This document shows, one piece after another, positions 1 through 64,000 of a stretch of DNA of 64,000 nucleotides. The notes under the pieces were generated by a model that did not search any database, had not been told where the DNA came from, and saw only the letters and a list, made by a program, of their open reading frames with translations. The position numbers and the translations under genes are program-made. Origin of the DNA: an uncultured Clostridia bacterium (GTDB taxonomy: Bacteria; Bacillota; Clostridia; UMGS1883); the NCBI GenBank assembly GCA_934454525.1, contig CAKSFM010000001.1, forward strand, positions 109,502 to 173,501, given 5' to 3'. Positions within the stretch are counted from its first letter, which is position 1. The number at the start of each line of letters is the position of its first letter.

Positions 1-1
1 G

Positions 2-220
2 ATACTGCGCGGCTATGCGGAAGCGGCAGGCATTAAATCTGAAATAAACGCGCAAACACTGCGGCATTCATTTGCAATGCATCTGCTGCAGAACGGCGCC
101 GATATCAGTGCCGTTTCGGAAATGCTGGGGCATAAGGACGTTGCAACAACGCGCCGCTACAACCAGGTTTTGAAAGAAAATATAAAGAAAATATACAAAA
201 AAGCTCATCCGAGAGCTTAG
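2..220 (+). CDS. tyrosine site-specific recombinase, XerC/XerD/integrase family (C-terminal fragment; 5' end lies outside window)
   Basis: Frame-2 ORF enters from the window edge and stops at TAG 218-220. Catalytic-domain motifs are visible: LRHSFAMHLL (H-x-x-R) and GHKDVATTRRY (nucleophile Tyr). Confidence 0.8.
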   Translation: MLRGYAEAAGIKSEINAQTLRHSFAMHLLQNGADISAVSEMLGHKDVATTRRYNQVLKENIKKIYKKAHPRA

Positions 221-286
221 GCATAAATCTGAAAGACTGAAAAAGTCTGAAAATCAGGATTTTTCAAGGCGTAAGGGCTTGTCATA

Positions 287-352
287 CTGACGTATATCAA
301 GCCGGCAACACAGAAAAAGACGATTTTCAGGCTTTTTGAGCGGGCTCGGATA
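287..352. repeat. Module 'B' of a modular intergenic repeat family (copy 1); the same about 66 bp recur at 15293-15358
   Basis: 'ctgacgtatatcaagNcNgNcaacacagaaaaagacgattttcaggctttttgagcgggYtcggata' matches at both sites with about 4 mismatches. It contains the 'atactgacgtata' core. Confidence 0.8.
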
Positions 353-373
353 TTAACCGGCAGCATAATAGAC

Positions 374-684
374 GGCGGACAAAGTCAATTGGCTTTAGCC
401 ACAGCCAGATAAGGAAGTATTGCCCTGCTAAACATCTTTTTTGCGAATTTCAGCGTTAAAAAAGGCTCGAAATCCGACAGGATTACTCGCTTTTTTGCCT
501 TGAACTTCATCAAAAAATATTGTTTACAGGGTGCAGGGCAGTTTTGAAGGTCGGAATTTAAGATTTAGACAAGTAAACAGGCAGTCGTAATACTGACGTA
601 TACGGCTGCCTGTTTACGAAGTATAAACTTAAAGAACGGCTTTCAAAACCAATACTTCCTTATCGGGTTGTGGCTTTGTCCGCC
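374..684. repeat. Imperfect inverted repeats (374-422 and 650-684) bracketing a 227-bp segment; the segment holds a 12-bp-stem hairpin (573-617) and a promoter-like TAGACA-16-TAATAC (566-593)
   Basis: rc(650-684) gives 'ggcggacaaag' plus 'ccacaacccgataaggaagtattg'. The left arm is 'ggcggacaaag[14-nt insert]ccacagccagataaggaagtattg'. The internal hairpin is 'gtaaacaggcag'/'ctgcctgtttac' with the loop 'tcgtaatactgacgtatacgg'. Confidence 0.6.
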
Positions 685-695
685 GCCTCCTTTTT

Positions 696-881
696 TCAGC
701 TTTGCCGCTCTTCACCCTCCCTGAGATTTTCAAGTGCAACGCGCGCTGCCTCCACAACAAACGCCGTGAAGGTGCAGCCGGTACCGGAAATTGCCGCCTC
801 AATCTGCTCTATGACATCATTCGGAAACCGGATGCATTTATTTGTTGTCTGCGGAACCGTCGGTATTTTAAACTTTTTCAC
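696..881 (-). CDS. Small hypothetical protein, ribbon-helix-helix-like; the start is uncertain (GTG at 881 after a GAGGTG RBS, or TTG at 902)
   Basis: The six-frame ORF 696-902 reads '...KKFKIPTVPQTTNKCIRFPNDVIEQIEAAISGTGCTFTAFVVEAARVALENLREGEERQS'. It looks like a real small DNA-binding protein and is flanked by an AT-rich promoter region. Confidence 0.35.
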   Translation of the reverse strand: MKKFKIPTVPQTTNKCIRFPNDVIEQIEAAISGTGCTFTAFVVEAARVALENLREGEERQS

Positions 882-1017
882 ATTCAGCACCTCAATACAC
901 AATATATATTATTGTATATTGAAAATTCTATATTGTATGCATAACATTTGTATTGCATTTTATTTTTTTATGTTGTATAATAATTACATAAAATTTTTCT
1001 AAAAATACGAACAAATG

Positions 1018-1046
1018 TTTGCATTTTCGGAAAAAGTATGTTATAA
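1018..1046 (+). promoter_or_regulatory. Sigma-A-like promoter: TTGCAT-17-TATAAT with an extended TG
   Basis: 'ttgcat' at 1018-1023 and 'tgttataat' ending at 1046. An RBS 'aaaagga' and ATG 1072 follow. Confidence 0.5.
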
Positions 1047-1071
1047 TCTTATTAAACTGATAAAAGGATTG

Positions 1072-1590
1072 ATGAAATTGTTCTGTTGCTTTACCGGACA
1101 CAGACCTCAGCAATTACCCTGGAATACAAATGAAAAAGACCCCTCATGCATAAAGCTTAAGCAAATAATATCCGATTTGATTGATGACGCGGCAGACAGC
1201 GGAATAAGCAGCTTTTACTGCGGAATGGCGCTTGGGTTTGACACATATTGCGCTGAAGAGGTAATCAGAAAAAAGGACAGCGGTATTCCGCTGAAACTTT
1301 ATGCCGCTATCCCATGCAGCGAGCAATGCTCCGGCTGGAGCGCTGCTGACCGCGCACGATATGACGCTATTCTGGAAAGATGCGACGGACGAACGCTGAT
1401 AAGTCCGCATTACACTTCCACCTGCATGCTTGCGCGGAACAGATATATGGTAGATAACTCCTCGATGATTATCTCAGCGTGGAACGGGAGCTTCCGCGGC
1501 GGCACGGGTTACACCCTGCGCTACGGCAAGCATATGAACCGCGACATGCGCATTATTCATCTGCCCGACTTAAGCGTTACCGTGATATAA
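1072..1590 (+). CDS. SLOG-superfamily protein, DUF1273 / YpsA-YoqJ-like
   Basis: Starts 'MKLFCCFTGHRPQQLPW...'. 'ISDLIDDAADSGISSFYCGMALGFDTYCAEEV' and 'LKLYAAIPCSEQCSGW' resemble the YpsA family. The ORF-track start at 1015 is upstream of the promoter, so the start is set at ATG 1072. Confidence 0.55.
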   Translation: MKLFCCFTGHRPQQLPWNTNEKDPSCIKLKQIISDLIDDAADSGISSFYCGMALGFDTYCAEEVIRKKDSGIPLKLYAAIPCSEQCSGWSAADRARYDAILERCDGRTLISPHYTSTCMLARNRYMVDNSSMIISAWNGSFRGGTGYTLRYGKHMNRDMRIIHLPDLSVTVI

Positions 1591-1645
1591 AAGGCGGCAT
1601 GATGCAAGACCCTGCATCATGCCGCTGTTATGCCTATATAATCTG

Positions 1646-2737
1646 TTATTTAATAAAGCTTTCGGCAATGCTGTGCATTTCATCCAGCTTGGATTCCATG
1701 TCGGCAACAAGCTTGAGCTGCGTTCTCGCCCTGTCAAGATTGTGATTTTCTCTGTGAATCTTAAAATAGACATCGCCGTTGAGATAATCTGCAAGAAAGC
1801 GGATTCCACATTCATATGTCATTATAAGCACAGATTCCGGAAGAAGCTCGACTTCCCTTTTCGTAAGGCACTCGCCGACTTCACCAAGGAAGCCTTCCGC
1901 AAAGCTTTTGTACTTTTCAAGGTCGAAATAAATCTTTGACAAATCGGTTTCATCCTCAGCTCCGCTTGAAGCGCCGAACCGCAATGCGTCACCGAAATCG
2001 TACAAAACCGAGCCGGGCATAACCGTGTCAAGGTCAATAACGCAGATTCCCTTGAGCGTGTCCTTATCAAACAGAACATTGTTCAGCTTGGTGTCATTAT
2101 GAGTAACCCTTGACGGAACGCTGCCGTCCGCCATCGCGTCTGTAATAAGGGAAGCGTACTTCGAGTATTTTTTTGCTGCGGCAAGTTCTTCCGAAACGCG
2201 CGCGGTGCGGTTTTCGTAATTTTTTCTGATTGCAGCTTCAAGCTGTTCAATGCGCTTCGGCGTATTATGAAAATCCACAATCGTTTCATGCAGCAGGCTT
2301 GCGTCAAATCCGTCAAGCATACGCTGGAATTTTCCGAACGATTTTCCGGCTTCAAAAAGCAGCGCCGGGTCTTCGGCAGTATCAAATGATTTTGAGTTTG
2401 ATACGAATTTATACATTCTGAAATAATTGTTGCTGTCAGCCATGTAGCAGTTTTTCCCGAGTTTTGTCTTTATAACATTCATCGTTTCGCGCTCCGGATC
2501 TCCGCCGTTCTTCACAATTTCACTTCTGAGATACTCCGTCACATTTACAATGTTTTCCATGACGCTGTTCGGATCTTTGAACACATTCGTGTTAATTCTC
2601 TGCAAAATATATCCGGGATTTCCCTCGCGCAGATATGTATCATTGATATGACCGTTTCCGTAGGGAACTATCCCCGCCTTGACTGAAAAGTTTTCAACAA
2701 CCTTTTCAAGATTGACTGCCATACTATCTCTCTCCAC
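1646..2737 (-). CDS. Phosphotransferase-family kinase (APH / N-acetylhexosamine-kinase-like fold)
   Basis: 'GNGHINDTY' nucleotide-binding motif, catalytic 'HNDTKLNN' and 'VIDLDTV' (D-x-D) motifs. 363 aa. Confidence 0.7.
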   Translation of the reverse strand: MERDSMAVNLEKVVENFSVKAGIVPYGNGHINDTYLREGNPGYILQRINTNVFKDPNSVMENIVNVTEYLRSEIVKNGGDPERETMNVIKTKLGKNCYMADSNNYFRMYKFVSNSKSFDTAEDPALLFEAGKSFGKFQRMLDGFDASLLHETIVDFHNTPKRIEQLEAAIRKNYENRTARVSEELAAAKKYSKYASLITDAMADGSVPSRVTHNDTKLNNVLFDKDTLKGICVIDLDTVMPGSVLYDFGDALRFGASSGAEDETDLSKIYFDLEKYKSFAEGFLGEVGECLTKREVELLPESVLIMTYECGIRFLADYLNGDVYFKIHRENHNLDRARTQLKLVADMESKLDEMHSIAESFIK

Positions 2738-2880
2738 TCTTTTTATTTATTAATAATAGACCTGAATTCTTCATAGCTGTTCAGCATGCTTCTTAGTTTA
2801 GCATACTCAAAATGCAATTTATATACCAAAAAGGATATAAAATATTCGATTTTGGATAAAAAACATTTTATTTCCATAAC

Positions 2881-3105
2881 CTAAATATAAATTATAACAA
2901 AAATACTGCTGCCGGTCAATCGGCATAATTCACAAATAACAAAGGCAAAATTTGCTGCCATTGTCACCGCTCCCCTTGGGAATAGGGCACGATATATACC
3001 GGACATATCATAATTATGGCACAAAAGCGCATATGTCAGAGTAAAAAGGTGACTATATGCATTGCCTTTTGTATTTCCAAAATTCCCCGATTTTCCCGCA
3101 CCCAT
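2881..3105 (-). pseudogene. Remnant of a toxin-module start: the first 16 codons 'MGAGKSGNFGNTKGNA' are fused to non-coding sequence
   Basis: The N-terminal 16 aa and upstream 5' UTR hairpin are identical to the toxin genes at 4311 and 7244. Downstream of the junction at about 3057 the reading frame is the antisense of a spoIIID-upstream-like sequence. Confidence 0.7.
2976..3060. repeat. Diverged duplicate of the spoIIID upstream region/RBS (compare 7955-8053)
   Basis: 'ttgggaata...aaaagcgcatatgtYagagtRaaaagg...ctatatgc' is shared. The core 3023-3060 matches 8016-8053 at high identity. A microhomology junction 'atgc' is visible at 3057-3060. Confidence 0.7.
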
Positions 3106-3111
3106 TAAGCA

Positions 3112-3146
3112 GTCACCTGCTTCCCGGAATAAAGGAAGCAGGTGAT
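3112..3146 (-). promoter_or_regulatory. 5' UTR hairpin (13-bp perfect stem) whose 3' arm contains the SD-like AGGUGA, 7 nt before the toxin-module AUG (remnant copy)
   Basis: 'gtcacctgcttcc cggaataaa ggaagcaggtga'. The same stem sequence occurs at 4318-4352 with a different loop. Confidence 0.6.
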
Positions 3147-3151
3147 TTGTC

Positions 3152-3694
3152 CTATAATATTCTGCTTGTTCTAGTTACATTCACTTTGTTGGCACCATCG
3201 TCCGACCAGGAATCAACAACCTGTGATATAGGAAATATAGAATTGTAATTATCATGTTCAGATATAGTTATATCTTCGGAAAACCATATGTCTCTTGAAA
3301 ACATTATAATTTTAGTTTCCATCCTTATGATGATCGCCTGATCAAATGCAATTTCAAATTCACCATCATTTATACAAATTGCATCATTTATAATTTCTAC
3401 ATCGTTAATAGTTTCGCCTACATCAAATGTCTCAAATGGTTCTTCGCAATACGGCTTAAAAGTACTATTGCCATCTACCAGTTTACACTTAAAGCCAGCC
3501 ACCTCTTCTTCTGTATCAAAAAAAGGGGTTGTTCTTTGAAGATTGGTAATCTCTACTGATAATTTATCTGTATTGATTCTCAAGTTCCCATATACATTGC
3601 CGAAAATCTTTCCACACTCATATGAAATAAATTTAGATCCTTTTATGTTTTTTAGCATTTTTTCCATATTATTATTTAAAGTTACATATATCAT
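3152..3694 (-). CDS. Hypothetical acidic protein; putative immunity protein for the toxin at 3709-4311
   Basis: The start is 14 nt after the toxin stop, with RBS AAAGGAGTG. 180 aa, acidic, no recognised enzymatic motifs. Confidence 0.45.
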   Translation of the reverse strand: MIYVTLNNNMEKMLKNIKGSKFISYECGKIFGNVYGNLRINTDKLSVEITNLQRTTPFFDTEEEVAGFKCKLVDGNSTFKPYCEEPFETFDVGETINDVEIINDAICINDGEFEIAFDQAIIIRMETKIIMFSRDIWFSEDITISEHDNYNSIFPISQVVDSWSDDGANKVNVTRTSRIL

Positions 3695-3708
3695 TCAATC
3701 GCACTCCT

Positions 3709-4311
3709 TTATTTTATAAAATGGATTTTTTGCGGTTTAATTTTACCAGGTGTTTTAACAGTTATTTCTACCGCCGGACTATTTGGAGTCTTTGTGATTA
3801 CCCTATAAACAATATTCGATTCATCGGAAAATATTGTTTGCACTCCTTTGCCATTTGGTAAAATCCTTTCGATTCCACCTTTGCTGAGTTTTTTGTAAAA
3901 ATCGGCAGAAGATTTTATAGGGTCATTACTTTTAAATACTCTAGTATTTTTTCCCTTTGTTCCAAAATAACCATTTTCCCCAAGATTATATTTCTTAGCA
4001 ACACTTTTAGCATTATCCACCACACTTGAAATCTTTGAAGTTTTCTTAGTTGTCTTAGCGGCATCTACCGCTTTATCTGCCATTTTAGCAAGTTTTGCCG
4101 TGTCTGCAACTTCTCCGGCAAAGGGGATTATTCCCACAGCGTCAAGTCCTGCCGATAGCAAATCGCCCCGCAGCAAATCAACAGGTATTGACGCAAAATC
4201 AGTAAATGTGTCAAGTCCGGGAATTAGCGATGCCGCCGTTAAAAGGTTGCTTAATGCATCTAATGCATTGCCTTTTGTATTCCCAAAATTCCCCGATTTT
4301 CCCGCACCCAT
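3709..4311 (-). CDS. Polymorphic-toxin-like protein: shared N-terminal module (possible pre-toxin domain) plus a unique C-terminal domain of unknown function
   Basis: The N-terminal 85 aa 'MGAGKSGNFGNTKGNALDALSNLLTAASLIPGLDTFTDFASIPVDLLRGDLLSAGLDAVGIIPFAGEVADTAKLAKMADKA' are identical to the genes at 6669-7244 and 5119-5679. The C-terminus '...YRVITKTPNSPAVEITVKTPGKIKPQKIHFIK' is divergent. Confidence 0.6.
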   Translation of the reverse strand: MGAGKSGNFGNTKGNALDALSNLLTAASLIPGLDTFTDFASIPVDLLRGDLLSAGLDAVGIIPFAGEVADTAKLAKMADKAVDAAKTTKKTSKISSVVDNAKSVAKKYNLGENGYFGTKGKNTRVFKSNDPIKSSADFYKKLSKGGIERILPNGKGVQTIFSDESNIVYRVITKTPNSPAVEITVKTPGKIKPQKIHFIK

Positions 4312-4317
4312 TAAGCA

Positions 4318-4352
4318 GTCACCTGCTTCCTGAAATAGAGGAAGCAGGTGAC
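4318..4352 (-). promoter_or_regulatory. 5' UTR hairpin (13-bp perfect stem, 9-nt loop) sequestering the SD (AGGUGA) of the toxin gene at 4311
   Basis: The minus-strand mRNA reads 'GUCACCUGCUUCC-UCUAUUUCA-GGAAGCAGGUGAC-UGCUUA-AUG'. No U-tract follows, so this is not a terminator. Confidence 0.6.
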
Positions 4353-4424
4353 AAAAAATCAGCGCTTGTTATAATTATTCTAAAAATCAGCATAACACGA
4401 TTTAATATATAAAATATCTTCGTA

Positions 4425-5099
4425 TTAAATCCTAATAGTTTTATTAAACACTCCTTCAAATTTATCATCAAGCACAATATCTTTGTGGTAATGACCAAAA
4501 AACCATTTTTTAAAAATAAGTTTATTTTTTATACTCTCAAAAAAATCTGTCAGCTTGTTTTTTTCATATGTTGGAGCAATAGCATTTTGAACAGATGTCG
4601 GCGCACAATGGGTTATCACATAATCGACCTCAAAATTATTCTTTTTAAGGTTCTTTTCCGCATTACTATATTCTTGTTCATTTGGCATTTCAGCACACCA
4701 CCAGTTTTTCCTTTCTATTCTGTACTCTTTATCGTGGGAATCGGCTCCGCCAAAGACGAAGACTTTTTTCCCGTCAATCGTATATGTCTCTCCACGTATT
4801 AAATGGTAAATTCCATCATCAACTTTGTGTGCAGTTCCTCCGCAAAGTTCTACTATCGGAAGAGAATAAAGCATATCAAAATTTTCATGATTACCGTCAA
4901 TAAACAGTGTTGTAAAGTTTTTGTTTTTAAGCCACTTTATCCAATATTTTTCCTCATTGCTGCCGTCCCAAACACCACCAAAATCGCCGCATATAATCAC
5001 ATAATCATTTTTAGTCATTTCTTTTTGCTGCGGAAAATGCTTTGCAGAAAGTTTTTGAATATCAACCGGAATATGTGTATCACCTGTAATATATATCAT
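4425..5099 (-). CDS. Calcineurin-like metallophosphoesterase (MPP superfamily), sitting in the immunity-gene position after the ParB-like toxin module
   Basis: Motifs 'GDTHIP', 'ICGDFGG', 'DGNHEN', 'HCAP' and 'GHYH'. RBS AGGAAGGATGG. The start is 19 nt after the stop of 5119-5679. Confidence 0.7.
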   Translation of the reverse strand: MIYITGDTHIPVDIQKLSAKHFPQQKEMTKNDYVIICGDFGGVWDGSNEEKYWIKWLKNKNFTTLFIDGNHENFDMLYSLPIVELCGGTAHKVDDGIYHLIRGETYTIDGKKVFVFGGADSHDKEYRIERKNWWCAEMPNEQEYSNAEKNLKKNNFEVDYVITHCAPTSVQNAIAPTYEKNKLTDFFESIKNKLIFKKWFFGHYHKDIVLDDKFEGVFNKTIRI

Positions 5100-5118
5100 T
5101 GATAACCATCCTTCCTAT

Positions 5119-5679
5119 TTAATCAAACCAAAGCAAGTCATTAATTGTTTTATATCCTTTATAAGGTAACGAGACCCTTTGAGTTGGAATTTTATCCAAT
5201 CCAAGTTGTTTTGCTGCCCTCAATCTATGATGTCCGTCAACAACATACTTTGTACCTTTATACTCAACATACTTAATAGGTTCAATAATACCATTTTTTA
5301 TGCTTTCCACTAAATTTTTATATTGTTTTTTGCTCAATGTTAGCTTATGAGTTTGTGTTAACTTTGTCGGCGAAATTCTTTTTATACCTTTAGTAAAATC
5401 CGTAGCTTTGTCAGCAGCCTTAGCGGCATCTGCCGCTTTATCTGCCATTTTAGCAAGTTTTGCCGTGTCTGCAACTTCTCCGGCAAAGGGGATTATTCCC
5501 ACAGCGTCAAGTCCTGCCGATAGCAAATCGCCCCGCAGCAAATCAACAGGTATTGACGCAAAATCAGTAAATGTGTCAAGTCCGGGAATTAGCGATGCCG
5601 CCGTTAAAAGGTTGCTTAATGCATCTAATGCATTGCCTTTTGTATTCCCAATCTTGATGAATATTCTAATTGCTCGATT
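5119..5679 (-). CDS. Orphan polymorphic-toxin module lacking the first 15 codons; C-terminal ParB/Srx-like (DGHHR) nuclease-type domain
   Basis: The shared N-module runs from '...GNTKGNALDAL' onward. Nucleotide identity with the other copies ends at 5650. The C-terminus is 'IKYVEYKGTKYVVDGHHRLRAAKQLGLDKIPTQRV'. No ATG sits at the module start, so the true start is unclear (TTG or in-frame). Confidence 0.55.
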   Translation of the reverse strand, partial: NRAIRIFIKIGNTKGNALDALSNLLTAASLIPGLDTFTDFASIPVDLLRGDLLSAGLDAVGIIPFAGEVADTAKLAKMADKAADAAKAADKATDFTKGIKRISPTKLTQTHKLTLSKKQYKNLVESIKNGIIEPIKYVEYKGTKYVVDGHHRLRAAKQLGLDKIPTQRVSLPYKGYKTINDLLWFD

Positions 5680-5713
5680 CTAATTGACGGAATCGAGCAA
5701 TGCATTGTTAATA

Positions 5714-6028
5714 TTAACTTATTTGTATTTTTCCCGCAAATATTTCTTTAGGAAAGTTTAAGTAATTCACCATAAAATAATCATCTTCAGTTATACTTAT
5801 AGGCGGCTCACCAGATATGCTAATCCCCTTGAAAATAAAAGACCAAAACTCCTCATATCCTTCCTCGTCCATATCACAATCAGACTCATCCTCAATATAA
5901 GAATCAAATATTGCCCGAGCCTCGCTTCCATCTTCCCATTTTAATATTAGTTCTTGGTCTTCATAGTTATCAATGTTATTAATAAATGTTCCTATAATTT
6001 TTTCTTCCCTGTCATTCCAAAAATACAT
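5714..6028 (-). CDS. Small acidic protein, putative orphan immunity protein
   Basis: 'MYFWNDREEKIIGTF...DESDCDMDEEGYEEFWSF'. RBS GGAGGAAG. It immediately follows the stop of the toxin C-terminal fragment at 6031-6159. Confidence 0.45.
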   Translation of the reverse strand: MYFWNDREEKIIGTFINNIDNYEDQELILKWEDGSEARAIFDSYIEDESDCDMDEEGYEEFWSFIFKGISISGEPPISITEDDYFMVNYLNFPKEIFAGKIQIS

Positions 6029-6030
6029 TT

Positions 6031-6159
6031 TTACTTCCTCCAATTAATTGGTTTTTCTGGCACAAGATGTGTTCCAGATTTGGAATAATGTATTATCCCA
6101 ACCGTGGTATCATATGATTTTCCCGTCTTTGGGTCAACATATTTTCCTATTATTTTTTT
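6031..6159 (-). pseudogene. C-terminal fragment of a degraded toxin gene (no start codon). Its stop overlaps the RBS of the downstream acidic gene
   Basis: Open frame 'KKIIGKYVDPKTGKSYDTTVGIIHYSKSGTHLVPEKPINWRK*' with no ATG/GTG/TTG start. It is bounded upstream by TAA at 6160-6162. Confidence 0.4.
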
Positions 6160-6200
6160 TTAATTAACAGTTTCTCTGTTTGTGCCAATCTTTCGACCTT

Positions 6201-6267
6201 ATTGAAAATCAATCGATGGTGAAAGCCGCTGCAAAGAACTTTGCTCTTTCCAAATCGAGTGTACATA
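6201..6267 (+). repeat. 67-bp duplicate of an internal spoIIID segment (matches 8102-8168, codons 17-38), 2 mismatches
   Basis: 'attgaaaatcaatcgaYggtgaRagccgctgcaaagaactttgctctttccaaatcgagtgtacata' matches. Confidence 0.85.
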
Positions 6268-6310
6268 CAATTGTAACAAGACAGCAACCTTTTATATAGA
6301 AGTGGCTTCA

Positions 6311-6652
6311 CTAACAAGTTTGCACAGATACAGATGAAGCTTTAATTTCAATTTCAATATATTTCCCGGATAAATCATTAAACACCGTCAGTACTATCTC
6401 ATTTTCATTGTTTGATACCACTTTTGAAATTTCATCACTGTTTATCCGATATGTACTATAATGAAGATTCGTACATTCACTAAATTTTATAACTATATTA
6501 CCAGTTTCCGGCATTTCATCCGTATAACCATCTTGCTGCCAATAGCAAAAATCAACATATAACTTAACAGTTGCCGTTTTTTTATTATAATCAATTTCTT
6601 CCAAAAGACTATCATGCAAGTTGTAATTCTGAATAAATTCTTTTATTGTCAT
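6311..6652 (-). CDS. Hypothetical protein; putative immunity protein for the toxin at 6669-7244
   Basis: Starts 'MTIKEFIQNYNLHD...' at 6652 with RBS GGAGGG, 16 nt after the toxin stop. The ORF-track start at 6718 would overlap the toxin. Confidence 0.45.
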   Translation of the reverse strand: MTIKEFIQNYNLHDSLLEEIDYNKKTATVKLYVDFCYWQQDGYTDEMPETGNIVIKFSECTNLHYSTYRINSDEISKVVSNNENEIVLTVFNDLSGKYIEIEIKASSVSVQTC

Positions 6653-6668
6653 AAAATTATCCCTCCAA

Positions 6669-7244
6669 TTATGGTATGATATGTGACTTTTTAGAGTTTT
6701 TCGGCACTGGGTTTCCAAATTTATCTAAATAGTAATCATGTTTGCCTGTTGAGTTTGGATTTAAAATATGATAATGATCCTTTCCTCCATATCCTCCCAT
6801 GCTTCTTTTCCCTTTGTGAAACCTTATTGTATAACCGTTCTTTTTGAACATCCTTGATGTTGTATTCTTCTTCATTGCTGCCGGAGTTATTTCTTCCCAA
6901 CCGTTTTCCACTAGTTTCGATGGAGTTTTGTGTAATTTCAGTATTTTAACCCCCGATTTAGTAGCATCCGTAGCTTTGTCAGCAGCCTTAGCGGCATCTG
7001 CCGCTTTATCTGCCATTTTAGCAAGTTTTGCCGTGTCTGCAACTTCTCCGGCAAAGGGGATTATTCCCACAGCGTCAAGTCCTGCCGATAGCAAATCGCC
7101 CCGCAGCAAATCAACAGGTATTGACGCAAAATCAGTAAATGTGTCAAGTCCGGGAATTAGCGATGCCGCCGTTAAAAGGTTGCTTAATGCATCTAATGCA
7201 TTGCCTTTTGTATTCCCAAAATTCCCCGATTTTCCCGCACCCAT
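6669..7244 (-). CDS. Polymorphic-toxin-like protein: shared N-module plus a C-terminal HNH-like (H-Y-H...N...H) candidate nuclease domain
   Basis: The N-terminal 100 aa are identical to the other copies. The C-terminus is 'GGKDHYHILNPNSTGKHDYYLDKFGNPV'. The ATG overlaps the stop of the upstream ORF (TAATG), giving translational coupling. No UTR hairpin is present here. Confidence 0.55.
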   Translation of the reverse strand: MGAGKSGNFGNTKGNALDALSNLLTAASLIPGLDTFTDFASIPVDLLRGDLLSAGLDAVGIIPFAGEVADTAKLAKMADKAADAAKAADKATDATKSGVKILKLHKTPSKLVENGWEEITPAAMKKNTTSRMFKKNGYTIRFHKGKRSMGGYGGKDHYHILNPNSTGKHDYYLDKFGNPVPKNSKKSHIIP

Positions 7245-7807
7245 TAAGCAGTCACCTGCTTCCTGGACTTTGAAATTTCACTTTCAAAATGCACAATATT
7301 GATGCCCATATCCTTATATGGCTTAAAAATACTTTCCGGTGCACCGCCATAAACTACTATAGTTTCAGGCGATAGCCTTTGCACCATACGGGCGAGACCT
7401 ATTTCAAAAAAGATTTTATCCTCTTTGTGTTTAATACATCCGTGTGTCCCTACCGCGACAGTTTTATTTTCTTCTACCGCGTCAAAACAGAATGAGAACG
7501 TCCTCTCATCCCCAAATCTCACATTGGGGATAATTTCAACTCCGTTATTTTGAAGCCAGACCGATAAAGCTCTGCCTCTATATGTATTCCACATTTGCAT
7601 GCAAAGCGGCATATTGCGATACAGGCTGAAATCCGGCGAAATTATGCCCTTGAACTTTTTGAGTTTCGCAAGGTACTGTTTGGGATTATGCCATAGGCAT
7701 AACCTCATCTTTTTCAAACTGAAAAATATATGTAAACGTTGCATAGTTTTTTTCATTTCCCACATAAGTGTATAAATGTGGCAAAATATTGTCTTTTTCA
7801 GCGTCAA
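7244..7807 (-). CDS. Hypothetical protein translationally coupled to the first toxin gene; the true start is probably internal (about MPLCMQMW/MQMW)
   Basis: The C-terminal 110 aa 'NGVEIIPNVRFGDERTFSFCFDAVEENKTVAVGTHGC...IVVYGGAPESIFKPYKDMGINIVHFE' look protein-like. The N-terminal 70 aa look like a non-coding translation. Confidence 0.35.
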   Translation of the reverse strand: MTLKKTIFCHIYTLMWEMKKTMQRLHIFFSLKKMRLCLWHNPKQYLAKLKKFKGIISPDFSLYRNMPLCMQMWNTYRGRALSVWLQNNGVEIIPNVRFGDERTFSFCFDAVEENKTVAVGTHGCIKHKEDKIFFEIGLARMVQRLSPETIVVYGGAPESIFKPYKDMGINIVHFESEISKSRKQVTA

Positions 7808-8053
7808 GCAAGTGGGCCGTTATATCAACAACGGCAGTACACAGGCTTGATTTACCCGAGCCGTTTTTACCGATTTTGGAAATGAGTAATAAAACAAGGT
7901 TCTTTAAAGATTTTCAGGAATTTTACCTGTAAGGGTTTTAGCGCTTCGGCTGTTTTGGGAATAATAGCGCCCGATAACTTTTGCAATAATGCCGCCCTTT
8001 ATCATATTCGGGCATAAAAGCGCATATGTTAGAGTGAAAAGGGGGCTATATGC

Positions 8054-8323
8054 GTGAAAGACTATATCGAACAGCGCGCCTTAATGCTGGCAGATTACAT
8101 AATTGAAAATCAATCGACGGTGAGAGCCGCTGCAAAGAACTTTGCTCTTTCCAAATCGAGTGTACATAAAGATGTTACGGACAGACTGCTTAAAATTGAC
8201 CCGACACTTGCGCGAACCGTTAAAGCCGTGCTTGACAAAAACAAGGCGGAGCGGCACATCCGCGGCGGAATGGCAACAAAACGCAAGTACGAGGAAAAGA
8301 AGCGCCGATACGCTAATATCTGA
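8054..8323 (+). CDS. spoIIID: Stage III sporulation protein D (SpoIIID), mother-cell transcription factor
   Basis: '(M)KDYIEQRALMLADYIIENQSTVRAAAKNFALSKSSVHKDVTDRL...IRGGMATKRKYE' closely matches B. subtilis SpoIIID. GTG start with RBS AAAGGGGG. Confidence 0.9.
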   Translation: MKDYIEQRALMLADYIIENQSTVRAAAKNFALSKSSVHKDVTDRLLKIDPTLARTVKAVLDKNKAERHIRGGMATKRKYEEKKRRYANI

Positions 8324-8981
8324 GAATTGCAATCGCCGCGGCGCACATCAAAAGAGTGAACACAGCCGCGCCGTACAGTGCAAGCTTCGGTTTTCCTCCA
8401 TCGCCGCTCGGGCGCATTTCAGCCATGCCGGTTTTCCGCAGAATCTTCACAAACGGCTTGTAAAGCATGACAGCAAGCGAAGAATTTATCGTGCATTTAA
8501 TCAGATTGAACGGCAGAAAAACCGGAAGCAGCATTTTCACAATATCGCCGCGCGGAATTTCCATGTAAAGAGGCGTGAGCGCATAGTTCCACACAAGCAT
8601 GGTGGCGGCAGATGCCGCCGTTCCGAGTGCGAGTCCGGCAATTGCCGATGGCAGGCGCCTGTTTCTTCCGTATACTGCCGATGCAACACACGCAAACGCA
8701 CAGCTTGAAATTACATTCATAACAAAACCTATTAATCCCGTTTCGCTGATTGTGAGCATTTCCGCAAGTGAGACAACTGCCGAGATTAAAAACGCGGTCA
8801 TAGGACCGTACAAAAATCCTCCTATGACAATAATAATATCCTTCGGGTCATACTTTAAAAAGGATATTATACTTATCGGAACAGCCTTTCCGATGATCAC
8901 TGCCGCATATGCAAGCGCGCAGAGCAGCGCCGTGCATGTTATTTTCTTTGTTTTGTTCATAGCCGCAAACATTCCTTTCAT
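8313..8981 (-). CDS. ribU: ECF-transporter substrate-specific (S) component, riboflavin type (RibU), inferred from the upstream FMN riboswitch
   Basis: Protein with about 5-6 TM helices and the small hydrophobic S-component architecture. It lies directly downstream of the RFN element and overlaps the 3' end of spoIIID convergently by 11 bp. The start could instead be ATG 8972 or 8960. Confidence 0.7.
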   Translation of the reverse strand: MKGMFAAMNKTKKITCTALLCALAYAAVIIGKAVPISIISFLKYDPKDIIIVIGGFLYGPMTAFLISAVVSLAEMLTISETGLIGFVMNVISSCAFACVASAVYGRNRRLPSAIAGLALGTAASAATMLVWNYALTPLYMEIPRGDIVKMLLPVFLPFNLIKCTINSSLAVMLYKPFVKILRKTGMAEMRPSGDGGKPKLALYGAAVFTLLMCAAAIAILRY

Positions 8982-9148
8982 ATAAAAAATGCGCCCCTTA
9001 TAAATCGGGGCGCATTTTTATTGCATTTTAAAATCTCCTGTCATCCGGACTTTAACCGTCGGCTGCGGAGTTTCACCGCATCGGCCTCAAATGAGGTTAG
9101 TGGGCTTTGACCACCGGTAGGGAATTTCACCCTGCCCCGAAGATATAT
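8982..9148 (-). ncRNA. FMN riboswitch (RFN element) with an intrinsic terminator (8982-9019) as expression platform
   Basis: The minus strand reads 'aucuucggggcagggugaaauucccuaccgguggu...gaggccgaugcggugaaacuccgcagccgacgguuaaaguccggaugacaggagau'. This matches the B. subtilis ribD leader consensus. A hairpin 'aaaaaaugcgcccc/ggggcgcauuuuuu' plus U-tract sits just before the ribU start. Confidence 0.85.
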
Positions 9149-9152
9149 TTAT

Positions 9153-10403
9153 TTACTGATTCTGTTTTTCATCCGCCTGAGCTGCGTCCTGCGCGGTATC
9201 CTGCGTTTGCTGCGCCGAATCCTCCGCAGGAGCTGTGCTCTGCTGTGCGTCTGCATTTTTCTGAGCCGCATCAGCTGCTTTCTTTCTTGCCTTGCTCCAC
9301 TCGTCAAGGTATTTATCAATCGTTTCGTTTTCAAACTTAACGGGTTTCATTTTCTTAAGCTTCTTATCGATAAGACCCATCACTTTTTCCTGAAGCTTTT
9401 GCTTTTTATAGTCCTTGAATTCATCAATTGAGTCATCAATAGCATATCTCTTAATGATGTGATAGCCGTAATCTGTTTTAACCGGTTCTTTAGTGTAGCT
9501 TCCGATTTCAAGATTTTTTGAAGCTTCCTCAAATTCGGGAACCATCTCGCCCGTTCCGAACACATAGAACTTACCCTTTGAGATTCCGGGGTCTTCGTTA
9601 TATTTTTCTATAAGGTCATCAAAGTCCGCGCCCTCGTCAAGCTTGGCAATAACTTTCTTGGCAATTTTCTTTGCTTCTTCATCGGTTTTGGCAGGCTTTG
9701 TTTCGTTTCCGCTGCTGTCTTTCTGCGCCTGTGTTCCGATAAGAATGTGCTGAACTCTCCACTTGTCGGCATAATCCTTAAGGAAATCCTTTTTAAGCTT
9801 GCTCTTGTCAATCGATGCCTTGCCGTCCGTTTTCGTAAGTTCCTTGTAAAGGCGGTCATAAATCTCGCAGATTACAAGATAACGGTCGAACGCCTTATCG
9901 GTTGTTCTCGCTTCCTCAAGATATGCCTTGTATCCGTCAGTTCCATTGTAATTCTGTTCAATAAGATTATTCTTGTTTTTCGTAACGGCATTCTCAACAG
10001 CCGTGGAATCCGCTTTTATTCCGTTATCCTCCGCAAGAGCAACAGCGGCAACCATCTGCTTTATCTGCGCTTCGGTGTTTTCTTTCATATAATCTCCCAT
10101 GGTCTTGCCGTCCTCAATCTCCATGGCTTCCCAGTCATCTCCGTAATACGAAGAGTACTGCGACATATTGTCATACACAAGCTTATATATAAAATTATAA
10201 TCTGCCTGTGTGATCTTGGTTTTGCCTATTGTGGCAACAACGCTGTTATTAAGCGTTTTATCCCCGTCCGTTGCAATAACCTTATCTTTAAACGATTTGC
10301 CCCCGCCCGTTCCGGCTGACATTTTATCTCCGCTGCCGCAGCCGCTGAGAAGCATAACAGCCGAAAGTGCGGATGCGCACAGAGCCGTAAATTTCTTACC
10401 CAT
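9153..10403 (-). CDS. prsA: Foldase lipoprotein PrsA (parvulin-type peptidyl-prolyl isomerase)
   Basis: Lipobox 'LLSGC', the PPIase core 'RVQHILIG...GYHIIKR', and a low-complexity acidic/Q-rich tail. Start ATG 10403 with RBS AGAAAGGA; the track start at 10433 is TTG. Confidence 0.8.
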   Translation of the reverse strand: MGKKFTALCASALSAVMLLSGCGSGDKMSAGTGGGKSFKDKVIATDGDKTLNNSVVATIGKTKITQADYNFIYKLVYDNMSQYSSYYGDDWEAMEIEDGKTMGDYMKENTEAQIKQMVAAVALAEDNGIKADSTAVENAVTKNKNNLIEQNYNGTDGYKAYLEEARTTDKAFDRYLVICEIYDRLYKELTKTDGKASIDKSKLKKDFLKDYADKWRVQHILIGTQAQKDSSGNETKPAKTDEEAKKIAKKVIAKLDEGADFDDLIEKYNEDPGISKGKFYVFGTGEMVPEFEEASKNLEIGSYTKEPVKTDYGYHIIKRYAIDDSIDEFKDYKKQKLQEKVMGLIDKKLKKMKPVKFENETIDKYLDEWSKARKKAADAAQKNADAQQSTAPAEDSAQQTQDTAQDAAQADEKQNQ

Positions 10404-10500
10404 TATTCCCAATCCTTTCTCATGTGATTTCAAAAATCTAATATATTATATAACATCGGATTCGGATTTGCAAGTACTTTACACTTTATTTACAATTTTT

Positions 10501-10926
10501 TTAACCGACATAATTATCGATAATTTTTCTTTCCTGCATATTGATTTTCAAACCCTCGCCCGTGGCAACCTCCCGAAACGCGGTTTTTACATCGGATGTG
10601 ATTTTATTGCTTTCATTAATCAGAAACCAAACGCTGCGCAATTCATTCCAGTACTTCGGGTGATTGATTACACCGTGTTTTTGTATATGGTTCATCAGCA
10701 GGATGACATTTCCGTCCGACATATCAGTTTTAACATTATTATAAAGCTCTGCCCTTTTTCTCAGGAAAAACAGGTAGATATATATAAGATAGGCAGCGAC
10801 CGCGCCGAAAACGCCTGTCGGCAAAGCAAGAACAACTGCCAGTATCGGAAGCTTGTCCACCTTGATTCTGCTGTAAACCGGAATCAGAACTATAATGGAA
10901 ATCGGGATAAGATAAGCATAGTTCAT
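10501..10926 (-). CDS. Hypothetical small membrane protein (2 TM)
   Basis: Start ATG 10926 with RBS AAAGGGG. It lies downstream of a consensus promoter at 10957-10986. Confidence 0.5.
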   Translation of the reverse strand: MNYAYLIPISIIVLIPVYSRIKVDKLPILAVVLALPTGVFGAVAAYLIYIYLFFLRKRAELYNNVKTDMSDGNVILLMNHIQKHGVINHPKYWNELRSVWFLINESNKITSDVKTAFREVATGEGLKINMQERKIIDNYVG

Positions 10927-10956
10927 ATTAAACGCCCCTTTAAAATATTCTGCATA

Positions 10957-10986
10957 ATTATACCATAAACAGGCACAATCAGTCAA
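10957..10986 (-). promoter_or_regulatory. Sigma-A promoter TTGACT-18-TATAAT (minus strand) inside a 39-bp repeat
   Basis: rc(10981-10986) is TTGACT and rc(10957-10962) is TATAAT. Confidence 0.55.
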
Positions 10987-11015
10987 TATATTTTACTGAG
11001 AAATTTTACATGCCG
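10977..11015. repeat. 39-bp direct repeat (copy 1 of 2; copy 2 at 12398-12436), 2 mismatches. It carries the -35 box of the minus-strand promoter
   Basis: Both copies read 'aatcagtcaatatattttRctgWgaaattttacatgccg'. Confidence 0.8.
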
Positions 11016-11094
11016 TGCAGGTTTACACTTCCAAAGACGAATATGCTGACGCTAAACCGCGGCAGAATGCCGAGCGGAGCTGCCCCACGTATCA

Positions 11095-12120
11095 CTAAAT
11101 AATCAAACAATCTTCAATCATTACATTTTCACCGTCAAATATTAAAAGCTGCTTGCCGCTTTTGCCTGAGCACTTTCCTATAACTTTAATACTCGCGCCC
11201 TCCTTTAGCGCGGCAACGGCATCAGTTTGCGAAGTGTTAAAATTCAGCTGCACGGATTTAAAATATTCGCCGCTTTTTAAAAGTACACATAGGTTACTGT
11301 CGTGATTTGTTTTACCGAAACTGTTTATAATTCCTGAAACAATTACGGTCTTGCCGGTGTAATTCTTATCCGCATTTACGATATTTGATTCATATTCTGC
11401 CATAAGCTGATTCGCATTAAAAGAAGGATATTGTTTATATTGCTCGCTTATGTAATTATCCATATTGCGCGCCGCCGCAGTATCAGGATACTGTGTTTTA
11501 ATACTGTTGCATATATCAAGCGCGTTTCTGTAATCACCGTCTGAAAACTTTTTCGCAGCCTTTTCTAACTCTTGCTGCGACTTTTCTTCATCGGTCATTT
11601 CAGTATTTTGAGCATTTTTCACCGAGGTGGTTTTGCTGTCCGAGAATTCAACCAAATTATTCAAAAGAAAACCGAAAAGAATAACAACGGCACAGACACA
11701 ATAACCGATAATGCGCATGTTACTCTTTCTTTGTTTTTGTACCCCGAAAGGTATTTTATTCGTGCTGCCTATTGCTTTTATATCTGCTGTATAAGCATTA
11801 TTTGCGGCAAAGCTGCCATATGTCGGAATATGCGGCGCATTATCAGCATAGTCAACCGCAAAATTACCGTTCAAAACAAACCTTGTTTTCAATTTCACGA
11901 TTTCCGCATCGTCATTGACCACTGCCACAAAAGAAACATTCATTTTTTTACCGAACATACTTTTTTGTTTAAAAGACAGCATATGGCTTCCTGTTCCGAC
12001 CGCAGCTTCCACGGTTCCGCCGCAGCTTAATGTTCCGATGTATGTATTCATTATATAGACATCGAATTTACATGCACATCCGCAAATCTGCGGTTTCCAC
12101 TTAATAATAATTTTTGCCAT
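11095..12120 (-). CDS. Hypothetical protein with one central TM helix (341 aa)
   Basis: Long ORF with RBS GGGGTGA. A terminator-like hairpin lies in its leader at 12141-12173. No recognised motifs. Confidence 0.5.
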   Translation of the reverse strand: MAKIIIKWKPQICGCACKFDVYIMNTYIGTLSCGGTVEAAVGTGSHMLSFKQKSMFGKKMNVSFVAVVNDDAEIVKLKTRFVLNGNFAVDYADNAPHIPTYGSFAANNAYTADIKAIGSTNKIPFGVQKQRKSNMRIIGYCVCAVVILFGFLLNNLVEFSDSKTTSVKNAQNTEMTDEEKSQQELEKAAKKFSDGDYRNALDICNSIKTQYPDTAAARNMDNYISEQYKQYPSFNANQLMAEYESNIVNADKNYTGKTVIVSGIINSFGKTNHDSNLCVLLKSGEYFKSVQLNFNTSQTDAVAALKEGASIKVIGKCSGKSGKQLLIFDGENVMIEDCLII

Positions 12121-12397
12121 AGTATTTTCACCCCATCATAAAATAAAAAATGCGCCTACCGAAGCAGACGCATAAAAAACGCAAACTCCGATAGTCGCCA
12201 AACTAATTGATTATGACAAGAACGAATCCGTATCACTCAAATTGAAATCTGCGTTTTTTGCATAATTCATGACAGAGTGACACAAAAACTAAACTTATCC
12301 TTTATATCAAAAGAAAAGTTCCCGTCAAAATATTCAATTAGTTTGGCACAATTATGATACCATATTCTTCTGCAATTTGCAACACATTTTTATAGGC

Positions 12398-12436
12398 AAT
12401 CAGTCAATATATTTTGCTGTGAAATTTTACATGCCG
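12398..12436. repeat. 39-bp direct repeat (copy 2)
   Basis: See 10977-11015. Confidence 0.8.
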
Positions 12437-12497
12437 CAAAACCGTATTTTTAAGACGCTCCGAGGAAAAATAGAATTATGCTTAAGGAGCGGGAAAA

Positions 12498-12881
12498 ATG
12501 AAAAAACATATTTATTATTTTATAAATCTTTTTTTAACCGGTGCGGCAGGCTACTGTCTGCTTGAAATTCTGTGGCGCGGATACACGCACTGGGCAATGG
12601 CGCCGATAGGCGGTTTGTGCCTTATGATAATCGGAACGGTGAACACTCTTAACATTAAACCGGCATTAAAAGCACTGATTTGCTCGGGGGCGATTACCGC
12701 GGTTGAATATCTGTCGGGTACAATTTTGAATATTGTTCTTAAATGGAATGTCTGGGATTATTCCGACAGATTTTTAAATGTTTCCGGGCAGATATGTCCG
12801 CTGTACAGTGTGCTGTGGTTTTTCCTCAGCCTTGCGGTCATCACTGTTATGAACAGATTCCGCCGCACAGCATTTTTTTAA
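12498..12881 (+). CDS. Hypothetical small membrane protein (about 4 TM)
   Basis: RBS 'aaggagcggg'. The protein is hydrophobic throughout. Confidence 0.5.
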   Translation: MKKHIYYFINLFLTGAAGYCLLEILWRGYTHWAMAPIGGLCLMIIGTVNTLNIKPALKALICSGAITAVEYLSGTILNIVLKWNVWDYSDRFLNVSGQICPLYSVLWFFLSLAVITVMNRFRRTAFF

Positions 12882-12952
12882 ATTATATATTGCAATAATG
12901 CCGCGCGTCTGTTATAATTACATTACGACAAAACAATTCGGGAGTGAAGCAA

Positions 12953-13378
12953 ATGATGCCCGGCAAAAAAATCCTCGGACTTGATTACGGCGAAGCGCGC
13001 ATAGGAGTTGCGGTGAGCGATATTTTCGGAATGGTTGCAACACCCATGGAAACAATCTGTGAGAAAAACCGCGACCTGCAGCTCAAAAAAACAGCCGAAG
13101 TCATCGCCGGTAACAATATAGGGAAAATCGTTGTCGGTTATCCGAAAAGGATGGACGGCACCATCGGTCACCGTGCGGAGTACACAAAGGCATTTGCCGA
13201 GGAGCTTTCCGAGAAAACGGGCGTTGAGTACGTTTTGTGGGATGAGAGGCTTTCCAGCACCGAAGCTCACAGGATTCTTGAGGAGGGCGGCGTGAGCGGA
13301 AAGAAGCGCAAAACAAAGGTTGATAAGATTGCCGCCGTTATTATCCTGCAGGGTTATCTTGACAGCTGTACTCACTGA
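12953..13378 (+). CDS. ruvX: Putative Holliday-junction resolvase / pre-16S rRNA nuclease RuvX (YqgF)
   Basis: 'KILGLDYGEARIGVAVSD' N-terminal motif, 140 aa. DUF1292 follows downstream, as is typical in Firmicutes. Confidence 0.85.
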   Translation: MMPGKKILGLDYGEARIGVAVSDIFGMVATPMETICEKNRDLQLKKTAEVIAGNNIGKIVVGYPKRMDGTIGHRAEYTKAFAEELSEKTGVEYVLWDERLSSTEAHRILEEGGVSGKKRKTKVDKIAAVIILQGYLDSCTH

Positions 13379-13400
13379 AGATTTGAAACGGAGGATTATA

Positions 13401-13661
13401 ATGAACGAAAACGAAAAGGATTTTGATGCCGTTGAGGAGGAATATGAATTTCTCGACACGGTGGAATATGAAAATGAAACATATTTTCTGATGACTCCGG
13501 CAACCGATTCGGACGAGATTGACGGCGAGGTATATGTTATGAAGCTTGTTGAAATCGACGGAGAGGAAATGCTTGAGGGCGTTGACGACGGTGAAATTTT
13601 TGACGCGGTTTACAACATTTTCAAAGAAAAAAATAAGGACGAATTTGAATTTATGGATTGA
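13401..13661 (+). CDS. DUF1292 family protein
   Basis: 'MNENEKDFDAVEEEYEFLDTVEYENETYFLMTP...DEFEFMD'. Acidic protein with RBS GGAGG. Confidence 0.7.
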   Translation: MNENEKDFDAVEEEYEFLDTVEYENETYFLMTPATDSDEIDGEVYVMKLVEIDGEEMLEGVDDGEIFDAVYNIFKEKNKDEFEFMD

Positions 13662-13744
13662 TTTTTTCGGTTCGCTGTGTTAATATGGCATTGTTACCCT
13701 GCGGTGTGCGCAGTTACGGATTTATTTTAACCAACACTTCTACT

Positions 13745-13845
13745 ACGGGAGATCATATAGAGCTGTGGCGTGTAAGCCCTTACCTACGGGTCAGAGGGAA
13801 ACCCAGGAGCAGCTCCGAGATCACCCACCTGCTCACGCAGGTTTA
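13745..13845 (+). ncRNA. Candidate small structured RNA, SRP-RNA (4.5S-like) domain-IV-like motif. Boundaries are approximate
   Basis: 'ccuuaccuacgggucagagggaaacccaggagcagcuccgag' resembles the SRP RNA helix-8 consensus 'uuaccaggucagguccggaaggaagcagcc' (GUCAG...GNRA loop...AGGAGCAGC). The region is intergenic, the ORF at 13658-13846 is implausible, and I could not draw a convincing fold by hand. Confidence 0.3.
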
Positions 13846-13907
13846 GAATATTCCGAAATAAACGGCACTGCGGGGTTTTTATTTTATAATTTAAGGAAGG
13901 ATTTCAA

Positions 13908-14870
13908 ATGAAAAAAGGAATTAGAGCTTTTATACTTGCGGCGGCGCTTTCAGTTTCGCTTCCGATTTCTTCACTTGCAGCGTTTAAGGATATGCCCTCG
14001 GGCGCGGACGGTGCCTGCCTTCAGCGCGCCGTTGACAACAATTTGCTTACCGGCTTTGAGGATGAAACAATCCGCCCGGCAGACGCGATTACACGCGCCC
14101 AGATGGCGGCAATCACAGTGCGCGCTTTCGGAGCAACAAGGGCAGCCGACATTGCAAATTACACGGACGTTTCTTCTTCCGACTGGTTTTATGATTCCAT
14201 GGCAAAGGCAGTTGCAATGGAGGCGTTCCAGGGCAGCGGCAACAAGCTGAACCCCACGGACAATATATCACGCCAGGAAGCCATGATTGTGCTCTCAAGA
14301 GTTTTTGCCCTGCCGGAGTCTGACGGTGCGCTTGATAAATATACCGACGCATCTCTTGTTGCGGACTGGGCAAAGGACGGCGTTTCCAAAATTGCTGGCG
14401 GCGGGTATCTTCCGGAAAACGACTCGGCGCTTCGCCCGACAGATAAGATGACGCGCCTTGAATTTGCGCAGATTATGGATAAGCTGGTAAGTATGTACAT
14501 AACGGAAAGCGGCGAATATACGGCGGATAAGCTTTCGGACGGAAACATTCTTGTTAAAGCGTCCGATGTGTCATTTAAAGGCATGGAGGAAAGCACCTCC
14601 GTTATTATCGGCGATGGTGTGGACGGAAAAACAAGCTTTACCGACTGCAAGCCAAGCCGCGTTATTATCCGCGGCGGTACGTGCATTATAAACTCCGGCA
14701 CGTACAAAGCGGTAAATGCAATCGGTTACGGAACAAAGCTCGTGCTGATGAAACATCCTTCGGAGCTTATTATCCCCGGCAGCACAGCTGTTTTTGACGC
14801 TGAGAGAGGTAAGGGAGAGATAATTTTAACGCTTCCGAGCCTTGAAGTACCTGACAAAAAGAGCAATTGA
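13908..14870 (+). CDS. S-layer-homology (SLH) domain cell-surface protein with signal peptide
   Basis: Signal peptide 'MKKGIRAFILAAALSVSLPISSLAA', followed by three SLH-like repeats ('FKDMP...', 'YTDVSSSDWF...', 'YTDASLVADWAKDGV...'). Confidence 0.75.
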   Translation: MKKGIRAFILAAALSVSLPISSLAAFKDMPSGADGACLQRAVDNNLLTGFEDETIRPADAITRAQMAAITVRAFGATRAADIANYTDVSSSDWFYDSMAKAVAMEAFQGSGNKLNPTDNISRQEAMIVLSRVFALPESDGALDKYTDASLVADWAKDGVSKIAGGGYLPENDSALRPTDKMTRLEFAQIMDKLVSMYITESGEYTADKLSDGNILVKASDVSFKGMEESTSVIIGDGVDGKTSFTDCKPSRVIIRGGTCIINSGTYKAVNAIGYGTKLVLMKHPSELIIPGSTAVFDAERGKGEIILTLPSLEVPDKKSN

Positions 14871-14889
14871 TAAAATTTTCAGTTTTTTC

Positions 14890-14918
14890 TTGACAAAGAA
14901 TATTTTCTCTGTTATAAT
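14890..14918 (+). promoter_or_regulatory. Consensus sigma-A promoter TTGACA-17-TATAAT
   Basis: 'ttgaca' at 14890-14895 and 'tataat' at 14913-14918. Confidence 0.7.
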
Positions 14919-14924
14919 ACAACT

Positions 14925-15213
14925 AATTTAATAACCAAACGCAATGAAGGGAAGGAGTAAATACCCTGAACCGGTTATAGAGAGAGGCGGACGGTGGAAG
15001 CGCCTTATCGGAAGGTATTGAAGTAGTCCCGGAGCGGCTGACCGAACAGTGCACGGTGCGCTAAGTAGACTCAGACGGAGAAGTTTCCGCCGTATAAAGG
15101 GATTTCGGCATCGATTTATTTCCGTGCTGTATGAGGTGCAAGGATAGTTCCCTTGCATGAAGTTAGGTGGTAACACGAGTCATTCGTCCTAATACGGACG
15201 GATGACTTTTTTT
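14925..15213 (+). promoter_or_regulatory. T-box-like riboswitch leader (Stem I with AGAGAGA bulge and a distal loop containing GGUGGAA, T-box sequence, antiterminator/terminator)
   Basis: The T-box-like sequence 'aaguuaggugguaacacgag' at 15160-15179 sits upstream of the terminator. The antiterminator can form as 'uagg'-[UGGUAAC bulge]-'acga...ucgu'-'ccua'. The competing terminator is 15179-15213. The specifier codon could not be assigned by hand. Confidence 0.5.
15179..15213 (+). terminator. Intrinsic terminator of the leader (11-bp stem, U7)
   Basis: 'gtcattcgtcc taatac ggacggatgac ttttttt'. Confidence 0.8.
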
Positions 15214-15227
15214 GTTAGGCATAGCAG

Positions 15228-15378
15228 ACCCGAACACATGCGCCCAATGCTTGTTAAATTTCCGCTCAGCCGTTCTTTCGGGATTTGCAAGGCTGACGTA
15301 TATCAAGACCGACAACACAGAAAAAGACGATTTTCAGGCTTTTTGAGCGGGTTCGGATACTGACATATCTGCCTACGG
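15228..15378. repeat. Modular repeat, modules A (15228-15292), B (15293-15351) and C (15352-15378)
   Basis: A matches 17214-17275 (57 bp identical). B matches 287-344. C ('ttcggatactgacatatctgcctacgg') matches 17176-17201 and partly 589-612. Confidence 0.8.
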
Positions 15379-15465
15379 AAAACCGTCCGCAATAAGACCG
15401 CTTATTACCCGACTCTTTGTACACTCCGCGGAACACGCCTTATTTTATATTTTTCGGGAGGATTT

Positions 15466-17121
15466 ATGATGGAACTGTTAAACAACTATTTACCGAGGAT
15501 TGATTTTGACGATTACGATGATTTTAAGCAAAATTTCTCAATAAACGTACCTGAGCAATTTGACTTTGCGCGCGATATTGTTGACGGCTGGGCAAAGCTT
15601 GAACCCGGCAAGCGCGCCTTGCTTTATACAAATGACAGCGGCTGTACGCGCGAATTCACCTTTAGGGAGATATCGGAGCTTTCCAAGCGCGCAGCATCGT
15701 ATTTTATCAGTTTAGGCATAAAAAAGGGTGACAGAGTGTTCACGCTTCTGCGCAGGAGATGGGAATATTGGATTTGCGCGGTTGCGCTGCACCGCATTGG
15801 AGCTGTTGTTGTTCCCGGTTCGGTTCAGCTCACCGAGAAGGACATTCTCTACAGAATTAACGCGGCGCAGGCGAAGCTTCTTCTCGCTGTTAATGACAGC
15901 TTTGTTACGGAACAGATTAAGGATTTATTGCAGAAATGCGATTCTCTCCGCCATATTCTGATTGCCGGTGATTCCGCAGCGGATGGTTTTAAATATTTCA
16001 ACAGCGAATTTATAAAGCATGAACCGTACAGCGAACGCCCCGAGGCAGCCAACAGTGACGAAATGGTAATCTACTTCACCTCCGGCACATCAGGCATGCC
16101 TAAAATGGCAATTCATAACCGCACATATCCGCTCGGGCACATTGTGACGGCGAAATATATGCAATGCGTTCAGAACAACGGACTGCATATCACTCAGGCA
16201 GACAGCGGCTGGGCAAAGTTCGGCTGGGGCAACATATACGGACAGTGGATTTGCGGCAGCGCGGTTCTGGCATATGACCCGCTGCGGTTCAATGCTGCAC
16301 ACTTTCTCGAAACAACGGAAAAATACAAACCGACCTCAATGTGTATTCCTCCGACAATGTACCGCTTTCTTCTTCGTGACGGACTTGAGAAAAAACATAT
16401 TGCATCGGTTAAATGGTTTTCAACGGCAGGCGAGCCGCTTTCAGGCGAGGTAAACAGCCGTTTTCACGAAATCACGGGGCATTATATTCACGAGGGTTTC
16501 GGACAAAGCGAGGGTACCCCGATAACCTGCGGATTTCCCTGGATTGAGGTGCGTCCGTCATCAATGGGCAAACCCTCTCCCCTGTACCGCACGGCGATTA
16601 TCCGTCCGGACGGTTCTCCCTGCGGCTGTGGCGAGGAGGGCGAGGTTGTTATATTCACGGACGGCGGACAGCTCGGACTTCTTGACTGCTACTTTGCGGA
16701 CGGAGAAAAAATATACCCGGTTAAGGATGGAATATATCACACCGGCGACACTGCGTACTGTGACAAAGACGGATATTACTGGTATGTCGGCAGAACGGAC
16801 GATGTGATAAAATCCTCAGGCTATCGGATAGGACCGTTTGAAATTGAAAGCGTACTCAATTCGCACCCTGCCATCCGCGAAAGTGCGATTATCGGTCGGC
16901 CGGATGATATGCGCGGTCAGATCGTATGCGCAGTTGTTGCGCTCTCAAGCGGTTATGAACCGTCAGACGAGCTTACGCGTGAACTTAAGGACTATGTAAA
17001 GCACAAAACCGCACCTTACAAATATCCCCGTATTATAAAGTATATTGACGCACTGCCGAAAACAACCTCGGGGAAAATAATCCGAAATGAGGTAAAAAAG
17101 ATATACAGTGCAGTAATTTAA
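15466..17121 (+). CDS. AMP-forming acyl-CoA synthetase, medium-chain (ACSM)-like
   Basis: AMP-binding motif 'YFTSGTSGMPKM', 'GRTDDVIKSSGYRIGPFEIE', and an N-terminus 'FDFARDIVDGWAKLEPGKRALLY...GDRV' typical of the ACSM family. RBS GGGAGG. Confidence 0.8.
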   Translation: MMELLNNYLPRIDFDDYDDFKQNFSINVPEQFDFARDIVDGWAKLEPGKRALLYTNDSGCTREFTFREISELSKRAASYFISLGIKKGDRVFTLLRRRWEYWICAVALHRIGAVVVPGSVQLTEKDILYRINAAQAKLLLAVNDSFVTEQIKDLLQKCDSLRHILIAGDSAADGFKYFNSEFIKHEPYSERPEAANSDEMVIYFTSGTSGMPKMAIHNRTYPLGHIVTAKYMQCVQNNGLHITQADSGWAKFGWGNIYGQWICGSAVLAYDPLRFNAAHFLETTEKYKPTSMCIPPTMYRFLLRDGLEKKHIASVKWFSTAGEPLSGEVNSRFHEITGHYIHEGFGQSEGTPITCGFPWIEVRPSSMGKPSPLYRTAIIRPDGSPCGCGEEGEVVIFTDGGQLGLLDCYFADGEKIYPVKDGIYHTGDTAYCDKDGYYWYVGRTDDVIKSSGYRIGPFEIESVLNSHPAIRESAIIGRPDDMRGQIVCAVVALSSGYEPSDELTRELKDYVKHKTAPYKYPRIIKYIDALPKTTSGKIIRNEVKKIYSAVI

Positions 17122-17175
17122 GATATTTTGTTCATTTTTGCGCTGTAATGTCGGAAAAGGCTTCAAAAAAACGAG

Positions 17176-17275
17176 TTCGGATACAGACATACCTGCCTAG
17201 GCATAAGCGACCCGAACGCCATGCGCCCAATGCTTGTTAAATTTCCGCTCAGCCGTTCTTTCGGGATTTGCAAGG
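17176..17275. repeat. Modular repeat, modules C' (17176-17201) and A' (17214-17275). This is the same family as 15228-15378 but in a different module order
   Basis: 'gttcggatacagacatacctgcctagg' followed by 'gaacgccatgcgcccaatgcttgttaaatttccgctcagccgttctttcgggatttgcaagg'. Confidence 0.8.
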
Positions 17276-17472
17276 CGGCAGCCTTGCTTCATCCTGCAAG
17301 AACACCTGAACAAAAATTTTCCGGTGCATTGAGTCTGCGAGTTCAAAAAGAGCAAATTTTTTGCAAAAAAAGGCAAAAGCGCAGTTAATAGTTTGTCTAT
17401 TAACGAGCATTTTAACGCATTATTGCGACAAATTTGCCTTTTATGACGCTGTGGGTTCAGGTCGCTTATGCC
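17200..17472. repeat. 18-bp inverted repeats ('ggcataagcgacccgaac' at 17200-17217, its reverse complement at 17455-17472, 1 mismatch) bracketing about 237 bp. MITE-like
   Basis: rc(17455-17472) is 'ggcataagcgacctgaac'. Confidence 0.7.
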
Positions 17473-17493
17473 TATTTTTTTATTTCATTATTC

Positions 17494-17522
17494 TTGACTA
17501 TCCCTAAAATTTCATATATAAT
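17494..17522 (+). promoter_or_regulatory. Sigma-A promoter TTGACT-17-TATAAT for nifJ
   Basis: Boxes at 17494-17499 and 17517-17522. RBS AAAGGAGG before ATG 17572. Confidence 0.65.
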
Positions 17523-17571
17523 AACAGATATACATATATAATACGCTTGACGTATTAAAAGGAGGAAAAAC

Positions 17572-20500
17572 ATGGCAAGAAGAAAAAAAACTATGGATGG
17601 CAACACCGCCGCCGCATTTGTGTCATATGCGTTTACGGATGTTGCTGCAATTTACCCGATAACGCCTTCGTCAACAATGGCTGAGGTGACGGATCAGTGG
17701 GCAGCTCAGGGCAAAAAAAATATTTTCGGAAGAACCGTTAAAATTGCCGAGATGCAGTCCGAGGGCGGCGCTGCCGGCGCTGTTCACGGTTCACTCACGG
17801 CAGGCGCTCTTACGACAACCTATACGGCTTCGCAGGGACTTTTGCTTATGATTCCGAATATGTACAAAATTGCCGGTGAGCTTTTGCCGTCGGTTATCAA
17901 TGTTTCGGCACGCGCACTTGCATCGCACGCACTTTCGATTTTCGGCGACCATCAGGACGTTTACGCCTGTCGGCAGACGGGGTATGCAATGCTTTGCTCC
18001 GTCAATCCGCAGGAAGCAATGGATCTCGGCGCGGTTGCACATCTGACGACAATTAAATCGCGTGTTCCTTTCCTGCATTTCTTCGATGGTTTCAGAACAT
18101 CGCATGAATATCAAAAGGTAGAATGTTGGGATAACGAGCAGCTTGCCGATATGCTTGATTTTGATGCGGTTGACGCTTTCAGGCGCCGCAGCCTTAACCC
18201 CGAGCATCCGGCGCAGCGCGGAACGGCGCAGAATCCCGATGTTTTCTTCCAGGCAAAGGAAGCAAATAACAAATATTATGACGCCGTACCCGAAATATGC
18301 CTTGATTATATGAACAAGGTAAACGAAAAAATCGGAACGGATTACAAGCTGTTCAACTACTATGGCGCAGCTGACGCGGAGCACGTTATCATTGCAATGG
18401 GCAGCGTTTGCGACACTATTGAGGAAACGGTTGATTATCTTAATAAAAACGGCGCAAAAGTCGGCGTGATAAAGGTAAGACTGTATCGTCCGTTCAGCGC
18501 AAAGCACCTTATTGAAGCTATTCCCGATTCCGTTAAGAAAATCAGTGTGCTTGACAGAACCAAAGAATGCGGCGCTGTCGGCGAACCTCTTTATCTTGAT
18601 GTTTGCGCAGCTCTCCGCGGAAGCAAATTTGCAAACGTTGATATTTTCGGCGGACGTTACGGTCTTGGTTCAAAGGATACTACACCGGCGCAGATAATCG
18701 CCGTTTACAAAAACAAAGACAAGGAGCACTTCACCATCGGCATTAACGATGATGTTACGCACCTTTCGCTCGAAATCACGGAAAATCCCGACACAACCTC
18801 TGACAAAATTACCAGCTGCAAATTCTGGGGACTCGGTGCGGACGGAACTGTCGGCGCAAATAAAAACTCCGTTAAGATTATCGGCGACCACACCGATATG
18901 AACGTTCAGGCTTACTTTGATTACGATTCCAAGAAATCGGGCGGTCTGACGGTTTCGCACCTGCGCTTCGGCAATGCGAAAATCACAAGCACATACCTTA
19001 TCAACAAGGCTGACTTTGTTGCATGCCACAAGGCTTCATATATCAGAAAGTACGACATGGTAAGCGATGTTAAACCCGGCGGTGTGTTCCTTTTGAATTG
19101 CCCGTGGACAACCCCCGAGGAATTTGACACTCATATTCCCGGACAGGTTAAACGCTATATTGCTGAAAATAACATTCAGTTCTATGTAATTGACGGTGTT
19201 CAGATCGGCAAGGAAATCGGCCTCGGCAGCAGAATCAACACGGTTCTTCAGTCAGCGTTCTTCAAGCTTGCAAACATCATTCCGGCTGAGGACGCAATCA
19301 AATATATGAAAGACGCCGCAACGGCTTCCTACAGCAAAAAAGGCGAGGCCATCGTTAAGATGAATCACGATGCTATCGATATGGGCGCTCAGCGCGTTGT
19401 CAAGGTCAATGTTCCCGCCGAATGGAAGAATGCCAAGGACGAGGATCTCTCTGTTCGTGTTGACGGCAAGGGCAGACTTATTGAATATGTCAACAACATT
19501 CTTCATCCCATCAACGCATTTGAGGGAATGAAGCTCCCTGTTTCCGCATTTGAACCGTACGTTGACGGCGAAGTTCCGCTCGGAAGCGCAGCTTTCGAAA
19601 AGCGCGGCATTGCAATCGATGTTCCGGCATGGAACGGGGAAAACTGCATTCAGTGCAACTTCTGTTCATTCGTATGTCCGCACGGCTGTATCCGCCCCGT
19701 TGTTCTCACGGAAGATGAGGCGAAAAATGCTCCCGAGGGCACGAATTATGTGAATATGACGGCTATGAACGGTCTTTATTTTGCGATGGCTGTTTCCGTG
19801 CTCGACTGTACGGGCTGCGGCTCCTGCGTGAACGTTTGCCCGGGCAAAAAGGGTGTAAAAGCGCTTGAGATGAAGCCGCTCGAAACTCAGGAATCACGCC
19901 AGGCAGTGTTTGATTATGCCGTAACGATTCCGTCAAAACCGGAGGTTTCCGAGAAGTTCAAAGAAACAACCGTTAAGGGCAGCCAGTTCAAGCAGCCGCT
20001 GCTTGAATTTTCCGGTGCATGTGCAGGCTGCGGCGAAACACCGTATGCAAAGCTTGTAACGCAGCTTTACGGCGACAGAATGTATATTGCAAATGCAACA
20101 GGCTGTTCGTCCATTTGGGGCGGAAGCTCCCCCTCAACGCCTTACACAACGAACGCCGCAGGCGAAGGTCCGGCATGGGCAAACTCGCTGTTTGAGGATA
20201 ATGCAGAGTACGGCTATGGAATGCTTCTTGCACAGGAAACGCTCCGCAGCGACCTTATTTCCAAGGTTGAAGCAGTTAAGGAAACAGCCGATGATAAAGC
20301 AAAGAGCGTTATTGATAAATTCCTTGACACAAAGGACAGCTCCTCCGACAACAAGGTTGCGGCTGCCGAGCTTATCAAGCTTCTTTCCGACATGAACACT
20401 CCCGAAGCTGCCGCAATCCTCAAGGACAAGGAATATCTCTCCAAGAAATCCGTTTGGGTGTTCGGCGGCGACGGCTGGGCATACGATATCGGATTCGGCG

Positions 20501-21093
20501 GACTTGACCATGTTCTTGCAAGCGGCGAGGATGTGAACGTGCTTGTATTCGATACCGAGGTTTATTCCAACACGGGCGGTCAGTCCTCCAAATCGACTCC
20601 CACAGGTGCAATTGCAAAATTTGCCGCTGCCGGCAAGGAGGTTAAGAAAAAGGATCTTGCCGCAATTGCAATGAGCTACGGTTATGTATATGTTGCTCAG
20701 GTTGCGCAGGGCGCCGACTACAATCAGTGTATGAAAGCGTTTGTTGAAGCCGGTTCTTATCATGGTCCGTCACTCATCATTGCATATGCTCCGTGTATCA
20801 ACCATGGTATTAAGGGCGGCATGAGCATTGCTCAGACGGAGGAAAAGAGAGCCGTTCAGGCAGGTTACTGGCATCTGTTCCGCTATGATCCCAGGCTTGT
20901 TGCTGACGGCAAAAACGGATTCATTCTTGATTCCAAAGAGCCGACCGAGAGCTATGAAGAATTTATAATGAACGAAGTTCGTTATAATTCGCTTGCGCGC
21001 AGCAACCCCGAAAGAGCGAAAGAGCTGTTTGCAAAGGCTTCGGAAAATGCAAAGAAAAAATATGCTCATCTTGTTGAGCTTGCAAACAAATAA
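17572..21093 (+). CDS. nifJ: Pyruvate:ferredoxin (flavodoxin) oxidoreductase, single-polypeptide PFOR
   Basis: 1173 aa. An N-terminal PFOR domain, two 4Fe-4S ferredoxin motifs (CIQCNFCSFVCP, CTGCGSCVNVCP), and a TPP-binding region 'GGDGWAYDIGFGG'. Confidence 0.95.
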   Translation: MARRKKTMDGNTAAAFVSYAFTDVAAIYPITPSSTMAEVTDQWAAQGKKNIFGRTVKIAEMQSEGGAAGAVHGSLTAGALTTTYTASQGLLLMIPNMYKIAGELLPSVINVSARALASHALSIFGDHQDVYACRQTGYAMLCSVNPQEAMDLGAVAHLTTIKSRVPFLHFFDGFRTSHEYQKVECWDNEQLADMLDFDAVDAFRRRSLNPEHPAQRGTAQNPDVFFQAKEANNKYYDAVPEICLDYMNKVNEKIGTDYKLFNYYGAADAEHVIIAMGSVCDTIEETVDYLNKNGAKVGVIKVRLYRPFSAKHLIEAIPDSVKKISVLDRTKECGAVGEPLYLDVCAALRGSKFANVDIFGGRYGLGSKDTTPAQIIAVYKNKDKEHFTIGINDDVTHLSLEITENPDTTSDKITSCKFWGLGADGTVGANKNSVKIIGDHTDMNVQAYFDYDSKKSGGLTVSHLRFGNAKITSTYLINKADFVACHKASYIRKYDMVSDVKPGGVFLLNCPWTTPEEFDTHIPGQVKRYIAENNIQFYVIDGVQIGKEIGLGSRINTVLQSAFFKLANIIPAEDAIKYMKDAATASYSKKGEAIVKMNHDAIDMGAQRVVKVNVPAEWKNAKDEDLSVRVDGKGRLIEYVNNILHPINAFEGMKLPVSAFEPYVDGEVPLGSAAFEKRGIAIDVPAWNGENCIQCNFCSFVCPHGCIRPVVLTEDEAKNAPEGTNYVNMTAMNGLYFAMAVSVLDCTGCGSCVNVCPGKKGVKALEMKPLETQESRQAVFDYAVTIPSKPEVSEKFKETTVKGSQFKQPLLEFSGACAGCGETPYAKLVTQLYGDRMYIANATGCSSIWGGSSPSTPYTTNAAGEGPAWANSLFEDNAEYGYGMLLAQETLRSDLISKVEAVKETADDKAKSVIDKFLDTKDSSSDNKVAAAELIKLLSDMNTPEAAAILKDKEYLSKKSVWVFGGDGWAYDIGFGGLDHVLASGEDVNVLVFDTEVYSNTGGQSSKSTPTGAIAKFAAAGKEVKKKDLAAIAMSYGYVYVAQVAQGADYNQCMKAFVEAGSYHGPSLIIAYAPCINHGIKGGMSIAQTEEKRAVQAGYWHLFRYDPRLVADGKNGFILDSKEPTESYEEFIMNEVRYNSLARSNPERAKELFAKASENAKKKYAHLVELANK

Positions 21094-21100
21094 CAAAAAA

Positions 21101-21316
21101 GGGGATGTTAAAAAACTCCGGAACGCAAGAAAAGAAGAAAAAGCAGATATTACAGGCAGCATAGCTATTGTAATTAGCTTTTATTAAAGGTAGAAAAATC
21201 AAAAATTTGATTTTTCAAAGAATCACTTCTTTTCTTGCTATCAACAAACTTCGCCGCTCGGCGTACCTATGTACGCCGTCGGGTAACCCAAAGCTAACGC
21301 TTTGGCTCAGTTTGTT
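21101..21316 (+). repeat. About 200-bp intergenic element (copy 1). It begins 7 nt after the nifJ stop. An inverted copy lies at 54812-55015
   Basis: Conserved blocks 'ggggatgttaaaaaRctccggaacgcaagaaaagRagaaaaagca' and 'tagaaaaatcaaaaatttgatttttcaaagaatc...ttttcttgctatcaacaaacttcgccgctcggcgtacctatgtacgccg'. Confidence 0.85.
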
Positions 21317-21356
21317 AATTCCAAAGCTTTTTTCCTATCCCCTTGTAAAAGCAGGA

Positions 21357-21399
21357 GCTGTTTAAAAAGTCAATTGGCTTTTTAAACAGCCCCTTTTTA
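21357..21399 (+). terminator. Intrinsic terminator (13-bp stem) downstream of nifJ and the repeat
   Basis: 'gctgtttaaaaag tcaattgg ctttttaaacagc ccctttttat'. Confidence 0.75.
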
Positions 21400-21481
21400 T
21401 CATAATATGCTGACGAGTATTGACAAAATCTGACCTTTATGGTAAAGTTAAAACATAAAGCTGTAAAGGCAGGCTTGCTTA

Positions 21482-23008
21482 ATGATTGTCAAGGTATTCA
21501 CCGGCGCCGTTTCCGGACTGGACGGTAATATTGTGATTGTTGAGGCGGACTTTTCAAACGGTCTGCCTTCTTTTGATGTTGTGGGATTGCCCGATGCAAC
21601 CGTTAAGGAAGCAAAGGAGCGTGTGCGCGCGGCGCTGCGCAACAGCTCGTTTGAATTTCCGGCAAAGCGCGCCGTTATCAACCTTGCGCCTGCCGATTTG
21701 CGAAAAGAGGGAACGCAGTTCGATTTGCCGATTGCCGTTTCTGTTCTTGCAGGTACCGGTCAGCTTAAAGCCGATTTGAACGAATACATTCTCATCGGAG
21801 AGCTTGGGCTTTCCGGCGAGCTGCGCCCTGCCCGCGGTGTTTTGTCGATAGCCGCGTGTGCAAGGGAGCACGGATTCAGAAAGATAATTGTTCCGTGCCA
21901 AAATGCTGATGAAGCGGCGCTTGCCGGAAATATTGAGGTGTACGGCGCGCGCTGCCTTGCAGATGTTTACTGTCATCTCACCGGCGAAAAAACGCTTGAG
22001 CGCGTAGTATGCGACATTGAGGGGATTTTCCGCCGCGAGGCTGAATATGACGTTGACTTCTCCGATATGCGCGGTCAGCAGCTGCTGCGCCGCGGTATTG
22101 AGGTCGGGGTCAGCGGCGGTCACAACCTGCTTATGATCGGCAGTCCCGGAAGCGGAAAATCAATGGCTGCGCGCAGGATTCCGACAATTCTTCCCGAGAT
22201 GACTCTGGACGAAGCAATTGAGGTTACTAAAATTTACTCAGTTGCCGGCGAGCTTGAAGAAAACAGGCAGCTGATTGCGCAGCGCCCGTTCAGAGCGCCG
22301 CATCATACTGCCAGCGCCGCAAGCATAGTCGGCGGCGGCGCAAAAGCACGACCGGGGGAAATTTCGCTTGCGCATAACGGAGTTCTTTTTCTTGATGAAT
22401 TCCCGGAGTATCGCAAGGACGTTATCGAATCGATGCGCCAGCCGCTTGAGGATAAAAAGATAACCGTGACGCGGTCAGCATGTTCATACACATACCCGTG
22501 CAACACAATGCTTGTTGCGGCGCTGAACCCCTGCCGCTGCGGCTACTACGGCGACGGCAGCGGCAGATGCCGCTGCTCGGAAAGCGATGTGCATAAATAT
22601 CTCGGGAAAATCAGCGGACCGATGCTTGACAGAATAGATATACAGCTTGAAGCCGCACCGGTGAAATACGGTGATTTGAAAGCGGCGCGCGGAGAAAGCT
22701 CCGCGGTTATTAAGGAGCGCGTTGAAGCTGCAAGGCGGATTCAGGCGCTGCGGTATAAAAATGAGAGTATTACAACGAATGCGCAGCTCGGCGGCGCACT
22801 CGTTGAAAAATACTGCCCTGTCGGCGAAGAGGAAAGCGAAATGCTTAAAAGAGCCTTTAATGACCTTGGACTGACGGCAAGAGCATATACGCGTATTCTT
22901 AAGGTTGCGCGCACAATTGCCGATATGGATGCACGCAGGGAGATAAACACAATGGATATTGCCGAGGCGATAGGCTATCGCAGCCTTGACAGAAAATATT
23001 TCAGATAA
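21482..23008 (+). CDS. comM: YifB/ComM-family Mg-chelatase-like AAA+ ATPase
   Basis: Walker A 'GSPGSGKSM', Lon-like N-domain, 508 aa. Confidence 0.85.
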   Translation: MIVKVFTGAVSGLDGNIVIVEADFSNGLPSFDVVGLPDATVKEAKERVRAALRNSSFEFPAKRAVINLAPADLRKEGTQFDLPIAVSVLAGTGQLKADLNEYILIGELGLSGELRPARGVLSIAACAREHGFRKIIVPCQNADEAALAGNIEVYGARCLADVYCHLTGEKTLERVVCDIEGIFRREAEYDVDFSDMRGQQLLRRGIEVGVSGGHNLLMIGSPGSGKSMAARRIPTILPEMTLDEAIEVTKIYSVAGELEENRQLIAQRPFRAPHHTASAASIVGGGAKARPGEISLAHNGVLFLDEFPEYRKDVIESMRQPLEDKKITVTRSACSYTYPCNTMLVAALNPCRCGYYGDGSGRCRCSESDVHKYLGKISGPMLDRIDIQLEAAPVKYGDLKAARGESSAVIKERVEAARRIQALRYKNESITTNAQLGGALVEKYCPVGEEESEMLKRAFNDLGLTARAYTRILKVARTIADMDARREINTMDIAEAIGYRSLDRKYFR

Positions 23009-23132
23009 TAGGGAGGAAAATGGATTGAAGAAAAATTCAAGAATCGGATTAGCGCTGATTACGGTGCTGATTCTGGCAGCGGCAATGCCTTGCGGCGTTT
23101 TTGCTGCTGACAAAGCAAAGGAAACGATTAAA

Positions 23133-24629
23133 ATGGCAGGCACGTTCTGGGCGCTTGTGCCGCCGATTATTGCCATTGCGCTTGCGCTCATCACAAAAGA
23201 GGTTTACAGCTCTCTTTTCGTAGGCATTGTTGTCGGCGGACTTTTTTCCGCAAACTTTTCGCCCGTAAAAGCGCTTGACAACATGGTAAATGAAGGATTG
23301 ATTGCAGCCGTTTCCGGAACTGCCGGAATATTTATATTCCTTGTTATTCTCGGCGTTATTGTTGCGCTTGTAAACAAAGCCGGCGGCAGCGCAGCATTCG
23401 GCGAATGGGCAAAGAAGAATATAAAATCACGCAGCGGCGCAATGCTTGCAACGTTTGCACTCGGCGTACTTATATTTATTGACGACTATTTTAACTGTCT
23501 GACGGTCGGGTCGGTTATGCGCCCCGTAACGGATGGTCATAAAATCTCACGTGCGAAGCTTGCGTATCTTATCGATGCAACAGCGGCGCCGGTCTGCATG
23601 ATAGCGCCGATTTCATCATGGGCGGCTGCCGTTTCGGGATATATCGAGGGCAGTGACGGACTTGCACTTTTCATACGCACAATTCCTTACAACTTTTATT
23701 CACTTTTCACATTTGTATTTATCATTGCAATTTCTCTCATGCAGTTTGACTACGGTCCGATGAGGCTTCATGAATACAATGCTGCCGAAAAAGGCGATTT
23801 ATATACCTGCGGCGACCGCGCTGAGGCGCAGAAAACAGAGCCGTGCGCAAGGGGCAGGGTTATTGACCTTGTTCTTCCGGTTGTGCTCCTCATTATTATG
23901 TGCGTACTCGCGCTTATATATGCCGGCGGATTCTTCTCCGGCGAAAGCTTTGTAAATGCATTTGCCGGCACCGATGCAACGGTCGGTCTTCCTATGGGCG
24001 GTCTTGTTGCGCTTGTACTTATAATCATTTATATGGCGCTGCGCGGCATTGTTTCATTCAAAGAATCAATGGAATGTATTCCTCAGGGATTTATCGCCAT
24101 GGTTCCGGCAATTCTTATTCTCACGTTTGCAACATCACTTAAAAACATGACCGGTCTTCTTGAAGCCGATACATTTGTTGCAGGACTTATGGAAGGCTCT
24201 GCAAAGGGACTGGCAAACTTCCTCCCGGCAATCATTTTCCTTGTCGGCTGCGGACTTTCGTTTGCAACCGGAACATCTTGGGGAACATTCGGCATACTCA
24301 TTCCGATTGTTGTCGGCATATTCCCGCGCGAAAGCGAGCTTTTGATAATAGCAATGTCGGCTTGCCTTGCAGGCGCTGTTTGCGGCGATCACTGCTCCCC
24401 CATTTCCGACACAACAATTATGTCCTCAGCAGGAGGCGAATGTAACCATATAAACCACGTTTCAACGCAGCTTCCGTATGCTATTACGGTTGCAGCCATT
24501 TCATTCGTGATGTACATTGTTGCGGGCATGGTTCAAAACGTTTGGCTGCCGCTCATTCTCGGCACGGCAGCAACGCTGGGATTTCTGTTTATTATGCGCT
24601 CAGCGACTCGCAGCAAGCCTATAGAATAA
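23133..24629 (+). CDS. nhaC: Na+/H+ antiporter, NhaC family
   Basis: Polytopic membrane protein. The start is preferred at ATG 23133 (RBS AAGGAAA). An in-frame TTG at 23025 after GGAGGA would add a signal-peptide-like 36-aa extension. Confidence 0.7.
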   Translation: MAGTFWALVPPIIAIALALITKEVYSSLFVGIVVGGLFSANFSPVKALDNMVNEGLIAAVSGTAGIFIFLVILGVIVALVNKAGGSAAFGEWAKKNIKSRSGAMLATFALGVLIFIDDYFNCLTVGSVMRPVTDGHKISRAKLAYLIDATAAPVCMIAPISSWAAAVSGYIEGSDGLALFIRTIPYNFYSLFTFVFIIAISLMQFDYGPMRLHEYNAAEKGDLYTCGDRAEAQKTEPCARGRVIDLVLPVVLLIIMCVLALIYAGGFFSGESFVNAFAGTDATVGLPMGGLVALVLIIIYMALRGIVSFKESMECIPQGFIAMVPAILILTFATSLKNMTGLLEADTFVAGLMEGSAKGLANFLPAIIFLVGCGLSFATGTSWGTFGILIPIVVGIFPRESELLIIAMSACLAGAVCGDHCSPISDTTIMSSAGGECNHINHVSTQLPYAITVAAISFVMYIVAGMVQNVWLPLILGTAATLGFLFIMRSATRSKPIE

Positions 24630-24632
24630 CCT

Positions 24633-24659
24633 AAAAAAACTGCCGGCGGCAGTTTTTTT
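24633..24659. terminator. Bidirectional intrinsic terminator
   Basis: 'aaaaaaactgccggcggcagttttttt'. Confidence 0.8.
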
Positions 24660-24741
24660 AGTTATATTATATTCCGCATAGCAAAAAAGACGCTTCACAG
24701 GGTGAAACGCCTTCCTCCGTTCATTTCAATGAAAGCTCAGA

Positions 24742-24930
24742 TCAGATAGCTCTGACAACTTTGCCGCTTCTCAGGCAACGTGAGCAAACATGGATTGTCT
24801 TAGGAGTGCCGTTAACAACAGCCTTAACTGTTTTAACATTGGGCTTCCAGGCACGGTTGCTTCTTCTGTGAGAATGGCTTACCTTAATTCCGAAAGTAAC
24901 GCCCTTTCCGCATACATCACACTTAGCCAT
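24742..24930 (-). CDS. rpmB: 50S ribosomal protein L28
   Basis: 'MAKCDVCGKGVTFGIKVSHSHRRSNRAWKPNVK...HVCSRCLRSGKV'. Confidence 0.95.
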   Translation of the reverse strand: MAKCDVCGKGVTFGIKVSHSHRRSNRAWKPNVKTVKAVVNGTPKTIHVCSRCLRSGKVVRAI

Positions 24931-25052
24931 ATATTTTACCTCCTTAGGATTACATTACATAATAACGTGCAAGAGATATTTTAACAGATAACACGGTAAA
25001 ATGCAAGCTTTTTTTTAATTTTTTTAAAAAAAATCGAATAAATTGCCTATTT

Positions 25053-25544
25053 TTAATATCCAAGCATATTCCCCAGGCTGTCATCGTCATCTATCCAATC
25101 ACGCTGAACATCAATCACGGTATATTTATCCTTGGAGTTTCTGATAATAACCTTATCAATACCGGAGTTAATCACAAGCCTTTTGCACATTGAGCAGCTT
25201 GTGGCATTTTCAACGTACTCACCTGTTTCCATATCCCGTCCTGCAAGATAAAGCGTTGCGCCGATCATATCGCGCCGCGATGCACTGATTATAGCGTTTG
25301 CTTCGCTGTGAACGCTGCGGCAAAGTTCATAACGCTCTCCGCGCGGAATATTAAGCTGCTGACGGCGGCAAAAGCCGAGATCAATGCAGTTCTTCCTGTT
25401 TCGCGGCGCACCTGTATAGCCTGTTGATATAATCTCATCATTTTTTACAATAATTGAGCCGTAGTTCCTCCGCAGACATGTTCCGCGCTCCAAAACGGTC
25501 GATGCAATGTCAAGATAATAATTATGTTTGTCGCGTCTGTCCAT
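25053..25544 (-). CDS. dCMP deaminase (cytidine/deoxycytidylate deaminase family, ComEB-like)
   Basis: Zinc motifs 'HSEANAI' and 'CSMCKR'. Confidence 0.8.
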   Translation of the reverse strand: MDRRDKHNYYLDIASTVLERGTCLRRNYGSIIVKNDEIISTGYTGAPRNRKNCIDLGFCRRQQLNIPRGERYELCRSVHSEANAIISASRRDMIGATLYLAGRDMETGEYVENATSCSMCKRLVINSGIDKVIIRNSKDKYTVIDVQRDWIDDDDSLGNMLGY

Positions 25545-25637
25545 AATAAAAGCTCCTTTCCGTGCTGCAGTTACTATAGATTTTATCCTAAAACAGCCGT
25601 TTTGTCAATAAAAATCGGCATTTTATGCGTTAATATT

Positions 25638-26288
25638 CTATTTTCCGGTCACCTTCGTTAAATAAGTGTTCGGTACTGAGCCGACAATCAGTGTTTGCGC
25701 AATCGGCATCCCCGAATTGATATGCAGCGTACTGCTTGCCATCGGAATGAGCACCTCCATATCCACCGTGACAGTCAGATTCACAGTATGAATCGTTTGA
25801 TTTATTCCGGCTTCTTCAAAGGTATGCGAAATATCCGCATTTGTAACGGAAATCGGAACAAAGCGCACCGAAATGCTCGGCCCTATCCCGGCAAGGAGAT
25901 CCAGTCCGAAAACACTGCTCAGGGGGATTTTTCGTTTAACGCGCGAAATTTTGTCAAGCTCATCTCCGATTGAGATGCCAAGGTCGTTTGTGAAACGGTT
26001 AATCAGCGTACTGTTCGATGAAACGGAGGTCACCTTGCCGTCCTTATCCCTTGAAATCAGAACGATTTTATCATAACTGAAAAATTCCTCCAGCATGACT
26101 TTTTTCACCTCATCGTCAACAACCTGCGAAACAACGTTTTTTGCATATGCCTGCGACACGCGGATAATCGCCGGGCGCAGAGATACCGAAAAAACATATA
26201 AAAAAGCCGTTATCATCGCTGTTATTGCCGAAAGAATCATAATAGCGCCGAGTTTATTCCGGCGTGATTTTCTTTTCATAAACATCAC
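25638..26288 (-). CDS. yunB: Sporulation protein YunB-like
   Basis: N-terminal TM helix followed by a conserved YunB-like domain; size and composition fit. This is a motif-recall call only. Confidence 0.5.
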   Translation of the reverse strand: MMFMKRKSRRNKLGAIMILSAITAMITAFLYVFSVSLRPAIIRVSQAYAKNVVSQVVDDEVKKVMLEEFFSYDKIVLISRDKDGKVTSVSSNSTLINRFTNDLGISIGDELDKISRVKRKIPLSSVFGLDLLAGIGPSISVRFVPISVTNADISHTFEEAGINQTIHTVNLTVTVDMEVLIPMASSTLHINSGMPIAQTLIVGSVPNTYLTKVTGK

Positions 26289-26385
26289 CTGTCATTATAA
26301 TTTATGCGGTGCCTGAATTTTTAGTGCTGTTACTATTGAATTGATTGAATTAATGTGCTATACTTACAGTTAGGCAGGTGATAAA

Positions 26386-27324
26386 ATGGAAAAACAGCAG
26401 CATATGACAAGCATCGGCGGCAGCGCCGTTATGGAGGGCGTTATGATGCGCGGACCGAAAGAAATTGCAACCGCAGTCCGCAAGCCCGACGGAGAAATAG
26501 AAATCGATAAAAGAGCTGTCAGCTCGCTTGTTACAAAGTATCATGTGAATAAAATCCCGGTTATCCGCGGAGTGTTCGCATTTTTTGACTCGATGATTTG
26601 CAGCATCCGCTCACTTATGTGGAGTGCGGAGTTTTTTGACACTGAGGATGACAGCAGCAAGGAATCGAAGTTTGACAAGTGGCTTGATGACAAGTTCGGA
26701 GACAAGGTTAAGGACATTGTGATTTACTTTTCGGTTTTTGTTTCACTTATTTTTTCAATCGGACTTTTCTTCCTCCTTCCGAACCTTGTTGTCGGATTCG
26801 CGGGAAAATACATCCACGGAAATGCGGTAAAATCACTTCTTGAGGGCGTTATAAGAATTGCAATTTTCCTCGGATATATTTTGCTCGTTTCGCAGATGGA
26901 GGACATAAAAAGAGTGTTCCAGTATCACGGAGCGGAGCATAAGACAATTTTCTGCTATGAAGCGGGACTTCCGCTGACGGTTGAAAATGCGCGCACAATG
27001 CCAAGGCTTCATCCGCGCTGCGGAACAAGCTTTCTTGTGTTCGTTATGGTAATAAGCATTGTTTTATTTTCATTTATTTCGTGGGATAATATGCTTACGC
27101 GCCTCGGGTTGAGGCTTCTGCTTCTTCCCGTTGTTGCCGGACTGAGTTATGAGATTATCCGCTGGGCGGGCAGAAGTCAGAATATTATTGTGCGCATTAT
27201 AAGCAAGCCGGGGATGTGGATTCAGAAAATCACCACGCGTGAGCCTGACGACAGCCAGCTTGAGGTTGCAATCGCATCAATGGAGGCAGTTATTACGGGG
27301 AATAAAGAGGATGACAAATGGTAA
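26386..27324 (+). CDS. DUF1385 (YqhQ-like) membrane-associated protein, co-transcribed with prmC
   Basis: 'IGGSAVMEGVMMRGP...YHGAEHKTIFCYEAG'. It overlaps the prmC start (ATGGTAA). Confidence 0.75.
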   Translation: MEKQQHMTSIGGSAVMEGVMMRGPKEIATAVRKPDGEIEIDKRAVSSLVTKYHVNKIPVIRGVFAFFDSMICSIRSLMWSAEFFDTEDDSSKESKFDKWLDDKFGDKVKDIVIYFSVFVSLIFSIGLFFLLPNLVVGFAGKYIHGNAVKSLLEGVIRIAIFLGYILLVSQMEDIKRVFQYHGAEHKTIFCYEAGLPLTVENARTMPRLHPRCGTSFLVFVMVISIVLFSFISWDNMLTRLGLRLLLLPVVAGLSYEIIRWAGRSQNIIVRIISKPGMWIQKITTREPDDSQLEVAIASMEAVITGNKEDDKW

Positions 27325-28160
27325 ACGAAATTCTCCGCAGCGCCGCGGCACAGCTGACGGATTCGGACGAGCCGCTGCTTGACGCGCGTGTGCTTCTGGC
27401 GCATGCCGCCGGTATGCGCGATTCCGCACTTCTGTTCCGTGATTTAACCGAGAGCGAAAAAAAAACGTTTGACGGCTATATTGCACTCCGGAAAAAGGGA
27501 ATACCCGTTGCCTATATATTAAAGGAAAAGGAATTTATGGGTCTTTCGTTTTATGTGGATGAAAGCACACTTATTCCCCGGCCGGACACAGAGTGTCTTG
27601 TTGAAAAAGTGCTTGAGCTGAACATAAATAAGCCGCGTATTCTTGATATATGCACGGGGAGCGGCTGCATCGGGATCAGTCTTGCATATATGGCTGAGGA
27701 TTCCGAAGCGCTTTTGACAGACATTTCTGACGGTGCGCTTAAAGCCGCCGAGATTAACATTGAGCGGCATAATCTTAAAAGCCGCGTTTCGGCACAAAAA
27801 CTGGACGTGCTGACGGAGGAATTTCCGGCAGGCTTTAATATCATTGCGTCAAATCCGCCATATATCCCCACAGATATTGCAAGCTCTCTCGACGTGAGCA
27901 AAAGCGAGCCGTTTCTTGCTCTTGACGGCGGCGCGGACGGACTTAAGTTCTATCGTGAAATAATAAAAAAAAGCGCTGCCGTGCTCCCTGCGGACGGGGT
28001 GCTTGCGCTTGAAATCGGGTTTGACCAGGGAAAAAGCGTGAAAGCGCTTGCACTCGAATATTTCCCTTATGCCGATGTTTTTTGTGATTATGCGGCAAAT
28101 GACCGCGTTGTGATATGCCGGCGCTGCGATATCGGCATAAAAAAGGGCGAAAATGTTTGA
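27318..28160 (+). CDS. prmC: Release-factor glutamine N5-methyltransferase PrmC (HemK)
   Basis: 'NPPYIP' motif and SAM-binding 'LDICTGSGCIG'. Confidence 0.9.
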   Translation: MVNEILRSAAAQLTDSDEPLLDARVLLAHAAGMRDSALLFRDLTESEKKTFDGYIALRKKGIPVAYILKEKEFMGLSFYVDESTLIPRPDTECLVEKVLELNINKPRILDICTGSGCIGISLAYMAEDSEALLTDISDGALKAAEINIERHNLKSRVSAQKLDVLTEEFPAGFNIIASNPPYIPTDIASSLDVSKSEPFLALDGGADGLKFYREIIKKSAAVLPADGVLALEIGFDQGKSVKALALEYFPYADVFCDYAANDRVVICRRCDIGIKKGENV

Positions 28161-28167
28161 AAAAAGT

Positions 28168-28196
28168 ATTGCATTTTCAAAAATGTTATGCTATAA
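28168..28196 (+). promoter_or_regulatory. Sigma-A promoter TTGCAT-17-TATAAT for rpmE
   Basis: Boxes at 28168-28173 and 28191-28196. Confidence 0.6.
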
Positions 28197-28259
28197 TGGG
28201 TAGTGCTTGATTGATGTTAATTATTTTTTATTTATTTTTCTCAGAAAGAGGTGAATTCC

Positions 28260-28463
28260 ATGAGAGAAGGTATACATCCGAATTACAAGCAGACCGTTAT
28301 CAAATGTGCCTGCGGAAACGTGATTGAAACCGGTTCTACGAAAGAGAATATCAACGTAGAAATTTGTTCAAAATGTCATCCTTTCTTTACAGGTAAGCAG
28401 AAGCTTGTTGATACAGGCGGACGTGTTGAAAAGTTCAGAAAGAAGTTCAATATGGACAAGTAA
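28260..28463 (+). CDS. rpmE: 50S ribosomal protein L31
   Basis: '[27 protein letters not shown]...[13 protein letters not shown]'. RBS AAAGAGGTG. Confidence 0.95.
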
Positions 28464-28472
28464 TTCAGAGAG

Positions 28473-28499
28473 GAGCAGCAATAAGCGCTGCTCTTTTTG
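28473..28499 (+). terminator. Intrinsic terminator after rpmE
   Basis: 'gagcagcaataagcgctgctc ttttt'. Confidence 0.8.
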
Positions 28500-28504
28500 T
28501 ATAA

Positions 28505-29686
<1,182 letters not shown>

Positions 29687-29720
29687 TTATCATTTTTATT
29701 AATTTTGGTTATCTTTAACG

Positions 29721-29749
29721 TTGACAATCGTCACTGCGCAACTTATAAT
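29721..29749 (+). promoter_or_regulatory. Consensus sigma-A promoter TTGACA-17-TATAAT
   Basis: Boxes at 29721-29726 and 29744-29749. Confidence 0.65.
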
Positions 29750-29791
29750 AAAATCATCGGATTTAATAAACACCTGAAAGGAGCTGTTTGT

Positions 29792-30028
29792 ATGATACAA
29801 CGTAAATTGGACGAGCTTGGAAGAGTTCTTATTCCGGAGGAAATGACGCGCCGGCTTGGCATATCTCCGAAAACCATGCTCAATATTCACCTTGACGGCG
29901 AAAAAATTGTAATTGAAAAGGCCGGAGACAGCTGCCTTTTCTGCGGAGATTCGGAAAATGTTATTGACGGATTCCATGTGTGCCGCAGCTGTGCACAAAA
30001 GGTTGCGGACGTTTTAAAGCTCGTTTAA
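29792..30028 (+). CDS. AbrB/SpoVT-family transition-state-regulator-like DNA-binding protein with a Cys-rich C-terminus
   Basis: 'MIQRKLDELGRVLIPEEMTRRLGISPKTMLNIHLDGEKIVIEK' is a swapped-hairpin AbrB-N domain. The C-terminus carries 'CLFCG...CRSC'. Confidence 0.7.
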   Translation: MIQRKLDELGRVLIPEEMTRRLGISPKTMLNIHLDGEKIVIEKAGDSCLFCGDSENVIDGFHVCRSCAQKVADVLKLV

Positions 30029-30042
30029 TTGCCGGCAAACAA

Positions 30043-30729
30043 CTACATAGCATAGACCGTCAGTGAAGCGTTCTTGTCGCACACGGCAAGAAAAACCTCG
30101 CCGGGGGTTTTATACCCCTGTGCTTTAAGCATACTGAGAAGCCAGTCTGAGCTGCGCCCCACCGCGCGCAGCGCCGGCATATTTATCACGCCGTCGGTCA
30201 CAACGGGAACGGCAATTGATTGCTGCTGCGGACTGAGATTCATGTCCTGCGGAGTGAGCGGACGGTTTTTCTCAACAGGCATGAAGCTTACTGCACCGTT
30301 TGATTCCATAATTGCAGTGTCGATTTCATTTATATTATAATATCCGGCAAGGCGCGCGCACATAAGGAACTCGTTCAAATCAAAGCGCGATTTTTTGAAC
30401 GAGTTGCGGATAATCTGTCCGTTGCGCATCAGTATCACAGGTGTTCCGGTGAGGAAACGGCGCATCTTCAGACTTTTTTGCGCTGCAAGAGAGATCAGCA
30501 CCGCCATGACGGCATAAACCGCCATTGCCACAATTCCGCGCAGCATGCTTCTGTCAAGATTAGTTGCCATTTCCGCCGCAATTGAGCCGATTGTTATGCC
30601 GATTATATAATCGAAAAGGCTCATCTGGGAAATCTGTTTTTCGCCCATAATTTTCGTGAGAAAGAAAAGTACAACTGCGGAAGAAACGGAATAACCGATA
30701 ACTTTAATAATCATAAAAAATCCCTCCAC
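30043..30729 (-). CDS. DUF421 (YetF-like) membrane protein
   Basis: Two N-terminal TM helices plus a conserved C-domain. Confidence 0.6.
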   Translation of the reverse strand: MEGFFMIIKVIGYSVSSAVVLFFLTKIMGEKQISQMSLFDYIIGITIGSIAAEMATNLDRSMLRGIVAMAVYAVMAVLISLAAQKSLKMRRFLTGTPVILMRNGQIIRNSFKKSRFDLNEFLMCARLAGYYNINEIDTAIMESNGAVSFMPVEKNRPLTPQDMNLSPQQQSIAVPVVTDGVINMPALRAVGRSSDWLLSMLKAQGYKTPGEVFLAVCDKNASLTVYAM

Positions 30730-30797
30730 AGCGGATTGTAACCGCTATGGAGGGATTTTAAACATATACTGCCGAAAAATCGCCTCATACTATATTT

Positions 30798-32183
30798 TTA
30801 TTCCGTGAGACTTTCCACAATTTTCGGGAAGTCCATGAAATGAGAAGCCTTGACCAGTATAACATCGTCCTGCAAGAGAACCGAGCTGCAGCTTTCAAGG
30901 AATTCTTCCTTTGTTTCAAAATAAAGGCAGTTTCCGCCGTTTTGCAGGCAACCCTCATACATATTTTCCGAAAGCGCACCGATTGCAACAAGCAGACCAA
31001 CGCCGCATTTTGCAGCATGCTCACCCACATGGCGGTGCAGCATCGGCGCTTCTTCACCAAGCTCACCCATATCTCCAAGAATACATACCGTGCGCTTGGC
31101 ATTACATTTGGTAAGCAAATCAATTCCCGATTCCATCGACTGCGGCGCTGCGTTGTAGCAGTCATCAATAACGGTATATTTTTCGGTACGGATAACATTC
31201 ACTCTTCCGCTGATGGTTTTTGCGGCTGCAACACCTTCAACAAGCTGTTCTTTCGGGATTCCCAGCCAGCTTCCGGCAGCCATGGCTGCCATTGCGGCAA
31301 ACAAAATATGACGCCCCGGAACGCTCACCCGGCATTCAAGCTGTTCGCCGAACAGATTCACGGTGAAATCCGTTCCGTTAAAGCCATGCTCGCAGAAAGA
31401 TTCTATGTTAACATCATTATTTTTACCGAAACCGTAAAAACACATATTATTGCGCTGCGCGGTGCGGAGCAGGTCATCATCACCATTTAAAATACAGCGC
31501 GCCGTCGGAGGCATATATTCAAATATTTCGCTTTTCGCCTCAAAAATATTCTCACGCGAACCGAAATTTTCGATATGCGATACACCGATGTTTGTCATTA
31601 TACACATCGTTGGTCTTGCGACAGATGACAAGAGCCGCATCTCGCCGTAATGATTCATGCCCATTTCTATAACGGCAATTTCTGCGTCGGCATGAATGGA
31701 CAAAATTGTGAGCGGCACACCGAGTCCGTTATTATAATTCCCCTCGGTTTTCACAACTCTGTATCTTTGAGAGAGAACGGAGGCAACTACCTCCTTGGTT
31801 GTTGTTTTTCCAACGCTGCCGGTAATCCCGACAATCGTTATATTAAGCATAGCACGATATGCGCGCGCAATATCCTGGAGCGCTTTTACAACATCACTGA
31901 CAACAATGCAGTTATAGCCGTCATACGCTCTTTCACAAACGCAGCAAAGTGCGCCTTTTTCGGCGGCGGACGGAATGTAATTGTAGCCGTCCGTGTTCTC
32001 GCCCCTGATTGCAAAGAAAGCGCTTCCGTGCACAGCCTTGCGGCTGTTGATAACTGCGGAGGTTATCTCCGTATCAAGCACGGCTTCATCGCCGATAAAG
32101 CTGCCCTCTGCCGCCGCAGTCATTGCGCGGACGGTCAGTCCTTTAAGTGTTTTGTATCCATTTTCCATTGCGTTCTCCTCCAT
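30798..32183 (-). CDS. murF: UDP-N-acetylmuramoyl-tripeptide--D-alanyl-D-alanine ligase
   Basis: 'ITGSVGKTTTKE' P-loop, Mur ligase architecture. Confidence 0.9.
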   Translation of the reverse strand: MEENAMENGYKTLKGLTVRAMTAAAEGSFIGDEAVLDTEITSAVINSRKAVHGSAFFAIRGENTDGYNYIPSAAEKGALCCVCERAYDGYNCIVVSDVVKALQDIARAYRAMLNITIVGITGSVGKTTTKEVVASVLSQRYRVVKTEGNYNNGLGVPLTILSIHADAEIAVIEMGMNHYGEMRLLSSVARPTMCIMTNIGVSHIENFGSRENIFEAKSEIFEYMPPTARCILNGDDDLLRTAQRNNMCFYGFGKNNDVNIESFCEHGFNGTDFTVNLFGEQLECRVSVPGRHILFAAMAAMAAGSWLGIPKEQLVEGVAAAKTISGRVNVIRTEKYTVIDDCYNAAPQSMESGIDLLTKCNAKRTVCILGDMGELGEEAPMLHRHVGEHAAKCGVGLLVAIGALSENMYEGCLQNGGNCLYFETKEEFLESCSSVLLQDDVILVKASHFMDFPKIVESLTE

Positions 32184-32206
32184 CTGAAGAAAATATCAAA
32201 GAACCG

Positions 32207-33241
32207 TTATCTTCTGAGCGAAATATTTATAATCTCCTCGCACAGCTCACCGTAGCTTATGCCGACAGCCGCCGCAGACTGGGGGATGAGGCTTGTCGGG
32301 GTCATGCCGGGCAGTGTGTTTGCTTCAAGGCAGTATGCGTCACCCTTTGAATCAAGAATAAAGTCCATTCTTGCATATCCGAAAAGGCCGAGCGCGTTAA
32401 ACGCTTTAAGCGCCGATTCGCCGAGCATCTTTTCTGTTTCAGCCGGAATCTCCGCCGGGCAGATTTCAACCGTCATTCCTGCCTGATACTTATTTTTGTA
32501 GTCATAAAAGCCTTCTTTCGGAATTATCTCAATGGACGGAAGCACACGGTCACCGAGCACCGTTACGGTAAGCTCACGGCCGCTCACATACTGCTCGACC
32601 AAAATTTCATCCTCATATGCAAAAGCTTCCGCAAGCGCCTTATGAAGCTCCGCCGCTCCGTGTACAATTGAAACGCCGATTGACGAACCGCCGCTGCAAG
32701 GCTTGATTACAAGCGGATATCCGCCGAGAGCGTCCGCATCAACCGTTTCTCCCCTTTTTATCATCTTTCCGGCAGGGGTTTTAACGCCTGCGGAAAGGAA
32801 AAGCTGCTTTGTGAGATTTTTGTGCATTGCGCAGGCGCTTGCAAGATAGCCGCAGCCCGTATATTTAATCCCGAGGAGGTCAAACGCCGCCTGAAGCCTG
32901 CCATTCTCTCCGTTTTCACCATGAAGCGCAAGAAAAGCAATATCCGCTTTTTTGCACAGCTCGATTATATTTTCGCCGAAAAACACATTCGGATCGCCCC
33001 CGCGGCTCTTTTTAACAGCCTCGATATCGGGAACTGTTTCGCTGATTTTCTCAACAGCAGCCGGGGTTACAGCCTTTTCAAATTCTTCCTCAATGCTTCC
33101 GCTGAGCTTATATCCCATAAAGACATCCGCCAAAATTGCATGATGCCCGCTTTCAATTAATGCGTTCTGCACCTTTGCGCCCGTTGTTAATGAAACGTTG
33201 CGCTCCGAGCTGATGCCGCCCGCCAAAACAACTATGTTCAT
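32207..33241 (-). CDS. ddl: D-alanine--D-alanine ligase
   Basis: ATP-grasp fold, 344 aa, adjacent to murF. Confidence 0.9.
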   Translation of the reverse strand: MNIVVLAGGISSERNVSLTTGAKVQNALIESGHHAILADVFMGYKLSGSIEEEFEKAVTPAAVEKISETVPDIEAVKKSRGGDPNVFFGENIIELCKKADIAFLALHGENGENGRLQAAFDLLGIKYTGCGYLASACAMHKNLTKQLFLSAGVKTPAGKMIKRGETVDADALGGYPLVIKPCSGGSSIGVSIVHGAAELHKALAEAFAYEDEILVEQYVSGRELTVTVLGDRVLPSIEIIPKEGFYDYKNKYQAGMTVEICPAEIPAETEKMLGESALKAFNALGLFGYARMDFILDSKGDAYCLEANTLPGMTPTSLIPQSAAAVGISYGELCEEIINISLRR

Positions 33242-33282
33242 GACAATCTCCGTTCTGCCGCAGCTGCTGCGGCTGATTTATA

Positions 33283-34500
33283 TTATTGCGGTTCTAAAAC
33301 AAAGACCGCTTTTTTTTCCGATTCAAATATTTTTCTTGCCGCCTGCATAACATCCTGTGCGGTTACGCTTTCAATGCGGCGGATTATTTCACTGTCGGTT
33401 CGTATGCTTCCGCGGAGAAGCTGCGCTTTTCCGTTTCCGATCATAACACTGTTTACGCTTTCCTGACTCATTATTATACTGCAGCGAAGCTGCGCACGCG
33501 TTTTTTCTAACTCGTATGACGAAACCTCAGTTGTGCAGAGTCTTTCCGCTTCCTCACTGATTACTTTTTCCGCCTCGGGGAGCGAATCCGGCTTCAGTCC
33601 GGCATATATACCGAGCATTCCGACAGTCGGGAATTTTGCAGTGTATGAATATATGCTGTAGCACAGTCCGCGGTTTTCGCGCACCGACTGAAACAATCTG
33701 CCCGACATACTGCCGCCGAAAATCTCGTTAAGGACCCCCTCTGCATAGATTTCGTCGCTTCCGTCAGTGAAAGCGGAATAGCCGATCGAAAGATGCGTTT
33801 GCTCAATCTCCTTTTTTCGCTGCCATCTCCCGCCGTGCATCTGAGCTTTCGGAACGGGAATTATTTCCGAACCGGCGGTTTTTCCGAAATATTTTCCGCA
33901 AAGCCTGACAAGTTCGCCTTCGTCAAAGCAGCCGGCAACTGAAATAACAGTGTTTGCAGGCGTGTAGTGACGGCGCATATATGAAAGCATTTGACTGCGC
34001 GTCAGTCCGGAAACAATTTCGGCGCTGCCGGCAACCTGATACCCGAGCGGACTGCCTTTCCACATATGTTCGCACAGCGAGTCAAGGGCAACATCCTCCG
34101 GTGAATCCTCATACATATTTATTTCTTCAATGATAACGCCGCGTTCAAGCTCAATATCATCGATCCTGAAAAGCGAATTGTAATACATATCGCTCAGCAA
34201 ATCAAGCGATATTTCAAGACTTTCGGGAAGCGCCTTTGTATAATAACAGGTACATTCCCTTGCGGTATATGCGTTCATCTGACCGCCCACAAAGTCCATT
34301 TCCTCCGCAAGACGCGCTGCGTTTCTTCTTTCCGTTCCTTTAAAAAGCATATGCTCGATAAAATGGCTTATTCCGTTTTCCTCCGCCGATTCGAACATAC
34401 TGCCGGCGCGAACCCATATCCCGACGCTGACCGTCCTGGCAAACGGCATTTGTTCATATACAAGACAAGTTCCGTTGTCAAGGTTAAACTTTTTATACAT
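33283..34500 (-). CDS. M16-family (insulinase-like) zinc peptidase
   Basis: Inverted zinc motif 'HFIEHMLFKGT'. Confidence 0.85.
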   Translation of the reverse strand: MYKKFNLDNGTCLVYEQMPFARTVSVGIWVRAGSMFESAEENGISHFIEHMLFKGTERRNAARLAEEMDFVGGQMNAYTARECTCYYTKALPESLEISLDLLSDMYYNSLFRIDDIELERGVIIEEINMYEDSPEDVALDSLCEHMWKGSPLGYQVAGSAEIVSGLTRSQMLSYMRRHYTPANTVISVAGCFDEGELVRLCGKYFGKTAGSEIIPVPKAQMHGGRWQRKKEIEQTHLSIGYSAFTDGSDEIYAEGVLNEIFGGSMSGRLFQSVRENRGLCYSIYSYTAKFPTVGMLGIYAGLKPDSLPEAEKVISEEAERLCTTEVSSYELEKTRAQLRCSIIMSQESVNSVMIGNGKAQLLRGSIRTDSEIIRRIESVTAQDVMQAARKIFESEKKAVFVLEPQ

Positions 34501-34579
34501 CTGATCTCCTTATAAGGTATAAGCTAAGCCGCACCGCAGTGAAGCTTAACTGCAATGCGGCTCTCTTTATGCCCGTATA

Positions 34580-36679
34580 TTATTCCTCTTCCGGGGTTTG
34601 CTTCGGAAGCGCATCCCTGCGCGAGAAGTTGTAGCGGCCCATGCGGTCAACCTCTATAAGCTTAACCTTAATCTGATCGCCGACATTTACAACATCCGTC
34701 ACTTTTTCAACGCGCTTGTTGTCGAGCTTGCTTATATGCACAAGTCCCTCCTTGCCGGGAAGATATTCAACAAATGCACCGAAATCCATAATTCTTGTTA
34801 CAGTTGCGTCAAAGACATCGCCGATTTCGATATCGCCGGCAATTCCGCGCACAATCTTAAGTGCGCGCTGCGCTGCTTCGGAATCGCTTGTTGCAAAGAA
34901 AACTGTTCCGTCATCCTCAATATCAATCTTAACACCCGTTTCCGCAACAATTCTCTGAATTGTTTTTCCGCCGCTGCCGATAACTTCGCGAATCTTGTCG
35001 GGGTCAATCGTTGTTGAAATAATCTTTGGAGCATACTTATTAAGCTCTGCGCGCGGCTCGGAAATGCACGGAAGCATGCACTCGTCAAGAATCTTAAAGC
35101 GCGCTTTCTTTGTTTTCTCAAGAGCCTCACGGATTATTTCAGGTGCTAATCCGTCAATCTTTATATCAACCTGAATTGCTGTGATACCTTTCTTTGTTCC
35201 GGCAACCTTAAAGTCCATATCGCCGAAGAAGTCCTCAAGACCCTGAATATCAACCATTGTTATATAACGGTCACCCTCTGTTACAAGACCGCACGAAATG
35301 CCGGCAACCGGCGCTTTAATCGGAACGCCTGCGTCCATAAGCGCAAGTGTGCTTCCGCAGATGCTGCCCTGCGAGGTTGAGCCGTTTGAGCTGAGAACCT
35401 CGGAAACCATGCGGATTGTATACGGAAAATCTTCCGTTGACGGAATTACGGGAACAAGCGCCTTTTCAGCAAGTGCGCCGTGACCGATTTCACGTCTGCC
35501 CGGGCCGCGGCTTGCCCTTGTTTCTCCAACAGAGTATGACGGGAAGTTATAGTGATGAATGTAACGCTTCGTTTCCTCCTCATCTATTCCGTCAAGCAGC
35601 TGTTCCTCGGAAACCGTGCCGAGTGTGCAGACTGTAAGAACCTGCGTCTGTCCTCTTGTGAAAAGACCGCTGCCGTGCGTTCTGGGAAGAATACCGACCT
35701 CTGCCGAAAGCGGGCGGATATCATCAAGCTGTCTTCCGTCAACACGCTTGCCGTCATCAAGAATCCAGCGGCGGACAACATATTTCTGGAGCTTGTAGAG
35801 CGCCTCATCAATAGCGGCTTCCATTTCGGGATATTTTTCCGCAAGCTCGCCGTAAACATATTCATAAACCGTTTTGAGATTTTCCTCACGGATATTTTTA
35901 TCATCAGTGTCAAGAGCTTCGCGCACTTTATCAATTGCAACAGCCTTAACATCTTCGTAAAGTTCCTCCGGAACAACCATGTGCTCATATTCAAATTTCG
36001 GCTTGCCGATTTCTTTCTGTATACCCTCGATAAACTCGCAAATCTTTGCAATTTCGCGGTGGGCAGCCATGATTCCCTCGAACATCAGGTCTTCGGGAAC
36101 TTCCTTTGCACCTGCTTCAATCATGTTAACCTTTGCCTTTGTTCCGGCAATTGTCAGGAACATTTCGCTCTTTTCGCGCTGTTCCTTTGTGGGGTTAACA
36201 ACAACCTTGCCGTCAACCAGACCGACAGTTGCACCGGCGATCGGACCTGCAAACGGGATGGACGAAATGCTGATAGCAATTGAAGCGCCGATCATCGCCG
36301 TGATAACCGGGTCGTTATCCTGCTCAACGCTCATAACGGTTGCAACAACCGCAACATCATTTCTTAAATCTTTCGGGAAAAGCGGACGAATCGGGCGGTC
36401 AATGCAGCGCGAAGCCAAAATTGCCTTTTCGCTCGGGCGGCCTTCTCTTTTCAAAAACGAGCCGGGAATTTTTCCGACTGAGTAGAGCTTTTCCTCATAA
36501 TCAACCGCGAGAGGGAAGAAATCAATTCCGTCACGCGGCTTTGCCGAAGCCGTTGCCGTTGCGTGAACAACTGTTTCACCATAGCGCACAAGGCAGCTGC
36601 CGCCGGCAAGCTGAGCCATCTTTCCCGTTTCAACAACGAGCGGACGGCCGCAAAATTCTGTTTCAAATACTTTAAACAT
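34580..36679 (-). CDS. pnp: Polyribonucleotide nucleotidyltransferase (PNPase)
   Basis: Two RNase PH domains, KH, and S1 ('GKIIDFGAFV'-like '[21 protein letters not shown]'). Confidence 0.95.
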
Positions 36680-36813
36680 ACCTAACCTCCGTAAAATTTA
36701 TTTTTTCAGAGGGGGAAGTTGTTTATATCACTTAAGAAAAAAGCCATTTACAGCCAAATAAGCGTCTTTCTTAAGTGCTAAAACGACATTCCCCTCCGCT
36801 TTGCAGATAAACA

Positions 36814-36848
36814 GCGAAAAACGGAGCGCAGGGAAGCCCTGCACTCCG
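36814..36848 (-). terminator. Intrinsic terminator after rpsO (within the pnp leader)
   Basis: Minus strand reads 'cggagugcagggcuucccugcgcuccg uuuuu'. Confidence 0.75.
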
Positions 36849-36855
36849 GCATCGA

Positions 36856-37119
36856 TTACTTTCTCAGACCAAGCTTCTCAACTATTGCACGATAGCGGTT
36901 GATATCGATTTTCATAAGATAGTTAAGCAAACCGCGGCGCTTACCAACCATTTTAAGAAGACCTCTTCTCGAATGGTGATCCTTCTTAAACACCTTAAGA
37001 TGCTCGTTGAGGTGATTGATTCTCTCTGTGAGAATTGCAATCTGAACCTCGGGAGAACCCGTGTCACCCTCATGCAGCTTGTACTGTTCGATAATACCCT
37101 GTTTCTTTTCCTTAAGCAT
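36856..37119 (-). CDS. rpsO: 30S ribosomal protein S15
   Basis: 87 aa '[42 protein letters not shown]...'. RBS AAGGAGGA; the track's longer ORF overruns the start. Confidence 0.95.
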
Positions 37120-37468
37120 TGAAAAATCCTCCTTAATGTTTATCGGTAAAACCTCCTCGCCGCCAAGCGCAGAGCCGGAGCAGCTGCTGTACATAGCAAC
37201 GGGATAATATACCATATGACATAATAACACAACGCGGACCGTTTGTCAACCGTTTATTTCAGAAAAAACGAACGTATTTTCCAAATTAATACTTTCCGCA
37301 AACAAACGGACTTTCGCCGGCGTATCGCAGTGAAGCGGCAATGCGCAGTACGAAGCCGTCATAATTGACAGAATGACAAACGCCGTAATACCATCCATTG
37401 CCGCTTCAAAAAGAAAAATGCACAATTTTTTTGTAACCGCCGCCGCGTTTTATAGCGAGATTCTGCGA

Positions 37469-37660
37469 TTATTCATCGATAATAACATCGAGCGCTTCCT
37501 CAAGCTCCGCAGCAGGCACAAGGATTTCATAGCAGTCTTCAACCGCTTTATCCGGAACGCGAATACTCCTCAGCATAACAATTATGTTTCTTTCTTCAAT
37601 CGCGTTTCTCAAAACCTCGGCTTTTTCCCTGCTCCTTGCCATATAGACAGATGTCCACAT
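37469..37660 (-). CDS. Small hypothetical protein, DUF2007-like
   Basis: 'MWTSVYMARSREKAEVLRNAIEERNIIVML...'. It is co-directional with dnaE. Confidence 0.4.
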   Translation of the reverse strand: MWTSVYMARSREKAEVLRNAIEERNIIVMLRSIRVPDKAVEDCYEILVPAAELEEALDVIIDE

Positions 37661-37702
37661 AACACCGTTTCCTTTCACAGTTTAATACCCGATTATAATA
37701 CA

Positions 37703-40700
37703 CTATTTTTTTTCAGATTGCAACTGTTTTTTTAACTGCGCACTGCTTTTTCCGCAAATTTTGTCAATTTCTCCAATTAACTCATCGCTTCCGTCACAAT
37801 TTCCGGCATTATTTACGCTTATATTTCCGTAATCACATGAAACAATAACCGGAATTTCACCCCGATGTGCTCCGATAACCGGGCGGATTTTGTCCAGAAG
37901 TGCAACTTTGTCACCCGGCAGACTGATTACAAGCGACTCGGAATCCGCGCTGAAAGGAGCTGCCGATTCAAGAATAATTTTAGGGTTTTCGTCATCGCGG
38001 ATATCCAGTCTTCCGTGCACTGCAACAATTTCACCCTCGGCAATAACCGCGTCAAGCTTGGCAAGCGTTTTCGGAAATACAATAACCTCAATGCTGCCGG
38101 TGAAATCCTCAAGCGACAAAAACGCCATGTTTGTGTTTGAGCGCGTCAGCTTTTCGCGGCGTGTTTCGATGATTCCGGCAACGGTTACCGATGCGCCGTC
38201 ACGCAGGGAGGGAGATTCCGTCTCCGATGCGCTTAAAAGCTCTGCAATTTTCGGATAACCCATCATTTCTATCTTTTCGCGGTAGGAGCTGAGCGGATGC
38301 CCCGAAAGATACATTCCCGCAGCTTCTTTTTCCATTGCCAAAAGCTCATTTTGCTCCATTTCGGGTATTGCTTCATCAAAATCGTTTTCGCTGTTTTCCT
38401 CCTCTGCGGCAAAGAAAGAAAACTGACCGGCAAGATTCGTTTTTCCTGCCCGCGATTCGGAATCGATAACTTCTTCGTACGCTGCAAGCAGCTGCGCGCG
38501 GTTATTGTGCAGCGAATCAAACGCTCCGCTTTTAATAAGGCACTCAACCGAGCGCTTGTTAAGCTCCGTTATCATGCGCTTAACAAAATCGCGCAGGCTT
38601 TTGAAATCACCGTTTTCGCTGCGTTCCGACACGCAGGCGCGCGTGAATCCATCGCCGACATTTTTAATTGTTGTCAGTCCGAAACGGATGTTTTTCCCCT
38701 CAACGGTGAAAAACGCATTGCTTTTATTTATATCCGGCGGAAGAATTTTTATACCCATCTGAATGCAGTTGTTTATATAAAGCGCAACCTTGTTGGAATC
38801 GTCCATAACGCTTGAAATCAGCGCCGCCATGAACTGCGCCGGGTACAGGCATTTTAAGTATGCCGTCTGATATGTTACAAACGAATACGCCGCCGCATGG
38901 CTCTTGTTAAATGCGTACTGAGCAAAGGCATCCATATCGTCAAATATACTTTCAGCCGTCTTTTCATCGATTCCGTTTCTGATGCAGCCGGGAACGATAA
39001 CGCTTCCGTCCGGCGCTTCCTCTCCGTAAATAAAGCTTTGGCGCGCGCGCTGCATTTCTTTTGCCTTTTTCTTGCTCATTGCGCGGCGCACTTCATCGGC
39101 ACGCCCCATTGAAAAGCCGGCAAGTGTGCGGACAATCTGCATTACCTGCTCCTGGTACACAATGCAGCCATAGGTCATTTCAAGAATATCCTTAAGGAGC
39201 GGATGCTTGTAAGTAATATTTTTCGGATTGCTTTTGTTCTTTATATATGCCGGGATAAAGTCCATCGGCCCGGGGCGGTAAAGCGCGATTCCGGCGGTTA
39301 TATCTTCTATGTTCTCCGGTTCAAGCCTTTTCATGAATGAGCGCATACCGCCGCTTTCAAGCTGAAACACACCGTCCGTGTCGCCGCGTGAAATCATTTT
39401 ATATACCTCGGGAACATTGTAATCGATGTTATGAATATCAATGTCAATCCCCATTGATTCTGCAATTTTTATCGTGTCATCAATAACCGTAAGATTCCGG
39501 AGTCCCAAAAAGTCCATTTTGAGAAGTCCAAGCTCCTCAACAGTGTCCTTTGTGTACTGCGTTGAAATTATATCATCGCTCCGCTGCACAGGCACAAAGC
39601 TTGAAACCTTGTCTCCCGCGATAACAACACCGGCGGCATGTGTGCCTATATTCCGCGGCAATCCCTCAACGGCGCGCGCCGTGTCGATAAGCTGCTTAAT
39701 TTCGCTTGATGATTCGTACGCGCTTTTCAGCTTCGGGTTCTGAAGCGCAAGGTCAAGCGTCATCCCAAGATCCATCGGCACCATTTTTGCCACGGCGTCA
39801 ACATCGCCGTAGGGCATTCCGAGAACTCTGCCGCAGTCGCGGATTGCGCCGCGCGCTTTCATTGTGCCGAAAGTTCCGATTTGGCTCACATTGTCGGCGC
39901 CGTATTTTCCGATAACATAGTTTATGACCTCGCCGCGGCGCTTGGGGCAGAAATCAACGTCAATATCAGGCATGCTTACGCGCTCCGGATTTAAAAACCG
40001 CTCAAAAATCAGGCTGTAACCGGTCGGTTCAATATCAGTTATTGCAAGGCAGTACGACACTATGCTTCCTGCCGCGCTTCCCCTTCCCGGACCGACCGGA
40101 ATACCGTTTTTCTTGGCATAATTGATAAAATCCCATACTATTAGGAAATAATCAACAAAACCCATGCTTTTTATAACGCCAAGCTCATATTCAAGCCTTT
40201 CGGAAAGCTCGCCGTCCGTCCGCCCGTAACGCGATTTCATTCCGCTTACGCACAGCTCATGCAGATACTCATAATGGTCGCGTCCGTCGGGAACGTCAAA
40301 CGACGGAAGATGCCTTTCTCCGAACTTAAATTCAAAGCTGCACTTTTCGGCAATCCTTTCCGTGTTATCAATCGCTTCGGGTACATTCGGAAAAAGCGAA
40401 CGCATCTCATCCTCGCTTTTAAGATAAAACTCGTCCGTTTCAAAGTGCATTCTGTTATCATCGTCAAGCGTTTTTCCCGTTTGAATACAAAGCAGCACGT
40501 CCTGATTCTTCGCGTCTTCGCGCATGAGATAGTGCGCGTCGTTCGTGGCAACAAGCGGAGTGTCCGTTTCGCGCGCAAGCTTAATGAGCAGCGGATTCAG
40601 CCTTTTCTGATCCTCAATTCCGTGATCCTGAAGCTCTATGTAAAACTCGTCAAAAAGCTCTTTATATTCATAAACCTTTGCTTTGGCGCGCTCAAAATCT

Positions 40701-41143
40701 CCGTTTAAAAGGGCGCGCGGAATCTCGCCGGCAAGGCACGCGGAAAGTGCAATCAAGCCGCCCTTGTATTCGTTCAGAATTTCCGAATCCACACGCGGCT
40801 TGTAATAAAATCCGTCAATAAAGCCTGCCGAAACAATTCTTATAAGATTTTTATATCCCTGCTCGTTTTTACAGAGCAGCACAAGGTGGTTTGTTTCATT
40901 TTCACCCCTGCCGCCGCTGCGGTCAAGCCTGTTTTTCGCAGTATAGACCTCGCAGCCGATTATCGGCTTTATTCCCTCGCTGCGGCAAGCCTTGAAGAAG
41001 TCAACCGCGCCGTACATAACGCCATGATCGGTCAGCGCAAGCGCCGTCTGCCCAAGCTCCTTTGCTCTTTTGGGAAGCTCCTTTATCCTGCACATTCCGT
41101 CAAGCAGGCTGTATTCACTGTGCACATGCAAATGAGTAAACAT
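37703..41143 (-). CDS. dnaE: DNA polymerase III alpha subunit (DnaE-type)
   Basis: PHP domain 'FTHLHVHSEYSLLDG', 1146 aa. Confidence 0.95.
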   Translation of the reverse strand: MFTHLHVHSEYSLLDGMCRIKELPKRAKELGQTALALTDHGVMYGAVDFFKACRSEGIKPIIGCEVYTAKNRLDRSGGRGENETNHLVLLCKNEQGYKNLIRIVSAGFIDGFYYKPRVDSEILNEYKGGLIALSACLAGEIPRALLNGDFERAKAKVYEYKELFDEFYIELQDHGIEDQKRLNPLLIKLARETDTPLVATNDAHYLMREDAKNQDVLLCIQTGKTLDDDNRMHFETDEFYLKSEDEMRSLFPNVPEAIDNTERIAEKCSFEFKFGERHLPSFDVPDGRDHYEYLHELCVSGMKSRYGRTDGELSERLEYELGVIKSMGFVDYFLIVWDFINYAKKNGIPVGPGRGSAAGSIVSYCLAITDIEPTGYSLIFERFLNPERVSMPDIDVDFCPKRRGEVINYVIGKYGADNVSQIGTFGTMKARGAIRDCGRVLGMPYGDVDAVAKMVPMDLGMTLDLALQNPKLKSAYESSSEIKQLIDTARAVEGLPRNIGTHAAGVVIAGDKVSSFVPVQRSDDIISTQYTKDTVEELGLLKMDFLGLRNLTVIDDTIKIAESMGIDIDIHNIDYNVPEVYKMISRGDTDGVFQLESGGMRSFMKRLEPENIEDITAGIALYRPGPMDFIPAYIKNKSNPKNITYKHPLLKDILEMTYGCIVYQEQVMQIVRTLAGFSMGRADEVRRAMSKKKAKEMQRARQSFIYGEEAPDGSVIVPGCIRNGIDEKTAESIFDDMDAFAQYAFNKSHAAAYSFVTYQTAYLKCLYPAQFMAALISSVMDDSNKVALYINNCIQMGIKILPPDINKSNAFFTVEGKNIRFGLTTIKNVGDGFTRACVSERSENGDFKSLRDFVKRMITELNKRSVECLIKSGAFDSLHNNRAQLLAAYEEVIDSESRAGKTNLAGQFSFFAAEEENSENDFDEAIPEMEQNELLAMEKEAAGMYLSGHPLSSYREKIEMMGYPKIAELLSASETESPSLRDGASVTVAGIIETRREKLTRSNTNMAFLSLEDFTGSIEVIVFPKTLAKLDAVIAEGEIVAVHGRLDIRDDENPKIILESAAPFSADSESLVISLPGDKVALLDKIRPVIGAHRGEIPVIVSCDYGNISVNNAGNCDGSDELIGEIDKICGKSSAQLKKQLQSEKK

Positions 41144-41147
41144 ACTT

Positions 41148-42035
41148 TTACAGTTCCTCCGCCAATTCTATAAGTTTTTTCATTCTTCTGCTGACCGCGC
41201 TTTTGCTTACGGGCGGCTGCATCATTTCCCCGATTTGGGCAAGACTTTTGTCAGGATTTTCGGCACGAAGCAGCGCCATTGTGCGCGTTTCCTCGGAAAG
41301 TGCGTCCCATCTGGGACTTGTGACCAATTTTTCAATCGCCTCACACTGGCTGACAGACGTTCGGATGGATTTGTCGATATTCGCCGCGCGGCAGTTTGCC
41401 TGGCGGTTCACATTGTTGCGCACGTTTTTTTCAATCTGCGTCATCATCAGCTCCATCATGGATTTATGCGCTCCGATGATGTTAAGAAAATCAACTGCCG
41501 ATTCAAAATCCCTTATATATGTCACAAAATAATTTTTTCTTTTGACCGTGTTTGCACGAACGGAAAAACCCTCCATCAGCTCGGCAGCAAGGAGCGCCAT
41601 CATTTCGTTGGCTGTGAAAAGCTCACACCGGTAATTTTTCACCGGCGAAGCTATCGTTCCGCCCGAAATAAACGCACCGCGCAGAAATGCGCGCGCACAT
41701 TCTCCCTCAGAGTACACATCCTCGTCAAGCTCAATATCGCCCTCATCGGAAAAATACAACCCCGATTTTTCCGTCAGTTTTTCCGATATGCTGACGGAAT
41801 AGCTTCTTTTCCCCGTTCCGATGTCGATTGCGGCGTCCTCTCCTATTGCTTTTTTTATCAGCACACGGATTCGGTTCGCTGTTTCCGCCCTGTCGGTCCG
41901 CACGGTCACGGTGCCGCGTTCGCAGCTTTCACCGAACAGCAGTATCGCGTCAAGCTCGGCAGCAGCCTCCGCAGCATTTTTTATATTCAGTTCGCACAGC
42001 TCGTCCTTAACGGCGGACGAAAACGATTTTTGCAT
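41148..42035 (-). CDS. whiA: DNA-binding protein WhiA (sporulation/cell-division regulator)
   Basis: LAGLIDADG-like N-domain plus C-terminal HTH; conserved rapZ-whiA context. Confidence 0.85.
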   Translation of the reverse strand: MQKSFSSAVKDELCELNIKNAAEAAAELDAILLFGESCERGTVTVRTDRAETANRIRVLIKKAIGEDAAIDIGTGKRSYSVSISEKLTEKSGLYFSDEGDIELDEDVYSEGECARAFLRGAFISGGTIASPVKNYRCELFTANEMMALLAAELMEGFSVRANTVKRKNYFVTYIRDFESAVDFLNIIGAHKSMMELMMTQIEKNVRNNVNRQANCRAANIDKSIRTSVSQCEAIEKLVTSPRWDALSEETRTMALLRAENPDKSLAQIGEMMQPPVSKSAVSRRMKKLIELAEEL

Positions 42036-42048
42036 AGTTATCTCCCGT

Positions 42049-42903
42049 TCAGCCCTTTATCATATCACGATGACGGATTATCGAATTAAAGCTCTTTGCA
42101 CTGAGCTTCTTATGGATTGCCTCGGCAATGGCAACGCTGCGGTGTCTGCCGCCTGTGCAGCCGATTGCAATCACCAGCTCGCTTTTGCCCTCCTCCATAT
42201 AATGAGGAATCAGCATTGTAAGCATGTCGTCAAGCTTGGTGAGAAACTCCCTGCTTTGGTCATACTTCATAACGAAATCGCGCACACATTCTTCGGTTCC
42301 GTTGTGCTCCTTAAGCGAATCGATATAAAACGGATTCGGCAGGAAGCGCACGTCGAAAACAAGATCTGCATCGCGCGGAATTCCGTACTTAAATCCAAAG
42401 GATTCAACCTGTATTCTGAAATAGTTTTCTTCTGTTTCTCCGTATATATCGAGAATAATCTGCTTAAGTTCGCGCGTTAAAAGGCGCGATGTGTCGATTA
42501 TATGCGTTGCCTGTCCGCGCAGATATGCAAGGCGTTCACGTTCGCGCATTATTCCGTCCTCAATAGTTCCGTTCAGCGAAAGCGGATGCTTTCTGCGCGT
42601 TTCTTTATAACGCTTCACCAAAATGCTTTCGCGCGCTTCGAGGAACAGGATTTCATACGGAAAATTCTGCTGGTCAAGTTCTTTAAGCGCACCGCCGATT
42701 TCGTCAAACATATCGCCGCCGCGGATATCGACTACAATTGCAACATTTTCAAATTTGTTTGTTTCCTTAAAGCACATTTTTGCAAACGGAACCAAAAAAA
42801 CAAGCGGCATATTATCAATGCAGTAATACCCCATATCCTCAAGCACATGCATAACCTGGGTTTTCCCGGCACCGCTCATGCCTGTTATCATCACAAAACG
42901 CAT
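42049..42903 (-). CDS. rapZ: RNase adapter protein RapZ (YvcJ)
   Basis: P-loop 'GMSGAGKT', 284 aa. Confidence 0.9.
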   Translation of the reverse strand: MRFVMITGMSGAGKTQVMHVLEDMGYYCIDNMPLVFLVPFAKMCFKETNKFENVAIVVDIRGGDMFDEIGGALKELDQQNFPYEILFLEARESILVKRYKETRRKHPLSLNGTIEDGIMRERERLAYLRGQATHIIDTSRLLTRELKQIILDIYGETEENYFRIQVESFGFKYGIPRDADLVFDVRFLPNPFYIDSLKEHNGTEECVRDFVMKYDQSREFLTKLDDMLTMLIPHYMEEGKSELVIAIGCTGGRHRSVAIAEAIHKKLSAKSFNSIIRHRDMIKG

Positions 42904-42924
42904 ATTAACAGCTCCTTCCGCGTT

Positions 42925-43827
42925 TTATTCATCATCCGACCAATACTTAACCTCCGGCTCAAGCTCAACGCCGTGCTTTTCAAGCACCGCGCAGCGCACG
43001 TAATTTATCAGTGCGAGAATATCCTCCGTTGTTGCACCGCCGCGGTTTATAATGAATCCGGCATGCTTTTTGCTGACCTGTGCGCCGCCGATGGAATACC
43101 CTTTAAGCCCTGTCTGCTCGATGAGCGTTCCTGCAAAATACCCCTCCGGGCGCTTAAAGGTGCTGCCCGCGCTCGGAAATTCAAGCGGCTGCTTTTCGCG
43201 CCGAAGCCTTGCAAGCTCCTGCATTTTTTCATTGATTTCCGCCTGTTCTCCGCGCCTGAGTTTCAGCACGGCACCTGTTATAATGCAGCCGGTGTCGCTC
43301 AAAGCGCTGCGGCGGTAGGAAAATTCCATTTCATCGTTTGAGGCAATATGCTCCTCCCCCGACGGGTCAATATAGCTGACGGCTTCGGTTATCTGTTTCA
43401 TTTCTCCGCCGTATGCCCCGGCGTTCATGATGAGTGCACCGCCGACAGTTCCCGGAATTCCCGATGCAAATTCCATGCCTGCAAGCGAATTCTGCATTGC
43501 CGCGCGTGCTGCCGATGAGAGCGTTGCCCCCGCGGAAACTCTGATGCAGTCCTCAAAAATGCCGATTTCCGAAGCTGTTTTCCCGATGTGAATTACCGGG
43601 CGGCGCAAACCCCTGTCCGAAACAAGAATATTGCTGCCGTTGCCCAAAACATAGTACGGGCAGCCGTTTTCATAAAGGCACTTTATAACGTTTTTAAGCT
43701 CCTCCGCATTTGACGGAGTAACGAATATATCGGCTTTTCCGCCCGTTCGGAATGTTGTCCTTTCCGCCATGCTGACGTTTTCTTCTATCCTGCTTTTATC
43801 AATAACTTCGCCGAGTATATTTCGCAT
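42925..43827 (-). CDS. murB: UDP-N-acetylenolpyruvoylglucosamine reductase
   Basis: FAD-binding PCMH domain, 300 aa. Confidence 0.9.
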   Translation of the reverse strand: MRNILGEVIDKSRIEENVSMAERTTFRTGGKADIFVTPSNAEELKNVIKCLYENGCPYYVLGNGSNILVSDRGLRRPVIHIGKTASEIGIFEDCIRVSAGATLSSAARAAMQNSLAGMEFASGIPGTVGGALIMNAGAYGGEMKQITEAVSYIDPSGEEHIASNDEMEFSYRRSALSDTGCIITGAVLKLRRGEQAEINEKMQELARLRREKQPLEFPSAGSTFKRPEGYFAGTLIEQTGLKGYSIGGAQVSKKHAGFIINRGGATTEDILALINYVRCAVLEKHGVELEPEVKYWSDDE

Positions 43828-43844
43828 AAGCTCATTCCCTTCAA

Positions 43845-44807
43845 TTAAAACATATCGCGGCCGCTGATATTCTGCCCCTGCATCTGGCGCGTGAGCCGTT
43901 CGGAAAGCTCCTCCGCCGCGTTGTAACCCATGTTCTGCTGACGGTGATTCATCGCCGCAATTTCAATTATAACGGCAAGATTTCTGCCCGGGCGCACCGG
44001 CACCGTGAGCGACGGAATATTTATCCCCAAAATATTCGTAACCTCCTTGTCAAGACCGAGGCGCTCGTAATTCTTGCCGTGCTGCCATGCCTCAAGGTTT
44101 ATAACAAGGTTAATATTCTCGGTGTTTTTAACGGCGCCCATACCGAATATCTTTTTAACATCGATAATTCCTATGCCGCGCAGCTCGATAAAATGACGGA
44201 TAATCTCGGGTGAGCTGCCGACGAGCGTTTTTGCCGACACACGCTTTATGTCAACCGCATCGTCCGCAACAAGGCGGTGACCGCGCTTTAACAGCTCAAC
44301 CGCCGTTTCGCTTTTGCCCACGCCGCTTTCGCCGAGCAGCAGCACTCCCTCGCCGTATACCTCAACCAAAACGCCGTGCCGCGTGATTGACGGGGCAAGA
44401 TAAACGTTAAGGCTTGCGATAAGCGCCGCCATAAACGCCGATGTGCTCTCCTCCGTCCGAAGCAGCGGCACATTATGGCGAACCGCAGCGCTCAAAAGCT
44501 CCGGAGTATATTCGAGATTCCTTGTTATAACAACGGCAGGTATGCCGGTTGCCATCAGCATGTCGTAGGCTTCATTCCTCTCGTCAGGCGTTTTTGAGAG
44601 CATATAGAACTGCTCAACCTTTCCGAGAATCTGGATTCTGTCACTGTCGAAGTAGTCAAAATACCGCTCACTGAGCTGTATTCCCGGGCGGTGAACATCG
44701 CTGCACCCGATTTCAACGGTGTCCATATTTTCGGGACTGTAAATGGTTTCAAGATGAAATTCGCCGATAATTTTTTCCAGTTTAACCTTTTCCCTGCGTC
44801 CTTCCAA
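43845..44807 (-). CDS. hprK: HPr kinase/phosphorylase
   Basis: P-loop 'GESGVGKSE', 320 aa. Confidence 0.9.
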   Translation of the reverse strand: MEGRREKVKLEKIIGEFHLETIYSPENMDTVEIGCSDVHRPGIQLSERYFDYFDSDRIQILGKVEQFYMLSKTPDERNEAYDMLMATGIPAVVITRNLEYTPELLSAAVRHNVPLLRTEESTSAFMAALIASLNVYLAPSITRHGVLVEVYGEGVLLLGESGVGKSETAVELLKRGHRLVADDAVDIKRVSAKTLVGSSPEIIRHFIELRGIGIIDVKKIFGMGAVKNTENINLVINLEAWQHGKNYERLGLDKEVTNILGINIPSLTVPVRPGRNLAVIIEIAAMNHRQQNMGYNAAEELSERLTRQMQGQNISGRDMF

Positions 44808-44825
44808 GTTAATCTCCTCCTGTTT

Positions 44826-45896
44826 TTATTCTTCCGTATTTTTCAGTTTTTCACTCTGATAATGCGTTATCAGAGCGTCAATTATTTCATCAAGCTCTCC
44901 GTCCATAATTGCGTCAATTTTATAAAGCGTCAGATTAATTCTGTGATCGCTCACGCGTCCCTGCGGAAAGTTATAGGTACGGATGCGTTCGCTCCTGTCG
45001 CCGCTGCCGACCTGGCTTTTCCTTTCGCGGCTGATTGCATCGCTCCGCTCCGCCTCCATATGCTCATAAAGGCGGCTTCGCAGCACTTTCAGCGCCTTAT
45101 CCTTATTTTTATGCTGACTTTTTTCATCCTGGCACGAAACGACAATCCCTGTCGGAATATGCGTCACACGAACGGCTGAGTCGGTTGTGTTTACGCACTG
45201 GCCGCCCGGCCCGCCTGCGCGGAACACATCGATTCTGAGGTCATTCGGGTTAATTTCAAGCTCAACCTCCTCAACCTCCGGCAAAACGGCAACGGTTGCC
45301 GCACTTGTGTGAATCCTGCCGCCCGATTCCGTTTCGGGCACACGCTGAACGCGGTGGACGCCGCTTTCATATTTCAGGCGGCTGTATGCCCCCTCTCCCT
45401 CCACGGTGAAAGTGATTTCCTTATATCCGCCAAGCTCGGTGGGGTTTGAGTTCATTATATCTATTTTCCAGTTATGCTTTTCGGCATACATACTGTACAT
45501 TCTGAAAAGCGAGCCTGCGAAAAGCGCCGCTTCATCGCCGCCCGTGCCGCCGCGGATTTCAACAATAACGTTTTTCTCATCGTTCGGATCCTTCGGCAGC
45601 AGCAAAATTTTTAGCTCCTCCTCGCATGCTGCCGTCTTTTCCTCATTTTCTTCAATCTCCGCGCGGAGCATCTCCTCAAAATCACGGTCAGGCTTTTCGG
45701 AAAGCATTTCCTTTGCTTCATCAATTGCGGACTGTGCCGCCTTATACTCCCTGAATTTCTCCACAATCGGCGTTATGTCCGAATGTTCTTTGCAGAGCTT
45801 TCTCCATTTTGCCTGATCGGCAATTATTTCGGGGTCGCTGATTTTCCTTGCAAGCTCCTCATATCTTTCCTCTATAAATTCCAGTTTGCTTATCAT
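44826..45896 (-). CDS. prfA: Peptide chain release factor 1
   Basis: 'GGQ' motif '[28 protein letters not shown]'. '[18 protein letters not shown]' is RF1-type, with P-E-T at the PxT position. Start 45896 with RBS GGAGGG. Confidence 0.9.
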
Positions 45897-45909
45897 CAGA
45901 ATCCCTCCG

Positions 45910-46773
45910 TCAATTTTCACGCTTAAGCAGATAATCTGCAAGGGCGGACAAAAATTCTCCGCTTCCGTCAAGCTTATCTGCCGCAGCCTTTGCGCGCTGC
46001 GTTTCCTCCGCAAGGCGTTTTTTTGCACCGCCTAAGGTATACAGCGTTACAAATGTATTTTTTCCGTTTTTTTCGTCACTGTTTATCGGTTTTCCGAATT
46101 TCTCCGCATTTCCCTCAACGTCTAAAATATCATCGCGGATCTGGAACGCAAGTCCGAGTGCCGATGAATAATCCGAGAGAATATCCTCATCCTTTCCGGC
46201 GCACAGAGCGCCGAGCGAAACGGCAGCGTTAATCAAAGCGCCTGTTTTCTTCCTGTGCAGCGTGAGGAGAGTTTCTCCGTCTATTGCTTTGCCCTCATTC
46301 TCCATGTCGATAACCTGACCGCCGATCATTCCGTCCGCGCCCGAGGCACAAAATATTATTTTGAGCGCTTCAACCGTTATTTCCGCACCGAAGCCGCCGC
46401 CAAGCACCGTTTCACACGCACGGTTCAAAAGTGCATCCCCGGCGAGCGTTGCCATTGCTTCGCCGAAAACCCTGTGATTCGTCGGCTTGCCGCGCCGCAG
46501 ATCGTCATTATCCATGCACGGAAGATCATCATGAATCAGTGAATATGTGTGAATCATTTCAAGCGCGCAGCCGAAGCAGAGCGCCGCATTTTTCTCTCCG
46601 CCGAAAGCGTCGCACACTGCGAGCGTCAGCACGGGGCGGATTCTTTTCCCTCCCTCGTAAAGGCTATAGCGCATTGCGTCATATATATGCCCTGTTTCGC
46701 CGTCCATAAGAGTGTGCATATTGTCATTTATTCTATTGCGGTAATATTCAAGCTGTTTTGTAAATTCCATCAC
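45910..46773 (-). CDS. ispA: Polyprenyl synthetase (farnesyl/geranylgeranyl diphosphate synthase)
   Basis: FARM '[17 protein letters not shown]' and SARM 'DDILD'. Confidence 0.9.
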
Positions 46774-46985
46774 ATATTCTCCGTATCGAAAGGAACTTCC
46801 TCTTTTTCCTCGCCGCCGACAAGCTGCGTGACCTTAAGCTGCGCGTCCGAAAGCAGTTTGCGGCAGGTGCGCGTCAGTGATATGCCCTTTTCGAAAAGCT
46901 CCATCGATTCGTCAAGCGTTGTTTCGCCGCTTTCAAGCTTTTTAACGGTTTCCTCAAGTTCCTTTAATGCTTCTTCAAATTTCAT
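46770..46985 (-). CDS. xseB: Exodeoxyribonuclease VII small subunit
   Basis: 'MKFEEALKELEETVKKLESGETTLDESMELFEKG'. Confidence 0.9.
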   Translation of the reverse strand: MKFEEALKELEETVKKLESGETTLDESMELFEKGISLTRTCRKLLSDAQLKVTQLVGGEEKEEVPFDTENM

Positions 46986-48193
46986 TTCGTTAATCTCCTT
47001 TCGGTAACGCTGCAGTCAAGCTCTCCGCCTGTCATTTTAACCGTTATCGCGTCACCCTTGTTTACCTCTGCCGCCGATGCAATGCTTTTTCCGTTTTTCG
47101 TGGCAACACTGTAGCCGCGCTCGAAAACGGCAATCGGACTGAGTGCCGAAAGCTTGCCGCACAGCGCTGCAAGGCGCTTTTCCGCAAGCTCTGTTTTATT
47201 TTTATAGGCGCGCACGGCAGCCGTCTGTGCGCGGTCAACGCACTGTTCCGCATCAAGCAGGCGCCGCGAAAAACGCTCTGCCGAAATTCTTTCGTTCAGC
47301 AGCGCAAAATGTTTTTGCTGCATTGCAAGCTTTTGCCTGAGAAGCGCGGAAAGCCTGCTTTCGGCGGACGAAAGCGTTGTATACAAATCCATCACGTCCG
47401 GCACTGCAAGCTCCGCTGCCGCAGACGGCGTCGGAGCGCGCAAATCCGCAACGAAATCGCTTATCGTGAAATCCGTTTCATGCCCGACAGCCGAAATAAC
47501 CGGAAGCTCCGATGCTGCCACGGCGCGCGCCGTGATTTCCTCGTTAAATGCCCACAAATCCTCAATGCTTCCTCCGCCGCGCCCGATGATAATAACATCA
47601 ACGCTTTTCGTACGGTTGAAGTGCTCAATTGCCGACACAACCGTTTTTGCCGCGCCCTCGCCCTGAACAAGGCACGGGTAAAGGATAACATGCACCATCG
47701 GGTAACGGCGGCGCAGAATATTAATCATGTCGCGCACGGCAGCGCCCGTCGGACTTGTTGCAATTCCTATTGCAGCCGGAAACTGCGGAAGCTTTTTCTT
47801 GCGCTGCTCATCAAACAGACCCTCTTCGCCGAGCTGTTTTTTCAGCGCTTCGAATTTTGCATACAAATCACCCTGCCCCTCGGCTTCCATTTCCTCTATA
47901 TATAGCTGATACTGACCGCCGGCTTCGTACACGCTTATTCTTCCGCGCGCAAGCACTTTCATTCCGTCCTCCGGGCGAAAGCGCAGTGACTGCGCAGCGC
48001 CGCGGAACATCACAGCGCGCAGCACCGCACCGCTGTCTTTAAGCGTCAGATAAATATGCCCCGATGAATGAAGCTTAAAGTTGCTGATTTCGCCCTTTAT
48101 CCACACATTCTGCAAAACGGGCGTCTGCTCCATTATCGCCTTTATGTAATTGTTAATCTGCGTTACGGTTGCAATTCTTCGGGTTTCATTCAT
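46982..48193 (-). CDS. xseA: Exodeoxyribonuclease VII large subunit
   Basis: OB-fold N-terminus plus catalytic domain, 403 aa. Confidence 0.9.
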   Translation of the reverse strand: MNETRRIATVTQINNYIKAIMEQTPVLQNVWIKGEISNFKLHSSGHIYLTLKDSGAVLRAVMFRGAAQSLRFRPEDGMKVLARGRISVYEAGGQYQLYIEEMEAEGQGDLYAKFEALKKQLGEEGLFDEQRKKKLPQFPAAIGIATSPTGAAVRDMINILRRRYPMVHVILYPCLVQGEGAAKTVVSAIEHFNRTKSVDVIIIGRGGGSIEDLWAFNEEITARAVAASELPVISAVGHETDFTISDFVADLRAPTPSAAAELAVPDVMDLYTTLSSAESRLSALLRQKLAMQQKHFALLNERISAERFSRRLLDAEQCVDRAQTAAVRAYKNKTELAEKRLAALCGKLSALSPIAVFERGYSVATKNGKSIASAAEVNKGDAITVKMTGGELDCSVTERRLTK

Positions 48194-48633
48194 TCGCTTT
48201 CACCCTTTTTCATACCGAGAACGGAGCCGAGCACTCCGTTCACAAACGGCGCGGATGATTCTGCCCCATATTTTTTCGCAAGGTTTACCGCCTCGTTCAC
48301 CGAAACCTTTTCGGGAATGTCATCCATATACTCTATTTCATACACAGCGAGCTGCAAAATTGACAAATCCACCTTTGAAAGGCGGTCAATGCTCCATTTT
48401 TTCAGCTTTGAAGCTATCTCGCCGTTAATATCATCAAGATGCTCCTCAACTCCGTACATAACGGACTGAAGATAACGCAGGTTTTCGCGCGTTACCTCTT
48501 TTTGCGCCCACATTTCATTATTTTCGTCAGCCGTTTCGCAAAGATATGCCATAACGGCTTCGGGGCGCACACCCGTAATTCTCATTTCAAATATCATCTT
48601 AAACGCGTCCTCGCGCGATTCCGTTCTGCTCAT
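48190..48633 (-). CDS. nusB: Transcription antitermination factor NusB
   Basis: 147 aa all-helical protein in the nusB-xseA context. Confidence 0.85.
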   Translation of the reverse strand: MSRTESREDAFKMIFEMRITGVRPEAVMAYLCETADENNEMWAQKEVTRENLRYLQSVMYGVEEHLDDINGEIASKLKKWSIDRLSKVDLSILQLAVYEIEYMDDIPEKVSVNEAVNLAKKYGAESSAPFVNGVLGSVLGMKKGESE

Positions 48634-48643
48634 CTTGTTCTCC

Positions 48644-49663
48644 TCACATAAATATTTTGCGGATATCCCCGACCGTTACAATCACTGCCAAAGCCATAAG
48701 CAGCACAAATCCGGCAATGTTGATATATGCCAGAATGTCGGGGCGCACCTTTTTTCCCGTTATAAACTCCCACAGAGCAAAGATAATGCTGCCGCCGTCA
48801 AGCGCAGGGAACGGAAGCAGATTGAACACACCCAGATTCACGGTTATCATTGCAAATAACATCAGCACGTTTATCGCCGTGTACGGATTATCCTTTTCTT
48901 TTGTAACCTCGCCGACAACGGAAACAATCTCAACGGGACCGGAAAGCGTGTCAATACCGGTTTTTCCCGTCACCAAATCTCCGACTGCGCTCACAACCGC
49001 CTTTGAAATATAAACCGTGTCGTAAAACGCATACCGCGGAGCGGTAAGCACCGTTGCCTTTTCGCGGCGGAACGATACTCCCAGCTTATAGCCGTACGGC
49101 GTTTCAATGGGTTTAAGCTTTATAACCTTTTTCTCACCGCCGCGTTTAAGAGTTACCTTTATGTCACTGCCGTCCGCATGACCCATAAAAAGCGACACAT
49201 CGTCAAACGTGTGTACACGCGTTCTGTCGAGCTTCAGCAGCTCATCCCCCGGCTTCAGCTGCGTCTGAACCGTTTCGTATCCCTCTGCAATATTTTCTAT
49301 AACCGTCGGAATAATACCGGTTTGAGAATTTATTATCATGAATATTATCCACCCCAGGATAATATTCATCGTTGCACCGGCAATCAGAATTGCAATTCTT
49401 TTCAGCGGGGGAAGATTCAGAAACGAGCGCGGATTGTCGCTCTCCTCCATATCATTTTCGCCCTCAAGCTGCACAAAGCCTCCGATCGGGAAAAGACGGA
49501 TTGAGTAACGCGTTTCACCCTTTCCGAAAGACGCAAGCCGCGGTCCCATTCCGATGGCAAATTCATGCACCTGAACGCCAAAGCATTTTGCAACCGTGAA
49601 ATGTCCGAGCTCGTGCAGAATAATCATTATTCCGAATCCGATAACAGTAATTAAAACAGCCAA
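48644..49663 (-). CDS. rseP: Site-2 protease, M50 family (RseP/RasP)
   Basis: 'HELGHF' HExxH in TM1 and a PDZ domain. Confidence 0.85.
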   Translation of the reverse strand: MAVLITVIGFGIMIILHELGHFTVAKCFGVQVHEFAIGMGPRLASFGKGETRYSIRLFPIGGFVQLEGENDMEESDNPRSFLNLPPLKRIAILIAGATMNIILGWIIFMIINSQTGIIPTVIENIAEGYETVQTQLKPGDELLKLDRTRVHTFDDVSLFMGHADGSDIKVTLKRGGEKKVIKLKPIETPYGYKLGVSFRREKATVLTAPRYAFYDTVYISKAVVSAVGDLVTGKTGIDTLSGPVEIVSVVGEVTKEKDNPYTAINVLMLFAMITVNLGVFNLLPFPALDGGSIIFALWEFITGKKVRPDILAYINIAGFVLLMALAVIVTVGDIRKIFM

Positions 49664-50803
49664 TCAATCACATTCTTTCACAATTTCTCGCGCCGCTCTG
49701 TCAGCGGCAAAAATATCCTCAATGCGCGGATTTTCAACGCTTCTGCATCTGCGCATTGCTTCTTCAATCAGCATTGTTATCTCGGTAAAGCGGCACTTCC
49801 CCTTTAAGAACATTGAAACCGCTTCCTCATTCGCTCCGTTGAACACTGCGCACATTGTTCCGCCCTCGGCAGCCGCTTTTTTTGCAAGGCGCACAGCCGG
49901 AAATGTTTCGTTATCGACATCATAAAACGTCAGTTTTCCGGCTTTCACAAGGTCAAGCCTTTCCGACACGGGCGCACTGCGCTGAGGATATGAAAGCGCA
50001 TAGCTTATCGGAAGCTTCATATCGGGCACTCCGAGCTGTGCGATAACGCTTCCGTCGCACATTTCAACCATTGAATGGACTATGCTCTCGCGGTGAATAA
50101 CGGGGTCAATGCAATCCGCTCCGACGCCGAAAAGGTGCATTGCTTCGATTATTTCAAGTCCTTTATTCACAAGCGTGGCGCTGTCAATTGTGATTTTTGC
50201 GCCCATAGTCCAGTTCGGATGCTTCAGCGCCTTTTCCGGGGTTACACTTTCAAGCTCTGCGCGCGTTTTTCCGAAAAACGGACCGCCCGAAGCCGTGATT
50301 ATAATTCTTTTCAGGAAACTGCGCTGATTCGATATCGACTGAAAAATCGCGCTGTGCTCGCTGTCAACGGGAATTATTTCAACGCCTTTTTCCCTTGCGC
50401 GCTTCATAACCGATTCCCCTGCGGTGACAAGCGTTTCTTTATTCGCGAGCGCAATTCTTTTTCCGGCGTCAATTGCACAGAGCGTCGGGCGAAGTCCCGC
50501 AATGCCGACAATCGCCGTCACAACTGTTTCGGCGGCGGTTTCAGCCGCACATTCGCATAAGCCGTCCGCCCCGGAAAGAACACGCACGGACGTATCGCGC
50601 ACACGCATTTTCAAATCCGCGGCGCTTTTTTCATCTGTCATGCAGGCAATGCGCGGTTTGTATTTCCTTATCTGTTTTTCCAAAAGACCCACATTGCTGT
50701 GCGCCGTTAAAGCGTCAACCGAGTATTCGCCGGTAATATCGCAAACATCAAGCGTTTGCGTTCCGATTGAACCCGTTGAGCCGAGTATCGCAATTTTTTT
50801 CAT
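49664..50803 (-). CDS. dxr: 1-deoxy-D-xylulose 5-phosphate reductoisomerase
   Basis: 'KKIAILGSTGSIGTQTLDV' NADPH-binding N-terminus. Confidence 0.95.
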   Translation of the reverse strand: MKKIAILGSTGSIGTQTLDVCDITGEYSVDALTAHSNVGLLEKQIRKYKPRIACMTDEKSAADLKMRVRDTSVRVLSGADGLCECAAETAAETVVTAIVGIAGLRPTLCAIDAGKRIALANKETLVTAGESVMKRAREKGVEIIPVDSEHSAIFQSISNQRSFLKRIIITASGGPFFGKTRAELESVTPEKALKHPNWTMGAKITIDSATLVNKGLEIIEAMHLFGVGADCIDPVIHRESIVHSMVEMCDGSVIAQLGVPDMKLPISYALSYPQRSAPVSERLDLVKAGKLTFYDVDNETFPAVRLAKKAAAEGGTMCAVFNGANEEAVSMFLKGKCRFTEITMLIEEAMRRCRSVENPRIEDIFAADRAAREIVKECD

Positions 50804-50806
50804 TTG

Positions 50807-51616
50807 TTACCTCGCTGTGAATATCGGGAAAAAGGATATGAAGTAATAAACGATCGGCGAAACGAAAATCAGGCTGTCAAATCTGTCCATAACACCGCCG
50901 TGACCGGGCATTATATGCCCGAAATCCTTAATCCCATGCTCCCTTTTGATAATAGAGGCGCACAAGTCGCCCGTCTGCGAAAAAATACCGCACAGAATTC
51001 CGAGAACGATTACTCCCGGCAGGTTAAGGTTTACAGCGGCAAAATGTTTAACGCAGAGTGCATACACAGCCATCACAAGCATTGTGCCGAGTGCGCCGCC
51101 GACTGCGCCCTCAACCGTTTTTTTCGGACTGATTGACGGCGCAAGCTTATGCTTTCCGAACAACATTCCGCAGAAATATGCGCAGGTGTCCGTTATCCAG
51201 CTTCCTATAAAAATCAGAAACAGATTCAAAAGACCGTAATCCGTGTGCCGGACGCCCGTTATATGGAAGAATGACAGCGACAGCATCATCGTTACCGAAA
51301 AAAACTCCGTAACGGACAGGAAATTATACCGCTTGTGGTCAAACAGCATCGTAAGCAGCAGAACCGCAATATACAAAAACACTGTGATTTCGAGCGGCAT
51401 ATCCGTAAGACTCATTCGGAACGGCATGAATACCGCAACCAAGATGCTTGCCGTCATCATAATTTTATGCGTTTGCAGTCCGAGTGCTGACATCACCTCA
51501 AAAACCGCCAGTGCCGTTATAACGGCAACCGCAATATCCAGAACAAGCGCATTGCTGAATATTACAAGCATAAGCAATATTATTCCAAAAAAAGCGCTGA
51601 TTAGTCTTTGCTTCAT
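50807..51616 (-). CDS. cdsA: Phosphatidate cytidylyltransferase
   Basis: Polytopic membrane protein with a C-terminal 'GHGGVMDRFDSL' signature. Confidence 0.9.
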   Translation of the reverse strand: MKQRLISAFFGIILLMLVIFSNALVLDIAVAVITALAVFEVMSALGLQTHKIMMTASILVAVFMPFRMSLTDMPLEITVFLYIAVLLLTMLFDHKRYNFLSVTEFFSVTMMLSLSFFHITGVRHTDYGLLNLFLIFIGSWITDTCAYFCGMLFGKHKLAPSISPKKTVEGAVGGALGTMLVMAVYALCVKHFAAVNLNLPGVIVLGILCGIFSQTGDLCASIIKREHGIKDFGHIMPGHGGVMDRFDSLIFVSPIVYYFISFFPIFTAR

Positions 51617-51687
51617 ATAAAAATGCTCACTTTCTTATGCGCGGTATCCGCGCATTTTTTCCAAACGGCTGCGTTCGCAGTCCGGTT

Positions 51688-52437
51688 TCACACTCCGCCG
51701 AAACGCCGGTTTCTCTTCTGATAATCATGAACTGCGCGCCGCAAGTCATTTTCCGAAAAATCCGGCCAGAGAACATTATCGAACCACAGCTCGCTGTAGG
51801 CGCTCTGCCACATAAGGAAGTTGCTGAGCCGATACTCTCCGCTCGGTCTGATGATAAGGTCAGGGTCATGCTGACCGCTCGTGTCAAGGTATTCTTCAAT
51901 CGTTTTTTCGTCAATGTCCTCTGCACTGAGCTTTCCCTCGGCGCAGAGCTTTGCAATTTTGCGCACGGCAAGGGTTATTTCCCTCCGTCCGCCGTAATTT
52001 AGCGCAACATTAAGCAAAAGACCACCGTTGTTTTCAGTGGCCTTTTCCATGTAGCGAAGTTTTCTTTGAAAATCTTCGGAAAACGCCGATTCATCGCCTA
52101 TAAAATGGATTTTAACATCACGGCCGGCAAGTCTTGTCAGACCGTTGTCAAGATAATCCTCCAAAAGAGACATCAGCATGTCGACTTCTTCTTTCGGGCG
52201 TCGCCAGTTTTCCGTGGAAAATGCGTAAATGGTAACAATTTTTATTCCCATGTTACCGGCGTACTCCACAATCTTTTCAAAGGTTTTCGCTCCCGCTGCA
52301 TGACCGGCAGTTCTGGGAAGACCGCGCCGTTTTGCCCAGCGGCCGTTCCCGTCCATTATAATGCCGATATGCACCGGTAAATTTTCAAGGTCCACTTCAG
52401 TGCGGTTTCTTTTGCCGAAAATTTCTTTCAGCTTCAT
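51688..52437 (-). CDS. uppS: Isoprenyl transferase (undecaprenyl diphosphate synthase)
   Basis: 'HIGIIMDGNGRWAKRRGLPR'. Confidence 0.95.
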   Translation of the reverse strand: MKLKEIFGKRNRTEVDLENLPVHIGIIMDGNGRWAKRRGLPRTAGHAAGAKTFEKIVEYAGNMGIKIVTIYAFSTENWRRPKEEVDMLMSLLEDYLDNGLTRLAGRDVKIHFIGDESAFSEDFQRKLRYMEKATENNGGLLLNVALNYGGRREITLAVRKIAKLCAEGKLSAEDIDEKTIEEYLDTSGQHDPDLIIRPSGEYRLSNFLMWQSAYSELWFDNVLWPDFSENDLRRAVHDYQKRNRRFGGV

Positions 52438-52447
52438 TTCACACCAC

Positions 52448-53002
52448 TCATATTTCCATTATTTCTTTGTTTTTCTTGTCCGCAAGCTTGTCAATTTCCT
52501 TAATCTGAGCATCGATTATGTCCTGAATTTCTTTTTCGATATTCTTAAGGTCATCCTCGGTTATTTCGCTCTTTTTCTTCATTGCCTTGTATTTTTCGAT
52601 TTCATCGCGCCTGATTCCGCGGATAACAACCTTGCAGTCCTCCGCTTTTTTTGCAACACTCTTTGTAAGCTCCTTACGTCTGTCCTCCGTCAGCTGAGGA
52701 AATGACAGGCGCAGCATTTTACCGTCATTCTGCGGATTGATGCCGATTTCCGACGCCTGAATTGCCTTCTCAATTGCTTTTACAAGGCTTGCATCCCACG
52801 GCTGAATTGTGATTGTGCGCGCGTCCGGCGTTGCGATTGCCGCAACCTGACTCACGGGCGTCTGCGTTCCGTAATAGTCAACGCTTACCTTATTAAGCAC
52901 TGAAGCGTTTGCCCTGCCGGCTCTGATTGTTCCGAGATCCTCCAGAAAGTAGTTAATCGCCTTGTCAATTTTTGCATTAAGCTCCGGATATTCGTTTTTC
53001 AT
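52448..53002 (-). CDS. frr: Ribosome recycling factor
   Basis: 184 aa, RRF family. Confidence 0.95.
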   Translation of the reverse strand: MKNEYPELNAKIDKAINYFLEDLGTIRAGRANASVLNKVSVDYYGTQTPVSQVAAIATPDARTITIQPWDASLVKAIEKAIQASEIGINPQNDGKMLRLSFPQLTEDRRKELTKSVAKKAEDCKVVIRGIRRDEIEKYKAMKKKSEITEDDLKNIEKEIQDIIDAQIKEIDKLADKKNKEIMEI

Positions 53003-53066
53003 GTTTTGATTCCTCCCGAATTATTATATTATATTGTAAAAGAAATTATCAAACCTGAATTCATCT

Positions 53067-53792
53067 TTATTCAGCATAAACAAGTGTTCCGATTTCCGCT
53101 CCCTCAAGCACACGCTTTATGTTGTCCGGTTCGGAAAGTCCGAACACGCGTATCGGCATCTTATTATCCATGCAAAGGGAGGTTGCCGTTGTGTCCATAA
53201 CGCCCAGCCCCTTGTTAAGCACATCGATATAAGTAATTTTGTCAAACTTCACTGCGTCGGGATTGAATGCCGGGTCGCTGTCATAAACGCCGTCAACCTT
53301 CTTCGCCAGTAAAATAGCCTCTGCGTCGATTTCCGCAGCACGAAGCGCAGCCGTTGTATCCGTTGAGAAGAACGGATTTCCCGTGCCGCAGCCGAATATT
53401 ACAACGCGCCCTTTTTCAAGATGACGGATTGCGCGCCCTCTGATATACGGCTCGGCAATCTGGCGCATTTCAATCGCCGTCTGAACGCGCGTTTCGATTC
53501 CCGCTCTTTCAAATGCGTCGCACAAAGCGAGCGAGTTTATAACCGTTGCAAGCATTCCCATATGGTCGGCACGTGTGCGCTCCATGTTTTCGCCCGTTCT
53601 TCCGCGCCAGAAGTTTCCTCCGCCGACAACAACCGCAATCTGCACACCGAGGGCAACGCACTCCTTAATTGTTTTCGCAATCGATTCAAGCGTCGGTTCG
53701 TCAAGACCGAAACCTTTTTCTCCGGCAAGCGCCTCTCCGCTCAGCTTTATAAGCACTCTTTTATATTTTGTCTGCATTTTCCAATACCTCAC
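53067..53792 (-). CDS. pyrH: UMP kinase
   Basis: '[11 protein letters not shown]' N-terminus, 241 aa. Confidence 0.95.
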
Positions 53793-53879
53793 TTTTTATC
53801 TTCTGAATACTATTTTAACATATTTATTTGCATTTTGTAAATATCTATAGTATAATAAGTTTAAATTATTTTTTTAGAG

Positions 53880-54803
53880 GTGAGTTTGATGAGTAATTTC
53901 CCTCGTTTATGGGAGAATCTGTTAAATTCCGAAACCGGATTGCCGGTCGTTGTCAAGTCCATTCAGCGAATTATGGACGATCATTATCATCCCGACTCCG
54001 TGAGTATGCACGAGGAGTTTGAGCTTGTCTATATTCAGGAGCTGGAACGCGGCGCATTTGAAATAGACGGCGAACTTGTTATGCTCAGACCGAATGACCT
54101 GCTGCTTATAAAACCGAGAACGCCGCATGTGCTTAAAATCGAAAGCAACCGCCCGTGCCGCTTTCTTGTTCTGAAATTCTCTTTTGCGCGCAGCCAGGAA
54201 AAAAATTATTCCGGAATAAGCCTCAATGATTTCCTTTCATTTATATCTGACAGCACCGACAGCTGCAGTTACTTCACAATTTCAAATATATACTGCACAA
54301 ACATCGCAGCGCTCATGCAGCAGATTATGCATGAGAACAAATCTCCCGATGCGGAAAGCGACTTTCTCCGCAGCCTGCTCACAATGGAGCTGTTTGTCTG
54401 GCTGAGCCGCAGCCTGCGTACGCAGTGGGAAACAAATCTTTCAACCAAAGGGCACAAGCTTCAGGAAATGCTTGAGGCGGCGCGTGTATATATTGATGAA
54501 AATTATAATACCGACATATCTCTTTCCGATATTGCCGGCTATGTTTACATATCCACAAGCCATTTTGCGCGTGCGTTTAAGAAATATTATGACATCAGTC
54601 CGATTCAGTATCTTTTAAGCGTACGCATTGAAAAAGCGCGGCAATATCTTGAGGAAACAAATCTCAAGGTCGGAGAAATTGCCTCCGCTGTCGGATTTTC
54701 GGCTCAGCAGCGCTTCAATGATATTTTCCGCAAGCAAACCGGAATGTCGCCGAGCGAATACCGCCAGCACTACAAGGAAAGTGTTTTGAACATGGAGCAG
54801 TAA
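53880..54803 (+). CDS. AraC-family transcriptional regulator (N-terminal cupin, C-terminal AraC HTH)
   Basis: C-terminal 'ISLSDIAGYVYISTSHFARAFKKYYDISPIQY...VGFSAQQRFNDIFRKQTGMSPSEYR'. Confidence 0.85.
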   Translation: MSLMSNFPRLWENLLNSETGLPVVVKSIQRIMDDHYHPDSVSMHEEFELVYIQELERGAFEIDGELVMLRPNDLLLIKPRTPHVLKIESNRPCRFLVLKFSFARSQEKNYSGISLNDFLSFISDSTDSCSYFTISNIYCTNIAALMQQIMHENKSPDAESDFLRSLLTMELFVWLSRSLRTQWETNLSTKGHKLQEMLEAARVYIDENYNTDISLSDIAGYVYISTSHFARAFKKYYDISPIQYLLSVRIEKARQYLEETNLKVGEIASAVGFSAQQRFNDIFRKQTGMSPSEYRQHYKESVLNMEQ

Positions 54804-54811
54804 CGCGTGGC

Positions 54812-55015
54812 TGCGAACAAACTTCGCCGCTCGGCGTACATAGGTACGCCGAGCGGCGAAGTTTGTTGATAGCAAGAAAAGGGGGATTCTTTGAAAAATC
54901 AAATTTTTGATTTTTCTACTTTAATGAATCCAAACTGCAAGAATTATATTTCATGTAAATATATGCTTTTTCTCCTTTTCTTGCGTTCCGGAGCTTTTTA
55001 ACATCCCCGTCGTTT
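54812..55015 (-). repeat. About 200-bp intergenic element (copy 2, inverted relative to copy 1). It begins at the first base after the upp stop and contains a perfect 24-bp-stem palindrome (54816-54867)
   Basis: rc(54812-55015) aligns with 21101-21316 in two blocks of about 50 and about 90 bp. The palindrome is 'aacaaacttcgccgctcggcgtac-atag-gtacgccgagcggcgaagtttgtt'. A second, AT-rich hairpin is 'gaaaaatcaa attt ttgatttttc'. Confidence 0.85.
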
Positions 55016-55645
55016 TTATTCTGTTCCGAAAAGCCTGTCACCGGCGTCACCGAGACCGGGAAGGATATAACCCTTTTCATTCAGTTTTTCGTCCATCACG
55101 CCAAGATAAACCTGCACATCGGGATGTGCCTCCAAAACTCTCTTAACGCCCTCCTGAACGCCGACAATGCTGAGCACCTTAATGTGCTTTGCGCCATGCT
55201 CTTTGAGCATTGTAACGGCAGCGGCAAGCGAGCCGCCCGTTGCAAGCATGGGATCAAGCACGAAAACAGTTCTTTCGCTTATATCAGCCGGGAGATTACA
55301 GTAATACTCCTCCGGCTCAAGCGTTTCGTGATTGCGGCACAGACCGATATGACCGATTTTGGAAGAAGGAAGTATTTTTAACATTCCGTCAACCATGCCG
55401 AGTCCGGCTCTGAGAATAGGAACGATAACCGGCTTATCTGTTGTAATCATCTGACATTTCGCAGTCATCAGCGGCGTAGGAACATCTACGGCATTTGTTT
55501 TCATATCTCTGGTAGCTTCATAACAAATCAGCATCGCTATTTCGCTGACAAGTTCGCGAAATGCCTTGCCGTCAGTATTCTGATGGCGCAGCAAGCCAAG
55601 CTTGTGTGAAATAAGCGGATGATTCATAATTGTGAGGTTTTCCAT
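55016..55645 (-). CDS. upp: Uracil phosphoribosyltransferase
   Basis: 'MNHPLISHKLGLLRHQNT' and a PRPP-binding motif, 209 aa. Confidence 0.95.
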   Translation of the reverse strand: MENLTIMNHPLISHKLGLLRHQNTDGKAFRELVSEIAMLICYEATRDMKTNAVDVPTPLMTAKCQMITTDKPVIVPILRAGLGMVDGMLKILPSSKIGHIGLCRNHETLEPEEYYCNLPADISERTVFVLDPMLATGGSLAAAVTMLKEHGAKHIKVLSIVGVQEGVKRVLEAHPDVQVYLGVMDEKLNEKGYILPGLGDAGDRLFGTE

Positions 55646-55744
55646 TATGTTTCTCCGTCCTTTTCATTTTATTCCGAGTATTTCAGCTCTGCGTTTTATT
55701 ATACAACAGATTTCTCCTGTTGTCTACATATTTATTTATATTTT

Positions 55745-56338
55745 TCAGCTGCGCCTGTTCACCGCATCAATAATCAAATCAACCGCGCCGTCTATTCCGA
55801 GCGCTCCGCTGTTTATGCACAGGTCATATGTAGCTGCCGCACCCCACGCTCCATCAGTATAATAAGAATAATATTTTGCGCGCTTTTTGTCGATTTTTCT
55901 GATATGCGCTTCAATTTCACTGTCGGATTTTCCGGGAAGAACGGATTTTTTCCTTTCAATTTTATCTTTCATCGGAGCATGGACGAACACGCTGAAAAGC
56001 GCAGCGTCATCATTGAGAACATAATTAGCGCACCTTCCGACAATCACACAGCTGCCCTTTGCCGCAAGCTCACGCAAAACATCCGCCTGCGCAATATAAA
56101 CGCGGTCGCTCATCGGCATTTGGTAAATGTCAAAAATGTTCGATGACGAAAATGCCGGAAACGAGTGTTTCTCGTCATATCTCTCAACAACGCTTTCCTC
56201 AAGATTCGTCTTTTCCGCCGCATGTACGATAAGCTCCTTGTCATAAAACGGGATACCGAGCTTTTCCGCAAGCTTCAGACCGATTTCACGGCCGCCGCTG
56301 CCGAATTCACGTCCTATAGTAATAATGACTTTTTTCAT
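55745..56338 (-). CDS. Cytidylate-kinase-like family protein (P-loop NTPase)
   Basis: 'MKKVIITIGREFGSGGREIGLKLAEKLGIPFYDKELI'. Confidence 0.7.
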   Translation of the reverse strand: MKKVIITIGREFGSGGREIGLKLAEKLGIPFYDKELIVHAAEKTNLEESVVERYDEKHSFPAFSSSNIFDIYQMPMSDRVYIAQADVLRELAAKGSCVIVGRCANYVLNDDAALFSVFVHAPMKDKIERKKSVLPGKSDSEIEAHIRKIDKKRAKYYSYYTDGAWGAAATYDLCINSGALGIDGAVDLIIDAVNRRS

Positions 56339-56426
56339 ATATATCACCTCTTACTTATAATATAGCACAAGCTGCTGAAATTTACAAGTTTTTTTTGATA
56401 TGAGGAGAAGAGAATTATATGTTTTG

Positions 56427-58910
56427 TCACTCTGTCTGTGCCGCAAACACGCGGTTTATTCCGAACGGCAGCAGCTCTTCTCCGCTTTCCGAAAACAGAT
56501 TGTGTGCGGAACAGCATATTTCGATTTCCGCCGTGCAGTCTGCGTCAAGTCCGAACAGCTCTGTTCTTGCAGGAGACGAAAAAAACGTTTTTTCACGCCG
56601 CCCGATTCTGATAACCGCCGCGTCAAAGCCGCCCTCAGCCGTAAGCAGGGTTCCGCGCGGAATTTCCGGCGGAAGTCTCAGCACATATGTGAGTTTGCCG
56701 AAGCAGTGCGGCATTGCAGATGAAACATCGCCCGCGTTCAGTTCGCTCCCGGCAATGCCTTTACCGTCCGTATCGAAATCTCCCTCAAGGTATATCGGCG
56801 AAAGACCAGCCGGACTGCCGGAGTCATACCGTGCACCATTCGGATATGCACTGTTTTTTTTGTATTCAAGCGCAAATGTGTTTTTTCCGTTTGAAAGCAT
56901 ACCGGCAATTTCAGCGCACCAAAGACCTCTTCCGGCATTTGTGAGCTTAACCTCCCTGCCGTTGAGCAGAACCGCGTCCATGCTTCCGCCGTATTCTATG
57001 TATGCCGCTATATCTCCGCAGGCGGAAAGGTCAGCTTCAAACGGATATTTCAGCCTAATATGTTCCCCGTTCGGAAGCGCATAAAATTTTTTCCGCAGAT
57101 TATCGATATTGTCGTTCCTGAGCGCTTTTTTCCCGAAGCAGGCATTAACCTCTTTCAGCGGCAGAATGTTTCGGCACACCTCTGCAAGCTCACACGGAAG
57201 TCCGGTACTTTCACGAGCCTTTTTCAGCAGTATACCGTCCGCGGCAAGCGGCGCTTCATCGGCATACATCGTTTTTCCGCAGATAAAAACAGTTATAGCT
57301 CCGGCATCGGCAAACAGCTTCACTTCTCCGCTTTCGGCAGCCGGAAGCAAATAAATCTCTCCGCCGGAAGCATCGGCAAGATGGATATCTCCGCCGTACT
57401 GCGCTTCAATCTTTCCTCCGTGCGGCGAGAACACAAATGTAAATATTCTTTCCCCGTCCGTTCGGCTCGAAACAAGTGTATCAGTTCCCGAAACGGAAAT
57501 GACTCCGCAATCCGGACTGTAATCCGCTTCGGGAATGAAAAAGTCCGGCAGATCACGCTGCGCAAAGCACGGCACTCCGGGCAGGAGCGCTGTTTTATAC
57601 ACATTGCCGCCAACAGAAAGTCCGTCCGCGGTGCAGCAGCCGGGATCAACCATATCCTCGTCTATAATATGAAAATCCGTGCCGCGGTGCAGCAGTTTTT
57701 TTGTTATCTTTTCAATTTCGGCATATGCTTCTTTATATTCGTTTTCCGAAAGACCCCGCAGATACTCTGTCGGGAACACCAGGCACACATCCGCCGTGCT
57801 GCGCGTTTCCGCTTTGATCCGCGCAAGTCTTGCAATATACTCCGACAGCGCATTTTCGCCCAGAAGGCTTAAATGAAAACGGCTGCTTTCATACTTTTCG
57901 CCGTCCGCAAACGAAAACGGAATTCCGTCATACCTGATCTCGTCCGCACCGAGCATAATGCAGAGTGCGGCTGCACTTTTCCGGTCGTTCGCAGCAGCAA
58001 GGCGCTGCGTTTTAATACTGACAGCCGTCCTGATTCCGAATATTTCTCCGCACGATGTCAGCCTTTTAACAGCCGTTAAATCGGGTGCGGAACAATCAAA
58101 CTCAATGCACGGCAGCTCACTCATCCGATAAACGGATTGGTTTTCAAGCAACCTGCCGCCGGGCAAAAGCGAAAAATGCAGTCCGCTCTTTCTGCATTCC
58201 TCAGCATTTTTTTCAATAAATCCGTTTTTTGCGGCGTCGGCTATTTCAGCCAGATATTTTCTGCGGCAGCTGCGCCCGTCCGTACCCTCGAGGAGCATAC
58301 AGGCGGCGTCTTTCCCTGTGGTTCTGCAAAAACTTTCGTATACCTCTCCGCTGTACGGAAGTTTTGCATCAATCCGCGGATTTGATACCATTCCGCTGAT
58401 TTCAATTCCCAAAAATCTGTGACATTCACCGCGCAGAGCGCTGTAGAAATGCTCCGTGAAGCAGTCGGCTGCCTCTCCCGAGCAGATATCCGCGCAATCG
58501 TTCATTTGTGCGGCAATAACAGTGTTTTTGCCGTTTTCGCATATAATATTGTCCGACTTGCGCACACTTCCCGACGGCACTTCTTCAAACCCGGCTGCTC
58601 TGTATTCGGGTACACTCGTTATTTCTCCGCCGCAAAATCCGCTTGACTCTCCGTTATCATCATAAAGCCACAATTCCGTGCCGTAATGCGCACTGCGGCG
58701 CGCCGCAGTGCGCACAAGCTCAAAATAATCGCGGCTCATATATTTGACCGAAAGCCGCATGGTCGGTCTGAGATATATCCGCCCGATTCCTTTTTCCGCA
58801 AATTCTTTAAGCCCCGCATCAATTTCTTCCGCCGTCGGTTCGCCGCAGAGATACCAAACCACAGACGGACGATATTCATTTTTTACGGTTTTAAAATCAT
58901 GCAAATCCAT
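56427..58910 (-). CDS. Large hypothetical cytoplasmic protein (827 aa), possibly glycoside-hydrolase-like
   Basis: Long ORF with protein-like composition. The N-terminus 'VVWYLCGEPTAEEIDAGLKEFAEKGIGRIYLRP' is suggestive of a TIM-barrel glycosidase-like fold. No confident family assignment. Confidence 0.5.
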   Translation of the reverse strand: MDLHDFKTVKNEYRPSVVWYLCGEPTAEEIDAGLKEFAEKGIGRIYLRPTMRLSVKYMSRDYFELVRTAARRSAHYGTELWLYDDNGESSGFCGGEITSVPEYRAAGFEEVPSGSVRKSDNIICENGKNTVIAAQMNDCADICSGEAADCFTEHFYSALRGECHRFLGIEISGMVSNPRIDAKLPYSGEVYESFCRTTGKDAACMLLEGTDGRSCRRKYLAEIADAAKNGFIEKNAEECRKSGLHFSLLPGGRLLENQSVYRMSELPCIEFDCSAPDLTAVKRLTSCGEIFGIRTAVSIKTQRLAAANDRKSAAALCIMLGADEIRYDGIPFSFADGEKYESSRFHLSLLGENALSEYIARLARIKAETRSTADVCLVFPTEYLRGLSENEYKEAYAEIEKITKKLLHRGTDFHIIDEDMVDPGCCTADGLSVGGNVYKTALLPGVPCFAQRDLPDFFIPEADYSPDCGVISVSGTDTLVSSRTDGERIFTFVFSPHGGKIEAQYGGDIHLADASGGEIYLLPAAESGEVKLFADAGAITVFICGKTMYADEAPLAADGILLKKARESTGLPCELAEVCRNILPLKEVNACFGKKALRNDNIDNLRKKFYALPNGEHIRLKYPFEADLSACGDIAAYIEYGGSMDAVLLNGREVKLTNAGRGLWCAEIAGMLSNGKNTFALEYKKNSAYPNGARYDSGSPAGLSPIYLEGDFDTDGKGIAGSELNAGDVSSAMPHCFGKLTYVLRLPPEIPRGTLLTAEGGFDAAVIRIGRREKTFFSSPARTELFGLDADCTAEIEICCSAHNLFSESGEELLPFGINRVFAAQTE

Positions 58911-59142
58911 ACCATCATTCCAATCATATATAAATGTACGCCTTGCACAGCGTTTGTTTTCATTATATAAGTATACAGAAAAAACGAAGAAACGTCAACA
59001 TAAATTCCGCTTTTCCGGCTGCAGCCATGCTTTTCACCGCCGTTTCATTGCTCCTGCAAATTTTTTTGATTCTTTTTCTAAAAAAAGCTTTACAAACCTG
59101 CAAAACTGTGCTATAATATTTCTTGTTCGAAAGAAACGATAT

Positions 59143-59220
<78 letters not shown>

Positions 59221-59224
59221 CGAA

Positions 59225-59270
59225 AAAACCGCTTAACTAAGCCATTTGTGCAAAGTTAAGCGGTTTTCTT
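59225..59270 (+). terminator. Intrinsic terminator after the tRNA
   Basis: 'aaaaccgcttaact...agttaagcggtttt cttt'. Confidence 0.65.
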
Positions 59271-59396
59271 TATGTTCGGAAAACAGGCGAATAATTCAAC
59301 TATAATTCAACTCTATTTTAGAATTATGCTTTTTTAAGAAATATTTCCTATAAGTATATCTCGTTGCAAAAAAGCCGTGTTTTTTCGGCAAAAGCG

Positions 59397-59425
59397 TTGA
59401 CAACACTTATAATAATTGATATAAT
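59397..59425 (+). promoter_or_regulatory. Consensus sigma-A promoter TTGACA-17-TATAAT for glnA
   Basis: Boxes at 59397-59402 and 59420-59425. Confidence 0.7.
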
Positions 59426-59439
59426 ATTGTGCGGACGAT

Positions 59440-59474
59440 GGCGTTCATCCTTGTGAGGCTGAACGCCCTTTTTG
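59440..59474 (+). terminator. Leader terminator/attenuator in the glnA 5' UTR, probable ANTAR target
   Basis: 'ggcgttca tccttgtgaggc tgaacgcc ctttttg' lies between the promoter and the RBS GGAGGAG. Confidence 0.65.
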
Positions 59475-59493
59475 AATGGAGGAGATATGTGCC

Positions 59494-60702
59494 ATGTATA
59501 CGAAAAGCGATGTTCTCGATTACGTTGAAATGGAGGATGTTAAGTTCATCCGCCTTGCATTTTGCGATGTGTTCGGAAAGCAGCGCAATATTTCCGTGCT
59601 CTCGGGCGAGCTTGAGCGCGCGTTTGACGCGGGTATTTCGATTGACGCATCGGCAATCAGGGGTTTTACCGATGAAAAACGTTCCGATCTGCTTCTGCAC
59701 CCCGACCCCTCCACTCTGACAGTTATTCCGTGGCGCCCGACGCATTGCAGAGTTGCGAGAATGTTCTGCGACATTACATATCCCGACGGAACTCCTTACG
59801 AAAAGGATTCGCGGCAGATACTCCGCTCCGCCGAAAAAGCCGCGGAAAAGCTCGGAATCAAATGCCTTTTCGGTTCGGAGTTTGAATTCTATCTTTTCAA
59901 AACCGATGAATACGGCAATGCCACCGATATTCCGTTTGACAATGCCGGATATATGGACATTGCGCCCGAGGACCGCGGCGAAAACGTCCGCCGCGAAATA
60001 TGCCTTAATCTTGAAAGCATGGGCATCCGCCCGGAATCTTCGCACCATGAAGAAGGTCCGGGGCAAAATGAGATTGACTTTCGCTTCGCCTCTCCTCTTG
60101 CCGCTGCCGACAACGCTGTAACTTTCCGGTCGGTTGTGGAAACGGCCGCGCTCAGAAACGGGGTCACGGCGTCCTTTATGCCGAAACCGATTAAAGATAA
60201 GCCCGGCAGCGGAATGCACATTAACATTTCCGTAAAGGGAACGGAGGAAAAAGCTGAGGAATTCTTCATGGCAGGCGTTATGAAGCATATCCGTGAGATA
60301 ACGGCTTTTCTCAATCCCTCGAAAAGCTCTTACGACAGGTTCGGCGAGCATAAAGCGCCGAAGTACGTTTCCTGGTCACGCGAAAACCGCTCGCAGCTCA
60401 TACGAATTCCGGCAGCCGACGGCGAATACAGGCGCTTTGAATTGCGCTCACCCGATCCGAGTGCGAATGTCTATCTGGCATATGCGCTGCTTATTCATTC
60501 CGGAATTGACGGAATAAAGAATAAGCTTACGCTTCCGAAGCCGTGCGACACGAATCTTTTCAGCGCGCCGAAAAGCGTGACTGATAAGCTTGAAATGCTG
60601 CCGTGTTCAATTGATGAAGCCGTTAAGCTTGCACTTGAAAGCAGCTTTGTAAGCAGCATAATTCCGAAATCAATAACCGAGTGCATTGCGGAAAACGAGT
60701 GA
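59494..60702 (+). CDS. glnA: Glutamine synthetase (type I-like, about 402 aa)
   Basis: GS beta-grasp plus catalytic domain ('...GSEFEFYLF...', 'NEIDFRF', 'SWSRENRSQLIRIP'). Confidence 0.85.
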   Translation: MYTKSDVLDYVEMEDVKFIRLAFCDVFGKQRNISVLSGELERAFDAGISIDASAIRGFTDEKRSDLLLHPDPSTLTVIPWRPTHCRVARMFCDITYPDGTPYEKDSRQILRSAEKAAEKLGIKCLFGSEFEFYLFKTDEYGNATDIPFDNAGYMDIAPEDRGENVRREICLNLESMGIRPESSHHEEGPGQNEIDFRFASPLAAADNAVTFRSVVETAALRNGVTASFMPKPIKDKPGSGMHINISVKGTEEKAEEFFMAGVMKHIREITAFLNPSKSSYDRFGEHKAPKYVSWSRENRSQLIRIPAADGEYRRFELRSPDPSANVYLAYALLIHSGIDGIKNKLTLPKPCDTNLFSAPKSVTDKLEMLPCSIDEAVKLALESSFVSSIIPKSITECIAENE

Positions 60703-60716
60703 GAGGGGTATTGCTT

Positions 60717-61304
60717 ATGATCAGCGAAAGGCATCCCGTAAGCATACTTGTTGTTTCCTCGGCGGCAAAAAGCCGTGATTTTTTCAGCGATACCTTTTCC
60801 GCGGCAAGCTCCGATGAAATATTTTTTGCTCAGAATGCCGGTGAAGCGCGGCGGTTTCTCAGCCGCGAGGCTGTGGACATTGTGCTTATCAACGCACCGC
60901 TGACCGATGACTCGGGGCCGCACCTTGCAATGGACATTGCGCAGGACGCGGAAACGGGCGTTATCCTGCTTGTGAAAAATGAGCTTTACGAACAGGCGGC
61001 GTATCAGGTGGAGGATTACGGAATTTACACCGTTTCAAAACCGACAAGCAGACAGATAATTATTCAGACGGCACGGCTTGTGGCTGCAACCCGTATGCGG
61101 CTGCGGAAATATGAGAAAAAAGCTGCGTCGCTCCAGGCAAAAATGGAGGAAATACGGATTGTAAATCATGCGAAATGGGTTCTTATAAGAAATCTCGGAC
61201 TGTCGGAGGACAGTGCGCATAAAACCATAGAAAAACAAGCGATGAATACCCGCTCCAGCAAGCGCGAGGTTGCGGAGCAGATTATAAAAACATATCAGAA
61301 TTAG
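60717..61304 (+). CDS. ANTAR-domain antitermination regulator (pseudo-receiver plus ANTAR), NasR/AmiR/clostridial GlnR-like
   Basis: C-terminal 'EEIRIVNHAKWVLIRNLGLSEDSAHKTIEKQAMNTRSSKREVAEQII' matches the ANTAR consensus. The N-terminal receiver-like domain lacks a clear phospho-acceptor context. Confidence 0.75.
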   Translation: MISERHPVSILVVSSAAKSRDFFSDTFSAASSDEIFFAQNAGEARRFLSREAVDIVLINAPLTDDSGPHLAMDIAQDAETGVILLVKNELYEQAAYQVEDYGIYTVSKPTSRQIIIQTARLVAATRMRLRKYEKKAASLQAKMEEIRIVNHAKWVLIRNLGLSEDSAHKTIEKQAMNTRSSKREVAEQIIKTYQN

Positions 61305-62927
<1,623 letters not shown>

Positions 62928-62946
62928 ATTTGAAAGGATGATATAA

Positions 62947-64000
62947 ATGTTAACTGCAATTGTCGGAATAAACTGGGGCGATGAAGGCAAGGGAAGAATG
63001 GTTGACCTTCTCAGCGAAAAGTATGACGTTGTTGCACGCTATCAGGGCGGCAATAATGCCGGACACACCGTTATAAACGAAAAGGGCAAGTTCGTGCTTA
63101 ATCTGCTTCCTTCGGGAATACTGCGCGGCGACACCGTGAATGTTATGGGTCCGGGAATGGTAATTGACCTTGAGCATCTTTTCGGCGAGGTTCAGCGCCT
63201 GCGCGAGGGCGGCATTGATATCACGCCCGACCACCTTAAAATCAGTGACCGCGCAACAATCTGCATGCCTTATCACAAGCTGCTTGACTGCCTTGAGGAG
63301 GATCGCCTGGGCGATGCAAAGTTCGGCTCGACAAGGCGCGGAATTTCTCCCGTGTATTCCGATAAATATATGAAAAAAGCGTTCAGAATGGGCGACCTTC
63401 TCCAGATGGACGAGGTTAAGGCAAAGCTCCCGTCCGTAGTAGAGTGGAAAAATCTGACCGTAAGCGGCGGCTATAAGCATGAACCGATTACGGCGGAAGC
63501 AATGTACGAATGGCTTGAAAAGTACGGACTTCCGTTCAAGGATTATATCTGCGACACAACGCAGTACCTTAAAAAGGCTGATGACGAGGGCAAATCAATA
63601 ATGTTCGAAGCACAGCTCGGCGCTCTGCGCGACATTGATTTCGGCATATATCCCTACACCTCGGCATCATCCACTATTGCCGCATATGCTCCCATCGGCA
63701 GCGGTATTCCGTTTAAAAAGCTCAGTAAAACCATCGGCATTATGAAGGCATATTCCACATGCGTCGGCGAAGGTCCTTTCACCTGCGAACTGTTCGGCGA
63801 TGAAGCAGACAGGCTCAGAGAAGCCGGCGGAGAGTTCGGCGCAGCAACCGGCAGACCGAGAAGAGTCGGCGGTTTTGATATTCCGGCGTCAAAGTACGGA
63901 GTGCTGATGCAGGGTGCTGACGAAATTGCGCTTACAAAGCTCGATGTGCTTTCGTATCTCGATAAAATCCCAGTTTGCGTAAAATATGATGTTGACGGCG
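62947..64000 (+). CDS. purA: Adenylosuccinate synthetase (3' end outside window)
   Basis: 'GDEGKGRMVD', 'GGNNAGHTV'. The ORF stays open to the window end. Confidence 0.9.
   Translation, partial: MLTAIVGINWGDEGKGRMVDLLSEKYDVVARYQGGNNAGHTVINEKGKFVLNLLPSGILRGDTVNVMGPGMVIDLEHLFGEVQRLREGGIDITPDHLKISDRATICMPYHKLLDCLEEDRLGDAKFGSTRRGISPVYSDKYMKKAFRMGDLLQMDEVKAKLPSVVEWKNLTVSGGYKHEPITAEAMYEWLEKYGLPFKDYICDTTQYLKKADDEGKSIMFEAQLGALRDIDFGIYPYTSASSTIAAYAPIGSGIPFKKLSKTIGIMKAYSTCVGEGPFTCELFGDEADRLREAGGEFGAATGRPRRVGGFDIPASKYGVLMQGADEIALTKLDVLSYLDKIPVCVKYDVDG

What the first reader, a model, noticed from the sequence alone, without database searches (positions are those of the whole stretch)
21101..55015. A roughly 200-bp element with a 24-bp perfect palindrome sits directly after the stop codons of nifJ and upp, in inverted orientation 33.5 kb apart
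Copy 1 (21101-21316) begins 7 nt after the PFOR stop. Copy 2 (54812-55015, reverse strand) begins at the very next base after the upp stop. So both have the same polarity relative to a highly expressed upstream gene. Both share a 5' block 'ggggatgttaaaaaRctccggaacgcaagaaaagRagaaaaagca', a divergent middle, and a 3' block carrying an AT-rich hairpin and a GC-rich palindrome. The palindrome is perfect in copy 2 ('aacaaacttcgccgctcggcgtac/gtacgccgagcggcgaagtttgtt') and interrupted by a 30-bp insertion in copy 1. There is no U-tract, so it is not a canonical terminator. Candidates are a 3'-UTR-derived sRNA, an RNA-stability or processing element, or a MITE. As inverted repeats of about 140 bp in total, the two copies could also mediate inversion of the entire 33-kb housekeeping segment.
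Basis: seen in the sequence. Interest (0 to 1): 0.55.

Follow-up and report, generated by a model that had tools for sequence, protein, structure and literature searches.

The report
Mobile structured repeat that replaces gene terminators
The two look-alike sequences after nifJ and upp are copies of a previously uncatalogued 300-base mobile repeat of uncultured gut Clostridia, which folds into a conserved three-armed structure, carries its own transcription terminator and takes the place of a gene's own terminator just after the stop codon.

Summary
Copy 1 (21101-21398, +) and copy 2 (54816-55008, -) each start 7 nt after a stop codon and are 84-89% identical. They belong to a family with tens of copies per genome in uncultured gut Clostridia MAGs. 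There is no Rfam, plasmid, phage or viral match.

The canonical unit has two parts. The first is a ~242-nt three-way junction closed by pairing of its two ends (97.7% of cells paired, 11 pairs with compensatory changes). The second is a sequence-conserved palindromic A-tract/hairpin/T-tract terminator.

Copy 1 is an intact canonical unit.

About 89% of copies lie sense to the upstream gene, mostly 0-10 nt after its stop. Near-identical strains (100.000% and 99.97% flanks at nifJ, 99.0% at upp) carry empty alleles with ordinary unique terminators. The element therefore replaces the native terminator. It leaves no target-site duplication and no transposase lies nearby.

Best reading: a mobile "portable 3' end", akin to pneumococcal SPRITE and BOX repeats. 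How it moves and what its RNA does are unresolved. No evidence was found for the proposed 33-kb inversion.

The parts
21091..21093 (+). TAA stop codon of the pyruvate:ferredoxin oxidoreductase gene (nifJ, ORF 17572-21093). The element starts 7 nt later.
   Evidence: Pfam POR/PFOR domains listed for this product
21100..21402 (+). The 303-nt segment present in the window. In otherwise identical strains a 53-nt native terminator region occupies this place. This is the unit that was gained.
   Evidence: L111 is 100.000% identical up to 21099 and 99.97% identical from 21403
21101..21342 (+). Copy 1, structured domain. It is the canonical three-way junction, running from GGGGATGTT to CCTATCCCC.
21101..21123 (+). 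P1 5' strand (GGGGAUGUUAAAAAACUCCGGAA). It pairs with 21319-21342.
21319..21342 (+). P1 3' strand (UUCCAAAGCUUUUUUCCUAUCCCC). This is the closing helix that joins the two ends.
21125..21238 (+). P2 arm. The nearly invariant stem is GCAAGAAAAG... (21125-21137) with ...CUUUUCUUGC (21226-21238). It encloses a variable hairpin (21139-21182) and the conserved AT hairpin (21193-21216).
   Evidence: short-loop variants
21243..21316 (+). P3 arm. The stem is AACAAACU (21243-21250) with AGUUUGUU (21309-21316). It encloses P3a (21253-21284, GC-rich quasi-palindrome) and P3b (21288-21305, CCAAAGC/GCUUUGG).
   Evidence: compensatory changes in P3, P3a and P3b
21345..21398 (+). Terminator module of copy 1: A-rich lead, the family-conserved palindromic hairpin (stem 21357-21390, loop CAATTG) and the T-run 21394-21398.
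54816..55008 (-). Copy 2, a truncated derivative. The 5' block, P2 arm and AT hairpin are kept. P3b, the P1 3' strand and the terminator module are lost.
54816..54867 (-). Perfect 24-bp palindrome of copy 2 (arms 54844-54867 and 54816-54839, loop 54840-54843). It derives from the P3/P3a quasi-palindrome. No U-tract follows on either strand.
   Evidence: comparison with the canonical alignment
54893..54916 (-). AT hairpin GAAAAAUCAAAAAUUUGAUUUUUC of copy 2, identical to 21193-21216.
55016..55018 (-). TAA stop codon of upp (ORF 55016-55645, minus strand).
54801..54803 (+). Stop codon of the convergent AraC-family regulator gene. The end of copy 2's palindrome lies 12 nt beyond it.

Best explanation
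The two sequences are copies of a non-coding, strain-variable interspersed repeat. It occurs in tens of copies per genome in a lineage of uncultured gut Clostridia.

**Unit.** The full unit is about 300 bp and has two parts. The first is a ~242-nt domain that folds as a three-way junction. Helix P1 pairs the element's two ends. P2 and P3 carry tips that vary in length. The second part is an A-tract, a sequence-conserved palindromic hairpin and a T-tract, which together make a bidirectional intrinsic terminator.

**Behaviour.** The unit acts as a mobile 'portable 3' end'. It is found immediately after the stop codon of an ordinary gene, in that gene's sense orientation, in the place of the gene's own terminator, which is missing from filled alleles. 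It makes no target-site duplication and carries no transposase. It must therefore be moved in trans, or by a recombination or repair process (inferred; mechanism unknown).

**Expected effect (inferred).** Once in place, it should be transcribed as the 3' UTR of the upstream gene, with transcription ending at its own terminator. The large fold next to the terminator is expected to protect the mRNA 3' end. Because it starts within a ribosome footprint of the stop codon, it could also affect translation termination.

**The two window copies.** Copy 1 (nifJ) is an intact, very recent acquisition. Copy 2 (upp) is older and degenerate. Its quasi-palindromic P3/P3a arm became a perfect palindrome, most simply by a fold-back template switch, and everything 3' of that arm was lost (inferred).
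For: - About 95 are true copies, and at least 30 lie in one MAG, CAKSDE01. A second set of 34 metagenome loci anchored on the 3' part shows the same architecture, and many of these copies sit at contig ends, as expected for repeats.
- **Architecture.** Offsets are constant in 48 copies, and copy 1 matches them exactly.
- **Structure.** 97.7% of cells are paired. 11 pairs show changes on both sides, against 3.3 +/- 1.3 in shuffles (0 of 500 shuffles reach it). Slid controls pair only 38-57%. The helices are kept while the tips vary: three kinds of short P2 loop, and 102-175-nt P3a expansions with 9 further compensatory pairs.
- **Terminator module.** It follows nearly every canonical copy and also occurs alone 16 times in 739 kb. 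Copy 1's terminator was detected by the scan.
- **Placement.** The upstream gene is co-oriented in 86 of 97 copies. The distance from the stop is mostly 0-10 nt (median about 5-6). In tandem-gene contexts the orientation is 39 sense to 4 antisense. Convergent contexts number 32. Orientation follows the adjacent gene even when that gene is in the local minority orientation (19 of 27).
- **Mobility and replacement, nifJ.** The empty allele has a unique 53-nt terminator. Its flanks are 100.000% identical over 1368 bp and 99.97% over 3106 bp.
- **Mobility and replacement, upp.** The empty allele has both native terminators in a 99.0% identical background with an identical AraC protein. A third, different composite element sits at upp in L007.
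- **Cross-species comparisons.** Orthologues without the element have unique native terminators. Only one orthologous placement was found between MAGs, which indicates turnover.
- **No TSD.** The longest shared flank word averages 4.25 nt against 4.13 in controls.
- **No transposase nearby.** No recurrent neighbouring protein or transposase was found.
Against: - **No mechanism.** No mobilising enzyme or donor copy was identified. Replacement without a target-site duplication fits no well-characterised transposition mechanism.
- **Alternative source of the polymorphism.** The presence/absence differences could in principle come from homologous exchange of pre-existing alleles between strains rather than de novo insertion.
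- **No transcript data.** Terminator use, mRNA stabilisation and effects on translation are all inferred.
- **Covariation is not proof of selection on RNA.** Intra-palindrome template switching can generate apparent compensatory changes in DNA, and copy 2 shows such 'perfecting'.
- **Strand choice is weak.** Pairing is 97.7% on the sense strand and 92.5% on the antisense strand, and the difference rests mainly on three inherited G-U pairs. Both strands of copy 1 fold equally well.
- **Copy 2 lacks a terminator.** It has no U-tract terminator yet is retained, so supplying a terminator is not obligatory.
Confidence: 0.6

Rival explanations
1. It is primarily a selected functional RNA. The three-way-junction domain would be a cis-acting 3'-UTR module, for example a platform for an RNA-binding protein or RNase, or a sensor of translation termination. 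Alternatively it would be the precursor of an abundant 3'-UTR-derived sRNA. In this reading its spread to many genes is driven by benefit to the host.
For: - The sense orientation bias is far stronger than the ~61-63% reported for pneumococcal repeats (PMC3049150): 86 of 97 overall and 39 to 4 in tandem contexts. A bidirectional terminator alone would be tolerated in either orientation.
- Junction sequences are conserved and helices covary, with variable tips, as in many structured RNAs.
- The element starts within a ribosome footprint of the stop codon.
- G-U pairs favour the sense strand.
Against: - Turnover between species is high and the element is polymorphic within a species.
- There is no association with any class of gene.
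- About 10% of copies are inverted or lie elsewhere.
- Truncated copies such as copy 2 persist.
- It is in no Rfam family.
- The derived G-U versus A-C changes are not significantly biased, 32 against 24 cells.
Confidence: 0.2
2. It is a hairpin-dependent single-strand DNA transposon relic, of the IS200/IS605-PATE or REPIN type, moved in trans by a Y1 (HUH) transposase or RAYT encoded elsewhere in the genome.
For: - There is no target-site duplication.
- The element is heavily folded and both ends are retained while the interior varies.
- One strand folds slightly better than the other.
- Such elements are known to associate with extragenic palindromes (own knowledge; REPIN paper PMC3116915 found, not read).
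Against: - There is no constant 4-5-nt target next to the left end. The flank is only A-rich.
- Orientation follows the neighbouring gene rather than the locus majority. The two window copies lie on opposite strands within 34 kb.
- Native sequence is deleted on arrival, which these transposases do not do.
- No Y1-like ORF was found in the loci fetched so far (over 1 Mb), using IS200 TnpA and YafM sequences written from memory. This is a weak test.
Confidence: 0.1
3. It is a classical MITE, cut and pasted by a DDE transposase that recognises its terminal inverted repeats.
For: - The ends resemble each other in inverted orientation: GGGGATGTTAAAAA against GGGGCTGTTTAAAAA.
- It is multi-copy, non-coding and AT-rich.
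- A genuine TIR-bearing MITE does sit in another terminator hairpin of the same window (397-675).
Against: - No target-site duplication was found in 40 full copies.
- Filled alleles lack the native sequence instead of simply interrupting it.
- No related IS was seen.
Confidence: 0.05
4. The two inverted copies serve as, or cause, an inversion switch of the 33.5-kb segment between them.
For: The two copies are inverted repeats that share perfect runs of 50 and 35 nt.
Against: - Overall identity is only 86.7% over 196 nt.
- None of the contigs read shows a nifJ-element-AraC junction.
- The 103-kb contig ERZ28613880 scaffold_374 is collinear with the window and has only copy 2.
- Copy 1 is a recent arrival in one sublineage.
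Confidence: 0.03

Closest known systems
[quoted passage not shown] 2011, PMC3049150
   Same: - Both are interspersed repeats of a Firmicute that look like terminators.
- Both lie close to the 3' ends of genes and are strongly enriched between convergent genes.
- Neither has an IS with matching ends.
- SPRITE was proposed to have been co-opted as a terminator. Here convergent contexts make up 32 of 71 classified copies, and nearly all canonical copies carry a hairpin with a T-run.
   Different: - SPRITE is a single 18-bp duplex plus a U-rich tract. This element adds a 242-nt three-way-junction domain upstream of the terminator.
- Its orientation bias is much stronger (about 89% against about 63%).
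- It is shown here to replace native terminators.
- Sequence relatedness to SPRITE was not tested.
BOX elements (boxA-boxB(n)-boxC) and RUP of S. pneumoniae
   Same: - Both are modular, tightly folded repeats whose two ends pair with each other.
- In both, the interior varies in length while the ends are kept.
- Both are co-transcribed with neighbouring genes and are expected to affect their expression (PMC3049150).
   Different: - BOX varies by tandem boxB units. This family varies by expansions at helix tips.
- BOX has no built-in terminator and no tight coupling to stop codons.
- RUP makes target duplications and has an IS630 partner. This family shows neither.
REP/BIME of enterobacteria and REPINs of Pseudomonas
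   Same: - Both are extragenic palindromic repeats, often just downstream of genes and mosaic in composition.
- REP/BIME are known to stabilise upstream mRNA or attenuate transcription. REPs within about 15 nt of a stop codon have been reported to impair translation termination (own knowledge; BIME attenuation is also cited in PMC3049150).
   Different: - REPs are 20-40 nt units, whereas this unit is about 300 nt with a three-way junction.
- No RAYT was found (a weak test).
- REPs are not reported to delete the native terminator on arrival.
Correia elements (Neisseria) and ERIC/IRU (enterobacteria)
   Same: Both are 100-170-bp folded repeats in transcribed intergenic DNA that change mRNA processing, termination or stability (PMC3049150 background; own knowledge).
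   Different: - Correia elements have 26-bp TIRs and a TA duplication.
- ERIC is a simple imperfect palindrome.
- Neither carries a dedicated terminator module or sits systematically within 10 nt of stop codons.

Membership tests
Classical MITE | Many short non-coding copies dispersed in the genome | tested here: met
   More than 100 loci were returned and at least 30 lie in one MAG. The apparent small ORF is not conserved: 20 of 101 copies read ATG TAA.
Classical MITE | Terminal inverted repeats | tested here: inconclusive
   The left end GGGGATGTTAAAAA resembles the inverse of the right end, GGGGCTGTTTAAAAA. However, the right end is also simply the 3' arm of the terminator hairpin.
Classical MITE | Target-site duplication | tested here: not met
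   In 40 full copies the longest shared flank word averages 4.25 nt, against 4.13 +/- 0.25 in shuffled pairings. Filled and empty alleles show replacement, not duplication.
Classical MITE | Parent IS with matching ends | tested here: inconclusive
   No recurrent neighbouring ORF and no transposase was found among 76 upstream genes. Whole genomes could not be searched.
REPIN / REP-RAYT system | 20-40-nt palindromic units in inverted pairs, with a RAYT gene flanked by them | tested here: not met
   The unit is about 300 nt with a three-way junction. No Y1-like ORF was found in the sampled loci, using query sequences written from memory, which is a weak test.
IS200/IS605-derived palindrome-associated element | Constant 4-5-nt target abutting the left end, with orientation tied to replication | tested here: not met
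   The left flank is A-rich (65-74% A) but not constant. Orientation follows the adjacent gene in 19 of 27 loci where that gene is in the minority orientation.
Intrinsic (Rho-independent) terminator | G+C-containing stem-loop directly followed by a U-run | tested here: met
   Met for copy 1 only: stem 21357-21390 followed by CCCTTTTTAT, and the same module follows nearly all canonical copies. Not met for the copy 2 palindrome.
SPRITE-like terminator repeat | Interspersed terminator-like repeat enriched at the 3' ends of genes and between convergent genes | tested here: met
   76 of 101 copies lie within 40 nt of an upstream stop. Contexts are 32 convergent and 39 tandem. Compare PMC3049150. 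This is a functional class, and sequence homology to SPRITE was not tested.
Any Rfam 15 RNA family | Covariance-model match | tested here: not met
   No hit on the element at gathering scores in the window. No hit at E<=10 in 20900-21500. No hit at E<=0.05 in six loci with long variants.
Integron attC site | Imperfect palindrome after each cassette gene, in arrays next to an integrase | tested here: not met
   Copies follow scattered housekeeping genes such as PFOR, upp, aldolase, tRNA synthetase, MreB and DnaA. They are not in cassette arrays.
3'-UTR-derived sRNA | A stable processed transcript from the 3' UTR | not testable with these tools
   No transcript data are available.

The most novel reading that the evidence does not exclude
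The element is a new kind of mobile unit that propagates by swapping itself for intrinsic terminators. The swap would be transcription-aware and one-step, leaving no target duplication. It would be mediated by an unknown hairpin- or terminator-directed recombinase, by templated break repair, or by an RNA intermediate. In this reading the conserved three-way-junction RNA is needed for that process or for control of the host mRNA.
Probability: 0.15. Interest if true: 0.8.

Novelty: new variant of a known kind. Interest (0 to 1): 0.5.

Why it matters
- **Scale.** If the reading is right, dozens of ordinary genes in an abundant but uncultured group of human-gut Clostridia end in a shared, imported 3' module instead of their own terminator. 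That module differs between near-identical strains.
- **Strain variation.** This would be a source of strain-level differences in mRNA 3' ends, and possibly in stability and expression.
- **Assembly.** The repeat breaks contigs and may create chimeric joins in metagenome assemblies of these organisms.
- **Mechanism.** Clean terminator-for-element replacement without a target duplication, together with near-absolute sense polarity, is not explained by the standard MITE, REP or IS200 models. It gives a concrete system in which to look for a terminator-directed mobilisation mechanism.
- **Annotation.** The family is absent from Rfam and could be added as a model for annotation.

Tried and rejected
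- **Known RNA family.** Rejected. Three Rfam searches gave no hit on the element.
- **Hammerhead-type core.** The junction strands are C, UAUC and AA, with no CUGANGA or GAAA motif (read from the alignment).
- **Plasmid, phage or virus origin.** No plasmid hit. There was one 33-nt phage hit at E = 5e-3, treated as chance. No viral contigs matched.
- **Small ORF starting at the ATG in GGGGATGTT.** Rejected. 20 of 101 copies read ATG TAA, some read CTG, and the frame downstream is not kept.
- **Target-site duplication.** None found. The single 13-nt flank repeat in L104 is an isolated case.
- **Transposase or other recurrent neighbour.** None found. Y1/RAYT-like ORFs: none found, with query sequences remembered rather than retrieved.
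- **Donor copy of copy 1.** An exact 28-mer of its variable hairpin gave no hit in JGI metagenomes. L131 and L132 show that other copies share at least 141 nt with it, but their flanks do not explain the ATCA filler.
- **Inversion junctions.** None seen.
- **Strand of folding.** Single-sequence energies do not discriminate: -113 kcal/mol on the sense strand against -124 on the antisense.
- **Naming the source genome.** No fetched locus overlaps the window outside the repeat.
- **Integron attC and group II intron readings.** Considered and dropped for lack of arrays, of core sites, and of domain V-like features.

Full report
**1. The observation**

- Reading both sites and aligning them confirms two related sequences in inverted orientation.
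- The repeat finder reports arms 21089-21151 / 54958-55020 (63 nt, 89% complementary), 21195-21278 / 54832-54915 (84 nt, 81%) and 21187-21224 / 54885-54922 (38 nt, 97%).
- A 19-mer of the 5' block, the AT hairpin and the GC arm each occur only at these two sites. Shuffles give 0-0.06 matches.
- Both copies begin with GGGG exactly 7 nt after a TAA stop. The nifJ ORF is 17572-21093 and the upp ORF is 55016-55645 on the minus strand.
- The perfect palindrome of copy 2 is 24 + 24 nt around a 4-nt loop (coordinates).
- Copy 1 is followed by a canonical terminator, stem 21357-21390 then CCCTTTTTAT. Copy 2 has none.

**2. It is a large repeat family**

About 95 are clearly the same element. All of these lie in MAGs labelled as uncultured Clostridia, Clostridiales, Oscillospiraceae or Ructibacterium, apart from one 2-kb contig of a MAG labelled Lachnospiraceae. 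The MAGs come from human, deer and buffalo gut, and at least 30 copies lie in the single MAG CAKSDE01. Seven hits in unrelated phyla are chance matches.
- Motif offsets define a canonical unit, measured from the GGGG start: AT hairpin at +92, P2 3' strand at +128, P3 3' strand at +208, P1 3' strand at +229 and terminator hairpin at +260. 48 copies carry all the internal motifs, and copy 1 of the window matches these offsets exactly.
- Copy 1 is therefore the intact form and extends to about 21398. Copy 2 lacks everything after the P3a hairpin.
- A profile of the family finds only these two copies in the window.
- The family is absent from Rfam, including the long variants. It is also absent from plasmids, phages and viral contigs.
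- A second, independent scan anchored on the 3' part found 34 metagenome loci. Where upstream sequence exists, the 5' block lies about 205 nt upstream, and in most loci an ORF stops 1-16 nt before it. Many hits sit at contig ends.

**3. Structure**

An alignment of 34 distinct canonical copies (A3) gives the following consensus fold.

| Helix | Pairing | Notes |
|---|---|---|
| P1 | GGGG.UG..AAAAAACU..GGAA with UUCC..AG.UUUUUU..UA.CCCC | closes the element by joining its two ends |
| P2 | GCAAGAAAAG with CUUUUCUUGC | nearly invariant (8 of its 10 pairs never vary); carries a variable hairpin and the conserved AT hairpin |
| P3 | AACAAACU with AGUUUGUU | encloses P3a and P3b |
| P3a | GC-rich quasi-palindrome | tip carries expansions in long variants |
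| P3b | CCAAAGC with GCUUUGG | 10 sequences show a compensatory G-C to A-U change |

- 97.7% of cells are standard pairs. 11 pairs carry changes on both sides, against 3.3 +/- 1.3 in shuffles (0 of 500 reach it). Sliding the partners drops pairing to 38-57%.
- Variants keep the helices and change the tips. Three different short loops close P2 in different MAGs. The P3a tip carries structured expansions of 102, 166 or 175 nt, with nine more compensatory pairs.
- In copies that read ACTGAGCC, P3 is a perfect 13-bp helix. Copy 1 has two mismatches there (read).
- The window copy folds into this structure as its minimum-energy fold (z = -9.6).

Two cautions apply. The antisense strand folds as well in single-sequence energy. 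Across the alignment the sense strand is better paired only because of about three inherited G-U pairs: 97.7% against 92.5%, and derived G-U versus A-C cells number 32 against 24.

**4. The terminator module**

- Nearly every canonical copy is followed 12-18 nt later by an A-rich stretch and a hairpin of the form GGCTGT(T/A)(T/A)AAAAA(G/A)TCAATTGA(C/T)TTTTT..ACAGCC, followed in most copies by a T-run, with compensatory variants.
- The A-tract, hairpin and T-tract arrangement is that of a bidirectional intrinsic terminator (own knowledge).
- The same hairpin also occurs alone 16 times in 739 kb of sampled loci.
- Short forms of the element consist of the 5' block joined directly to this hairpin.
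- The left end of the element (GGGGATGTTAAAAA) resembles the left arm of this hairpin. The unit therefore has TIR-like ends.

**5. Placement and polarity**

- With a simple gene call, the nearest upstream gene is co-oriented in 86 of 97 copies, and 76 of 101 copies start within 40 nt of its stop.
- The distance from stop to GGGG is mostly 0-10 nt, with a median of about 5-6 nt.
- In tandem-gene contexts the count is 39 sense to 4 antisense. 32 copies lie between convergent genes and 5 lie between divergent genes.
- Where the element's orientation is the minority in the rest of its locus, the adjacent upstream gene is still co-oriented in 19 of 27 cases. Polarity therefore follows the gene, not the replication-linked majority.
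- In the window the two copies lie on opposite strands, each sense to its own gene.
- Upstream genes are ordinary and diverse: 148 Pfam families in 76 proteins and no transposase.
- Ordinary terminator stems in the same loci start a median of 12 nt after stops. The element thus sits where terminators sit, though somewhat closer to the stop.
- For comparison, pneumococcal BOX, RUP and SPRITE repeats show only 61-63% strand bias. SPRITE shows the same enrichment near 3' ends and between convergent genes (PMC3049150).

**6. Mobility, and replacement of native terminators**

*nifJ site*
- Contigs encoding the identical downstream ChlI-like protein or the identical PFOR fall into two alleles.
- In the empty allele, TAACAAAAA is followed by a unique 53-nt terminator region (CACACCTGCCGG TTTGAAA CCGGCAGGTGTG TTTTT GTTACTGCAATGCGTT) and then TAATATG.
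- In the window allele, those 53 nt are replaced by 21100-21402 (303 nt).
- Contig L111 is 100.000% identical to the window over 1368 bp on the left and 99.97% over 3106 bp on the right.
- Empty alleles occur in both 99.97% and about 99.4% identical backgrounds. Filled alleles occur only in backgrounds at least 99.86% identical. A recent gain in the window's sublineage is therefore the parsimonious direction.

*upp site*
- The same 103-kb contig that is empty at nifJ carries copy 2, 100% identical to the window over 3915 bp, at collinear spacing.
- Contig L122, which is 99.0% identical and has an identical AraC protein, has the empty upp-AraC spacer with both native terminators. More distant relatives, 85-92% identical, have the same empty spacer.
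- About 118 nt of native DNA are replaced there, with the filler CGAC at the left junction.
- L007 carries yet another composite at the same place. It has the same 5' block, part of a different repeat and the family terminator arm. It takes the place of the upp terminator hairpin between the A-tract after the stop codon and the T-tract that followed the native hairpin, and keeps the AraC terminator.

*General features*
- Across species, orthologues without the element have unique terminators. One intergenic region holds the element in opposite orientations in two MAGs.
- Only one orthologous placement was seen between MAGs.
- No target-site duplication exists.
- Ends are sharp: GGGG on the left after an A-rich flank, and ...ACAGCCCC, usually followed by a T-run, on the right.

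**7. What copy 2 is**

Compared with the canonical sequence, copy 2 keeps the 5' block, P2, the variable hairpin, the AT hairpin and the 5' half of P3/P3a. After GTACGCCG it reads AGCGGCGAAGTTTGTT, the exact complement of its own 5' arm. P3b is gone, and the two P3 mismatches are 'corrected' (GGCGAAG in place of GGCTCAG). A fold-back template switch at the P3a quasi-palindrome would produce all of this at once; this is an inference. The P1 3' strand and the terminator module are deleted, and the palindrome abuts native DNA 12 nt from the AraC stop.

**8. Mechanism**

*Shown:* a multi-copy family, a conserved fold, a built-in terminator, sense polarity next to stop codons, presence/absence between near-identical strains, replacement of native terminators, and no target duplication.

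*Inferred:*
- The unit moves as a whole, since both ends are retained while interiors vary.
- It is mobilised in trans or by repair or recombination.
- It is transcribed as a 3' UTR and terminates transcription.
- The fold shields the mRNA 3' end.

The orientation bias is the strongest hint that the RNA matters. A bidirectional terminator would be tolerated either way, and junctions based on A-tract/T-tract microhomology would not impose polarity.

Against reading too much into the covariation: palindromes can self-correct by template switching, as copy 2 illustrates. Nested insertion of palindromic repeats into hairpin loops also occurs in this genome (see the second repeat at 397-675). Such insertions would lengthen helix tips without any selection.

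**9. Comparison and novelty**

- Functionally the nearest described thing is the pneumococcal SPRITE, a terminator-like interspersed repeat at the 3' ends of genes. It is combined here with the end-paired, modular, tightly folded architecture of BOX (PMC3049150).
- REP/BIME, ERIC and Correia elements are looser analogues.
- The element fails the target-duplication criterion of classical MITEs, the size and RAYT criteria of REPINs, and the constant-target criterion of IS200/IS605 derivatives. It matches no Rfam family.
- I therefore file it as a new variant of the known kind 'small interspersed intergenic repeats'. Three features are unusual: a 242-nt three-way junction, a dedicated terminator module, and terminator replacement with about 89% sense polarity.

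**10. The inversion idea**

The copies share only 86.7% identity over 196 nt. None of the PFOR contigs read shows a nifJ-element-AraC junction. The two contigs with foreign downstream flanks (L131, L132) join to other loci and may be assembly chimeras at the repeat.

Noticed in passing
window 374-684: A second, different repeat of 279 bp (397-675) has 26-bp terminal inverted repeats, AGCCACAGCCAGATAAGGAAGTATTG / CAATACTTCCTTATCGGGTTGTGGCT. It sits inside a terminator-type hairpin, GGCGGACAAAG (374-384) ... CTTT|TTGTCCGCC (to 684). A TT duplication is inferred. This looks like a true MITE nested in a terminator. Parts of the same repeat occur in L007 (upp site), L028, L140 and L155, in two cases fused to the family terminator hairpin.
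   Followed up: partly
window 284-357, 15216-15364 and 17177-17276: A third small mosaic repeat. A 57-nt perfect repeat lies at 15237-15293 and 17220-17276, and a 56-nt repeat at 302-357 and 15309-15364 (93% identical). They share ATACTGACGTATA-like motifs with the 397-675 repeat. Strain contigs differ by an indel near 17145-17234, so this repeat also looks polymorphic.
   Followed up: no
window 9029-9148 (-), 13693-13880 (+), 14935-15194 (+), 59143-59217 (+): Rfam gathering-score matches: an FMN riboswitch upstream of an ECF-transporter S-component gene, a 6S RNA, a T-box leader upstream of an AMP-binding enzyme gene, and a tRNA.
   Followed up: no
window 3013-8178: A block of direct repeats: three copies of 294 nt, three of 89 nt, and others. 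It spans several small minus-strand ORFs, among them a DUF4417 protein, a metallophosphoesterase and three ORFs with no Pfam hit. It looks like a tandemly duplicated gene cassette in a low-GC (37-40%) segment.
   Followed up: partly
L131:4700-5320 and L132:3810-4300: Two metagenome contigs join nifJ plus a near-identical element to unrelated downstream DNA. One joins to a YpeB-like gene. In the other the terminator stem carries compensatory differences (GAGACTG...CAGTCTC). These are either assembly chimeras at the repeat or real recombination between copies.
   Followed up: partly
L063 versus L105 (orthologous intergenic region in two MAGs): The same gene (74% protein identity) is followed by the element in sense orientation in one MAG. 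In the other MAG it is followed by the terminator hairpin and then the inverted element. This implies either independent arrivals or an in-place flip of the unit.
   Followed up: no
L104:3750-4100: This is the only copy with a long direct repeat of its flanks: AGAAGATATTATT occurs on both sides. All other copies lack any duplication.
   Followed up: no
window 1-217: The window opens with the C-terminal end of a tyrosine recombinase (Phage_integrase family, E = 3e-16). It lies directly upstream of the repeat-rich spacer at 220-690.
   Followed up: no
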